The notes under the pieces: generated by a model
Told to the model about the DNA's origin: nothing
Seen by the model: the letters and a program-made list of their open reading frames with translations, nothing else
Database searches by the model: none
NCBI GenBank assembly: GCA_035711945.1
Contig: DASTBR010000074.1
Span: 1-39,433 of the forward strand
DNA length: 39,433 nt
Source of the DNA: Dehalococcoidia bacterium
GTDB taxonomy: Bacteria; Chloroflexota; Dehalococcoidia; WHTO01
Direction: 5' to 3'
Position numbers and translations under genes: made by a program
Shown: piece after piece, positions 1 through 39,433 of the stretch
Layout of the letters: each line of letters begins with the position of its first letter
Numbering within the stretch: position 1 is the first letter of the stretch

Positions 1-56
1 TAGTCGCGGCGGGGTGGTTCGAGCGGTCGCAAGACTGCTCTCGAAACGCCTCAGCT

Positions 57-95
57 GGAGGCCTCGGTTGCGGAGCCCGAGGCCTCCTTTTTTCT
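57..95 (+). terminator. Rho-independent terminator of an off-window upstream plus-strand gene
   Basis: Perfect 11-bp stem GGAGGCCTCGG (57-67) / CCGAGGCCTCC (77-87) with a 9-nt loop, followed by TTTTTTCT (88-95). Confidence 0.8.
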
Positions 96-109
96 GTCCG
101 AGAGCTGCC

Positions 110-877
110 TTGACAGCTTCGCAGCAGGTCCTCCAGGAGCCATTTACCATCTACCGGGGTCTGCCCGTCGTGGCGTTTGTGACGACGCGGGCCGGAGGCG
201 TGAGCAAGCCGCCGTTCGATTCACTGAACCTCGCCTACCTGACGGCAGACCGGCGGGAGGATGTGCGGGAAAACCGGGAACGCGTGGCGGCAGCCCTTGA
301 ACTGGATCACGACGAGCTGCTGATCGGAAGGCAGGTTCACGGCGGCCAGGTAAATCGCGCGGAAGAGATAGAGCTGGGCGTCACGGAGGGTGACGGGATC
401 CTGCTGACAAAGCCCGGGACGGCAGCGATGATCGTGGCCGCGGACTGTCTGCCGCTGCTCCTGTATGATCCGGAACTTCACGTGGGCGCGGTGGTGCACG
501 CGGGCTGGCGCGGCCTGGCCGCGGGCGTCGTGGAGAATGCGGCAGGGGTGCTTGCTGGCGAGGGCGCTGAACTGTCGAGAACGCTGGTGGGGATGGGGCC
601 GGGCATTGGCCGCTGCTGCTACGAGGTGGGGCCGGAGGTCATCTCGGCGCTAGATCCTCTGAGCGACGAGTACAGCGAGGGCAACGGCGATCGATCGATG
701 CTGGACCTGAAGGCGATGACACGGCGGCGACTTCGCGCCAGCGGACTGGATGATGAGCAGATCGAGGACATGGACGTTTGCACGCGCTGCAACTCCGAGA
801 AGTACTTCTCGGCGCGTGCAGGGGAGCCGACCGGAAGGTTCGCGGCGGGCCTGAAGCTGCTGGAGGCGACCGTATAA
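110..877 (+). CDS. pgeF: YfiH/PgeF family (DUF152, laccase-domain) purine nucleoside phosphorylase-like protein
   Basis: Translation has the family motifs AADCLPLL, VHAGWRG and GRCCYEVG. The ORF-track start at 14 would read through the terminator at 57-95. I therefore call the first in-frame start after it (TTG 110); GTG 170 is an alternative. Confidence 0.8.
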   Translation: MTASQQVLQEPFTIYRGLPVVAFVTTRAGGVSKPPFDSLNLAYLTADRREDVRENRERVAAALELDHDELLIGRQVHGGQVNRAEEIELGVTEGDGILLTKPGTAAMIVAADCLPLLLYDPELHVGAVVHAGWRGLAAGVVENAAGVLAGEGAELSRTLVGMGPGIGRCCYEVGPEVISALDPLSDEYSEGNGDRSMLDLKAMTRRRLRASGLDDEQIEDMDVCTRCNSEKYFSARAGEPTGRFAAGLKLLEATV

Positions 878-1290
878 TGATGGCTGCCATGAGAGGACTT
901 CTGAGACTCGCCGTCGTGGCGGCGATCATCGCCGCAGTCGTGCGGTTGATTACGACCAATCGCGAGAGGATCGGCGAACTCTATCGCCAATACACCGGTG
1001 TGCGGCCGACGGTCGACGAAACCGGCGACCCGCCAGTGGCGCCCGGCCGCTACGCGCCGGACGTCGACTTCGAAGGGGGCGCGAACGACGACCTGACGTC
1101 GATCCGCGGGATCGGCCCCAGCTCTGAGCAGCAGCTGAAGGCGGCGGGCATTAACACCTATGAGAAGCTGGCAGACTTGAGCGGCGAACAGGTGATGCAG
1201 GTATTGAGCAGCGCGCCGCCGGGGGCCGACTTTGAGGCGTGGGTGGCGCAAGCACGAGAGCTGGCGGAGGCGCGCCGCCGATCCAGCTGA
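877..1290 (+). CDS. Membrane-anchored protein with C-terminal helix-hairpin-helix motif
   Basis: The ATG overlaps the pgeF stop (TAATG at 875-879), in frame with track ORF 778..1290. There is an N-terminal hydrophobic helix LLRLAVVAAIIAAVVRLI. The motif LTSIRGIGPSSEQQLKAAGINTYEKLADLS looks like an HhH motif. Confidence 0.6.
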   Translation: MMAAMRGLLRLAVVAAIIAAVVRLITTNRERIGELYRQYTGVRPTVDETGDPPVAPGRYAPDVDFEGGANDDLTSIRGIGPSSEQQLKAAGINTYEKLADLSGEQVMQVLSSAPPGADFEAWVAQARELAEARRRSS

Positions 1291-1907
1291 TGCCAGCGCT
1301 GCAGGAGCGGCTGTTCCTCGAACCGGCGGGATCGGGCGAGGTGCGGCTCGAGGCAGTCCTTCACCTGCCGGAGTCGGAGGCAAGTTCCGGGGTCGCGGTG
1401 TGCCATCCACACCCGCAGTACGGCGGAGACATGGACAACTACGTCGTTACGGCCCTTTGCGAGCAGTTGACAACGGCCGGGCTGGCGGCGCTGCGGTTCA
1501 ACTTTCGAGGAACGGGCGCGAGTGGTGGCTCGTACGACGCTGGGGCCGGCGAGGTTCATGACCTCGAGGCGGCCCTGCGCTGGCTACGCGAGCGCGAGGG
1601 GACCTCCAACGTGGCGGCCTGTGGGTATTCGTTCGGGGCGCTGATCGCCAACCGGGCCAGCGGCGTTGCCGCTATCGCCTGTGTGTCGCCGGCGAACCCG
1701 CTTGTCGAGACTGGTGTGCCGCTGTTCGTGGTTATTGGGGACCAGGATCAATTCATGGGAGCAGAGACGCTGCGGGCATCAGCCGAGGAGCAGTCGAACC
1801 TGACGCTAGAGGTCTTTCAGGGCGTCGATCATTTCTGGGGCAGGGGGCTAAACGAGGCTAGCGCGAAAGTGGCCTCATTCCTGCGCCAACATCTCGAGCC
1901 TGCCTGA
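1290..1907 (+). CDS. Alpha/beta hydrolase (COG2945-like)
   Basis: The ATG overlaps the upstream stop (TGATG at 1288-1292), in frame with track ORF 1239..1907. Motifs seen: HPHPQYGGDMDN, RFNFRGTGAS and nucleophile elbow GYSFGA. Confidence 0.75.
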   Translation: MPALQERLFLEPAGSGEVRLEAVLHLPESEASSGVAVCHPHPQYGGDMDNYVVTALCEQLTTAGLAALRFNFRGTGASGGSYDAGAGEVHDLEAALRWLREREGTSNVAACGYSFGALIANRASGVAAIACVSPANPLVETGVPLFVVIGDQDQFMGAETLRASAEEQSNLTLEVFQGVDHFWGRGLNEASAKVASFLRQHLEPA

Positions 1908-2100
1908 AATCGCGGGGTGACGTGCCGGCGAGGGCATAGCCGGCGCTGACGAGCGCCGCACCTACCCTTTGACGCAAGGCCAAGATCCACGCTGGCCGGG
2001 TGGTATCAGTCTGACTGCTGGCAAGAAAACGCATGTGGTCAGCCCGGCGTATCTGTTCGTCCCTTTTCGCCCTTTCGACATCCCAGATTGCTGGATTCAT
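1858..2100 (-). CDS. Small hypothetical protein (80 aa), divergent from the CGNR gene
   Basis: ATG at 2100 is preceded by a perfect AAGGAG (2107-2112) with 6-nt spacing. A TTGACA-N18-TAACCT promoter candidate lies upstream. I recognise no family. The 3' end overlaps the convergent hydrolase gene by 50 nt. Confidence 0.45.
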   Translation of the reverse strand: MNPAIWDVERAKRDEQIRRADHMRFLASSQTDTTRPAWILALRQRVGAALVSAGYALAGTSPRDFRQARDVGAGMRPLSR

Positions 2101-2115
2101 GGCTGACTCCTTGAG

Positions 2116-2154
2116 TAACCTGTGTACAGGTTACGCCGGTTTGTGCTAACCTGT
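2116..2154. promoter_or_regulatory. Operator: perfect palindrome TAACCTGT-GT-ACAGGTTA plus a third TAACCTGT half-site
   Basis: The 18-bp perfect inverted repeat is at 2116-2133 and an identical 8-mer is at 2147-2154. Minus-strand promoter candidates overlap the sites: -35 TTGACA (2152-2157) and -10 TAACCT (2128-2133). Confidence 0.6.
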
Positions 2155-2163
2155 CAATGACGA

Positions 2164-2763
2164 ATGATGGTTACGAAGGCAATTCAATACGCACAACTAA
2201 CTGACGAACACGCGGAGGATCCGCGGACGGCGCGGCAGAGCGCGCCGGGCGCCCTGTCGTTGGTGCTGGACTTTGTGAGGACGAGTAGCTTCCTGGACGA
2301 CTCGGCCAACCTCCGAGATTGGTTGCGAGCCCAGGGGTTGATGTCCACCAAGGAGGAGCTTGCGGCAGGCGAGGCGCGGTCGTTGATCGACCTGCGACAG
2401 GCGCTGAGGGCGCTGCTCAGGGCGAATCATGACCGGACCGCCAATGGTGAAGCACTGAAGACTCTCGACCTGCTGTCCTCGCAGGTGGCCATGGAGCTGC
2501 GATTTCGCGACGACCAGGCGAGTCTGCAGGCCCGTGACGGGCGGTCCGGTCAGCGAGCGATCGGTCAGATCCTCGGCATCGTCTATGACGCGATGGCAGA
2601 CGGGAGCTGGCAGCGCATGAAGATTTGCCGGGCGAGCGACTGTCAGTGGGCGTTCTATGACAGCTCGCGGAATCGTTCGGGCACGTGGTGCAGCATGAGC
2701 GATTGCGGCAACCGCGCCAAGGCGCGTGCGTTCAGGGAGCGCAGTAGGACGACACAGCGATGA
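2164..2763 (+). CDS. CGNR zinc-finger / ABATE-domain putative transcriptional regulator
   Basis: The C-terminus CRASDCQWAFYDSSRNRSGTWCSMSDCGNRAKARAFRER is the CGNR zinc-finger signature. No Shine-Dalgarno is obvious, so the transcript may be nearly leaderless. Confidence 0.85.
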   Translation: MMVTKAIQYAQLTDEHAEDPRTARQSAPGALSLVLDFVRTSSFLDDSANLRDWLRAQGLMSTKEELAAGEARSLIDLRQALRALLRANHDRTANGEALKTLDLLSSQVAMELRFRDDQASLQARDGRSGQRAIGQILGIVYDAMADGSWQRMKICRASDCQWAFYDSSRNRSGTWCSMSDCGNRAKARAFRERSRTTQR

Positions 2764-2778
2764 GGGAGGTAGGTGGAA

Positions 2779-3357
2779 ATGGGCACTGAGATACGCCCGT
2801 TGACGAGCGAGCGCTGGCGAGACCTGGTGGATCTGTTCGCCGACAGAGGTACAGTCCGCGAGTGCTGGTGCATGTGGTTCAGGAGGCCGCGGAAGGAATG
2901 GGGCGAGCAAGCGGGAGCGGGGAACAGGCGAGCCATGCAGTCGATCGTGCGCCGGAACGAGATACCGGGCTTGCTGGCCTACCTCGACGGTAAGGCGGTG
3001 GGGTGGTGTTCCGTGTCGCCGCGTGAGCGGTACGGCAGCCTGGAGCGTTCAAGGGTGCTGAAGCGCGTGGACGATAAACCTGTATGGTCGATCGTTTGCT
3101 TTTACGTGGTGCCGACAGAGCGAAACAAGAAGGTTGCCGAGTCGCTGCTTGGAGCGGCGGTGAGCTATGCGGCAGAGAACGGGGCGGAGATCGTCGAGGC
3201 TTATCCGCTGGACCGAAGGGACGACCGTCTCCCGGACGGCGACGCCTTCACGGGACCGCTGACGATGTTCAAGCGAGCGGGGTTCAAGGAAGTGGCCCGA
3301 AACACGCCGAACAGGCCGATCGTGCGCTTCAGCGTGGCCAAGTTCCTCAAGGTGTGA
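2779..3357 (+). CDS. GNAT family N-acetyltransferase
   Basis: Size and motifs fit a GNAT (CWCMWFRR; acetyl-CoA region NKKVAESLLGAAVSYAAENGAEIVEAYP). GGGAGG (2764-2769) sits 9 nt before ATG 2779. GTG 2773 is the track alternative. Confidence 0.75.
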   Translation: MGTEIRPLTSERWRDLVDLFADRGTVRECWCMWFRRPRKEWGEQAGAGNRRAMQSIVRRNEIPGLLAYLDGKAVGWCSVSPRERYGSLERSRVLKRVDDKPVWSIVCFYVVPTERNKKVAESLLGAAVSYAAENGAEIVEAYPLDRRDDRLPDGDAFTGPLTMFKRAGFKEVARNTPNRPIVRFSVAKFLKV

Positions 3358-3391
3358 GGCTCGTAGGAGCCGCCGCCGCTAGGTTTGTGGC

Positions 3392-4303
3392 ATGGCTGAT
3401 CTTGACCGCTGGCCTCATAAGTTCGCCGAGACGAACGGTATCCGGCTGCACTACGTGGAGGCGGGTCCGCCTGACGGCCGGCTGGTAATCCTGCTACATG
3501 GGTTTCCGGAGTTCTGGTACTCGTGGCGCAGCCAGATCGAGGCGCTGTCGGAAGCCGGGTACAGGGTGGCGGCACCGGACCTGCGTGGCTACAACCTGAG
3601 CGACAAGCCGGCGGACGGCTATGACGTGCCGAACCTGGTCGAGGACATTGCCGGGTTCATCCGGGCCCTGGGTGAGGAGTCGGCGGTGGTGTGCGGGCAC
3701 GACTGGGGTGGCGGGCTGACGTGGGCGTTCGCCAGCTATCACCCGGAGATGGTGGAGGCGCTAATCGTCGCCAATGCGCCGCATTTCGGACCGTTCGAGC
3801 GCGAGCTACGCAAGCCGCGGCAGATGCTGCGCAGCTGGTACATGCTGTTCTTCCAGCTTCCGGCCGTGCCGGAGTGGACGATCCGAGCGGGTGACTACCG
3901 GCTGATCGAGCGGATGTTTGCGCAGCGGGCGGACGCAGCGTCGATACCACCGGACGAGATCCAGGCGTACAAGGACGCGATCGCGACGCCGGGGGCGCTG
4001 ACGGCGGCGCTTGGCTACTACCGCGCGGCGTTCCGCGGCCGATTCCGCGGAGACAGTGGATTCGAGGGCGGGTGGCCGGTGATCACTGCGCCAACGCTGC
4101 TGATCTGGGGGACGAACGATGTGGCGCTGGGGGTCGAAACGACCAAGGGAACCGAGCAGTGGGTCCCCAATCTGCGCATTGAGTATTTGCATGGAGCAAG
4201 CCACTGGGTGCAGCAGGAGCGTCCGGAAGAGGTCAACCGGCTGATGGTGGAATTCCTGGCGGGGCTTCCAGCCCGGAGTGGAGAAGTAGTCGCCTTAGAC
4301 TGA
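3392..4303 (+). CDS. Alpha/beta hydrolase, epoxide hydrolase / haloalkane dehalogenase-like
   Basis: HGFPEFWYSWRSQI and the nucleophile motif GHDWGG are typical of the epoxide-hydrolase-like subfamily. A C-terminal GASHWVQQERPEEV supplies the catalytic His. Confidence 0.85.
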   Translation: MADLDRWPHKFAETNGIRLHYVEAGPPDGRLVILLHGFPEFWYSWRSQIEALSEAGYRVAAPDLRGYNLSDKPADGYDVPNLVEDIAGFIRALGEESAVVCGHDWGGGLTWAFASYHPEMVEALIVANAPHFGPFERELRKPRQMLRSWYMLFFQLPAVPEWTIRAGDYRLIERMFAQRADAASIPPDEIQAYKDAIATPGALTAALGYYRAAFRGRFRGDSGFEGGWPVITAPTLLIWGTNDVALGVETTKGTEQWVPNLRIEYLHGASHWVQQERPEEVNRLMVEFLAGLPARSGEVVALD

Positions 4304-4326
4304 GGTGGAGGCGGCCCCTCCACGAT

Positions 4327-5706
4327 ATGGCACTCAGTCCACACCAACGTTCGTACGCCGACACCTACCAGGATGCGCTCGGTGCGCCCTCGGAGGCGGT
4401 GCAGGAACTGCCCCTTCTGCAGCAGTTTCGCTTCTATCGCTTTGCGCTGTCAGCGCTGACGGCGAACACCGGTCAGAATGCGTTGTCGTATACGCTTCTG
4501 ATCGTCGTTATCGACGAGACAAGCTCGGGTGTATTTACAAGCCTGTTCGTGCTGTGCTCTCTGCTGCCGATCATCCTCTTTGGCCTCGTGGCGGGGATCG
4601 TCGTTGACCAGCTGCCGAACAAGCTGATCCTCTTTACCGCCAACGTGACCCGAGCGATCGTCGTCTTCCTCCTGCTGTACTGGCCGACGAACGTCGCGAT
4701 GATCCTCCTAACCGTCGTTCTGCTCTGGACCGTCCAGCAGTTCTCCTCCCCGGCGGCCTCATCCGCCCTGCCGGCGTTGCTGCCGCGCCACAGCTATAGC
4801 TCGGGCGCGGCTTTGATCGACGTTGCCAATTTGTTCGCGCAGTTGATCGGCATGGTGATCTTTGCACCGGTGATGCTCAAGCTTTTCGGGCCCGAACCTG
4901 TCTACGCGACGACAGCGGTTCTCTACGGGGCCGCTGCCTACATCGTTTTCACGATCCCGCGCATGACCGACCCCAAGGCGAAGGTGGAAGAGCTTCAGCG
5001 CGAGCGCTCGCAGATAAAACTCTTCGAGGCGCTATCCGCCGGCTGGAGGATGCTACGTTCGGATGCCGTCGCCTTCGAAGCCATGGTGCAGTACACGCTG
5101 CTGAGCACCGCAACGGCGATCCTCGTGGTGCTTGTGCCGCAGTACACGGAGGAGGTGGTGAACACTTCGGCCGAGAACCTGATCTATATCTTCTCCCCGG
5201 CAGCGCTGGGCCTGTTCCTGGGCCTGTGGCTGGCGCCGATCATCGGCCGTCTCTATGGCAACCCACTCGCCTCGACGATCGGGTTTGTCCTCTTTGTCGT
5301 TTCCATCGCCGGCTTCGCTTTCAGCGCCGGCGTCGAGGAGATCATCATGGAAAACGGCTTCGTGCCGATCGAGGAGATGGCGGACTTCTTCAACATCAGC
5401 ATCGCGGTGGTGGTCACTATGCTCCTGGCACTGCCTGCCGGCGTGGGGGCAGGCATGGTCGGAATTGCAGCCAAGGCGACTCTGCTCGAACGCGCGCCGG
5501 TAGAGGGCCGCGGGCGCATATTTGCAACACAGGCCTGGGCGGCTGGGGTCCTGTCGTTGATTCCGATATTCGTGGCCGGACTGATTTCTTCGGTGATCGA
5601 CGTGCGTTTCGCCATCTTCCTGCTCGCCTTCGCGCTCGCAGCGATCGCACTCTATGCTCGCTTCGGGCTGGAACCGCAGCCGGCATCAAGCGCCCAGCCA
5701 AGCTGA
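4327..5706 (+). CDS. MFS transporter
   Basis: 459 aa with roughly 12 hydrophobic spans. The motif GLVAGIVVDQLPNK lies after TM2, as in MFS proteins. Confidence 0.75.
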   Translation: MALSPHQRSYADTYQDALGAPSEAVQELPLLQQFRFYRFALSALTANTGQNALSYTLLIVVIDETSSGVFTSLFVLCSLLPIILFGLVAGIVVDQLPNKLILFTANVTRAIVVFLLLYWPTNVAMILLTVVLLWTVQQFSSPAASSALPALLPRHSYSSGAALIDVANLFAQLIGMVIFAPVMLKLFGPEPVYATTAVLYGAAAYIVFTIPRMTDPKAKVEELQRERSQIKLFEALSAGWRMLRSDAVAFEAMVQYTLLSTATAILVVLVPQYTEEVVNTSAENLIYIFSPAALGLFLGLWLAPIIGRLYGNPLASTIGFVLFVVSIAGFAFSAGVEEIIMENGFVPIEEMADFFNISIAVVVTMLLALPAGVGAGMVGIAAKATLLERAPVEGRGRIFATQAWAAGVLSLIPIFVAGLISSVIDVRFAIFLLAFALAAIALYARFGLEPQPASSAQPS

Positions 5707-5718
5707 GAAGGAGTCGAG

Positions 5719-6384
5719 CTGCTAGCGATACTGGGAGGCACGGGGCCTGAGGGCACGGGACTGGCACTGCGGTTGGCGCTGGCGGGGCACGATGTGACGA
5801 TCGGCTCGCGCTCCGAAGAGCGTGCTGAGGAGGCGGCTGCAGCCGTACGCGCGAAGGCTGAAGGCCTTGCGGTGGAGGGCGCCCTCAACGAGCAGGCGGC
5901 GAAAACTGCCGACGTTGTGATCAACACGTTGCCCTACGAGGCTCAAGCGCAGAGCCTGCCGGGCCTACGCGAAGCAATCGCAGGCAAGCTTTTCGTAAGC
6001 ACTGTGGTGCCGATGAAGTTCGAGAAGGGCGTCGGGGCAAGCGCGATCCCCGTACCCGAGGGGTCGGCGGCGGAGCAGGCGCAGGCGATGCTACCCGAGG
6101 CGAGGGTGGCGGGCGCGTTTCAGACGCTCAGCGCCAGCAACCTGAACGACGTTGGCCACGCGCTGGATGCCGACGTGCTGGTTACCGCTGATGACATCGA
6201 GACGCGGGAGCAGGTAGCGCGGCTGGTCGAGTCATGCGCTGGACTGCGGGCCGTGGACGCAGGCCGGCTGGCGAACACTCAGTACGTTGAGCACATCACC
6301 TGTCTGCTGGTGAACATCAACCGGCGATACAAGGCGCACAGCGAGGTGAAGATCCTCGGGCTGCCGCAGCCGGCGCCGGCCTGA
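5719..6384 (+). CDS. npdG: NADPH-dependent F420 reductase (NpdG/Fno-like)
   Basis: Rossmann N-terminus LAILGGTGPEGTGLALRLALAGHDVTIGSRS. The GxGxxG loop lies upstream of the first canonical start (TTG 5773). AAGGAG (5708-5713) precedes CTG 5719 by 5 nt. The frame opens only after TGA 5704-5706. Confidence 0.7.
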   Translation: MLAILGGTGPEGTGLALRLALAGHDVTIGSRSEERAEEAAAAVRAKAEGLAVEGALNEQAAKTADVVINTLPYEAQAQSLPGLREAIAGKLFVSTVVPMKFEKGVGASAIPVPEGSAAEQAQAMLPEARVAGAFQTLSASNLNDVGHALDADVLVTADDIETREQVARLVESCAGLRAVDAGRLANTQYVEHITCLLVNINRRYKAHSEVKILGLPQPAPA

Positions 6385-6392
6385 CCCATTCG

Positions 6393-7133
6393 ATGATGAC
6401 GGTTTCCATTATTCCTATCGCGGGCTTGCCTGAGATTCGACCAGGCGACGACCTGGGCAGGCTGATCCATGAAGCGGCGGAGACCTTTGAAGACGGCGAC
6501 ATCGTCGTGGTCACTCAGCGGGTTGTCTCGAAGGCGGAAGGACGGCTCGTCGACCTCGCTTCGGTCGATCCGTCGCCGCTGGCGCTGAATTTCGCCGCGC
6601 GCTGGGAGAAGGATCCGCGACTTGTCGAACTCGTGCTGCGGGAGAGCCGGCGGATCGTGCGGATGGAGCGCGGGATCATCATCGCGGAGACGCATCACGG
6701 GCTGATCTGCGCCAACGCGGGAATCGACGCAAGCAACGTAGTGGGCGAGTCGGTCGTGTGTCTGCTGCCTGAGGATCCTGATGCCTCGGCTGAGCGGCTG
6801 CGAGAGCGCCTGCTGGAGCTTGGGGCTGCGAACGTGGCGGTGATCATCACGGACACGTTCGGACGGCCGTGGCGGGTGGGGCAGACGAACGTTGCGATAG
6901 GGGTGGCCGGGATGAGCCCGCTGGTGGACTACATCGGTACGCCCGATACCCAGGGACGGGAGCTGAGGGTGACGTTGATCGCCTCCGCTGATGAGATTGC
7001 CGGGGCTGCGGAGCTGGTGATGGGGAAGGTGGAGAACGTTCCGGCGGCGATAGTGCGGGGTTATCGGTTCGAGGCTCGGGAGGGCAGGGCGGCTGAGCTG
7101 ATCCGGGAGGCGGATAAGGACCTGTTTCGGTAG
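6393..7133 (+). CDS. cofE: Coenzyme F420-0:L-glutamate ligase (standalone CofE)
   Basis: Motifs VVVTQRVVSKAEGR, GLICANAGIDASN and ITDTFGRPWRVGQTNVAIG. At 246 aa it has no fused nitroreductase-like domain. Confidence 0.85.
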   Translation: MMTVSIIPIAGLPEIRPGDDLGRLIHEAAETFEDGDIVVVTQRVVSKAEGRLVDLASVDPSPLALNFAARWEKDPRLVELVLRESRRIVRMERGIIIAETHHGLICANAGIDASNVVGESVVCLLPEDPDASAERLRERLLELGAANVAVIITDTFGRPWRVGQTNVAIGVAGMSPLVDYIGTPDTQGRELRVTLIASADEIAGAAELVMGKVENVPAAIVRGYRFEAREGRAAELIREADKDLFR

Positions 7134-7282
7134 AACCCGTCAGTCCGACCACCAGCGAAATAAGTGCCATCGTTTTCGGACCAGAAGGATGTTCGAAGCT
7201 CCGCGCGGCTTAGCCGCGCAACTACAAGCGGGTAGGGGCGAGCGTCGGCTGAACGAAGCTCTTTAGACTACGAGAACCGGTT

Positions 7283-8092
7283 ATGACTGCCTGTAGTGTC
7301 TCGCTGGAGAACGTCTCGCACAGCTTTGCGCGTGAAGACGGGTCTTTACACGTCTTGAATGACGTCTCGCTGGACGCCGGAGCGGGCGAGTTTGTTTCGA
7401 TCGTCGGGCCTAGCGGCTGCGGTAAGTCGACTTTGCTGCGAATCATCGGTGGGCTGGTGGAGCCCTCCGCTGGGCGCGTCCTGATCGACGGCGAGGAGCC
7501 GCGGCGAGCTCAGCGGCAGATGAAGGTTGGGTACGTGTTCCAGGAGCCGGCGCTGCTGCCCTGGCGCAGCGTGCGGCAAAACGTTGAGCTGCCGCTCGAG
7601 GTCGGCAGACGCAACGCTTCCGAACCTACCGGCCCCGTTCACCCATTCCCGGCCGAACCCGCCGATGGCGCGAAAACGGGGGCGCTTCTTGAGTTGGTAG
7701 GCCTAGCGGATTTCGAGAACTATCCGCCGCGTCAGTTATCGGGCGGGATGCAGCAGCGGGTTGCTATTGCACGGGCGCTGTCGTTTAACCCCCCGCTGCT
7801 GCTAATGGACGAGCCGTTCGGCGCGCTGGACGAGATCACACGGGAAGCGATGCGGCTCGAGCTACAGCGGATCTGGGCGGGCGACCAGAAGACTGTATTG
7901 TTCGTCACGCACAGCGTGCGCGAGGCGATTCTGCTCTCCGACCGCGTTGTGGTACTGTCGCCGAGGCCGGGACGAGTGGTGGCGACCGCCGAAATCGACC
8001 TGCCACGGCCGCGGGACCAGGCGGTGGAAGACTCGGCGGAGTTTCTCGCGTACCTCGATGAGTTGCGAGGAGCCCTGCGGGTGGCTGCTTGA
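7283..8092 (+). CDS. ABC transporter ATP-binding protein (NitT/TauT family)
   Basis: Walker A GPSGCGKST, signature [15 protein letters not shown] and Walker B LLLMDEPFGALD. A Pro-rich insert of about 13 aa (SEPTGPVHPFPAEPADG) lies before the ELVGL helix. Confidence 0.85.
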   Translation: MTACSVSLENVSHSFAREDGSLHVLNDVSLDAGAGEFVSIVGPSGCGKSTLLRIIGGLVEPSAGRVLIDGEEPRRAQRQMKVGYVFQEPALLPWRSVRQNVELPLEVGRRNASEPTGPVHPFPAEPADGAKTGALLELVGLADFENYPPRQLSGGMQQRVAIARALSFNPPLLLMDEPFGALDEITREAMRLELQRIWAGDQKTVLFVTHSVREAILLSDRVVVLSPRPGRVVATAEIDLPRPRDQAVEDSAEFLAYLDELRGALRVAA

Positions 8093-8940
8093 CCACGCAG
8101 ACAACAGGTGAGCGCATCTCATTGCCGGATGAACAGCTCGCCCGGGAAGCCAGGGGACGACGGGTCAATCCGGGACAAGTGCTGCGCGGGTTGGCGGCTG
8201 AGGCGCTGCCGCCGCTGGCTGCCCTGGTGATCGTGGTTGCGGCCTGGTGGGCTTATGTCGAGATCGACAACACGCCGGAATACTTTCTGCCGGCGCCCGA
8301 TGCTGTGGCCGAGGAGTTGTTCGACAGGCCCGAGTTTTACATCGAGCACGCCTGGTACACGCTGAAGAACGCGCTGGCCGGACTGGCGATCGGCGGCGGG
8401 GCTGCATTGATCCTGGCGGTGGCAATGGCGCACTCGAGGCTGATCGAGAAGAGCGTTTTTCCGATCGCGATTGCGATCAAAGTGACACCAGTGGTAGCGA
8501 TTGCGCCGCTGTTTACGGTGTGGTGGGGCTTCGGTGTGGAGCCGAAGATCGCGGTGGCGGCGTTGATCGCGTGGTTCCCGATGCTGGTTAACGGAATCGT
8601 CGGCTTTCGGTCGGTTGAGCCGGCCGCGCTCGACTTCATGCGCTCGATCGACGCTTCTGCCACTCAGATCTTCAACAAGCTGCGGCTGCCTTCGTCCCTG
8701 CCATATCTGATAGCAGGGCTGCGGGTGGCGCTGCCGTTGAGCATCATTGGGGCGGTTGTGGCCGAGTGGTTCGGCTCGGCGGAGGGGCTCGGGCGGGTAA
8801 TCCAGATCTCGAACGCGAATCTCGACCTGCCGACGGTGTTTGCGGCAGTAGTGGTGCTTGCAATAATCGGCATAGTGCTGAACTTGGCGCTCTCGTTGAT
8901 CGAGCGCAGCGTCTTGAGCTGGCACTCGTCCAACCAGTGA
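8089..8940 (+). CDS. ABC transporter permease (NitT/TauT family)
   Basis: The TTG start overlaps the ATPase stop. It is a multi-span membrane protein with an EAA-like loop (DFMRSIDASATQIFNKLRLPSSLPY). Confidence 0.8.
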   Translation: MTTQTTGERISLPDEQLAREARGRRVNPGQVLRGLAAEALPPLAALVIVVAAWWAYVEIDNTPEYFLPAPDAVAEELFDRPEFYIEHAWYTLKNALAGLAIGGGAALILAVAMAHSRLIEKSVFPIAIAIKVTPVVAIAPLFTVWWGFGVEPKIAVAALIAWFPMLVNGIVGFRSVEPAALDFMRSIDASATQIFNKLRLPSSLPYLIAGLRVALPLSIIGAVVAEWFGSAEGLGRVIQISNANLDLPTVFAAVVVLAIIGIVLNLALSLIERSVLSWHSSNQ

Positions 8941-9004
8941 TCGACCGCGTCGAGCGCAGCCGACGTTGGTAAACCCGAGCAGTTAGTCGGCAAGAAGGAT
9001 GCTT

Positions 9005-10075
9005 ATGTCCCGTTTCTCCACCTGGGTCCTGCGTGTGCTCGCGATCCTGGCGGCCATAGCGGTAGTCAGCGCGTGTGGTGATGACGATGACGCCACAGAC
9101 GGTGAGGTAGAGAGCGAGACGCCGGCGAGCCCTGAGGCCAGTGTCGAACCGACTGAGATTGCGTTTGTGGCAGGGTTCAAGCCTCAGGCGAACCTGCCGT
9201 TCGTGGGTGTGTACGTGGCGCAGGAGCAGGGGTTCTTCGCTGACGAAGGCCTGGAAGTGACGATTGAGCACGACACCGGCGGCCAAGGGGAGGCCGTGCG
9301 GCTTCTTGTCGCGGGCGAAATCGAGTTCACGACGGCAGACGCCGCAGTGGTTATGCAACGGCGCTCGGACCCGGGTCTGCCGCTGCTAGCGGTCGCGCAG
9401 ATCGGACAGACAGGCCAGCAGGGCTACGCAGTGAAGGAGGACTCGGGCATGGATTCGCCCGCGGATTGGGCGGGGAAGATCGTCGGGTTCAAGGGCGCTG
9501 CTGCGCCACCCGACCTGTTCGCAATTCTCGAGGCGAACGGGCTGTCCGAGGATGACATTGAGCTGGTGAACATCGGATTCGATCCGCGGGTGTTCGTAGA
9601 GGGCCAGGTGGACGTCTATCCGTTGTTTTTGTCGAATGAGCCGTTCACGATCGAACAGCGCCTCAACACGCCGATAACGATCTTCGAGGCGGCGGACTAT
9701 GACATTCCGACGCTGGGACTGACGTATGTGACGAGCGAGGACTACGCGGCGGAGGACCCCGAGGCTGTTGAGGCGTTCCTACGCGCGACGCTACGAGGGA
9801 TCTCGTGGGCCGCTGAGAACCGCGACGAGGCCCTGGCGATCGTCGAAATCTATGCGCCGGAAGAGGACCCGGAGCTAATGGCGTTCATGTTCGACACGGA
9901 GCTGGAAGCTGCCCGGGTGGGAGCCGGCACCGAGGGCATCGGTCTGTTCGACGACGAGCGCTGGTTGGCGCTGTATGAGCTATTGCTGGAGCACGAGGGT
10001 CTGACGGAGGAGATAGATCCGGCGGCTGCCTACGATGGGTCGTTCGTTACGGAGATCTACGCTGAGGAGCCGTAG
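9005..10075 (+). CDS. ABC transporter substrate-binding lipoprotein (NMT1/THI5-like)
   Basis: Signal peptide with lipobox VVSAC, then an acidic linker GDDDDATDGEVESE. GAAGGA lies 5 nt before ATG 9005; ATG 8999 is the track start. Confidence 0.8.
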   Translation: MSRFSTWVLRVLAILAAIAVVSACGDDDDATDGEVESETPASPEASVEPTEIAFVAGFKPQANLPFVGVYVAQEQGFFADEGLEVTIEHDTGGQGEAVRLLVAGEIEFTTADAAVVMQRRSDPGLPLLAVAQIGQTGQQGYAVKEDSGMDSPADWAGKIVGFKGAAAPPDLFAILEANGLSEDDIELVNIGFDPRVFVEGQVDVYPLFLSNEPFTIEQRLNTPITIFEAADYDIPTLGLTYVTSEDYAAEDPEAVEAFLRATLRGISWAAENRDEALAIVEIYAPEEDPELMAFMFDTELEAARVGAGTEGIGLFDDERWLALYELLLEHEGLTEEIDPAAAYDGSFVTEIYAEEP

Positions 10076-10531
10076 TCAAGCCGGGATCAGGTTCTCGGCA
10101 CAGACGGGCCAGGGCTCCCAGCCATCCCGCCCCTGGAGGGCAGCCGCGATCCAGCTGTTGTAGACCGGATCGAGCAGTGCATCCGGGTCGAGGCCGTGGA
10201 CAGCGGGATCGATCTGGAACAGCCCGTAGTATGGGACTCCGTCGCTGACAACGGTTGGTACCCCGCCACTCTCGCAGTCGCAGACGGAGGCCGCGTCGTC
10301 GACGCGATCGCCCCAGACAGGTTCGAGGAAAGGCGTAGAGCACCAGCCCTGCTGCAGACCGATGACGAAGGGATAGTTCTGCTGGAGCGGGGGGGCTTCG
10401 GCCGAGTCGGAAGTGAAGCCGAGGGCCAAGGCTGCGAGGAAGAGGACTGCAGCGCCACCAAGCAGAGCGATGAGAGGCTTGAGTGAGGAACTGGTGGTGG
10501 CCGCCGGGCGCCAGTGGTCACCGCTGGTCAC
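10076..10531 (-). CDS. Secreted or membrane-anchored GH23 lysozyme-like / lytic transglycosylase-like protein
   Basis: N-terminal hydrophobic span LIALLGGAAVLFLAALALGF. It has the motifs CDCESGG (catalytic E-S), YYGLFQI and VYNSW, plus 4 Cys. GTG start without a clear SD, 23 nt downstream of the sigma-fusion gene. Confidence 0.55.
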   Translation of the reverse strand: MTSGDHWRPAATTSSSLKPLIALLGGAAVLFLAALALGFTSDSAEAPPLQQNYPFVIGLQQGWCSTPFLEPVWGDRVDDAASVCDCESGGVPTVVSDGVPYYGLFQIDPAVHGLDPDALLDPVYNSWIAAALQGRDGWEPWPVCAENLIPA

Positions 10532-10554
10532 CGATTAATGCTAGCGCTGGGAAG

Positions 10555-12519
10555 TTAAGCGTCCTGACCCGGGTCGTCTTCCTTCTTGCCATCGTTGGCG
10601 ATGTCGGCGGCGTTGGCGCTGTTGCCACCCGTTTCGCCGTTGTCCTTGCAGTGGCCGTAACCGTTGCCATCACCCTGACCGGGCTTGTCGCAGTCGGCGC
10701 CGCAGTTGTGATCATTGCTGCTGTTACCCGGGCAGTCGTCATCACCCTCCCCGCCGTCACCACTGTCTCCCTGACAGCCCTCGGTGTTGGGGTCCTGATC
10801 CTCGCAGGGCGGCTCCTGCTGGCAGCCCTCGGTGTTCGGGTCCTGATCCTGGCACGGTGGCTCCTCCTGGCAGCCCTCGGTGTTCGGGTCCTGGTCCCGG
10901 CACGGTGGCTCCTTTTGACAGCCCTCGGTATTCGGGTCCTGGTCCTCGCAGGGTGGCTGACACTCCTCGGCCTGCGGATTCACGACGCAGGGGTCAGGCG
11001 GCTGACACTCACGAGCGTCCGGGTTTAGGTCACACGGGTCGTCTGGCTGGCAGCCCTCGGTGTTGGGGTCCTGGTCCTCGCAGGGCGGCTCCTTTTGGCA
11101 GCCCTCGGTATTCGGGTCCTGGTCCTCGCAGGGTAGCTCCTGCTGGCAGCCCTCGGTGTTCGGGTCCTGGTCCTCGCAGGGCGGCTCTTCCTGGCAGCCC
11201 TCGGTGTTGGGGTCCTGGTCCACGCAGGGCGGGGATCCTGGTGGCTGGCAAGCCAGCGGGTCGGCCTGGCAATCGGACTGACAGAGCGTTGGGTCGGTGA
11301 TGCAGTCAGGTGCAGCCGCTACCTGCTGACCGGGCGCTTCAGGCGGACCTGGGGGCGGGTCGCTGGTAGGCAGCAGGTCATCGTCCAGGAAGCCGAATTG
11401 TCCAGCGACAGGTGGTATGCCAAGGGGCGGTATGCCATTTGTTCCAGCGGGTGGCTGTCCGAAGTTGCCAGGCCCTGACGGTGGCAGACCGATGCCCGGA
11501 TCAAAGACGAGGGGAGAGGCGGCGTCGCTGACCAGCTCATGGTCGGCGTCCGTGCTACTGCCGGAGCCCATGAAGGGGACGCCGACGTCGAATGCGATGC
11601 CGCTGAGGATGGCGGCAGTCGAAAGCGTCGCCACAGCCATCGTGCCAACGATCGCGGCAGGTGCAGCTCCAGCGCCGGCGCCGGCGCCACCGCCCGGGGC
11701 GAGCTTGCCCGCGGTGTCGGCGGCTCCGCGGCCGAGATGGAGAAGCTTGTCGCGTACCCAGGCGACGGGCAGGAAGAAGGGGATGAAGCCGGCGATGCGG
11801 CGCGTGCGGCGCATCTCTTCCTGTGTGGAGCGGCAGCCTTCGCAGCTTTCGAGGTGGGCTATGACGCGCATGCGGCGCAGGTCGCTGAGCGCGCCACTGG
11901 ATAGGGCCCGCAAGGAGGAGCGCATTTTGTAGCAGGCGAGCGCGGGCGTGTCTGAGCCCGACTGGAGCGAGCTGTATTCGCGTTGGAAGTTGGAGCGCGC
12001 CCTGTGAAGCAGGGTCTCTGTGGCGGAAACCGAGAGGCCGAGCCGGCCAGCGATGCTGACGTAGCTTCGGCCCTGAAGGTTGCGGAGGAGGAGCGCGGCC
12101 CGCTGTTTGTCGGGCAGGCGCTGCAGGGCGCGGGCTGCCAAGCGGCGATCCTCATCCTGTTCGACGACTGTGTCGGGGCCCGGAGCGGGCTCTGGAATCC
12201 AGTCGTGGTCATCGCCGAGGCTCAGGTTCTCGGAGCCGGTGGCACGGTGATGATCGCGCGCGTAGTTGCGGGCGATGGTGCTTAGCCAGGCGAAGAAGGC
12301 CTGCGGCCTGTCCAGGGAGTTAATGCGCTCGTAAGCGCGTGCCCAGGCCTCCTGGGCCGCCTCCTCGGCGATGGGCGCGGGCATAGAAGCCGTTAGGACA
12401 GCGAGAAGGTGCTGGTGGTGACGCTCGTAGAGCGCTTTGTAGGCGCTCTCGTCACCATTCGCTGCCTGAGCGACGAGGAAGGAGTCACTCTCCAGCCTGT
12501 GGTCAGCCTCAATAACCAT
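10555..12519 (-). CDS. ECF sigma factor fused to a zinc anti-sigma domain, a membrane anchor and a Cys-rich repeat ectodomain
   Basis: Sigma-70 region 2 (YKALYERHHQHLLAVL ... FAWLSTIARNYARDHHR) and region 4 HTH (LPDKQRAALLLRNLQGRSYVSIAGRLGLSVSATETLLHRARSNF). These are followed by C-x25-HLESCEGC, the hydrophobic span AAPAAIVGTMAVATLSTAAILSGIAF, a Pro/Gly linker and PCEDQDPNTEGCQxEP repeats. ATG 12519 is preferred; the longest ORF starts at TTG 12582. Confidence 0.8.
   Translation of the reverse strand: MVIEADHRLESDSFLVAQAANGDESAYKALYERHHQHLLAVLTASMPAPIAEEAAQEAWARAYERINSLDRPQAFFAWLSTIARNYARDHHRATGSENLSLGDDHDWIPEPAPGPDTVVEQDEDRRLAARALQRLPDKQRAALLLRNLQGRSYVSIAGRLGLSVSATETLLHRARSNFQREYSSLQSGSDTPALACYKMRSSLRALSSGALSDLRRMRVIAHLESCEGCRSTQEEMRRTRRIAGFIPFFLPVAWVRDKLLHLGRGAADTAGKLAPGGGAGAGAGAAPAAIVGTMAVATLSTAAILSGIAFDVGVPFMGSGSSTDADHELVSDAASPLVFDPGIGLPPSGPGNFGQPPAGTNGIPPLGIPPVAGQFGFLDDDLLPTSDPPPGPPEAPGQQVAAAPDCITDPTLCQSDCQADPLACQPPGSPPCVDQDPNTEGCQEEPPCEDQDPNTEGCQQELPCEDQDPNTEGCQKEPPCEDQDPNTEGCQPDDPCDLNPDARECQPPDPCVVNPQAEECQPPCEDQDPNTEGCQKEPPCRDQDPNTEGCQEEPPCQDQDPNTEGCQQEPPCEDQDPNTEGCQGDSGDGGEGDDDCPGNSSNDHNCGADCDKPGQGDGNGYGHCKDNGETGGNSANAADIANDGKKEDDPGQDA
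10775..11235 (-). repeat. 48-bp in-frame tandem repeat array (8 near-identical units in two blocks of 4, plus 2 degenerate central units)
   Basis: Unit starts (plus strand, CAGCCCTCGGTGTT...) are at 10775, 10823, 10871 and 10919, then 11051, 11099, 11147 and 11195. A diverged segment spans about 10957-11050. Confidence 0.9.
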
Positions 12520-12748
12520 AGTCCGGGCGGAGCGCCGGGGGCTGAGCGCCTGAATATTTGCTTCTTGGTAAAACCGGCGCAAGTTTCCGGTCTGTCACTC
12601 GTCTTATTCAGTGAGAGCCCAAGAAAATTGAGCCGGCCCTCGGGTTGACGGTTAACCTGCCGGCCGACGGTTTCCAGGATCGTGTAAGGTACCCGGCGCC
12701 AAGAGCCCCGAAGCGTCTGGCACACTACCCGACAACAAACGTCGACCA

Positions 12749-12769
12749 GGGAGACGGAAACCGTCTCCC
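12749..12769. other. Strong hairpin in a noncoding region
   Basis: GGGAGACGG-AAA-CCGTCTCCC, a perfect 9-bp stem. Confidence 0.5.
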
Positions 12770-12792
12770 CGAGGACCATCCAATACAACGTT

Positions 12793-12830
12793 GTTTTGGC
12801 CGGTTTGTCACTGGCAAAAGGGGCCAAAAC
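12793..12830. other. Extended hairpin in a noncoding region
   Basis: Perfect outer stem GTTTTGGCC (12793-12801) / GGCCAAAAC (12822-12830). An inner TTTGTCA/TGGCAAA pairing is fully paired only as plus-strand RNA, where it forms a G-U wobble. Confidence 0.45.
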
Positions 12831-12874
12831 CCCGTTTGTAACCGAACCCTTACCAAGTTGTAAAGAAGAGCCCC

Positions 12875-12913
12875 ATGCAAGAGGCCCGCCGGCCAGGGAC
12901 GGGCCTCTTGCAT
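12875..12913 (-). terminator. Intrinsic terminator after rpsI
   Basis: Perfect 14-bp stem ATGCAAGAGGCCCG / CGGGCCTCTTGCAT with an 11-nt loop, 26 nt after the rpsI stop. On the minus strand it is followed by GGGGCTCTTCTTTAC, an imperfect U-tract. Confidence 0.65.
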
Positions 12914-12939
12914 ACCTGCTTTCGGACGGGGGTTGGCCG

Positions 12940-13335
12940 CTAGCGCTTGGTGTACTGAGGCGCCTTACGAGCCCGCTTGAGGCCGGGCTTCTTGCGTTCC
13001 TTCTCGCGCGGGTCGCGCGTGAGGAGGCCTTCCTTACGCAGGGCCTTCTTGTAGCTGTCGTCGGCGGCTGCGAGGGCCCGCGCTATGCCGTGAGTAACCG
13101 CGTCTGCCCAGCCGCTTTCACCGCCGCCGGTGACGCGAGCCTGGACGGTGAACTTGCCCTGGTTGTTGGTCACGGCCAGGGGCTGCTCGACCCGAGCACG
13201 GTGTAGTCCGCGAGGGAAGATCTCTTCCATCGGCTTGCCATTGATGACGAACGCCCCGGCCCCGGGATAGAGGCGGACGCGGGCGATCGCGCTCTTGCGG
13301 CGGCCCGTGCCGTAGTAGTAGTTCTGCTGATTCAA
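12940..13335 (-). CDS. rpsI: 30S ribosomal protein S9
   Basis: Contains GTGRRKSAIARVRL and the C-terminus KKPGLKRARKAPQYTKR. Its start overlaps the rplM stop. Confidence 0.95.
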   Translation of the reverse strand: MNQQNYYYGTGRRKSAIARVRLYPGAGAFVINGKPMEEIFPRGLHRARVEQPLAVTNNQGKFTVQARVTGGGESGWADAVTHGIARALAAADDSYKKALRKEGLLTRDPREKERKKPGLKRARKAPQYTKR

Positions 13336-13799
13336 CCTGACGCCTCCGTGGATGAGCCTGCGGCCCGGCCGGCGGCGTTGAGACTGCCGCGTACCTGCGC
13401 TTCGTGTGGATGGTCGGGACCACGATAGACCTTGAGATGACGGATCTGGGTGCGACCGAGCCTTGTCTTGGGGATCATGCCCCAGACCGCCTTTTCGATG
13501 ATGCGCTCGGGTGCGTTCTGGAGCATGCGCTGGTAGCTCGTCTCCTTGATGCCGCCGTGGTAGCCGGAGTGACGGTAGTAGGTCTTCTGCTCGTCCTTGC
13601 GGCCCGTGAGTATTACCTGCTCAGCGTTGACAACGACGACAAAGTCGCCGACGTCCAGGTGCTCTACAAACGTGGGCTTGTGCTTGCCGCGAAGCAGAGA
13701 GGCTATCTCCGATGCGACGCGGCCAAGAGGCCGGCCGGCGGCGTCGACGACGTGCCAGCGGCGAGTAATCTCAGCCGCACGCGGGCTATAGGTCTTCAT
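13332..13799 (-). CDS. rplM: 50S ribosomal protein L13
   Basis: MKTYSPRAAEITRRWHVVDA is a typical L13 N-terminus, so ATG 13799 is preferred over the track start 13811. Confidence 0.9.
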   Translation of the reverse strand: MKTYSPRAAEITRRWHVVDAAGRPLGRVASEIASLLRGKHKPTFVEHLDVGDFVVVVNAEQVILTGRKDEQKTYYRHSGYHGGIKETSYQRMLQNAPERIIEKAVWGMIPKTRLGRTQIRHLKVYRGPDHPHEAQVRGSLNAAGRAAGSSTEASG

Positions 13800-14562
13800 C
13801 GTTATCACCAAAGTTGAATCCTTCGTAATCGACCCTCATGAGGCAAAGCCCCTCGGGCGGCGCCAGGTGGCGACTTGAGCCGTGCTCGGCCTGTTCAAGG
13901 GTAGCGGTGAGCTCGTCTACGGACATCTTGCCCTGTCCAACGCGGACGAGCGCGCCGGTCATCCTGCGTACCTGCTGAGGAAGGAAGGCATCGCCGACGA
14001 CGTCGAAGCGGACCTTCTCGCCGCGGCGAGACAGGCAGCTGCCAAAGATAGTCCGGGTGGTTGTGCGGCCGGGCTCCAAGGCTCCACAGAAGGCGGCGAA
14101 ATCGTGGCGGCCGACCAGTCGCGAAGCAGCTTCCTGCATGGCCTCGAGGCAGAGCGGCTGAGACACGTGCCAGGCTCGCCCGCGGGCAAGTGCGTCGCGG
14201 GAGCGGCGGGCGAGGATGGTGTAGCGGTACCATCGGCGGGTTGCGTCGCGCCGGGGATCGAAGTCGTCTCGCGCCTCGGCGACGGCGGTAACAGCGATGT
14301 CGGCGGGCAGCAACCCGTTGAGGGCGCCCAGCCAGCCATCGGAGCTGTCAGAGCGATCCGTGGTGAAGGCGGCGACCTGGCCGACGGCGTGGACGCCGGC
14401 GTCGGTGCGCCCGGCGAAGTCGGCCCTGGTCTCGTGGCCGGTCAGGCGCGCGAGGGCTTTCTCAAGCTCGCCCTGGATGGTGGGCTTGTCGGGCTGATAC
14501 TGGGAGCCGGCGTAGGCTGAACCGTCGTACTCAAGGCGGATGGCGAGGCGAGAGTATGACAC
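13786..14562 (-). CDS. truA: tRNA pseudouridine(38-40) synthase TruA
   Basis: Motifs RLEYDGSAYAGSQYQ and the catalytic GRTDAGVHA. GTG start. Confidence 0.9.
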   Translation of the reverse strand: MSYSRLAIRLEYDGSAYAGSQYQPDKPTIQGELEKALARLTGHETRADFAGRTDAGVHAVGQVAAFTTDRSDSSDGWLGALNGLLPADIAVTAVAEARDDFDPRRDATRRWYRYTILARRSRDALARGRAWHVSQPLCLEAMQEAASRLVGRHDFAAFCGALEPGRTTTRTIFGSCLSRRGEKVRFDVVGDAFLPQQVRRMTGALVRVGQGKMSVDELTATLEQAEHGSSRHLAPPEGLCLMRVDYEGFNFGDNDEDL

Positions 14563-14576
14563 CGGACCGGGTCTCG

Positions 14577-14927
14577 TCAGACCAGCTCGACCTGCGCGAG
14601 GGAGGCGCCGTCGCCCTTACGTAGACCCAGCTTGGTCAGCCTCGTGTAACCACCACTGCGGTCGGAGTAGCGAGGAGCGATGTCGGTAAAGACTTTGCCG
14701 ACGACGTCAGGGTCGAGCACGAAAGCGAGGGCGCGGCGCCGTGCGGAGACGCTGCCGTCCTTGCCCAGGGTGATCATCTTTTCGGCCAGGCCACGTACTT
14801 CCTTGGCTCGCGCCTCGGTCGTCTTGATGCGGCCATGGCGAAGCAGGTCGGTGACCTGGTTGCGCAGCATAAGAAGCCGGTGGTCGGTCGGCCGGTTTAG
14901 CTTGCGGTGGCCGAGGCGGTGGCGCAT
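14577..14927 (-). CDS. rplQ: 50S ribosomal protein L17
   Basis: MRHRLGHRKLNRPTDHR is the L17 N-terminus. The ATG overlaps the rpoA stop (TGATG). Confidence 0.95.
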   Translation of the reverse strand: MRHRLGHRKLNRPTDHRLLMLRNQVTDLLRHGRIKTTEARAKEVRGLAEKMITLGKDGSVSARRRALAFVLDPDVVGKVFTDIAPRYSDRSGGYTRLTKLGLRKGDGASLAQVELV

Positions 14928-16072
14928 CAGGCCGGCTCTTCTGGCCCGGTTTCGGCGAGGCGGCGAAGCTTGCGCCTGAGCTCAGGGGGCAATTGTGCTG
15001 CCAGGCCCTCGCCAGCGTCGGATTCTTCTTCGTCGTCCGGGGTGAAAGTGGCGGATTCGACGATGTCCTCGTCGAGGCTGGGCGTCTCGTCGGAGTCGCC
15101 GAAGCTTTCAGCGCCGCCGCCGAAGGCGAAGTCACCGAGGTTCTCGGGCTTGATCAGGCCCATGGAGAGAAGCTTGTCCTTGACCTCGTCGTAGGACTTC
15201 TTGCCAAAGTTGCGGATGCCCAGCAGCTCGTCCTCGCTGCGCTCGAGCAGCGCGCCGACGGTCATGATGCCGGTGCGCTTGAGCGAGTTGTAAGCACGGA
15301 CGGACAGGTCCAGGTTCTCAATGGGCATGTTGTACTGATCGGGCGGGAGGATCGAGCCGGAGCCAAGTCCCCTGTCCATCGAGGGCAGCTGGGGACGACC
15401 CAGCTGGCTAAAGAGGGCGAACTGGTTCATGAGGATGTCAGCGCTCTGGCTGAGAGCCTCGATACCCGTCATTGTGCCGTCAGTCCAGATTTCCAGGGTC
15501 AGACGGTCGTAGTCGGTGATCTGGCCGACACGGGTCTTGCCGACCTGGTAGTTGACCTTGCGGACCGGCGTGAAAACCGCGTCTACCGGGATTACACCGA
15601 TGGGCATGCCATCGGTGCTGCCGGCAGGCTGGTAGCCGCGTCCGCGCTCGACATTGAACTCAACGGTCAAGCGGCCCTTGGCTGAGTCAAGCGTGGCAAG
15701 GTGCTGGTCGTTGTTGATGACGTCGTAGTCGGCGGGAACCTCGATGTCGGCGGCGGTTATCTCGCCCTCGCCGCTGTAGTCGAGGTACATCTTAGCCGGG
15801 CGGTCGGAGAGGGCGCGAAGCCGGATCTCCTTCACGTTGAGGAGGAACTGAATCGTGTCCTCTTTGACGTGCTCGATTGTTGAGAATTCGTGCTGAGCCT
15901 GGTCGATGCGAACGCTCGTGATAGCTGCGCCGGGCAGCGAGCTGAGCAGCATGCGGCGCAAAGCGTTACCGAGCGTGACGCCAAATCCGCTTTCGAGCGG
16001 TTCGGCGACGACGCGGGCGTAGGTGTCTGAACTTTCCACTACTTCGATGGTTGGTCTCTGAAGGTCCGTCAA
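14927..16072 (-). CDS. rpoA: DNA-directed RNA polymerase subunit alpha, with an acidic C-terminal tail of about 70 aa
   Basis: Motif EPLESGFGVTLGNALRR. GGGAGGGGGA precedes TTG 16072 (MTDLQRPTIEVVESS). The track start 16171 would overlap rpsD. The tail follows the alpha-CTD (..KLLSMGLIKPE). Confidence 0.9.
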   Translation of the reverse strand: MTDLQRPTIEVVESSDTYARVVAEPLESGFGVTLGNALRRMLLSSLPGAAITSVRIDQAQHEFSTIEHVKEDTIQFLLNVKEIRLRALSDRPAKMYLDYSGEGEITAADIEVPADYDVINNDQHLATLDSAKGRLTVEFNVERGRGYQPAGSTDGMPIGVIPVDAVFTPVRKVNYQVGKTRVGQITDYDRLTLEIWTDGTMTGIEALSQSADILMNQFALFSQLGRPQLPSMDRGLGSGSILPPDQYNMPIENLDLSVRAYNSLKRTGIMTVGALLERSEDELLGIRNFGKKSYDEVKDKLLSMGLIKPENLGDFAFGGGAESFGDSDETPSLDEDIVESATFTPDDEEESDAGEGLAAQLPPELRRKLRRLAETGPEEPA

Positions 16073-16115
16073 GGAAATCCCCCTCCCTGGGGAAGAAAGG
16101 CCGCTCTGGCGACCT

Positions 16116-16745
16116 TTAGCGTGAGTAGTACTCGACAATAACTGCCGGGTCGAATTGCACCTCAGCGTCAACGAGCGTGGGCTCGGCCGAGACGTTGCCC
16201 GTCATGGCCCCTTCGTTGACAGAAACCCAGGAGGGCTTAGAGGCGCTTCCGATACCGCCCTCCTGAATGGTGAACGCTTCGCTGGCGCGCCCACGGTTGG
16301 TCCAGCCGACTTCGTCGCCAACCTTCACCTGGTAGGACGGAATGTTGACTTTCCGCCCGTTGACCGAGATCAGGCCGTGGCGCACGAACTGGCGGCCCTG
16401 GTTGCGAGAGTCGGCAAACCCCATGCGCATGACGACGTTGTCGAGACGCATCTCGAGCGTGCGGACAAGGTTCTCGCCGGTGATGCCCGGGCGGGCGACC
16501 GCATCCTCGTAGTAGCTCTTGAACTGGCGTTCGAGGATGCCGTAGACCGAGCGCGCCTTGTTCTTCTCTTTCCACTGCAGGCCGCGGTCGGAGACCTTAC
16601 GCCTGCGGGCGAGCTTCTGGCCGGGCGGGTTGTTGCGGCCCGGCTTTTCGATCGTGCAGTTGGTTATGCACTTGTCGCCCTTGAGGAAGAGCTTCATGCC
16701 GTGTCGCCGGCAGATCCGGCAGACGGCTCCTCTGTATCGCGCCAT
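16116..16745 (-). CDS. rpsD: 30S ribosomal protein S4
   Basis: The MARYRGAVCRICRR N-terminus and the S4 domain. Confidence 0.95.
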   Translation of the reverse strand: MARYRGAVCRICRRHGMKLFLKGDKCITNCTIEKPGRNNPPGQKLARRRKVSDRGLQWKEKNKARSVYGILERQFKSYYEDAVARPGITGENLVRTLEMRLDNVVMRMGFADSRNQGRQFVRHGLISVNGRKVNIPSYQVKVGDEVGWTNRGRASEAFTIQEGGIGSASKPSWVSVNEGAMTGNVSAEPTLVDAEVQFDPAVIVEYYSR

Positions 16746-16762
16746 TTTTCTGCTCTACCCTC

Positions 16763-17158
16763 CTAGACGCGCCGGCGCTTGGGAGCGCGACAACCGTTGT
16801 GTGGGATTGGGGTCACGTCGCGAATACTGACGACGTTGAGGCCAGCAGCCTGAAGCGAGCGAATCGCTGCCTCGCGTCCACTGCCGGGACCGCGGACCAT
16901 GACCTCGATCTGGCGAAGCCCGTGCTCCATGGCGCGGCGCGCGGCCTGTTCGGCGGCCAGCTGGGCGGCGTAGGGTGTGCTCTTGCGAGAGCCCTTGAAG
17001 CCGGCCTGGCCGGCGCTGCCCCAGGCGAGAACGGCGCCGCTAGGGTCAGTGAGAGTAATCAGGGTGTTGTTAAACGTTGACTGGATGTAGGCGCGGCCGG
17101 CCGGCACGACCTTGCGCTCGCGCCTGCGGCCACGTGTCTTTCTCTTAGGTTCAGCCAT
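16763..17158 (-). CDS. rpsK: 30S ribosomal protein S11
   Basis: Motifs [14 protein letters not shown] and [14 protein letters not shown]. Confidence 0.95.
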
Positions 17159-17174
17159 CTAGCCCCTCAAACTC

Positions 17175-17558
17175 CTACTTCTTAGCTGCGGTGCGCCGCT
17201 TGCCAGCGACGGTCTTGGCCGGACCCTTGCGGGTGCGGGCGTTGGTGCGCGTGCGCTGACCGTGTACCGGTAGACCGCGGCGATGCCTGATGCCGCGGTA
17301 GCAATTGATCTCGATTAGTCGCTGAATGTTCTGGCGCAGCTCGCGGCGCAGGTCGCCTTCGACGTTGTAATTGCGGTCGATGAGGTCGCGGATACGGGCG
17401 ACCTCGTCGTCGGTCAGGTCACGCACGCGGGTAGCGGGGTTAACGTTGGCGGCTTGGACGATCTTGTTGGCTGAGGTTGGGCCGATCCCGTAGATGTAGC
17501 GAAGGGAGATGTCGACTCTCTTTTCGCGGGGGATGTCTACGCCGGAAATACGCGCCAT
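17175..17558 (-). CDS. rpsM: 30S ribosomal protein S13
   Basis: [16 protein letters not shown]-terminus. Confidence 0.95.
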
Positions 17559-17573
17559 AGTTCCTCGGTTCCC

Positions 17574-17687
17574 CTAACCCTGCCGCTGCTTGTGCTTCGG
17601 GTTCGAACAGATGACGCGAACGACCCCGCGCCGGCGGATGACCTGGCACTTCTCACAGCGTGGCTTGGCTGATGCGCTTACTTTCAT
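17574..17687 (-). CDS. rpmJ: 50S ribosomal protein L36 (zinc-binding form)
   Basis: Not in the ORF track because it is too short. My translation is [37 protein letters not shown], in the conserved position between infA and rpsM. Confidence 0.9.
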
Positions 17688-17738
17688 TGGTTTCCAGAAG
17701 GCAGCGACGGGAGCGATGCACCCGAGGGGCTGCCGGCC

Positions 17739-17957
17739 CTACCTGAACCGGTAAGTTATCCGTCCGCGCGTCAGGTCGTAGGGTGAAAGCTCAACGAGAA
17801 CGCGGTCTCCGGGGAGTACTTTGATGTAGTTGAGGCGGATCTTGCCCGAGATGTGAGCCAGTACCTCGTGTCCGTTAGGCAGCTCCACCTTGAACATTGC
17901 GTTGGGCAGAGGCTCCTTGACGGTACCTTCTACTTCAATTGCTTCTTTCTTTGCCAT
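17739..17957 (-). CDS. infA: Translation initiation factor IF-1
   Basis: [26 protein letters not shown], with an S1-like fold. Confidence 0.95.
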
Positions 17958-18034
17958 GCGGCGCGACCAGCGCCAGTAACCTCCCCTGATCCGAGCACAA
18001 CCTGAACCGGCCTTGCGACAAGGATAACGAGTCT

Positions 18035-18064
18035 ATTATGGCAAGATTCGGCGGAAATTGCGAA
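18035..18064 (-). promoter_or_regulatory. Candidate internal sigma-70 promoter for infA and downstream genes
   Basis: On the minus strand: TTCGCA (18064-18059), an 18-nt spacer, then TGC-CATAAT (extended -10; hexamer 18040-18035). Confidence 0.35.
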
Positions 18065-18075
18065 TCGCCACGGTG

Positions 18076-18879
18076 TTAGTCCAGCGCTGAGAGCGTGAGC
18101 TCTCGATCGTCGACTTCCGTGGGCTTGTTCGTGGTCAACAGGATGGGCCCGTACTCGCCGACGGCGACGGTGTGCTCGAAGTGGGCCGAGAGGCTGCCGT
18201 CAGCGGTGCGGACGGTCCAGTCGTCGGGATCACGAGTGGTGCGCCAGGTACCGAGGTTGAACATGGGCTCAAGGGCGAGAACCATGCCCTTGCGCAGCTT
18301 GATGCCGCGGCCCGGCTCCCCATAGTTGGGCACCTGGGGCTCCTCGTGCATCTCGCGGCCAACACCATGGCCGACATATTCGCGGACGAGGCCATAGCCG
18401 CGAACCTCGGCGACCTGTTGGATGGCGGCGCCGACGTCACCCAGTCGATTGCCGGGCGCAACCTGCTCGATGCCGACGTCAAGCGCCTGCTTCGTGGCTG
18501 CGACTAGCTCGCTGACTTCCTGCGGGACGTGGCCGAGGGCGACAGTGCGGGCGCTGTCGGCGACGAAGCCGCGATGAGTGCAACCCAGATCGATGGAGAC
18601 GACGTCCCCATCGCGAAATGCGCGCCGGCTGGGAATGCCGTGGACGATCTTGTCGTTGACGGAGATGCAGACGGTCGCCGGATAACCGTTATAGCCGAGG
18701 AAGGTTGGAACTACGTCCCTGGCGGTAAATTCGGCGCGGACGAGATCGTCGATGTCTGTCTCTCGAACGCCGGGCTGGACGGCAGCCATGACGATGTCGA
18801 GAACATCGGCAAGAATTCTACCGGCCTCGCGCATGATAGCGACTTCGGAATCAGACTTTATTTCGATCGCCACTACCAA
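18076..18879 (-). CDS. map: Type I methionine aminopeptidase
   Basis: IEIKSDSEVAIMREAGRIL N-terminus and the metal-ligand context (DLGCTHRGFVADSA, EYVGHGVG, ALEPM). TTG start. About 18 extra C-terminal residues. Confidence 0.9.
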   Translation of the reverse strand: MVVAIEIKSDSEVAIMREAGRILADVLDIVMAAVQPGVRETDIDDLVRAEFTARDVVPTFLGYNGYPATVCISVNDKIVHGIPSRRAFRDGDVVSIDLGCTHRGFVADSARTVALGHVPQEVSELVAATKQALDVGIEQVAPGNRLGDVGAAIQQVAEVRGYGLVREYVGHGVGREMHEEPQVPNYGEPGRGIKLRKGMVLALEPMFNLGTWRTTRDPDDWTVRTADGSLSAHFEHTVAVGEYGPILLTTNKPTEVDDRELTLSALD

Positions 18880-19510
18880 TCTCCAGTGCGTTCAGAAGCT
18901 CACGGGTTACATCCTCGAGCGATCCTTCGCCGTTGATCGTCGTGAACTTCCCCTGCTTTCTGTAATAGTCAACCATATCGGCCGGGGGTTTCATCGATTC
19001 GAGGCGAGCGCGGACGACTTCTGGACGGTCGTCGTCGCGCTGATAGAGCTCCCCACCACAGCGCTGACAGCGGCCGGGTTGCGAACCGGGTGGAAGGCCG
19101 GTGATGTTGCCACAGTCGCGGCACATCCAACGATTGCTGAGCCGTGCGACAGACTCATCGTCGGACACTTCGATGAGGACGACTCTATCGACGCGGCTGT
19201 CCGAACTCTCGAGGGCGGTGTCGAGCGCCCGGGCCTGGGCGAGGTTGCGAGGAAAGCCGTCAAAGATGACGCCCTTCGCAGTGTCGGGCTCAGCCAGCCG
19301 TGTGAGCAGCATCTGAACCGTGATCTCGTCCGGCACGAGGGCGCCGCGGCTCATGTACTGTTGAGCGGTCTTGCCGAGCTCCGTGCCTGCTTTGACATTG
19401 GCGCGAAAAAGGTCGCCGGTGGCTATGTGCACCCAGCCTTTGGTAGCGGCTACGCGCTGTGCTTGTGTGCCTTTGCCGGCGCCGGGGGAGCCAAGAAGGA
19501 CGAGGTTCAT
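18851..19510 (-). CDS. adk: Adenylate kinase (zinc-lid form)
   Basis: MNLVLLGSPGAGKGTQ P-loop at ATG 19510. The lid is CRDCG...CQRCGG. The 88-codon upstream extension in the track is Arg/Pro-rich and implausible. Confidence 0.9.
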   Translation of the reverse strand: MNLVLLGSPGAGKGTQAQRVAATKGWVHIATGDLFRANVKAGTELGKTAQQYMSRGALVPDEITVQMLLTRLAEPDTAKGVIFDGFPRNLAQARALDTALESSDSRVDRVVLIEVSDDESVARLSNRWMCRDCGNITGLPPGSQPGRCQRCGGELYQRDDDRPEVVRARLESMKPPADMVDYYRKQGKFTTINGEGSLEDVTRELLNALEIGSGDRNKV

Positions 19511-19584
19511 GCCCGGAGGAGGGCAAGCGGCGACGCGGGCGCGCGCAAGGCGAGGAGAAGCAGGAGCCGCATTTGGGGCATCGC

Positions 19585-20943
19585 TTAGCGGATGAAGCCT
19601 TCGTAGTTGCGCATCAGCAACTGCGACTCCAGCTGCTTCATCGTGTCGAGCACGACGGCGACGACGATCAGCATGCCCGTGGCGCTGATGCGCAGGGAGT
19701 TGTTGACGTCGACAAAGAGGCTGGCGAAGTAAGGCACAACGGCGACAAATCCGAGGAAGAACGCGCCAGCCCACGTTATGCGCGTGAGGACGCGGATGAT
19801 GTACTCGTGCGTGGGTCTTCCAGGACGGATGCCGGGGATGAAGCCACCCTGCCGCTGGAGGTTATCGGCCAGGTTCTGCTGCTGGAAGATCACCATCGTG
19901 TAGAAGAACGTGAAGATGACGACAAGGATGAACGTCAACAGCCAATAGAGGCCTCGTTCAGGGTTCGTGATATCGGCGATGAAGTCTGCAAAGTCCTGGA
20001 AGAAACCGCTCTCACCAGAGGCTATGGCGCCGGCGGCAGCGCTGGGGAAGATCATGATCGAGAAGGCGAAGATGAGCGGGATCATGCCGGCTGAGTTGAC
20101 GCGGAGCGGGATGTGAGTCGCCCCGGTCTGCCGGTACATTCGGCCACCGCGGAACATGCTCCTGGCGTACTGAACGGGAATACGGCGCTGGGCTTCCTGG
20201 AAGAGCACTATCAGCGCGACAAGGGCGATTGAAACGACGGCGAGGAGGAAGAGCCCGCCAAAGCCGACGTCGGAGACGACGCCCTGGCCGATGAAGCCCG
20301 GCAAACCGGCGACGATGCCGCCGAAGATGATGATCGATATGCCGTTGCCCACGCCGTTCTCGGTGATCAACTCACCGATCCAGACGAGGAACATCGTGCC
20401 GGCGGTCATCGAGAAGAGGATGGTGAGGGTCGGTAACAATTCCTCTCCACTGAAGCCGATGCTGATGACCTCGCGGCCGGTGCCGCTGTTGAGGAGCAGT
20501 ATCTGGCCGTAGCCCTGGATGAAGGACACCGGCACGCACAGCCAGTGGGTGTAGATCTGGATGCGCTGGCGGCCGTATTGACCCTCCTGTGAGAGCGCAC
20601 GCAGACGCGGCACCATCGGGATCAGAAGCTGCATGATGATCGACGCGGTCACGTAGGGATAAACGCCCAGGCTGGCGACGCTCAGGTTCCTCAGCGCCCC
20701 GCCGCTGAAGACATCAAGGAAGCCCAGCACGGCATCGCCTTCGAAGGCGGCGTCGAGGACCTCACGGTCGACGCCGGGGAGGGGGACGTGGGCGATGAAG
20801 CGGAAGACGACAAGCATCCCGAACGTAAAGAGAAGCTTGCGCCGGATGTCCGGCTGCTGGAAGGCATCGACCAGCGCCGCCAGGAGGCGGTTCTGGCTTG
20901 CCCTAGTCTGCGCTCTCGGTGCTGCTGCTGCTCTGGTTGTCAT
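19585..20943 (-). CDS. secY: Preprotein translocase subunit SecY
   Basis: 452 aa with about 10 TM spans, in the conserved position after rplO. Its start overlaps the rplO 3' end by 41 nt. Confidence 0.9.
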   Translation of the reverse strand: MTTRAAAAPRAQTRASQNRLLAALVDAFQQPDIRRKLLFTFGMLVVFRFIAHVPLPGVDREVLDAAFEGDAVLGFLDVFSGGALRNLSVASLGVYPYVTASIIMQLLIPMVPRLRALSQEGQYGRQRIQIYTHWLCVPVSFIQGYGQILLLNSGTGREVISIGFSGEELLPTLTILFSMTAGTMFLVWIGELITENGVGNGISIIIFGGIVAGLPGFIGQGVVSDVGFGGLFLLAVVSIALVALIVLFQEAQRRIPVQYARSMFRGGRMYRQTGATHIPLRVNSAGMIPLIFAFSIMIFPSAAAGAIASGESGFFQDFADFIADITNPERGLYWLLTFILVVIFTFFYTMVIFQQQNLADNLQRQGGFIPGIRPGRPTHEYIIRVLTRITWAGAFFLGFVAVVPYFASLFVDVNNSLRISATGMLIVVAVVLDTMKQLESQLLMRNYEGFIR

Positions 20944-21388
20944 CCTTCTCCAGGAGGCTGACCGATCCGCCAGCCTTTTCGATCTTGCTACGAGCTGAGG
21001 CCGAAACCCGATGGGCGGTTACGTTAAGTTTCCGGGTCAACTCGCCGTTGCCAAGGACTTTGATAGGTAGACTGCGCTTGACGACGCCGCGCTCACGCAG
21101 GGCTTCGACCGTAACATCGGTACCGAGGTCGAGGCGCTCGAGAGTCGCCAGATTGACGACTGCGTACTCCTTGCGAAAGCGGTTGGTGAATCCACGTTTG
21201 CGGCCGAGGCGGAGGATCAGCGGTAGCTGACCGCCCTCGAAACCGGGGCGAATGTCGTTGCCCGATCGAGCCTTTTGGCCCTTGAGGCCCTTACCGGAGT
21301 AAGTGCCGGTGCCGCTGGCGTTGCCGCGTCCGAGACGCTTTCGCTTGTGGCGGGCGCCGCGTGGCGCCTTGAGTTCGTGTGGCCTCAC
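20903..21388 (-). CDS. rplO: 50S ribosomal protein L15
   Basis: Motif KRKRLGRGNASGTGTYSGKGLKGQKARSG. Confidence 0.95.
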   Translation of the reverse strand: MRPHELKAPRGARHKRKRLGRGNASGTGTYSGKGLKGQKARSGNDIRPGFEGGQLPLILRLGRKRGFTNRFRKEYAVVNLATLERLDLGTDVTVEALRERGVVKRSLPIKVLGNGELTRKLNVTAHRVSASARSKIEKAGGSVSLLEKDDNQSSSSTESAD

Positions 21389-21391
21389 TTC

Positions 21392-21577
21392 TTACCTCTG
21401 CTCGTCCACGGTCACGAGATGGCTGACTTTGTTGAGCATCCCGCGGATCGAGGGATTGTCTGGTTGGCTGACCGTGTGGCCGAGCCGGCGGAGGCCCAAA
21501 GCGCGCACCGTCTGGCGCTGGTCCTCCGGATAGCCGATCAGGCTCTTCTTGAGGGTGATCGCCAGGCCCGCCATCAC
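21392..21577 (-). CDS. rpmD: 50S ribosomal protein L30
   Basis: Motif [25 protein letters not shown]. Confidence 0.9.
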
Positions 21578-22233
21578 TCAGCCTCCTTGACATCTGAGGC
21601 TGGTTCCACGCTGTCAGGCTGGGCCGCCATTTCGGGAGGGACTTCGTCCTGAGCAGCTTCGGCCTGCGGCTCACCACCGTCTGCCTCCGCGCTCGACTCA
21701 TCGCGAGGGGCCGAGCGTCCGTTGACGCGTCGCCCGACGCCGCGCAGCGCAAGGGCCTCGTCCGGGTCGCGGAGAGCAGCCAGGCCGTAGAGGGTTGCTT
21801 TGACGACGTTGACCGGGTTGTTTGAGCCAAGTGATTTGGTCAGGATGTCGCGAATACCGGCCAGCTCCACTACGGCACGTACACCGCCGCCGGCGATGAC
21901 GCCGGTACCGGGAGAGGCGGGCTTCATCAGAACCTTGGCGGCGCCGAACACGGAGAAGTACTCGTGAGTGATTGTGGAGCCGCGCATGGGCACGCGAATG
22001 AGGTTGCGCTTGGCGATCGTGACGCCCTTGCGAATTGCCTCAGGGACCTCGCGAGCTCGACCAACCCCGGCGCCGACGTGGCCCTTGCCATCACCGACGA
22101 CGACGACAGCGGTGAAGCTGAAGCGGCGGCCGCCGCTGACGACCTTGGCCACGCGGTTGATGTAGACGACCTTCTCAGTGAGCTCGAGGCCGCCCGGATC
22201 GATTCTGTCCTTAACTGGAGTAACTGCTGCCAT
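21574..22233 (-). CDS. rpsE: 30S ribosomal protein S5, with an acidic C-terminal tail of about 50 aa
   Basis: Motifs [16 protein letters not shown] and [13 protein letters not shown]. The tail begins after ..ALRGV. Confidence 0.95.
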
Positions 22234-22241
22234 CTGCCTGC

Positions 22242-22601
22242 CTAAAACTTCAGCCCGGCCTTGCGCGCGCCCTCGGCGAGCGCTTTGACCCTGCCATGAT
22301 ATTGAAAGCCTCCGCGGTCGAAGACGACCTGCTTAACGCCCTTCTCGACCGCCCGCTTGCCGATAAGCTCGCCGACGGCGGCCGCTGAGGCGGTCTTATT
22401 GCCCTTGGCCTTGACCTCTTTCTCGAGGTCAGAAGCCGCTGCTAGCGTGGCGCCCTGCGAGTCGTCGATGACCTGGGCGTAGATGTGGGTCAGGCTGCGG
22501 AAGACAGCGAGGCGGGGCCGTTCGACGGTCCCGTCGAGCGTCTTCCGAACTCGTACATGTCGCCGGCGTCGCGCGGCGCGCGCGGTATTGCTTGCTTTCA
22601 T
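22242..22601 (-). CDS. rplR: 50S ribosomal protein L18
   Basis: Motifs [18 protein letters not shown] and [20 protein letters not shown]. Confidence 0.95.
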
Positions 22602-22614
22602 CTCACTCTCCCGA

Positions 22615-23151
22615 CTAGCGGGCGCCCTTACCTGCCTTCCTTCTCACGTATTCGCCGCGATAGCGGATGCCCTTGCCCTTGTAGGGCTCGGGCGGCCGCA
22701 CCTTGCGGACGTCGGCGGCCACCTGGCCGACCAGCTCCTTGTCGATGCCGTGGATGTGAACCGTGGTCGGGTTCTCGACCTCGAACTCGATCCCCTTGGG
22801 GGGAACGACGTCGATCGGCCGCGAGAAGCCCACCTGGAGGCTGAGGTTGTTGCCCTGTTTGGCGGCGCGGTAGCCCACGCCCTGGATCTCGAGCGTCTTG
22901 CTGAAGCCCTCAGAGACGCCAATTGCCATATTGGCGAGCAGCGCGCGCGTGAGGCCGTGCATGGCACGATGTTCGGGCTTGTCGCTTGGGCGATTAACGC
23001 TGAGGGTGCCGTCCTGAAGTTTGATGTCCATCTCCTTCGACAGGTCACGCTCGAGCTGGCCCTTGGGCCCTTTCATGCGGACGTGCGAACCCTCGAGCGT
23101 GACCTCCACGCCCTTCGGCAACTCGATTGGTTGCTTGCCTATCCTCGACAT
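22615..23151 (-). CDS. rplF: 50S ribosomal protein L6
   Basis: [16 protein letters not shown]-terminus. Confidence 0.95.
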
Positions 23152-23169
23152 CTTGATTTCAGGCCCTGG

Positions 23170-23568
23170 CTACCAGATGTAGCAGAGCACCTCTCCTCCG
23201 ATTCGTTTGCGCCACGCGTCCTGTCCGGTCATCACGCCCTGGGGCGTCGAGAGGATAGCGACGCCAAGGCCCCCGTAGACCCTCGGGATCTCGCCCTTCT
23301 GGACGTAGACGCGCAATCCGGGCTTGCTGACCCTCTGAAGGCCGCTGAGCATGGGCTCGCGTCGGCCGGTATAGCGCAGCTTGACCTTGAGATGACTCCG
23401 CGGACCGTCGTCGGCTACCTCGTAGCCTTCGATAAAGCCTTCGCTCTTGAGAACGTCGGCGATTGCCAGCTTCAGCTTAGAGGCGGGAATCGAGACGTTG
23501 TCGTGGCGCGCGCTTACGGCGTTGCGGATGCGCGTAAGCATGTCGGCGATGGGGTCAGTTACGTTCAT
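23170..23568 (-). CDS. rpsH: 30S ribosomal protein S8
   Basis: [17 protein letters not shown] at ATG 23568 gives 132 aa. The track extension to 23700 overlaps rpsN. Confidence 0.95.
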
Positions 23569-23593
23569 TGATGGTCCTCCGGTACCCCAGCTT

Positions 23594-23779
23594 CTACCAA
23601 CTCGACTTCTTGATGCCGGGAAGCTGTCCAAGCAACGCGCGCTCCCGGAAACAGATTCGACACATGGCGAACTGGCGAATGTAGGCCCGCGAGCGGCCAC
23701 ATACCAGGCACCTGTTTTTCTTGCGTGAGCTGTACTTCGGAACTTTCTTGGCCTTGAGCATCAAAGCTAGTCGCGCCAT
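23594..23779 (-). CDS. rpsN: 30S ribosomal protein S14 type Z (zinc-binding)
   Basis: 61 aa with CLVCGR...CRICFR. Confidence 0.95.
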
Positions 23780-24337
23780 CTATCCCTCCTGAGTCCTGGC
23801 GAAGGGCATCCCAAGCATTTCGAGGAGGCGCCTGCCTTCGTCGTCGGTTTTCGCGGTGGTGACGAAACTGATCTGCATGCCGCGTATGCGGTCGATCTTG
23901 TCGTAGTCGATCTCGGGGAAGATCAACTGCTCGCGCACGCCGAGGCTGTAGTTGCCGCGGCCATCAAAGGCGTGGCGAGCGACGCCGCGGAAGTCGCGGA
24001 TGCGCGGCAGCGCGGCGCTGAGCAGCCGGTCCATGAACTCGTACATGCGCGGGCCGCGAAGGGTGACGCTCATGCCGATAGCGTTGCCCTCGCGGACCTT
24101 GAAGTTCGAGATGGACTTCTTGGCCTTGTTGATGATGGGCCGCTGGCCCGTGATCGTCTGCAGGTCGGCCGAAGCCGCGTCCAGGGCGCGTGCATTAGTC
24201 AGGGCCTCGCCCAGCCCGATGTTGATGACGACCTTCTCGAGCCGGGGCACCTGCATGACGTTCTTGTATCCGAACTCTTTGGTCAGGGCCGGCTTGATCT
24301 CGGCGTCGTAGCGTGTCTTGAGACGTGGTTCAGGCAT
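23780..24337 (-). CDS. rplE: 50S ribosomal protein L5
   Basis: Motifs [15 protein letters not shown] and [11 protein letters not shown]. Confidence 0.95.
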
Positions 24338-24345
24338 AAGGGTTC

Positions 24346-24660
24346 CTAGTCGATGTCTCCGTCGCAGCTCTTGCAGTAGCGTCCTTTGCCGCCGTCATCG
24401 CGAATTCGAAAACCTACCCTTGTGGCTTTGCCACAGGCGGGGCAAACGATCCTCACGTTGGAGATGGCGACCGGCGCTTCCTTCTCGATGATGCCGCCGG
24501 GTTGCTGAAGGGAGCGTTGGCGCATGTGGCGCTTCACCATGTTCACGCCGGTAACGATGACGCGACCTTCATCGGGCAGGACGACGCGGACCGCGCCGGT
24601 CCTGCCGCGATCCTTGCCGGTCATGACCATGACGTTGTCGTTCTGTTTGATTTTTCGCAT
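24346..24660 (-). CDS. rplX: 50S ribosomal protein L24 (with a Cys4 motif)
   Basis: KOW motif [13 protein letters not shown]. The C-terminal part carries CPACGK...YCKSCDG. Confidence 0.95.
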
Positions 24661-25029
24661 CTAGATCACCTCCGGCGCGAGGGAGACGATCTTCGTGAAG
24701 CGCCTGTCGCGAAGCTCACGAGCGACGGGCCCGAAGATTCTTGTGCCGCGCGGGTTTTCTTTGTCAGAGAGGATCACAGCGGCGTTCTCGTCGAACCGGA
24801 TGTGTGTGCCGTCCGCGCGAGAAAACGGCTTGGCGGTGCGAACGATGACAGCACGGACGACCTCGCCCTTCTTTACGCCCGCTCCCGGTTGGGCAAGCTT
24901 GACCGAGGCGACGATGGTGTCGCCGACGCGGGCATAGCGACGGCGCGATCCACCGGAGACCTGGATGCACATGATCTCTCGTGCGCCGGAGTTGTCGGCG
25001 ACGCGCAGCCTTGTGTACTGCTGGATCAC
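24661..25029 (-). CDS. rplN: 50S ribosomal protein L14
   Basis: [19 protein letters not shown]-terminus. Confidence 0.95.
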
Positions 25030-25658
25030 TCGCTTTTCTCCTCCGGCGTACTGTCTTCGTCGGCTTCTTCGACGGCCTCGGGAGCGCCCTCAGCGGGAGC
25101 AGCGGCTGAACTGCGCCGCGCACGAGTAGCCCTGGCTTTCGGCGCCTCGTCGGCGGGGCCTTCAGCCGGCTCTTCGCTGGATTCGGCCTTCTCCACGGGA
25201 ACTTCTGGAGCTTCGACTTCAGGTACTTCCACTTCCTCCACCGCTTGCTCGACCTCGGGGACTTCAACAGGCGCTTCGACATCGGCGGCAGCTGGTGCCG
25301 TTACTTCTGGGACGGGCTGCTCCTTACGCCGCTGCTCCAGCTCTTCCACAACAGTGCGGTCGATATCGGATGGTTTGGTCTCGGCGACCTCGTGGCGCTG
25401 GACGATCTCGACGAGCCGCCAGCGCTTGAGGCGACTCAGCGGCCGTGATTCTCTGATCCGAACAAGGTCACCGACGCTGGCCTCGTTTTCTTCGTCGTGG
25501 GCCTTGTAGCGGGCGGTGCGGCGCAGGACCTTCTTGTAGATGCGGTGACGACGGAAACTGTCAACGGCAACAACGACGGTCTTGTCCATGCGGTCGCTGA
25601 CAACGACGCCAACGCGTTCCTTGCGATGTCCTTCGGTTGCGGTTTGTTGGTCCTGCAT
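25026..25658 (-). CDS. rpsQ: 30S ribosomal protein S17, with an acidic C-terminal extension of about 115 aa
   Basis: The S17 core is [16 protein letters not shown]...YKAHDE...[22 protein letters not shown] Glu/Pro/Val/Ala-rich tail follows. Confidence 0.9.
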
Positions 25659-25659
25659 A

Positions 25660-25878
25660 TCAGCTGCCTTCCGCGCTCAACTGGCGGCCGCGCTTGACTG
25701 TCTCCAGCCGCGCTACCTGGCGGCGCACCTTGCGCAGCTCGCGGTAGTTTTCGAGCTGCCGGGTGGACGATTGAATCCTCAAGTCAAACAGCCGTCGCCG
25801 CGCCTCTTCGATCTCGTTGTCGAGATCGCTCTCGGAGAGCGTGCGGAAGCGTTCGGCTTCGCTGTTCTGCCTGGTCAT
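25660..25878 (-). CDS. rpmC: 50S ribosomal protein L29
   Basis: The motif [34 protein letters not shown] and its position between rplP and rpsQ. Confidence 0.9.
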
Positions 25879-26300
25879 GACTGCGATCCCTCGTGCTCGC
25901 GGGCAACGAACCTTGTCTCGAGCGGGAGCTTGTGAGAAGCGCGCTCGAGGGCTTCTTTGGCGAGCTCACCGCGGACGCCGGCAATCTCAAAGAGCATGCG
26001 GCCGGGCTTCACTACTGCAACCCAGTGGTCGGGGTTGCCTTTGCCGCTGCCCATCCTGGTTTCGGCCGGCTTCGCGGTTACGGACTTGTCGGGGAAGATG
26101 CGGATCCAGACCTTGCCGCCACGCCGCAAGGAGTGAGTTATCGCACGGCGGGCGGCTTCGATCTGGCGGCTGTCGATCCAGCCGCGGCCGACGGCCTGGA
26201 GGCCGAACTCGCCGAAGTTGATCGTGGTGCCGCCGCTGGCCATGCCACGCATGCGCCCGCGATGAACCTTGCGATGCTTGGTGCGTTTCGGTTGCAGCAT
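25875..26300 (-). CDS. rplP: 50S ribosomal protein L16
   Basis: [20 protein letters not shown]-terminus. Confidence 0.95.
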
Positions 26301-27583
26301 TATTCGCTCTTAGTCCGCCTCTTGCGGCGTCCGTTGGTCGGCTTGGCCTTCTCAGCGGGCTCTTTCGAAGCCTCCGCGGCCTCGTCGTTGGCGGCAGGCG
26401 TCTCGACGGCAGCCTCCACAGCCTCGCTGTCGGCGGTCGGCGTTTCGACGGCCTCCGTAGCCTCTTCGTCGGCGGCGGGCGTTTCGACGGCTTTCGTAGC
26501 CTCTTCGTCGGCGGCAGGCGTTTCGACAGCCTCCGCAGGTTCCGCGGCCGCAGTCGCTTCTGTTTCTGCTTCGGGGGCGGCTGCTTCCACCTTCTCGATG
26601 GCGGCGTCTTCGTGTGTTGAGGCGTCGGCATCGCCGCCTGGAGCCGGCTCCCGGCCGGCGTCGGCCTGCGTGGCGACGGTCTCGCCGGCGGCCTCGGCTT
26701 CGGTCAAGACGCCGCCGAGAGATTCAGTGCGCTCTTCGGCACCCAACGACTCGTCGCCGGGCGCGGCTTCCTCGGCGACTGCCTTGCGGCGGCCGCGCGT
26801 CTTAGGGGGAGGAGCAGGCTGGCCGGTAGCCTCGGCGAGCGCTTCCGCAGTTGGCTCGGGTGCTTCCAGCTCGGGGCCGCGCACGGCCTCAGGAGCGATC
26901 GCGGGCGCGGGGCCCTCACGGGTTTCCTCTTGTGGGGCTGCGGCAGCGGCGCGCTCAGGAAGGATCTCGCCTTTGTAGATCCAGACCTTGACGCCGATCT
27001 GGCCGAATGTTGTGCGGGCTTCGGCTGTGCCGTAGTCGATGTCGGCACGGAGCGTGTGAAGGGGGACCCGGCCCTGCATTTCCTTGTCACGGCGCGACAT
27101 CTCGGAGCCGCCGAGCCTGCCGCCAACCATGATGCGCACGCCTTGGGCGCCGCGTTGCATGGTGCGCTGGGCGGTCTGCTTCATGGCGCGGCGGTGGGCG
27201 ACGCGACGCTCCAGCTGGTCGGCGACGCTGCGCGCGACGAGTCGGGCGTCGAGCTCGGGAACGTTAATCTCGACGATGTTGACTCGGACTTTCTTGGCCG
27301 TGAGCTTCTCGAGCTCTTTGCGCAGGTCCTCGACGTTCTTGCCCTGACGGCCGATGACGATGCCGGGGCGCGAGGTGCGGATGGTGACCGAGACCTGGTT
27401 GGCGTTGCGATCGATGTCGACGCCGGAGATGCCGGCGTCGCGCATCGATTCAATGCGACGGCGGATCTGGACGTCCTCGTGGACGAGCTGGGTGTAGGTG
27501 GTGCGCTTGTCGCTGTACCACTTGCTCTGCCAGTCCTTGATGACCCCGATGCGGAAACCGATCGGATGAACCTTCTGCCCCAC
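26300..27583 (-). CDS. rpsC: 30S ribosomal protein S3, with a C-terminal low-complexity extension of about 210 aa
   Basis: [23 protein letters not shown], with KH and S3-C domains up to ..[12 protein letters not shown]. An Ala/Glu/Pro/Thr-rich tail follows and ends in [10 protein letters not shown]. Confidence 0.9.
26371..26545 (-). repeat. 39-42-bp in-frame tandem repeats within the S3 tail (about 4.5 units)
   Basis: Plus-strand units GGCGTTTCGACGGCCTCCGTAGCCTCTTCGTCGGCGGCG at 26439 and 26478, with diverged copies at 26397 and 26517. They encode [13 protein letters not shown]. Confidence 0.8.
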
Positions 27584-27919
27584 CTATGCCTCCTCCTCGA
27601 CGACGATCGTCACGTGGCTGAAGCGGCGCAGCCGAGGGGCAACGCGTCCGCGGGATCGCGCCTTGTAGCGCTTCAGCTTCAAACCCTCGTCGGCGTACGC
27701 GTGCTTCACGTAGAGGTCACGTGACGAGAGTGCGTGGTTGTTCTCGGCGTTGGAAGCCGCCGAGTGTACGACCTTGGCGATCTCACGGGCGTGCGGCGAC
27801 GCCATGAACTGAAGGGTGGCGATGGCTTCATCGATGGTCTTGCCCTTCAGCTCGTCCAGTATGAGCCGCACTTTGCGCGGCGAAACTCTCAGGTTCCTGG
27901 CGACAGCCGTTACTTCCAT
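27584..27919 (-). CDS. rplV: 50S ribosomal protein L22
   Basis: Motif ARNLRVSPRKVRLILDELKGK. Confidence 0.95.
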   Translation of the reverse strand: MEVTAVARNLRVSPRKVRLILDELKGKTIDEAIATLQFMASPHAREIAKVVHSAASNAENNHALSSRDLYVKHAYADEGLKLKRYKARSRGRVAPRLRRFSHVTIVVEEEA

Positions 27920-27923
27920 TGGC

Positions 27924-28214
27924 TCAGGTTCTCCTCAGCGTGGCTGTCTTCTCGGAGCGCCCGGCGTGGCCGCGGAAGGTTCGGGTCAAGGCGAATTCGC
28001 CGAGCTTGTGGCCGACCATGTTCTCGGTGATGAAAACCGGGACGTGGCGACGGCCATCGTGGACAGCAATCGTCAGGCCGACCATCTGCGGCATCACCGT
28101 AGATGACCTGGACCAGGTGCGGATGATCTGCTTGGCGCCGCTGCGCTGAGCCGATTCCACGCGCTTCATGAGCTTCTCTTCGACGAAAGGACCCTTCTTG
28201 GCCGAACGCGACAT
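27924..28214 (-). CDS. rpsS: 30S ribosomal protein S19
   Basis: Motifs [11 protein letters not shown] and [27 protein letters not shown]. Confidence 0.95.
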
Positions 28215-29044
28215 TACTTATTCCTCCGGCGGACGATGAACTTACCGCTGGTCTTGTTGCGCCTGGTGCGGTAACCGAGGGTCGGCTTGCCCCAGGGCGT
28301 TTTGGGACCGGGAAGGCCGATGGGCGCGCGGCCCTCACCACCACCATGTGGGTGGTCGGCTGGGTTCATGACCGTGCCGCGCACAGTAGGGCGCCTGTTG
28401 CGCCAGCGGTTGCGCCCGGCCTTGCCGATCTTGATGTTCTGGTGCTCGACGTTGCCGACCTGGCCGACGGTCGCGAGGCAGTCCGAGTGGACGCGCCGCA
28501 TCTCGCCGGAGGGCAGGCGCAGAAGACTGAAATCGCCTTCCTTGGCCATGAGCTGGGCGCCGGCGCCGGCGCTGCGCACCATCTGGGCGCCCTTGCCCAG
28601 GTGCATCTCGACGCTGTGGACGACGGTGCCTGTCGGGATCTGGCGCATGGGTAAAGCGTTGCCCGGGGCGATGTCAGCGTTGGGGCCGGACATCACCGTG
28701 TCGCCGACCTTGAGACCGAGGGGCGAAAGGATATAGCGCTTATCGCCATCTGCGTAGTAGATGAGGGCCAGGCGGGCTGAGCGATTGGGGTCGTACTCGA
28801 CCGCGGCCACACGCCCGGGCACGCCGAACTTGTCGCGGCGCTTGAAGTCCACGTCGCGGACGCGGCGCTTGTGGCCTCCGCCCTGGTGGCGGACGCTGAT
28901 GCGCCCCTGGTTGTTGCGACCGGCCGCCTTCTTTGAGGCACGCAGGAGCGCCTTCTCGGGACGGCTCTTGGTGACCTCCTCGAAGGTGTAGCCGCTCATG
29001 CCGCGGCGGGATGGCGATGTCGGTTTGAACTGCTTAAGTGGCAT
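28214..29044 (-). CDS. rplB: 50S ribosomal protein L2
   Basis: Motifs GGGHKRR and [14 protein letters not shown]. Confidence 0.95.
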
Positions 29045-29047
29045 CTA

Positions 29048-29344
29048 TCACACGCCCTCGAACAGAGTTATGGTCTCGCCCGCGGCGAGGGTGACAATCG
29101 CCTTCTTCCAGGCGCGGGTGTAGCCCCATTGGCGACCGCGACGGCGACGCTTGGGCTTCATGTGCATGGTGTTGACGCCGGTAACGCGGACGTCGAAGGC
29201 GCGCTCGACGGCTTCCTTGATCTGGAGCTTGTTGGCCGCCTTGTCGACCTCGAAGACGTACTGGCTGGCGCCCGCCAGCGCAGTGGACTTCTCGGTGACG
29301 ATCGGCTTCTTGATGACGGTGTAGGAGTGAAGCTGCTTGGGCAT
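29048..29344 (-). CDS. rplW: 50S ribosomal protein L23
   Basis: The motif IKKPIVTEKS and its position between rplD and rplB. Confidence 0.9.
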   Translation of the reverse strand: MPKQLHSYTVIKKPIVTEKSTALAGASQYVFEVDKAANKLQIKEAVERAFDVRVTGVNTMHMKPKRRRRGRQWGYTRAWKKAIVTLAAGETITLFEGV

Positions 29345-30138
29345 TAGCTCTCCTCACCGGCCTTGGGTCTTGCCGCGCGGCGCTTAGGCGCGGCCTTCGC
29401 CGCGGTCGGCTGCTCGACCTTCTTCGCCGGGGCGCGGCGTCGCGCCGGTTTGGCGGGCGCTTCGGTCCTGGCTTCGACCGCGGGCTGCGAAGCCGCAGCT
29501 CGGCGGTTCGTCGCTCGTTCGCCGCCCCAGAGCGCCTCCGCGACGCGGACGGCGTCCGTGGTCATGACCAGGCTGTGGTGGTTGAGTATGTCAGCAACGT
29601 TCAGGTGATTGGCGGGGATGACCGAGGCGCCGCGCAGGTTGCGGGCGCTCAGCCGAACGTTGGAGTCAGGGGCAGCCGTGACGAGGAGCGACGAACGCTC
29701 GACGCCGATCCCGTTCAAGAGATCAGACAGACCCTTCGTAGTCGGCGATTCGGGCATGGCGTCGAGGATGTGCAGGTCGCCGTCGACAACCTTTGCCGAG
29801 AGCGCCGAACGGATCGCGAGGCGCTTGATGCGCTTGGGAATGACCTGCGAGTAGCTGCGAGTCTTCGGACCGAAGGCAACGCCTCCGCCTGTGAGCACGG
29901 GGGAGCGGATCGTGCCGATGCGGGCGCGTCCGAGGCCCTTCTGGCGGCGCACCTTGGCGCTGCTGCCACGTACCTCGCCTCGTGTCTTAGTGTTGGCGAC
30001 GCCACTGCGGCGGGCGTTCATCTGGGCAACGTAGACCTGGTGGAGCACAGCACGGTTGGGCTCGACGCCAAAGACTTCGTCGGCGACGTCGATTTTCTTC
30101 ACTTCCTTGCCTGCGGCGTCAATCAGCGAGAGTTTCAT
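29344..30138 (-). CDS. rplD: 50S ribosomal protein L4, with an Ala/Lys/Arg/Pro-rich C-terminal tail of about 55 aa
   Basis: Motif [30 protein letters not shown]. The tail follows ..VRVAEALWG. Confidence 0.95.
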
Positions 30139-31112
30139 CAGCTCACCGCCCTGGTAGTGCGCTTCACGCGCACGACACCGTTGACAGGTCCGGGCACGGA
30201 ACCGCGCACGAGCAGCAGGTTCTTGTCGATGTCGGAGCGAACGACAACGAGGTCGCGCACGGTGACCTGCCGCGCACCCATATGGCCAGCCATCTTCTGG
30301 CCCTTAAGAACGTGGCCGGGGGTCGTGCCGGCGCCGATCGAGCCAGGGGCGCGGTGGCGGTCTGATTGTCCGTGGGTCTTGGGTCCGCCATGGAAGCCGT
30401 GGCGCTTGACGCCACCGGCGAAGCCTCGACCCTTTGATTTAGACGTCACATCGACGCGTTCGCCGGCCTGGAAAATGCTCGTCGTGACTTCCTGGCCAAC
30501 GCTGAATGCCGCGGAGTCGTCGACGCGGACTTCGCGAAGGTGCCGGAAGTCTCCGTTGGCTCCAGCGAGGTGGCCTTTGGCGGGTTTGTTAAGGTTGCGG
30601 CCCTCGCCCCAACCGAGCTGGACGGCGCTATAGCCGTCGGTTTGCGGCGTGCGAATCATCGTGACGACGCATGGTCCGAGCTCGATCGCAGTAACGTTCT
30701 GCACAGTCCCGGCGTCGTCGAAGACCTGTAGCATGCCGAGCTTCTTGCCGAAGAGCGCAGGGATACCATCCGGCGCCTGTTCACGCGTGGAGGCAGAACG
30801 ACGGCCCGAGGCGCGGGGTGCTTTGGCTGCCGCCTCTTCGTCCTCTTCGGTCTCGGCGGCATCCTCGACGTCAGTCTCCGCAGCATCATCGGCCGCTTCT
30901 TCGTCTGATGGCTCAGAGTCCTCGGCAACGGGTTCTTCTTCCGGCGCCGCAGCGACTGCGGGCGCACCCTCCGGCGCCTCGTCGGCAGCGGATTCTATGT
31001 CGGCGGCGGGCTCCTCGGCGGACGCAGCGTCACTCTCGGCGGCGCCAGTCTCGGCGGCGGCTTCGGGTGGAGCCGGTTGCTCTTCGTCTCGCTGCTTCTC
31101 TTCGTCGTTCAT
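30138..31112 (-). CDS. rplC: 50S ribosomal protein L3, with an acidic N-terminal extension of about 110 aa
   Basis: The L3 core starts at [15 protein letters not shown]. No ATG/GTG/TTG lies between ATG 31112 and that core. ATG 31112 is 4 nt after the rpsJ stop. Confidence 0.85.
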
Positions 31113-31116
31113 CTGC

Positions 31117-31425
31117 TTAGAGCTTGATCTCGATATCCACGCCGGCAGGAAGCTGCAGGCGCATGAGGGTGTCTACGGTGCGCGATGTGGGCTCAAGGAT
31201 GTCGATCAGCCGCTTGTGGGTCCGCATCTCGAACTGCTCACGCGAGTCCTTGTCGATGTGGGGCGAGCGAATGACCGTGAACTTGCGGATCTGCGTAGGC
31301 AGGGGTACAGGCCCGGCGACGTTGGCGCCTGTACGTTCGGCCGCCTCGACGATCTGTTCAGCTGACTGGTCGAGGATGCGGTGGTCGTAGGCCTTGAGCC
31401 TGATACGGATCTTCTGCTTCGGCAT
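31117..31425 (-). CDS. rpsJ: 30S ribosomal protein S10
   Basis: [20 protein letters not shown]-terminus. The AGGAG overlaps the fusA stop. Confidence 0.95.
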
Positions 31426-31434
31426 TCTGTTCTC

Positions 31435-33516
<2,082 letters not shown>

Positions 33517-33556
33517 TCTTGTCCGCCGCCCGAGGCGGCCTAGTCCATTCCTGCCT

Positions 33557-34027
33557 TTACCACCGGTAGTGAACGAAGGCCCTGTTGGCCTCTGCCATGC
33601 GGTGGGTGTCTTCCTTTTTCTTCATGGTTGCGCCCTGGCCGTTCGCGGCGTCTGCGATCTCCTCGGCCAGCTTCTCGGACATCGATCGTCCGCGGCGGGC
33701 GCGTGCTGCCTGGACCATCCAGCGCATAGCGAGCGAGGTGCGACGCTCGGCGCGGATGTCGACGGGCACCTGGTAGGTAGCGCCGCCAACGCGCCGGGGC
33801 TTGACCTCGAGGACAGGCGTAACGTTGCGCAGGGCAGCGTCGAAGACGTCGAGGGCTGGGCGCTTCATGCGATCCTCGACGAGCTCCATCGCGTCGTAGA
33901 CGATCTTCTCGGCCGTCGACTTCTTGCCGCGCATCATCAGCTTGTTGATGAACATCTGCACCGAAAGGCTCCCGTAGCGTGCATCGGGAGTCGGTCGGCG
34001 CCGTTCAACTGTGCCTCGTCTAGGCAT
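33557..34027 (-). CDS. rpsG: 30S ribosomal protein S7
   Basis: [16 protein letters not shown]-terminus and C-terminal [10 protein letters not shown]. Confidence 0.95.
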
Positions 34028-34138
34028 AACTTCCTCTTCATGACTGCCCGCAGAACGAGCAGCAACGAATACTACTTCAAAGAACGCCCGTGGACGCTCG
34101 AATTCGCCGAGTCAAAAAAGTGGCTCCTGGCTGGCTAG

Positions 34139-34555
34139 CTAGGAACCCTTTTTTGTCCCGTACTTACTGCGGCCGCGCTTGCGACCACTTACCCCGGTCG
34201 CGTCGAGTGCGCCACGCACAATGTGGTAGCGCACGCCGGCGAGGTCCTTGACGCGGCCCCCGCGCACCAGGACCACAGAGTGCTCCTGGAGGCTGTGGCC
34301 CTCGCCGGGGATGTAGGCGGTGACCTCTATTCCGTTTGTCAGCCGCACTCGGGCCACCTTGCGGAGGGCCGAGTTGGGCTTGCGGGGAGTGACAGTCCGC
34401 ACCTGGGTGCAGACGCCACGCTTCTGGGGCGAGCCCTTCTTGCCGCGCTCTGTCCGGTTGGTCAGAGCGTTGTAACGAAAGCGCAGCGCCGGGGACTTCG
34501 TCTTCTTGGAAGTCGACTTGCGGCCCTTGCGGACAAGCTGGTTGATCGTAGGCAA
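34139..34555 (-). CDS. rpsL: 30S ribosomal protein S12
   Basis: [11 protein letters not shown] directly follows TTG 34555, and AGGGA lies 7 nt upstream. The 24-codon track extension has no support. Confidence 0.9.
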
Positions 34556-34699
34556 GCTGGATTCCCTGTTTCCCTTTTCAGACGACAGAAAAGGGCCGAA
34601 AGCCCTATTTCTGAGCCATCCCCCCAACGGGAGGACGTTGTCACTTTCAGGCCTCTCGACCCGTACGCCACCTGTCCTATCTGGTGACAGGCTGGATCA

Positions 34700-34728
34700 A
34701 GTCTAGGTAGCCAGATTCAGGGTGTCAA
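34700..34728 (-). promoter_or_regulatory. Sigma-70-type promoter of rpsL
   Basis: On the minus strand: TTGACA (34728-34723), a 17-nt spacer, then TAGACT (34705-34700). This predicts a leader of about 140 nt containing the hairpin CCTGTC/GACAGG (34671-34691). Confidence 0.65.
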
Positions 34729-34739
34729 CGAGAACAGCT

Positions 34740-35528
34740 TCAGAGAATCTGCGATAGAAAGAGCTTCGTGCGCTCCTCCTGAGGATTCTCGAAGAAGTGC
34801 TGAGGAGTGCCTTCTTCAACGATCAGGCCGCCATCGAAGAAGAGGAAGCGGTCGGCTACTTCACGTGCGAAGCCCATCTCGTGCGTTACAACGATCATCG
34901 TCATTCCCGACTCAGCCAACCCACGCATGACGTCCAGCACTTCCTTGATCATCTCCGGGTCCAGAGCAGAGGTCGGCTCGTCGAACAGCATCAGCCTGGG
35001 ATGCATCGCCAGGGCCCTGGCGATCGCCACGCGTTGCTGTTGGCCACCCGAGAGCTGTGCCGGGTACGTATCGATCTGCTCCGGAATTCCCACCCGGCGG
35101 AGCAGTTCCTCGGCCCGCGCGTTAGCCGCTGTCTTCGGCATCCGGCGAACGTGAGTCAGAGCCAGTGTTATGTTGCGTCTCACTGTAAGGTGGGGAAAAA
35201 GGTTGAACTGCTGGAAGACGATCCCCACCTCTGATCGCACCTTCTCCAGGTTCCTGAGGTCGTTGTTGAGCTCGACGCCATCCACGATGATCTGCCCCTC
35301 GTCGTGCTCCTCCAGCCGGTTCAAGCAGCGCAGGAATGTCGACTTACCTGACCCGGAAGGACCAAGAACCACCACCACCTCGCGCTCCTTCACGACCGTC
35401 GTGATCCCTTTGAGCGCCTGAAAGTCCCCGAACCACTTTTTTACGTCGGTGCAGACCACCATGTCCTTCTCGCTTGCCCGCCCGTCCGGGGCTTCGGGTT
35501 CGGCGAGAGTTACGGTTTCCTCAACCAT
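34740..35528 (-). CDS. aapP: Polar/general amino-acid ABC transporter ATP-binding protein
   Basis: [24 protein letters not shown] and [14 protein letters not shown]. The alternative start ATG 35462 would remove an acidic leader of 22 aa. Confidence 0.85.
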
Positions 35529-35537
35529 GTCGCGATC

Positions 35538-36893
35538 CTAGCGCTCGCCAACGCCGAGCCGTCGCTCCAGACGCTGACCGACCCTTGAGATGGAAAAGGT
35601 GATCAACCAGAACACGAGCGCCACGAAGAGAAGCGATTCCTTCTGGCGGCCGATGAACTCGCGTTGCGCGGTTACCGAGCGGCCGACATCGAGGATGTCG
35701 GTAAGGCCGACCACGATCACGAGCGATGTGTCCTTGAAGAGGCTGATGAAGTGGCCGGTCAATGCGGGAATCACCGCGCGAATTGCCTGCGGCAAGATCA
35801 CGAACACCAGGACGGCGACGCCACCAAGGCCCAGGGCCTGAGCCGCCTCTCGTTGGCCGCGAGGAATCGACTGTAGCCCTCCACGCACAATCTCGGCGAT
35901 GTAGGCAGCCGAGAAGGCTGTGAACGCGGCCATGATCCGCACGACCAGGTCGGTGTCGCGCAAGCTCTCGGGAAGAAAATCGGGCAAGACCAGCCAGCTG
36001 ATGAAGAGAATCGTGATCAGCGGGACCCCTCGGATTAGCTCTATGTACACCGTGCAGACGACTCGGACCACCGGCAGCCCGCTTGTCCGGCCGAGTGCCA
36101 GTACAACGCCGAGAGGAAACGAGAGCACGCTCGCCACTATCGCGATGAGGATGTTCAGAACCAGTCCGCTCCACAGTCTGCTGTCGACCCCTTCGACATT
36201 CGGCTCGATGAAGATGAGGGCCATCAGCACAAGCTCAAGCGCGCCCAACCAGGCCAGCTCACGTCTCGGCAGGGGTTCACCCGAGGTAAGACGCCAGACC
36301 AGGTAGCTGCCCAGGACGAAGGCTCCAGCCGCCGCAAGCAAGGGTACGGCCGCGCCGCCGGCGATGAACACGATCGTGATCGGAAAGGCGAGCAGCCAGC
36401 CCACTATCACGAGGCCAGCCAACTGACGTCGCCATCTTGAGAGGACGGCAGCTGCCAGGTAGCCCGAGGCGAGGAGTCCCAGCGCCAGCAGAAGTCGCGG
36501 CTGGGCGTAGTCGGTGGCAAAGGCGAACAGCAGGACAGCTACGGCAGCGGAAGCCGCGGCTATAAGGGGTGTCAACCGTCCCCATAACCGGAAGCTGGCA
36601 CCAGTCAGCGCTGACAGGTACCAGAGCGACATCCAGATTCGCCACATTTCCTCGTCGGGGAAGCGACCAGCGAAGTAGAGCCTCCGGTTGTCGAGCACGA
36701 CCTCCCAGTCGGCCGTTATGAAGACGAAACGAAGGACCTGGTAAGCCACGTAAGCCAGGATCGCGACACTGATTAGCGTCAGTGCACTATTTCCAAGCGA
36801 GCCGAAGAGGTTATCTGTAGCCCAGCGCCTTGCCCTGACCAGAGACAGGGGCGGTGCCGGGGGGCGCTCGCTAGTCACGTCGATAGCGGTCAT
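35538..36893 (-). CDS. aapM: Amino-acid ABC transporter permease (AapM/BztC-like, long form)
   Basis: 451 aa, multi-span. The HisM/GlnP-type core is YIELIRGVPLITILF...EAAQALGL. Confidence 0.8.
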   Translation of the reverse strand: MTAIDVTSERPPAPPLSLVRARRWATDNLFGSLGNSALTLISVAILAYVAYQVLRFVFITADWEVVLDNRRLYFAGRFPDEEMWRIWMSLWYLSALTGASFRLWGRLTPLIAAASAAVAVLLFAFATDYAQPRLLLALGLLASGYLAAAVLSRWRRQLAGLVIVGWLLAFPITIVFIAGGAAVPLLAAAGAFVLGSYLVWRLTSGEPLPRRELAWLGALELVLMALIFIEPNVEGVDSRLWSGLVLNILIAIVASVLSFPLGVVLALGRTSGLPVVRVVCTVYIELIRGVPLITILFISWLVLPDFLPESLRDTDLVVRIMAAFTAFSAAYIAEIVRGGLQSIPRGQREAAQALGLGGVAVLVFVILPQAIRAVIPALTGHFISLFKDTSLVIVVGLTDILDVGRSVTAQREFIGRQKESLLFVALVFWLITFSISRVGQRLERRLGVGER

Positions 36894-38080
36894 CGCGGGG
36901 TCGACCTCAGGCGCCAGTTGATGGTGTTCATCACGAGGGAAATGGTCAGGCTGAGGGTCAGATAGGTGGCCATGACCAGCACCACCATTGAGACGGCCTC
37001 TCCGGTCTGGTTGATGATGGTCCTGCTGACACTGACCAACTCTGGAAAGGCGATCGCCACCGCGAGGCTCGAGTTCTTTGTCAGGTTGAGATACTGATTC
37101 GTCAGCGGCGGGATCATAATCCGCAGCGCCTGGGGCAACACCACCAGGTTCAACCTCTGGAAGAAGTTCAGACCCAGGGCCGCGGCAGCCTCGGTCTGCC
37201 CTCTCGGAATGGCAAGGATGCTGCCGCGGACGACCTCGGCGATAAAGGCGCCCGTGTAGAGCACGAGGGCGACCAGCAGGGCCGCGAACTCAGGGCTCAT
37301 CTGCAGGCCACCTGCGTAAGAGCGCTCGCCTCTCTCAGGTATGTCCACGGAGACGGGCAGACCACTGATCACGAATCCGACCGCCGCTATCCCCGCGAAG
37401 ACTGCCAACGCGGTCCAGCCCGGATAACGCTGTTGCCCGGTGCGCTCCTGTCGCCGGCCCAGCCAGATGCGCACCGCCAGCCCGGCAGCAAGACCGACCA
37501 GCGCGAAGGCGAGGAAGAGGTTGACGCCCTCGTCGGTGCTCAAAGAAGGTATTGCAGCTGCGCGGTTCGAGACGAAGGCCACGTCGAAGAACGAGATGCT
37601 CTCCGAGATCGCGGGCAGCTGAAGAAAGACGGCCGAGTACCAGAACACGAGTTGCACGATGAGCGGTGTGTTGCGAAAGACCTCGACATAGGCAGTGGCC
37701 AGACGCGAGACGAGCCAGTTACGCGAAAGTCGGGCTACGCCGGCAATCAGCCCGACGATTGACGCCAGCACGATGCCGATGACGGCCACTCGAACGGTGT
37801 TTAGCAAGCCGAGGACATAGGCGTCGCGATAGCTGTTGTTCGCCCCGTAGTCCTGGAGGTCGAACGGGTTGGAAAGGTCGGGGATCGTCTTGCCTTCGGC
37901 GCCGAACCCTGCTCGCCGGCCCATGAAGTCGTAACCGAAGCCGAGGTCGAAGGCGCGTTCGAGGATGAAATTAAGCAGCACCAGCACGCCAAGTGCGAAC
38001 ACCACCTGGAAAGCGATGCGCCGAAACCTGGCGTTACGCCAGAAGGCAACGGGACTCTTCGCTGCTGTTATCGCCGCCAT
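36890..38080 (-). CDS. aapQ: Amino-acid ABC transporter permease (AapQ/BztB-like, long form)
   Basis: 396 aa with the core YVEVFRNTPLIVQLVF...EAAAALGL. It overlaps aapM by 4 nt. Confidence 0.8.
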   Translation of the reverse strand: MAAITAAKSPVAFWRNARFRRIAFQVVFALGVLVLLNFILERAFDLGFGYDFMGRRAGFGAEGKTIPDLSNPFDLQDYGANNSYRDAYVLGLLNTVRVAVIGIVLASIVGLIAGVARLSRNWLVSRLATAYVEVFRNTPLIVQLVFWYSAVFLQLPAISESISFFDVAFVSNRAAAIPSLSTDEGVNLFLAFALVGLAAGLAVRIWLGRRQERTGQQRYPGWTALAVFAGIAAVGFVISGLPVSVDIPERGERSYAGGLQMSPEFAALLVALVLYTGAFIAEVVRGSILAIPRGQTEAAAALGLNFFQRLNLVVLPQALRIMIPPLTNQYLNLTKNSSLAVAIAFPELVSVSRTIINQTGEAVSMVVLVMATYLTLSLTISLVMNTINWRLRSTPR

Positions 38081-38092
38081 ACGTTCGCCTGA

Positions 38093-38118
38093 GGGCAGCC
38101 CCGCACTCGGGGCTGCCC
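38093..38118 (-). promoter_or_regulatory. Intercistronic stem-loop between the binding-protein and permease genes
   Basis: Perfect 10-bp GC-rich stem GGGCAGCCCC / GGGGCTGCCC with a 6-nt loop and no U-tract. Confidence 0.6.
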
Positions 38119-38134
38119 CTATAAAGTCGAGTTC

Positions 38135-39271
38135 CTAACGCCAGGGCGGCGCGTAGATCAATCCCCCGTCGGTCCAGAGTGCGTTCAGCGTGCCCTCACG
38201 CTCGAGACCGAGTTGCTCCACCAGGTGACGTGCGTAGACCTCACCGTAGTTACCGATCTGGCGAATGACTTCCTGCATGAAGGTCGGGTCGATGCCGAGG
38301 CCGGGGTCAAACACCTCCTCCGCTCCACCTTCCTCCGCCGCGAAGGGCACGCCGAGCAGCCGCGCGACCTCTGGATTACCCGGATTTTCGATGAAATCGT
38401 CGATGTTCTGACTCGTGATCCCGAATTCCTCGGCGATGATCATGCCGTTGACGATCCAGCGGACGACGTCGGACCATTGTGCGTCGTCGGCCCGAGTTGC
38501 AGGTCCAAGCGGCTCTTTCGAGAAGGTCTCTTCAAGGACTACGCAGCAGCTTGGATCAGGCAGCGCCGAACGCACGCCCGCAAGCTGCGACTTGTCCGAA
38601 GTCCAGCCGTCACACCGGCCCTCCAGGAACGCGGGCTGGATGTCTTCGGGTGTCTCAAAGGTCAACGGGGTGAAGTCGAGGCCCGCAGCTTCAAAGCGGT
38701 CGGCAAGGTTTTGCTCGGTCGTTGTGCCCTGCGTCACGCAGATCGTCGTGCCCGACATGTCATCGACCGACTCGAACTCGCCCACGCGCACCATCATCCC
38801 CTGTCCGTCATAGAAGTTGACATTGGTGAAGGTCAGGTCGAGGTCAGCGTCACGGCTGACAGTCCAGGTTGAGTTGCGGATCAGGAGGTCCACCTCGCCA
38901 GACGCGAGCACCTCGAATCGCGTCTCGGCTGTCGTTGCGGTGAACTCAACTGCTTCGGAGTCGCCAAAGAGGGCGGCGGCCACGGCACGGCAGAAGTCGA
39001 TGTCGAAGCCCTCGAACTCACCCTCGGGGTTAACAAAGCCGAAACCGGGAACGGTGTCGTTCACCCCGCAGCGGAGGACGCCACGGTCCAGCACCTCGGC
39101 CAGGGTATCGCCCGCTCCTCCGCCGCCCGTATCCTCCTCTTGCGTTTCTCCCTCGTCTCCTGCTGCCGGCTGATCATCATCGTCGTCGTCATCGTCGTCG
39201 CCGAATGGATCGCAGGCGCCCAACGCCAGCGCCAGCACACCGATTAACAGTGCCACCAGAAGTGGTCTCAT
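38135..39271 (-). CDS. aapJ: Amino-acid ABC transporter substrate-binding lipoprotein (AapJ/BztA-like)
   Basis: Signal peptide with lipobox LALGAC, then DPFGDDDDDDDDDQPAAGDEGETQEEDTGGGG, then a type-3 periplasmic binding fold (VLRCGVND..GFGF..DIDFCRAVAAA). Confidence 0.8.
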   Translation of the reverse strand: MRPLLVALLIGVLALALGACDPFGDDDDDDDDDQPAAGDEGETQEEDTGGGGAGDTLAEVLDRGVLRCGVNDTVPGFGFVNPEGEFEGFDIDFCRAVAAALFGDSEAVEFTATTAETRFEVLASGEVDLLIRNSTWTVSRDADLDLTFTNVNFYDGQGMMVRVGEFESVDDMSGTTICVTQGTTTEQNLADRFEAAGLDFTPLTFETPEDIQPAFLEGRCDGWTSDKSQLAGVRSALPDPSCCVVLEETFSKEPLGPATRADDAQWSDVVRWIVNGMIIAEEFGITSQNIDDFIENPGNPEVARLLGVPFAAEEGGAEEVFDPGLGIDPTFMQEVIRQIGNYGEVYARHLVEQLGLEREGTLNALWTDGGLIYAPPWR

Positions 39272-39433
39272 ACAGTACCCCCTTTATGTCGCCCGCAGCC
39301 GGCTGCCTGAACCACGAGGGAGGAAGGGGCGCAGATTCCGCGACGGGCTCCACGGAGTATCTTGACTGCTTTGGTCGCGCTGTCAAACCGCCCTGAGTCA
39401 CGAGAAGCCAACCGAACCCCGATAGAATGAGCC

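What the first reader, a model, noticed from the sequence alone, without database searches (positions are those of the whole stretch)
10775..11235. 48-bp tandem repeats encoding a 16-aa two-cysteine module (PCEDQDPNTEGCQxEP)
Eight near-identical 48-bp units lie in two blocks of four, separated by two degenerate units (CDLNPDARECQPP and CVVNPQAEECQPP). All are in frame. Each unit contributes exactly two Cys and an acidic DQDPNTE core, giving a regular C-x10-C-x4-C ladder. High nucleotide identity between units suggests recent expansion or concerted evolution, so copy number may vary between strains. The D-x-D-x-N-like core only superficially recalls Ca-binding repeats such as thrombospondin type 3, and I cannot assign a family. 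It may be a disulfide- or metal-stabilised rod acting as a redox, metal or envelope sensor for the fused sigma.
Basis: seen in the sequence. Interest (0 to 1): 0.7.

Follow-up and report, generated by a model that had tools for sequence, protein, structure and literature searches.

The report
Cysteine-loop repeat tail on membrane-tethered sigma factor
The 48-bp repeats are real and encode a very acidic chain of small two-cysteine loops on the outer tail of a membrane-tethered sigma/anti-sigma fusion protein in an uncultured Dehalococcoidia bacterium; the repeat matches no named family, but the protein's overall design is already known.

Summary
It is a period-48 array of about 10 copies at 10762-11229, in frame on the minus strand, inside a 675-aa ORF (10555-12582).

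The protein has an ECF sigma domain, a zinc-type anti-sigma domain with all four ligands, one transmembrane helix, a Pro/Gly linker, about 12 Cys-bracketed loops and a conserved 4-Cys cap. The true spacing is C-x9-C-x5-C, not x10/x4.

Units differ at 2-12 of 48 nt. Synonymous divergence between units (pS 0.43) is close to that between orthologous genes (0.475). The DQDPNTEGCQ core has no amino-acid changes, so selection on the peptide keeps the units alike, not recency.

Three syntenic orthologs carry different arrays at the same position:
- 2 such units plus 12 diverse loops
- at least 13 copies of an 11-aa unit, CETDPLLCPPT
- about 7 copies of a 15-aa unit followed by TSP3-like repeats

The module also occurs in a few secreted proteins or fragments, one with an LPNTG anchor motif. 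It matches no Pfam, NCBIfam or PDB family. Searches of billions of proteins found only about eight carriers.

The best reading is a disulfide-stapled acidic stalk of the sensor ectodomain in an ECF52-like fused sigma/anti-sigma. A redox or cation switch is plausible but untested.

A conserved structured leader RNA lies upstream and a lysozyme-like gene lies downstream.

The parts
10555..12582 (-). Whole gene: ECF sigma / ZAS anti-sigma / TM / Cys-loop ectodomain fusion. 675 aa from TTG; the public annotation starts at ATG 12519 (654 aa, P0002).
   Evidence: ORF list; Pfam and NCBIfam domains; identical public protein P0002, 'MAG TPA Dehalococcoidia bacterium'.
12238..12432 (-). Sigma-70 region 2 (aa 51-115).
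   Evidence: PF04542, E 1.7e-11; AF2 pLDDT above 90.
11995..12138 (-). Sigma-70 region 4 (aa 149-196).
   Evidence: PF08281, E 5e-13; AF2 pLDDT above 95.
11833..11934 (-). Zinc-type anti-sigma (ZAS) motif, C217-x25-H243-x3-C247-x2-C250.
   Evidence: PF13490 zf-HC2, 22.4 bits against cut-off 22.2. C/H/C/C are invariant in the 4 orthologs and at least 90% conserved in 66 homologs. Three to four helices at pLDDT 84-90.
11590..11685 (-). Single transmembrane helix (about aa 300-331). R/K-rich before it and acidic after it, implying N-in/C-out.
   Evidence: This is the only Kyte-Doolittle 19-aa window stretch above 1.4 (maximum 1.79).
11305..11589 (-). Pro/Gly-rich extracytoplasmic linker (aa 332-426; P 21%, G 16%, net charge -12).
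   Evidence: Composition.
11248..11304 (-). Two short C-x6-C loops (CITDPTLC, CQADPLAC) that open the Cys ladder.
   Evidence: Cys map. The same type of loop is the one amplified in ortholog P0004.
11038..11229 (-). Repeat block A: four 48-bp units (PC[VE]DQDPNTEGCQxxx).
10954..11037 (-). Two degenerate units (45 and 39 bp; C-x2-N-P-x4-C). They match the 15-aa consensus found in other carriers.
   Evidence: This is the only part of the array with AF2 pLDDT of about 80.
10762..10953 (-). Repeat block B: four 48-bp units.
10648..10734 (-). Conserved 4-Cys C-terminal cap, CPGNSSNDHNCGADCDKPGQGDGNGYGHC.
   Evidence: Nearly identical in ortholog P0003 (pN 0.06, pS 0.42).
10076..10531 (-). Downstream gene, 23 nt after the stop: membrane-anchored or secreted lysozyme-like / Rpf-like transglycosylase (151 aa).
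   Evidence: PDB RpfB catalytic domain, E 0.019, with the CESGG..YYGxxQ..WPVCA motifs aligned. Pfam SLT_3 and Transglycosylas hits below cut-off. 69% identical ortholog in the same position in L082.
12520..12870 (-). Conserved structured 5' leader / RNA element between rpsI and the sigma gene (core 12633..12780).
   Evidence: Alignment of 4 loci. 95.5% of cells paired against 27-46% in slid controls, and 11 compensatory pairs against 1-3. MFE z-score -3.3. No Rfam family. The covariance model hits only the four sigma-carrying loci.
12787..12811 (-). Candidate promoter GTGAC-N16-CGTT. The blocks are invariant and the spacer is variable in sequence but fixed in length across 4 loci. It lies just upstream of the structured core.
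   Evidence: Alignment. Single occurrence in the window against 0.25 expected. Assignment as a promoter is my inference.

Best explanation
The 48-bp array encodes the middle of the extracytoplasmic tail of a single-chain, membrane-tethered ECF sigma factor that carries its own zinc-type anti-sigma domain. The order is sigma2-sigma4, ZAS, one TM helix, Pro/Gly linker, Cys-loop array, conserved 4-Cys cap.

The array is a string of about 12 mini-loops. Each is bracketed by two cysteines (C-x6-9-C) with an Asp/Asn-Pro turn, and the loops are joined by 3-5-residue Pro-rich linkers. It has no hydrophobic core and a net charge of -45.

Most likely each loop is closed by its own disulfide, possibly helped by bound cations. 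That would give a semi-rigid, protease-resistant acidic stalk that holds the conserved cap away from the membrane and forms the sensor/shield part of the anti-sigma.

By analogy with ECF52-type and IutY-type fusions, loss of integrity or ligand engagement of this ectodomain would allow proteolysis through the membrane and release the sigma domain.

Shown here: the repeat, its frame, the domain order, purifying selection on the loop peptide, rapid turnover of unit type between orthologs, and occurrence of the module in other secreted or surface proteins. The single TM segment is observed and the N-in/C-out orientation is inferred from the flanking charges.

Inferred: the disulfides and their intra-loop connectivity, cation binding, the stalk role, and proteolytic activation.
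For: Architecture:
- Pfam sigma r2, sigma r4 and zf-HC2 hits.
- A complete C-x25-H-x3-C-x2-C ligand set, invariant in the orthologs.
- A single hydrophobic segment with positive charges on the N-terminal side.
- AF2 is confident for sigma2, sigma4 and the anti-sigma helices only.

The repeat is translated and selected:
- In the DQDPNTEGCQ core of the 8 units, pN = 0 against pS = 0.42 (63 synonymous and 0 nonsynonymous differences).
- In ortholog L083, 13 units have pS 0.53 and pN 0.02.

Orthologs sit at the same chromosomal position, after rplM-rpsI in the ribosomal superoperon. They keep the alternating loop/linker grammar but amplify different units. The complete arrays have 12 and 14 loops; the truncated one has at least 13. 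Even Cys counts (28, 32) can be fully partitioned into intra-loop pairs.

The module also occurs without a sigma:
- P0068, which has a signal-peptide-like N-terminus.
- P0072, between a CARDB-like domain and an LPNTG + hydrophobic + KRR end.
- P0001.
 These are typical positions for a stalk module.

One ortholog continues into TSP_3-like DxDGDG repeats, a family known from the literature as extracellular Ca-binding repeats.

Composition: P 19%, D 14%, Q 14%, C 13%, E 13%, no aromatic residues.

The known ECF48/52/53 fusions have the same sigma-ZAS-TM-Pro-rich layout, and proteolytic release is proposed for them (PMC8999054, PMC5826349).
Against: - No experimental or structural evidence for disulfides. 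AF2 gives pLDDT of about 40-54 over the array.
- The oxygen relations of this Dehalococcoidia lineage are unknown, and no disulfide-forming machinery was looked for.
- The cap is seen in only one other ortholog. P0004 is truncated, and P0069 (a frameshifted assembly) ends differently.
- Strict conservation of every loop's core sequence is stronger than a passive spacer would seem to need. This hints at a specific binding or switching role.
- No protease or regulon evidence is available.
Confidence: 0.55

Rival explanations
1. Redox switch. The loops behave like tandem CP12-type, conditionally disordered disulfide loops. When oxidised they are ordered and protease-resistant. Reduction by extracellular reductants or thiol stress unfolds the core-less acidic chain, triggers site-1 cleavage and releases the sigma. 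On this reading the array itself is the sensor.
For: - The only PDB resemblance of the unit profile is the C-terminal redox loop of CP12 (C-K-D-N-P-E-T-N-E-C). It shares C-x3-P-x4-C with the 15-aa consensus unit.
- CP12 is disordered when reduced and partly ordered when its two intra-loop disulfides form. It also binds Cu2+, Ni2+ and Ca2+ through acidic residues (PMC9406205).
- The array has no hydrophobic core.
- The core of each loop is under strict purifying selection.
- The array is fused to a sigma/anti-sigma signalling protein.
Against: - The CP12 match is not significant (E about 0.5, 13.8 bits), and the CP12 core motif is absent.
- The window's main unit is C-x4-P-x4-C, not C-x3-P-x4-C.
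- The same module sits in non-signalling secreted and anchored proteins.
- Unit type is freely exchanged between orthologs.
Confidence: 0.2
2. Cation-binding (Ca2+) acidic wire. The D-x-D-x-N...E cores chelate Ca2+ or other divalent cations, as thrombospondin type 3 repeats do. The tail would sense or buffer envelope cations, or bind a cation-bridged envelope polymer or mineral surface.
For: - Net charge of -45 over 181 aa.
- The window unit reads D-Q-D-P-N-T-E-G-C-Q-x-E, so D, D, N and E fall at EF-hand-like positions 1, 3, 5 and 12 (sequence).
- Ortholog P0069 appends TSP_3-like repeats directly to its Cys-loop array (E 1.8e-4).
- The 16-aa subtype CED[QK]DPN recurs in the unrelated protein P0068.
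Against: - No EF-hand or TSP_3 hit on the units themselves.
- Profile-profile comparison with the TSP3-like repeats gives probability 0.15%.
- The D-x-D-x-N pattern is absent from the 11-, 14- and 15-aa unit types of the other carriers, so it is not a defining feature of the module.
Confidence: 0.15
3. Artefact or non-functional low-complexity sequence. The array would be an assembly artefact, or a neutrally drifting low-complexity tail without a specific role.
For: - The window comes from a metagenome-assembled genome.
- One ortholog's contig breaks inside its array, and another is frameshift-ridden.
- AF2 sees no structure.
Against: - There are four independent assemblies with Cys-loop arrays at the same locus.
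- The longest exact internal repeat is only 36 nt.
- The synonymous/nonsynonymous asymmetry is strong (pN/pS 0 in the core and 0.04 in L083).
- The reading frame stays open through to a conserved cap.
Confidence: 0.03

Closest known systems
ECF52-type (also ECF48/ECF53) sigma factors with fused anti-sigma, e.g. Streptomyces coelicolor SCO4117
   Same: One polypeptide with an ECF sigma domain, a zinc-finger (ZAS) domain, transmembrane helix or helices, and a long Pro-rich extracytoplasmic extension. Activation is proposed to be by proteolytic excision (PMC5826349, PMC8999054). The nearest non-orthologous homologs here are 460-600-aa fusions, named by their sources (where named) as Actinomycetota, and the Cys/His ligands are conserved across the 66 aligned homologs.
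   Different: The host is Chloroflexota (Dehalococcoidia), whereas ECF52 was described as exclusive to Actinobacteria. The extracytoplasmic module is a Cys-loop repeat array plus a 4-Cys cap rather than a carbohydrate-binding module (no CBM hit). Phylogenetic membership of the ECF52 group was not tested.
IutY (ECF243) of Pseudomonas putida, an experimentally characterised sigma/anti-sigma fusion
   Same: The membrane-bound anti-sigma is fused to the C-terminus of the sigma, and the sigma is released by regulated intramembrane proteolysis (PMC8999054). This is the mechanistic template I assume.
   Different: IutY is a Gram-negative cell-surface signalling system that works with a TonB-dependent receptor. 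It has no ZAS motif or Cys-repeat ectodomain as far as described. No sequence relationship was tested.
CP12 C-terminal redox loop (PDB 6kez, 3qv1, 2lj9)
   Same: An acidic loop bracketed by two Cys with a central Pro (C-x3-P-x4-C), in a protein without a hydrophobic core whose order depends on intra-loop disulfides. It is the only PDB sequence resemblance (PMC9406205).
   Different: E about 0.5, so homology is not established. CP12 is a stromal or cytoplasmic regulator with two loops and an AWD_VEEL core. Here there are 12-14 tandem extracytoplasmic loops, the window's main unit has one extra residue, and there is no CP12 core motif.
Thrombospondin type 3 repeats (Pfam TSP_3 / TSP3_bac)
   Same: Short, acidic, Cys-containing extracellular tandem repeats. 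TSP_3-like DxDGDGxxDxxDxCP repeats directly follow the Cys-loop array in ortholog P0069.
   Different: The units lack the DxDxDGxxDxxD signature, give no TSP_3 or TSP3_bac hit, and show no profile-profile similarity.
Stalk/spacer repeat regions of sortase-anchored and secreted surface proteins
   Same: The module's position in P0072, between a folded domain and the LPNTG signal, and in P0068 after a Pro-rich segment. Rapid unit turnover with a comparable total number of loops (12, 14 and at least 13).
   Different: Classical stalks are Pro/Thr/Ser/Ala-rich or made of Ig-like domains. I found no precedent in the libraries or papers searched for a stalk built from 11-16-aa disulfide-type loops.

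Membership tests
ECF (group IV) sigma-70 factor | Sigma region 2 and region 4 domains, with no regions 1 or 3 | tested here: met
   PF04542 (E 1.7e-11), PF08281 (E 5e-13), PF07638 and TIGR02937 at 75 bits against cut-off 42.9. The AF2 model has two helical bundles joined by a short low-confidence linker.
Class I anti-sigma domain, ZAS subtype | H-x3-C-x2-C motif plus an upstream Cys/His ligand, in a helical domain following the sigma | tested here: met
   C217-x25-H243-x3-C247-x2-C250. PF13490 scores 22.4 bits against cut-off 22.2. The ligands are invariant in the orthologs and at least 90% conserved in 66 homologs. Helices 192-263 have pLDDT 84-90.
Class I anti-sigma domain, ZAS subtype | Zinc binding and inhibition of the cognate sigma | not testable with these tools
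   Needs biochemistry.
ECF52-type fused sigma/anti-sigma | Sigma + zinc finger + TM + long Pro-rich C-terminal extension | tested here: met
   family description in PMC5826349.
ECF52-type fused sigma/anti-sigma | Carbohydrate-binding module in the extension | tested here: not met
   No Pfam or NCBIfam hit in aa 418-675 at E <= 1.
ECF52-type fused sigma/anti-sigma | Restricted to Actinobacteria / falls in the ECF52 phylogenetic group | tested here: inconclusive
   The host is Dehalococcoidia (SecY best 65% identical to Dehalococcoidia MAGs), so the taxon criterion is not met. No ECF-group HMMs were available for group assignment.
Thrombospondin type 3 repeat (PF02412 / PF18884) | DxDxDGxxDxxD Ca-binding signature detectable by the family model | tested here: not met
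   No hit on the window C-terminus, P0003, P0068, P0072 or P0001 at E <= 10. hhalign against the TSP3-like repeats of P0069 gives probability 0.15%.
CP12 | Significant sequence similarity; two Cys pairs flanking an AWD_VEEL core | tested here: not met
   The best PDB hit is the CP12 C-terminal loop only, E 0.5. No core motif is present in the sequence.
EF-hand | 12-residue loop flanked by helices, detectable by Pfam EF-hand models | tested here: not met
   No EF-hand hit on the window protein. AF2 predicts no helices flanking the loops.
Metallothionein-like metal-thiolate repeat | Dense CxC / CC / CxxC motifs | tested here: not met
   All Cys-Cys gaps in the ladder are at least 3 residues, mostly 5 and 9. 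There is no CC, CxC or CxxC in the window array.
Genuine coding tandem repeat, as opposed to artefact | Open frame, selection on the encoded peptide, presence in independent assemblies | tested here: met

The most novel reading that the evidence does not exclude
The array is an extracytoplasmic chain of CP12-like, conditionally ordered disulfide loops that acts as a thiol/disulfide (or Ca2+) 'fuse'. Reduction or chelation would unfold the core-less acidic stalk, expose it to proteolysis and release a membrane-tethered ECF sigma. The sigma would then switch on the co-transcribed Rpf-like wall hydrolase. The gene would additionally be gated by a previously undescribed structured leader RNA. This would be a new sensory principle for ECF signalling, found in Chloroflexota.
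Probability: 0.15. Interest if true: 0.75.

Novelty: new variant of a known kind. Interest (0 to 1): 0.45.

Why it matters
Sigma factors fused to their own anti-sigma are among the least understood ECF systems. Only IutY has a characterised activation mechanism, and the ZAS-type fusions (ECF48/52/53) were described only from Actinobacteria.

This locus extends the design to uncultured Dehalococcoidia. It also supplies a chemically simple candidate input domain: a core-less, highly acidic chain of Cys-bracketed loops whose stability should depend on disulfides or cations. That makes a testable hypothesis for how an ectodomain's integrity could be read out by proteolysis.

The repeat is also a clean natural example of independent amplification of different variants of one mini-module in orthologous genes, with strong peptide-level selection. 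It is an unclassified extracellular repeat worth a family definition.

If it turns out to be only a spacer, the finding is a modest annotation gain.

Tried and rejected
- Exact look-up of the window protein in the contig index failed for three start variants, although P0002 is the same protein.
- A genome-contig scan with the whole protein found no relative.
- tblastn of the sigma part, the C-terminal part and the downstream gene against 80 Dehalococcoidia SecY loci found nothing. The gene is therefore absent from the syntenic position in all sampled species-representative genomes.
- A metagenome-contig scan with the ortholog alignment gave only 32-34% identical sigmas.
- A word-indexed search with the C-terminus found one protein. 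The same search with a 10-row unit profile found one 74-aa fragment.
- The exhaustive HMMER search of 1.84 billion representatives gave 8 hits. Three of them (P0070, P0071, P0073) are unrelated low-complexity sequences that I discarded.
- AF2 on the C-terminus (pLDDT 48.5) and on the full length (array pLDDT about 40-54) is uninformative for the array. I therefore did not run fold search, because matches to a low-confidence model are meaningless.
- The PDB sequence search with the C-terminus gave nothing.
- Membership of TSP3, EF-hand, metallothionein and CP12 was rejected (see the membership tests).
- Plus-strand ORFs overlapping the array (for example 10483..11028 and 10857..11300) were rejected as by-products of a GC-rich repeat. 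The synonymous/nonsynonymous pattern fits only the minus-strand frame.
- The sigma-70 promoter scan found nothing in the region.
- Rfam found nothing for the leader.
- A literature search for Cys-rich tandem repeats in anti-sigma ectodomains found no precedent.
Full report
**1. The observation**

Tandem Repeats Finder finds one dominant array in the window, at 10771..11232: period 48, 9.9 copies, score 416. The repeat finder shows 192-nt blocks in 48-nt register.

The array is read on the minus strand, in the 675-aa ORF 10555..12582. The public annotation of the same contig starts at the ATG at 12519 and gives a 654-aa protein, P0002, 'MAG TPA: sigma-70 family RNA polymerase sigma factor [Dehalococcoidia bacterium]'.

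Parsed as peptide, the region is:
- Four units of PC[VE]DQDPNTEGCQxxx (11229..11038).
- Two degenerate units, PCDLNPDARECQPPD and PCVVNPQAEECQP (11037..10954).
- Four more 16-aa units (10953..10762).

The spacing is the exception: it is C-x9-C-x5-C, not C-x10-C-x4-C.

The ladder is also longer than reported. Two C-x6-C loops (CITDPTLC, CQADPLAC) precede it and a 4-Cys cap follows it, for 28 Cys between aa 427 and 645.

The longest exact internal repeat is 36 nt. From this I infer the units are distinguishable for an assembler.

**2. The protein that carries it**

Domain evidence:
- Pfam gives Sigma70_r2 (aa 51-115), Sigma70_r4_2 (149-196) and zf-HC2 (230-251). NCBIfam gives the ECF superfamily model.
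- The zinc ligand set is complete: C217-x25-H243-x3-C247-x2-C250. From my own knowledge this is the spacing of RsrA. It is invariant in the orthologs and at least 90% conserved across 66 homologs.
- There is one hydrophobic segment (about aa 300-331, Kyte-Doolittle 1.79). Arg/Lys lie before it and Asp/Glu after it. By the positive-inside rule everything C-terminal is outside the membrane.
- AlphaFold2 with 66 homologs models sigma2, sigma4 and three to four anti-sigma helices at pLDDT 84-98 and nothing beyond residue about 268.

After the TM helix come a Pro/Gly linker (P 21%, G 16%), the Cys-loop array and the cap CPGNSSNDHNCGADCDKPGQGDGNGYGHC. The array is 181 aa with P 19%, D 14%, Q 14%, C 13%, E 13%, net charge -45 and no aromatic residues.

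**3. Genomic setting**

The window is a chromosomal piece of a Chloroflexota/Dehalococcoidia genome. It carries the ribosomal superoperon: EF-G, S3, SecY, RpoA, S9 and others. Its SecY is at most 65% identical to any species-representative genome, and all the best hits are Dehalococcoidia MAGs.

The sigma gene follows rplM-rpsI. Twenty-three nucleotides after its stop lies a 151-aa membrane-anchored, lysozyme-like / Rpf-like gene:
- PDB RpfB, E 0.019, with the catalytic CESGG, YYGxxQ and WPVCA motifs aligned.
- Pfam SLT_3 and Transglycosylas hits below cut-off.
- A 69% identical ortholog in the same place in L082.

None of the 80 other Dehalococcoidia SecY loci contains this sigma or the downstream gene.

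**4. Orthologs and what they say about the repeat**

Three further genes at the same syntenic position were found:

| Ortholog | Relation to the window protein | Array |
|---|---|---|
| P0003 / L082 | 90% aa identity over the first 300 aa | Only two CVDQDPxTEGC units, then 12 diverse loops (C-x6-C and C-x8-C, each with [DNA]-P), then the same cap. No DNA-level tandem repeat. |
| P0004 / L083 | 59% aa identity | At least 13 copies of an 11-aa unit TCETDPLLCPP (33-bp period). The contig ends inside the array. |
| P0069 / L084 | Frameshift-ridden long-read contig | About seven 15-aa units PCEVNPEADECQPPD, then repeats hit by Pfam TSP_3 (E 1.8e-4, below cut-off). These continue in other frames for more than 1 kb. 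|

All four share one grammar. A 'loop' C-x-x-(x)-[DN]-P-x(2-4)-C alternates with a Pro-rich 'linker' C-x(3-5)-C.

Each lineage has amplified a different variant, and the number of loops is comparable (12, 14 and at least 13).

**5. Age and selection**

Among the eight 48-bp units, all 63 pairwise differences in the ten core codons (DQDPNTEGCQ) are synonymous: pS 0.42, pN 0. Replacements are confined to codons 3, 14 and 16. In L083 the 13 units have pS 0.53 and pN 0.02.

The synonymous distance between the window and L082 genes is 0.475. The units are thus about as diverged from each other as the two species' genes are.

The array is therefore not a very recent burst and is not being homogenised at the DNA level. 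Its peptide uniformity is maintained by purifying selection on every loop. This also settles the reading frame and argues strongly against an artefact.

**6. Is the module known?**

- No Pfam or NCBIfam model hits the C-terminal 258 aa at E <= 1.
- A word-indexed search of 5.8 billion proteins found one relative, P0001.
- An exhaustive HMMER scan of 1.84 billion representatives found, besides the orthologs, P0068, P0072 and P0001:
  - P0068 has a signal-peptide-like start and four units of PCEDKDPNAAGCQTEP plus degenerate ones.
  - P0072 has a CARDB-like region, four units of PCEEDPDAEGCQVD, and an LPNTG + hydrophobic + KRR end.
  - P0001 has five units of CETNPNAEGCKPP. It comes from what looks like a low-GC organism, next to PKD, cadherin-like and dockerin-like surface proteins.
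- A profile of ten triple-units (consensus PCExDPxAEGCQPPD) found only one more fragment, P0074.
- Against PDB sequences the profile's only resemblance is the C-terminal redox loop of CP12 (CKDNPETNEC, E about 0.5, not significant).
- Profile-profile comparison with the TSP3-like repeats of P0069 shows no similarity.

So this is an unclassified and very rare extracellular mini-repeat.

**7. Mechanism**

The overall design matches the ECF48/52/53 fusions of Actinobacteria. These have sigma + zinc finger + TM + Pro-rich extension, and release by proteolysis is proposed for them. IutY is the one characterised sigma/anti-sigma fusion (PMC8999054, PMC5826349).

For the array itself, several points lead me to infer intra-loop disulfides forming a semi-rigid acidic stalk:
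- The lack of any hydrophobic core.
- Even Cys counts that partition exactly into D/N-P loops.
- Arrays that begin and end with a loop rather than a linker.
- The extracytoplasmic location.
- Occurrence at stalk positions in secreted and LPNTG-bearing proteins.

The stalk would carry the conserved cap. I give this reading 0.55.

The CP12 resemblance and the unusually strict conservation of each loop keep a redox-conditional order/disorder switch alive (0.2). The DxDxN...E pattern and the TSP3 neighbours keep cation binding alive (0.15). These readings are not mutually exclusive.

None could be tested here. AF2 has no confidence in the array.

**8. Things noticed on the way**

The roughly 420-nt rpsI-sigma spacer is far more conserved than the proteins. 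It folds into a structure with 95.5% of cells paired, against 27-46% in slid controls. It has 11 compensatory pairs against 1-3, many G-U pairs on the sigma strand, and an MFE z-score of -3.3.

It has no Rfam family. A covariance model of its 148-nt core hits only the four sigma-carrying loci among 87 sources.

Just upstream of the core, invariant GTGAC and CGTT blocks are separated by a 16-nt spacer of variable sequence. This layout is promoter-like and vaguely ECF-like (my inference).

Ribosomal protein S3 has a roughly 220-aa acidic Ala/Glu/Pro/Thr tail with 13-aa repeats.

**9. Verdict**

The finding is real and coding. It is a new, unclassified Cys-loop repeat in the ectodomain of a known kind of fused sigma/anti-sigma, in a phylum where that kind had not been described.

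Interest is moderate (0.45). It would rise substantially if the array proved to be a redox or cation 'fuse' for sigma release.

Noticed in passing
window 12520-12870 (-), core 12633-12780: A highly conserved structured RNA element or 5' leader lies between rpsI and the sigma gene. It has 39 core pairs, 95.5% paired against 27-46% in slid controls, 11 compensatory pairs and an MFE z-score of -3.3. It has no Rfam family. It is found only in the four loci that carry the sigma fusion.
   Followed up: partly
window 12787-12811 (-): Invariant GTGAC-N16-CGTT, with a spacer of variable sequence but fixed length across 4 loci, sits immediately upstream of the structured core. It is a candidate (ECF-like?) promoter and occurs only once in the window (0.25 expected by chance).
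   Followed up: partly
window 10076-10531 (-): The gene 23 nt downstream of the sigma gene encodes a membrane-anchored lysozyme-like / Rpf-like transglycosylase (RpfB catalytic motifs; PDB E 0.019; Pfam SLT_3 below cut-off). It is conserved in L082 and hints at a cell-wall-related regulon.
   Followed up: partly
window 12868-12887 (-): A GC-rich terminator-like hairpin lies right after rpsI, suggesting that the sigma operon is transcribed separately from the ribosomal genes.
   Followed up: no
window 26303-26980 (-), tandem repeat 26363-26538: Ribosomal protein S3 is 427 aa long. It has a roughly 220-aa acidic Ala/Glu/Pro/Thr-rich C-terminal extension containing 39-bp (13-aa, [13 protein letters not shown]-like) tandem repeats.
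   Followed up: no
L084 8001-11170: The ortholog on this frameshift-ridden long-read contig has a much longer ectodomain. After about 7 Cys-loop units it carries many TSP_3-like DxDGDGxxDxxDxCP repeats in shifting frames. It ends with short C-x6-C loops (CDIIPEIC...). No Rpf-like gene is visible there.
   Followed up: partly
L083 11282-11724: The contig of ortholog P0004 terminates inside its 33-bp x 13.3 array, an assembly break at the repeat. Its true copy number and C-terminal cap are therefore unknown.
   Followed up: no
L001 6946-9354 and 10001-10753: P0001, which carries the 14-aa variant of the module, lies on what looks from its sequence like a low-GC contig. Its neighbours are surface proteins with PKD, cadherin-like, VWA and dockerin-like features. 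The module is therefore not confined to Chloroflexota.
   Followed up: no

Follow-up and report, generated by a model that had tools for sequence, protein, structure and literature searches.

We find that six core proteins of translation and transcription encoded in the S10/spc/alpha cluster of this Dehalococcoidia bacterium carry long terminal tails. In our reading, to which we give a probability of about 0.6, these tails are genuine, translated and intrinsically disordered extensions which are kept acidic and space short motifs, and they would be a trait of the non-Anaerolineae Chloroflexota that is extreme in this Dehalococcoidia lineage.

The cluster lies on the minus strand of the window, that is, the whole stretch of 39,433 nucleotides that was analysed. 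The limits of the conserved cores were set by Pfam and PDB sequence searches. L3 (uL3, gene 30138-31112) has its core at residues 117-322 of 324, preceded by an acidic N-terminal extension of about 117 residues with a net charge of -33 (codons 1-117, 30762..31112). All other extensions are C-terminal, and their coordinates include the stop codon. In S3 (uS3, gene 26300-27583) the core reaches from residue 1 to about 211-221 of 427 and is followed by about 216 residues with a net charge of -32 (26300..26950). S17 (uS17, gene 25026-25658, core 8-95 of 210) has an acidic tail of about 122 residues and charge -25 (25026..25394), S5 (uS5, gene 21574-22233, core 18-163 of 219) one of about 53 residues and charge -9 (21574..21735), and RpoA (gene 14927-16072, core 2 to about 306-312 of 381) one of about 77 residues and charge -15 (14927..15160). 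The extension of L4 (uL4, gene 29344-30138, core 16-199 of 264) comprises about 59 residues, is rich in Ala, Arg, Pro and Lys and is basic with a charge of +10 (29344..29523). Over all tails, Ala, Glu, Pro, Asp and Val are the abundant residues. The core limits thus show that a preliminary description of this DNA was correct in its extension lengths (about 110, 210, 115, 50, 55 and 70 residues for L3, S3, S17, S5, L4 and RpoA). It had also called the L4 extension more basic, in agreement with the computed charge, and the short basic patches it pointed out are present at the end of S3, in RpoA (ELRRKLRRL) and in L4 (KRRAARPK).

The tails are very probably translated, as judged from the sequence, because the stop codons behind them overlap the next start codon or lie right next to it, because the gaps relative to the relatives are in frame and because every close relative retains the tails. 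The spacings behind L3, L4, S3 and S17 are -1, -1, -1 and -4 nt; the L4 stop overlaps the L23 start, the S3 stop the L16 start, and the S17 stop the L14 start by 4 nt. Compared with the two closest relatives (L083 and L084), 27 of 27 nucleotide gaps are multiples of three, including every gap of the L3 extension versus L083. For RpoA, translation starts at the TTG at 16072 behind the Shine-Dalgarno sequence GGGAGGGGG and not at the start of the open reading frame at 16171. The ATG of the long form of L3 sits 4 nt past the S10 stop, no canonical start is present between codon 1 and Met127, and a start at Met127 would remove the conserved GKKLGM strand. Two gene calls from two annotation pipelines, one from the window itself (P0242, 208 residues) and one from an NCBI relative (P0251), nevertheless begin L3 at its core with a non-canonical ATC/ATH codon and leave about 350-390 nt uncalled. 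The earlier claim that the extensions have no alternative start therefore holds for canonical codons, but not for L3 as called in these two cases. An artefact of annotation or assembly, by which the tails would be untranslated spacers, read-through after a lost stop or, for L3, an intergenic leader, could appeal to these short calls and to the fact that high-GC low-complexity DNA may be open in several frames by chance. We regard it as extremely improbable, since the same architecture recurs in at least six independent assemblies, all gaps are in frame, the tail-end stops overlap the downstream starts and a conserved ATG-MNDEEKQ follows directly behind the S10 stop. The preliminary description thus appears right that the tails are real and in frame.

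All tails are kept in close relatives, and these relatives come from at least six independent assemblies (JGI, ENA, NCBI, Logan). S3 has 379-406 residues in close relatives, L4 263-289 and S17 212-297 in relatives, and acidic tails of 64 and 55 residues are found on S5 of two relatives (L165 and L167). The best 120 RpoA homologues all have 353-453 residues, and the best 120 S3 homologues all bear a tail of at least 27 residues (median 55). Thus, the six occurrences noted before as unusual are so in comparison with textbook bacteria, but not in comparison with the relatives. We surveyed 167 loci. Within Chloroflexota, tails of at least 30 residues occur at S3, S17, S5, L15, L4 and RpoA, in each case at the C-terminus, and rarely at either end of L3 or at the C-terminus of L17. 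They were never found in the survey at L2, L23, L24, L18, S4, S11, S10, L5, L6, S13 or L22, with single exceptions for L14 and L16. It is in the non-Anaerolineae Chloroflexota that the tails return at these few termini and hardly anywhere else. In 40-54 loci from other phyla, tails of this length are absent at S17, S5, L4, L15 and the L3 N-terminus (the longest are 5 residues at S17, 11 at L4, 28 at S5 and 17 at the L3 N-terminus), one of 43 RpoA tails is long (46 residues), and 13 of 49 loci have an S3 tail of at least 30 residues, mostly basic. As the tails are shared by relatives, they are a lineage trait and not a one-off oddity. This trait is little described so far; the orthologues of close relatives share the extensions, whereas our literature search found no paper which describes them.

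Within Chloroflexota the carriers of long tails form a mosaic from lineage to lineage. The tails of the ribosomal proteins vary strongly and many relatives lack them, the tails of different clades cannot be aligned to one another, and across 44 Chloroflexota loci the tail length of one protein mostly shows no correlation with that of another (rho -0.39 to 0.47). A proteome-level trait, as proposed before, is therefore upheld in so far as we see a lineage tendency and not the accident of a single gene, but the tendency is confined to few termini that permit additions and is not uniform over the genome. The mosaic distribution also argues against an indispensable common function.

The individual tails have an internal order. 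The L3 extension begins with a conserved MNDEEKQ, continues with a variable acidic tract and ends in an Arg-rich patch adjoining the core. The motif M[ND]E[EKR][ED]KQ is kept in eight of nine listed long-form relatives, the N-terminus of the ninth (P0241) being cut off, and in a further locus (L168) it is also present in frame upstream of a short gene call. In the S3 tail, a proximal island of residues 223-255 that ends in ALAEATGQ (26819..26917, minus strand) has nearly invariant columns among the eight closest homologues, and the distal tail is variable. There, Tandem Repeats Finder reports 4.5 copies of a 39-nt (13-codon) repeat (26363..26538, minus strand), and relatives lack the segment with this repeat, which shows as in-frame gaps of 57-120 nt. 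The S17 tail has a helix-like segment on its proximal side, followed by a tract of Pro, Glu and Val, then by an Arg patch and finally by an acidic end. The alignments of the S3, S17 and L3 tails show that their Arg patches are conserved. In RpoA, a disordered acidic linker leads to a conserved helix. In the AF2 model, residues 312-355 have a pLDDT of 31-38, and a helix is predicted for residues 356-373, where the mean pLDDT over residues 361-370 is about 78. The amphipathic basic motif GEGLAAQLPPELRRKLRRLAE of this helix (14951..15013, minus strand) matches the pattern [DE]LGxLGAxLxxALRxAG in most of the 65 homologues that were aligned; RpoA tails of other clades have instead an EWQRxLLxLK element at a different place. 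For the S3 tail the pLDDT is 44-61 without structure. Prediction thus agrees with the disordered look ascribed to the tails before for the RpoA linker and the S3 tail. The RpoA helix is predicted with moderate confidence.

The tails grow and shrink fast by in-frame tandem duplication and slippage, yet they are kept in every close relative. In two other loci (L081 and L094) the strongest tandem repeats lie inside the S17 tail, with units of 57/114 nt and up to 96% matches in the former and of 45/87 nt in the latter. GC content does not account for the composition of the tails. Relative to the expectation from base composition, Glu is found 4.8-fold, Asp 2.1-fold and Ala 1.9-fold, and Arg 0.33-fold, Gly 0.45-fold and His 0.1-fold; Cys, Trp and Tyr are lacking and aromatics are depleted. 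In every lineage bearing them the tails of S17 (25/25) and RpoA (46/46) are acidic. Of the S3 tails, 25 of 32 are acidic in Chloroflexota versus 2 of 13 in other phyla, and the tails of S5, L4 and L15 are sometimes basic or neutral in other Chloroflexota. The dN/dS of the tails is 0.06-0.30, values that overstate the constraint because the alignments were guided by protein, the sequence is of low complexity and dS is saturated. GC3 is lower in the tails (0.60-0.77) than in the cores (0.72-0.86), that is, the codon bias is weaker, and tail length correlates with GC for L15, RpoA, S3 and S5 (rho 0.25-0.62). Both observations fit a partly mutational origin.

We suggest that selection would keep the chains acidic and non-sticky, which would let them extend out of a machine rich in RNA or DNA and yet not bind to it. 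Incidentally, the very basic free protein would have its net charge flipped from about +9 to +16 to about -16 to -20, and this reversal should hold the protein soluble until assembly. The chains could further act as flexible spacers which present short conserved islands. The likely binding parts would be the Arg-rich patches of S3, S17, L3 and L4, the Pro/Ala motif of S3 and the amphipathic basic helix of RpoA. Both the solubility role and the spacer role are inferred, as are the entropic bristles and the condensate tuning that were suggested before.

A salt-driven, halophily-like acidification of the whole proteome, with the tails as one part of it, had been proposed before. In salt-in halophiles such as Halobacteria and Salinibacter, an excess of Asp and Glu covers the surfaces of almost all proteins. 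The tails share this excess, and two extracellular solute-binding lipoproteins in the window are comparably acidic over their full length (pI 4.05 and charge -55 for each). Both have the poly-acidic linker that was noted before, after the lipobox Cys: the NMT1-type protein (gene 8999-10075, plus strand) at 9074..9163 and the SBP_bac_3 protein (gene 38135-39271, minus strand), where it consists of Asp, Glu and Gly, at 39092..39214. An ECF sigma/anti-sigma fusion protein has a charge of -63, with an acidic repeat region that is presumed to be extracytoplasmic. The cores of the tailed proteins, however, stay at pI 10.4-10.8, and all other ribosomal proteins lie within 9.8-11.8. The window encodes eleven soluble cytoplasmic proteins besides those of the ribosome. 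Nine of these, including EF-G, Adk, Map, TruA, CofE and ABC ATPases, have a pI of 4.8-6.1 with Asp plus Glu barely above Lys plus Arg, as is ordinary for non-halophiles; two small ones, a CGNR zinc-finger and a GNAT protein, have a pI of 9.3-9.7. Apart from the tailed proteins described here, the window has no cytoplasmic protein with a tail. The acidity is thus limited to specific termini of few proteins and is not surface-wide, and the L4 tail is even basic. We therefore consider an acidification of the halophile type unsupported and very improbable.

The tails could also be neutral junk which slippage in a GC-rich genome adds as tolerated, functionless low-complexity sequence at solvent-exposed termini, their acidity resulting merely from the purging of harmful basic or hydrophobic variants. 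This has some weight, but we do not think it likely. It would fit the fast turnover of length with recent tandem repeats, the mosaic of mostly uncorrelated lengths, the lower GC3 and codon bias, the relation of length to GC in four proteins and the failure of tails from different clades to align. It does not sit well with the RpoA helix motif that is conserved across most aligned Dehalococcoidia homologues, with the conserved S3 proximal motif, L3 N-terminal peptide and Arg patches, with the uniform acidity of the S17 and RpoA tails and the Glu excess, or with the retention of the tails in all close relatives and their dN/dS below 0.3, although this value overstates the constraint. We note that this possibility overlaps with the disordered, acidic spacers that we prefer, the sole difference being whether the retained chain does anything. 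A more specific function is conceivable, though unlikely: the RpoA tail might be a nucleic-acid mimic with a docking helix which gates the contacts of the alpha-CTD with DNA or activators, and the S3, S5 and S17 tails might adjust the entry of mRNA, the spacing of ribosomes, hibernation or condensation. Most aligned RpoA tails show the succession of acidic linker, amphipathic basic helix and acidic end, the helix is predicted by AF2 with moderate confidence, and the Arg patches of S3, S17 and L3 are conserved. In the ribosome of Cutibacterium acnes, lineage-specific extensions of uS5, bS16 and uS17 lie near the mRNA entry site and regulatory roles have been proposed for them (PMC10085706). The sequence of the RpoA motif, however, varies by clade, and the variability of the ribosomal tails and their absence from many relatives also speak against such dedicated roles.

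Among known systems, the RpoA tail has a plausible functional analogue in the acidic nucleic-acid-mimic tails of the Bacillus subtilis delta subunit (RpoE, C-terminal region) and of sigma70 region 1.1. These are likewise long, Asp/Glu-rich disordered segments of an RNA polymerase subunit, but they have no homology to the tail, which is borne by the alpha C-terminal domain and includes a conserved amphipathic basic helix. In Helicobacter pylori an extra amphipathic C-terminal helix directly follows the alpha-CTD. This is also a lineage-specific addition at the same end, with a helix that is predicted in our case, but the lineages are unrelated and here 40-100 acidic disordered residues precede the helix. 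The acidic stalk proteins of the ribosome, that is, the eukaryotic and archaeal P1/P2/uL10 tails and the bacterial bL12 hinge, are universally conserved and have the translational GTPases as partners. They resemble the tails in the flexible Ala/Glu/Pro-rich acidic linker which carries a short conserved terminal binding motif (fly-casting). The present tails, however, belong to other proteins, vary, are restricted to their lineage and have no sequence relationship to the stalk. Escherichia coli bS6 has an acidic C-terminal tail of a few to about 40 residues, partly made post-translationally by RimK, which adds Glu. In bS6, too, an acidic tail on the solvent side (PMC10085706) of a bacterial small-subunit protein is found, but on one protein only.

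The Actinobacteria C. acnes and Mycobacterium smegmatis have lineage-specific terminal additions on the same uL4, uS5 and uS17 (PMC10085706) and a uS3 in the PDB that is also extended (269-275 residues). Their extensions are likewise solvent exposed, often invisible in the maps and different between related species. The PDB matches for S3, S17 and L3 include no Chloroflexota ribosome. In contrast to the Actinobacteria, the Chloroflexota tails are much longer (about 216 residues in S3, 122 in S17 and 117 in L3) and strongly acidic, whereas S3 tails of other phyla in our survey are mostly basic, and RpoA is affected as well.

Beyond the six proteins noted earlier, composition analysis reveals that L15 (uL15) also bears an acidic tail, a short stretch of 15 residues rich in Ser, Asp and Glu (20903..20950 including the stop, minus strand). 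Elsewhere in the Chloroflexota of our survey, L15 tails are far longer and reach up to 113 residues.

The ribosomal gene cluster S10/spc/alpha, which lies on the minus strand throughout, covers the part of the window (14927-31112) in which the preliminary description reported long extensions on core translation and transcription proteins. The genes follow in the order S12-S7-EF-G-S10-L3-L4-L23-L2-(S19)-L22-S3-L16-(L29)-S17-L14-L24-L5-(S14)-S8-L6-L18-S5-(L30)-L15-SecY-Adk-Map-(IF1, L36)-S13-S11-S4-RpoA-L17, and TruA, L13 and S9 come after L17. The gene order of the S10-spc-alpha operon is conserved in the window, whose GC content is about 63-66%, and in its relatives alike. For S3, RpoA and L3, the nearest homologues with a name come from MAGs annotated as 'Dehalococcoidia bacterium', and the best species-representative genomes are Chloroflexota MAGs with only about 70% L5 identity among the matches listed. 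This places the source among uncultured, Dehalococcoidia-like Chloroflexota. In the relative GCA_040902555.1 (locus L168), a RHH_1/PIN toxin-antitoxin-like pair lies directly upstream of S12 (1293-1918); it is missing from this place in the window.

We bracketed the cores of the proteins by Pfam domain limits and by phmmer comparison with all PDB chains. The Pfam whole-protein scores of S3 (Ribosomal_S3_C and KH_2), S17 (Ribosomal_S17), S5 (Ribosomal_S5 and S5_C) and L4 (Ribosomal_L4) exceed the gathering cut-offs and cover essentially the entire profiles, and RpoA passes as well (RNA_pol_A_bac, RNA_pol_L and RNA_pol_A_CTD, the last over positions 9-65 of 67). For L3 the Pfam match is limited to profile positions 205-281 of 369, while the bacterial PDB homologues (chains of about 204-227 aa) cover the full core, residues 117-322 of the window protein. 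PDB chains of S3 (202-275 aa) align with residues 1 to about 221 and at most, for mycobacteria, to 268; those of S17 align with residues 8-95 and those of RpoA with residues 2-312, 329 at most. No Chloroflexota ribosome or RNA polymerase was identified among the PDB matches in the searches with L3, S3, S17 and RpoA.

These limits confirm all six extensions beyond the core lengths. L3 carries an N-terminal tail of about 117 aa with a net charge of -33 at pH 7, and C-terminal tails are present on S3 (about 216 aa, -32), S17 (about 122 aa, -25), S5 (about 53 aa, -9), L4 (about 59 aa, +10) and RpoA (about 77 aa, -15). The inventory of the preliminary description thus stands for these six, but it overlooked a 15-aa tail on L15 (net charge -4). 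The start of RpoA is TTG 16072, which has a strong Shine-Dalgarno sequence upstream; the start at 16171 taken from the ORF list is an upstream over-extension and not a genuine N-terminal tail, and the same applies to the listed starts of S8 and Adk. The basic patches quoted for the tails are present in the window sequence. The C-termini of S3 (26303-), L4 (29347-) and S17 (25029-) resemble each other, a basic patch being followed by ...KSE, ...GEES and ...EEKSE, and the corresponding ends in relatives read ...AKSE, ...SEES and ...EKTE. This likeness could be chance or a common C-terminal signal.

The cores of the tailed ribosomal proteins have charges of +9 to +16 and pI values of 10.4-10.8; the RpoA core is itself acidic. 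As computed, the tail reverses the net charge of the whole protein in S3 (from +16 to -16), L3 (+14 to -20) and S17 (+9 to -16). AlphaFold2 modelling with family alignments left the S3 tail unstructured (pLDDT 44-61) and gave pLDDT values of 31-38 for the RpoA linker, and the tails of L3, S17, S5 and L4 resemble these two modelled tails in composition. The tails are therefore predicted to be without stable structure, in keeping with the disordered appearance noted at the outset.

Gene calls differ over the start of L3. Both in the window's own gene call (P0242) and in that of GCA_040902555.1 (P0251) L3 is a protein of 208 aa starting from an ATC/ATH codon at the core, which leaves 350-390 nt of apparently intergenic DNA (window 30762-31112, minus strand; L168 5610-6000). 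Upstream of this codon the frame is nevertheless open in the two genomes, starting from an ATG just past the S10 stop codon; it is acidic and conserved and begins with MNDE(E/D)KQ. Of the nine long-form relatives listed, eight conserve this N-terminal peptide (MNDEEKQ, MDEKEKQ, MDEREKQ or MEEREKQ) and the ninth is cut at the N-terminus; the upstream frame of L168 has it as well. Between the ATG and Met127 the L3 frame of the window contains no canonical in-frame start, and starting at Met127 would remove the conserved GKKLGM strand; the Arg-rich patch adjoining the core is also conserved. The earlier statement that there is no alternative start is thus correct for canonical codons but not for the non-canonical start used in P0242 and P0251.

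Several observations indicate that the tails are very probably translated. The long forms give tight junctions (S10 to L3 4 nt, L3 to L4 -1, L4 to L23 -1, S3 to L16 -1, S17 to L14 -4). The tails hence end in stop/start overlaps of a kind typical of coupled translation. Dropping the L3 extension would leave about 350 nt unoccupied in an operon otherwise without gaps. The tails are kept in all relatives from independent assemblies (JGI 3300062131 and 3300049824, NCBI GCA_009377665.1 and GCA_040902555.1, ENA ERZ25039469 and Logan runs), where the proteins measure 289-331 aa (L3), 263-289 aa (L4), 379-406 aa (S3), 212-297 aa (S17), about 213-230 aa (S5) and 372-381 aa (RpoA). When the sequence is aligned with the two closest loci at the nucleotide level, 27 gaps appear, each of a length divisible by three. 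The dN/dS of the tails is 0.06-0.30 (Nei-Gojobori); we give this value little weight because the protein-guided alignment biases it and dS is saturated. Plus-strand open reading frames over or antisense to the tails (25893-26978, 26930-27724, 29575-30633 and 30649-31365) are most likely due to chance. We take them as by-products of GC-rich low-complexity sequence, because frames on the opposite strand of such sequence have zero to one stop by chance.

For a survey of 167 loci we then determined how far the proteins run past their aligned cores, taking 30 aa as the threshold for a long tail. The sources included a metagenome scan with SecY and a genome scan with L5, which gave relatives of at most 65-70% identity among the matches listed; the close relatives were obtained by protein look-ups and not by these scans. 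In other phyla (40-54 loci, largely Firmicutes) most of these sites have practically no tail, with median and maximum lengths of 2 and 5 aa for S17, 0 and 11 for L4, 7 and 28 for S5, 0 and 23 for L15, 10 and 46 for RpoA and 2 and 17 for the L3 N-terminus. The exception is S3, which has tails of at least 30 aa, mostly basic and up to 106 aa long, in 13 of 49 loci. Two actinobacterial loci, from an uncultured Acidimicrobiia MAG (L071) and an Actinomycetes MAG (L055), have S3 tails of 67-99 aa; their frames also remain open past the L22 core, for 437 aa in L071, where a gene fusion or a missed stop is possible, and for 45 aa in L055.

Within the Chloroflexota, tails are short in the seven Anaerolineae loci, the exceptions being a single tail of 85 aa on L15 and a single tail of 33 aa on S17. 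Among the remaining Chloroflexota (Dehalococcoidia, Thermomicrobiales, Chloroflexia and Limnocylindria MAGs) tails of at least 30 aa are found on RpoA in 46 of 53, S3 in 32 of 46, S17 in 25 of 51, L15 in 28 of 90, S5 in 14 of 74 and L4 in 7 of 38 loci. L14 and L16 carry such a tail once each and L17 three times, and none was found in this set on L2, L23, L24, L18, S4, S11, S10, L5, L6, S13 and L22. The additions are therefore confined to a few permissive termini. RpoA is 353-453 aa long in all of the best 120 homologues, and the S3 tail measures at least 27 aa in all of its best 120 (median 55 aa; at least 100 aa in 22).

The set of tailed proteins is mosaic between lineages. Tail lengths correlate mostly weakly between proteins (rho -0.39 to 0.47, with 0.79 for L4 and RpoA alone), and of the 44 loci in which four or more proteins were measured, only 3 have four or more long tails, one of them (L167) being a close relative of the window. 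Outside the clade of the window, only a few others have the N-terminal tail of L3. Four other Dehalococcoidia proteins (P0261, P0282, P0288 and P0308) have an acidic L3 tail of 80-95 aa at the C-terminus instead, one of them with clear EEEAPEAVT-type repeats. A 250-aa N-terminal extension of L3 in locus L094 was discarded as a low-complexity cross-match to the S17 tail of that locus. We conclude that the tails are real and a lineage trait rather than a peculiarity of this genome, the window's clade standing at the extreme of the tendency. The preliminary description had held that the same extensions in close relatives, as a documented trait, would make this known biology; the relatives do carry them, but we found no paper documenting the trait.

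Parts of the tails are conserved. In most of 65 aligned RpoA homologues a variable acidic linker of 20-100 aa is followed by an amphipathic motif and an acidic end. Most homologues have the motif in the form [DE]LGxLGAxLxxALRxAG, and the window's clade has it as GEGLAAQLPPELRRKLRRLAE; in one clade it is replaced by a differently placed EWQRxLLxLK element. Thermomicrobiales and Chloroflexia MAGs have an AxAIAxLR-like segment, whose likeness to the motif is visual only. In the window the motif is a predicted helix (residues 356-373, AlphaFold2 pLDDT about 78). Among the eight closest S3 homologues, the proximal segment of the tail (...ALAEATGQ) and the Arg cluster after it hardly vary, and the terminal basic patch is kept in the five closest only. 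In S17 of close relatives a proximal AETKPxEID..V.EELE.RR and the Arg patch ARATRARRS recur. Thus, with the islands in RpoA, S3, L3 and S17, part of each of these tails is under sequence-level selection. Other S3-tail motifs occur in Dehalococcoidia sub-clades (protein records P0027, P0031, P0045, P0049 and P0067; also P0015 and P0044); one is Met/Gln/Arg-rich and helix-like (DPMAEMARLQAEMRRMQEEM...), another is a terminal PPRIPDFAPPITDY(R/K)PS.

How the tails grow can be read from their repeats. In the distal part of the S3 tail a unit of 39 nt (13 codons) is repeated 4.5 times in tandem, and relatives without the repeat segment show in-frame gaps of 57-120 nt. In loci L081 (57/114 nt with up to 96% matches) and L094 (45/87 nt) the strongest tandem repeats of the locus fall within the S17 tail. 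The tails can thus be seen directly to grow by in-frame duplication or slippage. Sign of charge depends on position: in the survey all 25 S17 tails and all 46 RpoA tails are acidic, S3 tails are acidic in 25 of 32 Chloroflexota against 2 of 13 in other phyla, and tails of S5, L4 and L15 may be basic or mixed.

In the best-supported reading, we suggest, slippage keeps supplying new low-complexity sequence at termini which point into solvent. On a machine rich in rRNA or DNA, only acidic, Pro/Ala-rich and non-aromatic chains would be tolerated, in our proposal because they neither bind nucleic acid nor aggregate. Such chains might be retained since the reversed charge of free S3, L3 and S17 should keep the protein soluble before assembly, and they could also serve as spacers presenting the short conserved islands. 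The RpoA tail adds an acidic linker and a basic amphipathic helix to the alpha C-terminal domain, which binds DNA; this suggests that the protein regulates its own contacts with DNA or activators, or that the tail docks a partner.

Several other explanations have to be weighed. The tails could simply follow from GC content: tail length correlates with GC for L15 (rho 0.62), RpoA (0.44), S3 (0.33) and S5 (0.25), but not for S17 and L4. Codon bias is lower in the tails (GC3 0.60-0.77 against 0.72-0.86 in the cores). Measured against random codons with the base composition of the tails themselves, there is 4.8 times as much Glu, 2.1 times as much Asp and 1.9 times as much Ala as expected; Arg (0.33), Gly (0.45) and His (0.1) fall below expectation, and Cys, Trp and Tyr are absent. 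On account of this strong departure we rejected GC content as the sole cause. A halophily-like acidification, as first proposed, is not supported either. In a salt-in halophile the cytoplasmic proteins are acidic as a class, housekeeping cores included, with pI values of about 4-4.6 and Asp+Glu far exceeding Lys+Arg. The window pattern is not of this type. Among the roughly 46 window proteins that form our sample for pI and composition, rather than the genome, the untailed ribosomal proteins and the tailed cores are normally basic (pI 9.8-11.8; 10.4-10.8 for the cores of the tailed ribosomal proteins). Nine of 11 cytoplasmic non-ribosomal proteins, including EF-G, Map, Adk, TruA, CofE, hydrolases and ABC ATPases, have a pI of 4.8-6.1, and two small ones, a CGNR zinc-finger and a GNAT protein, are basic (9.3-9.7). 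In the nine, Asp+Glu exceeds Lys+Arg only modestly (fractions of 0.11-0.16 against 0.06-0.13), and no other cytoplasmic protein within the window carries a tail.

The main rival to selective retention is that the variable parts are tolerated junk and nothing more, and for these parts the data do not tell 'tolerated' from 'useful'. At the other end stands the view that the tails are functional modules which arose in Chloroflexota and do the work of separate factors. RpoA would then have its own nucleic-acid mimic, similar to delta or sigma region 1.1, with the conserved amphipathic helix docking on RNA polymerase or a regulator to gate the activity of the alpha C-terminal domain; the ribosomal tails would act as intramolecular chaperones and surface 'bristles' which neutralise the basic cores ahead of assembly and control ribosome spacing, hibernation or condensation, with the Arg patches as tethered rRNA anchors. 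We consider this full scheme unlikely.

Bacterial ribosomal proteins are usually regarded as compact and near-invariant. Lineage-specific extensions are established in Actinobacteria, organelles and eukaryotes, and those known so far are mostly basic and RNA-binding. Functional analogues, to be taken as leads only, are the acidic stalk proteins with linker and terminal motif, the RimK-extended tail of bS6, the acidic tail of Bacillus delta and region 1.1 of sigma70. The tails described here extend this established class of lineage-specific disordered extensions of the core expression machinery, being terminal, in-frame additions to a universal core that are present in related genomes. In the 70S ribosome of C. 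acnes the C-terminal extension of uL4, 100 aa longer than in E. coli, is solvent-exposed and without density, and uS5, uS17, uL22, bS16, uS9 and uL5 are also extended, in some cases close to where the mRNA enters (PMC10085706). By analogy with uL4 and uS5 of C. acnes, the window tails may likewise be exposed to solvent on the mature particle. For disordered IF2 extensions, a similar argument is made in a 2026 preprint. From the actinobacterial type the window differs in phylum, in tail size (up to about 216 aa, on S3, in the window and 250 aa in relatives), in strong acidity, in a parallel RpoA tail with a conserved helix motif and in visible duplication. Like the nucleic-acid-mimic tails of RNA polymerase (delta, sigma region 1.1), the RpoA tail is acidic (-15 over 77 aa) and predicted to be disordered, and we found no homology to RpoE or sigma region 1.1. 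Our literature search returned no paper on ribosomal-protein extensions in Chloroflexota or Dehalococcoidia, on bacterial ribosomal acidic tails or on acidic RpoA extensions; a ribosomal-protein paper by Cavalier-Smith proved to have no bearing on the matter.

The Chloroflexota, a large and environmentally abundant phylum, carry acidic disordered tails of 50-250 residues on a fixed set of termini. If these are retained in the particles, each ribosome surface would bear about 100 negative charges and several hundred disordered residues. They would then offer a tractable case of disordered-region evolution on essential machines by duplication and selection on composition, and would indicate a new interaction of the alpha C-terminal domain. 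The position-specific charge rule and the conserved RpoA motif appear to be the parts most worth following. Annotation is affected as well, since gene callers split on L3 starts and phylogenomic marker alignments and length filters will handle tailed proteins inconsistently.

Acidic extracellular proteins are a phenomenon separate from the tails. Both binding lipoproteins (8999-10075, plus strand; 38135-39271, minus strand) contain the poly-acidic linkers reported for them, but they are acidic over the full length and not in the linker alone (pI 4.05, charge about -55, Asp+Glu 0.20 against Lys+Arg 0.05), and might reflect a saline or cation-rich habitat; searching the literature for the sample and assembly accessions gave no match from which to read the habitat. 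An ECF sigma (Sigma70_r2/r4)/zf-HC2 anti-sigma fusion of 675 aa (10555-12582, minus strand; charge -63) has a hydrophobic Gly/Ala-rich segment and, after it, about ten acidic repeats of 16 aa in tandem, each with Cys (CQEEPPCEDQDPNTEG; 9.9 copies of a 48-nt unit), and this repeat region is presumed to be extracytoplasmic. Relatives have a similar protein of 554-575 aa in the same place downstream of S9. Elsewhere in the window (5773-7133, plus strand), an F420-dependent NADP oxidoreductase-like protein and a CofE gamma-glutamyl ligase adjoin an MFS transporter and hydrolases; the pair is consistent with F420 use in this member of the Chloroflexota.
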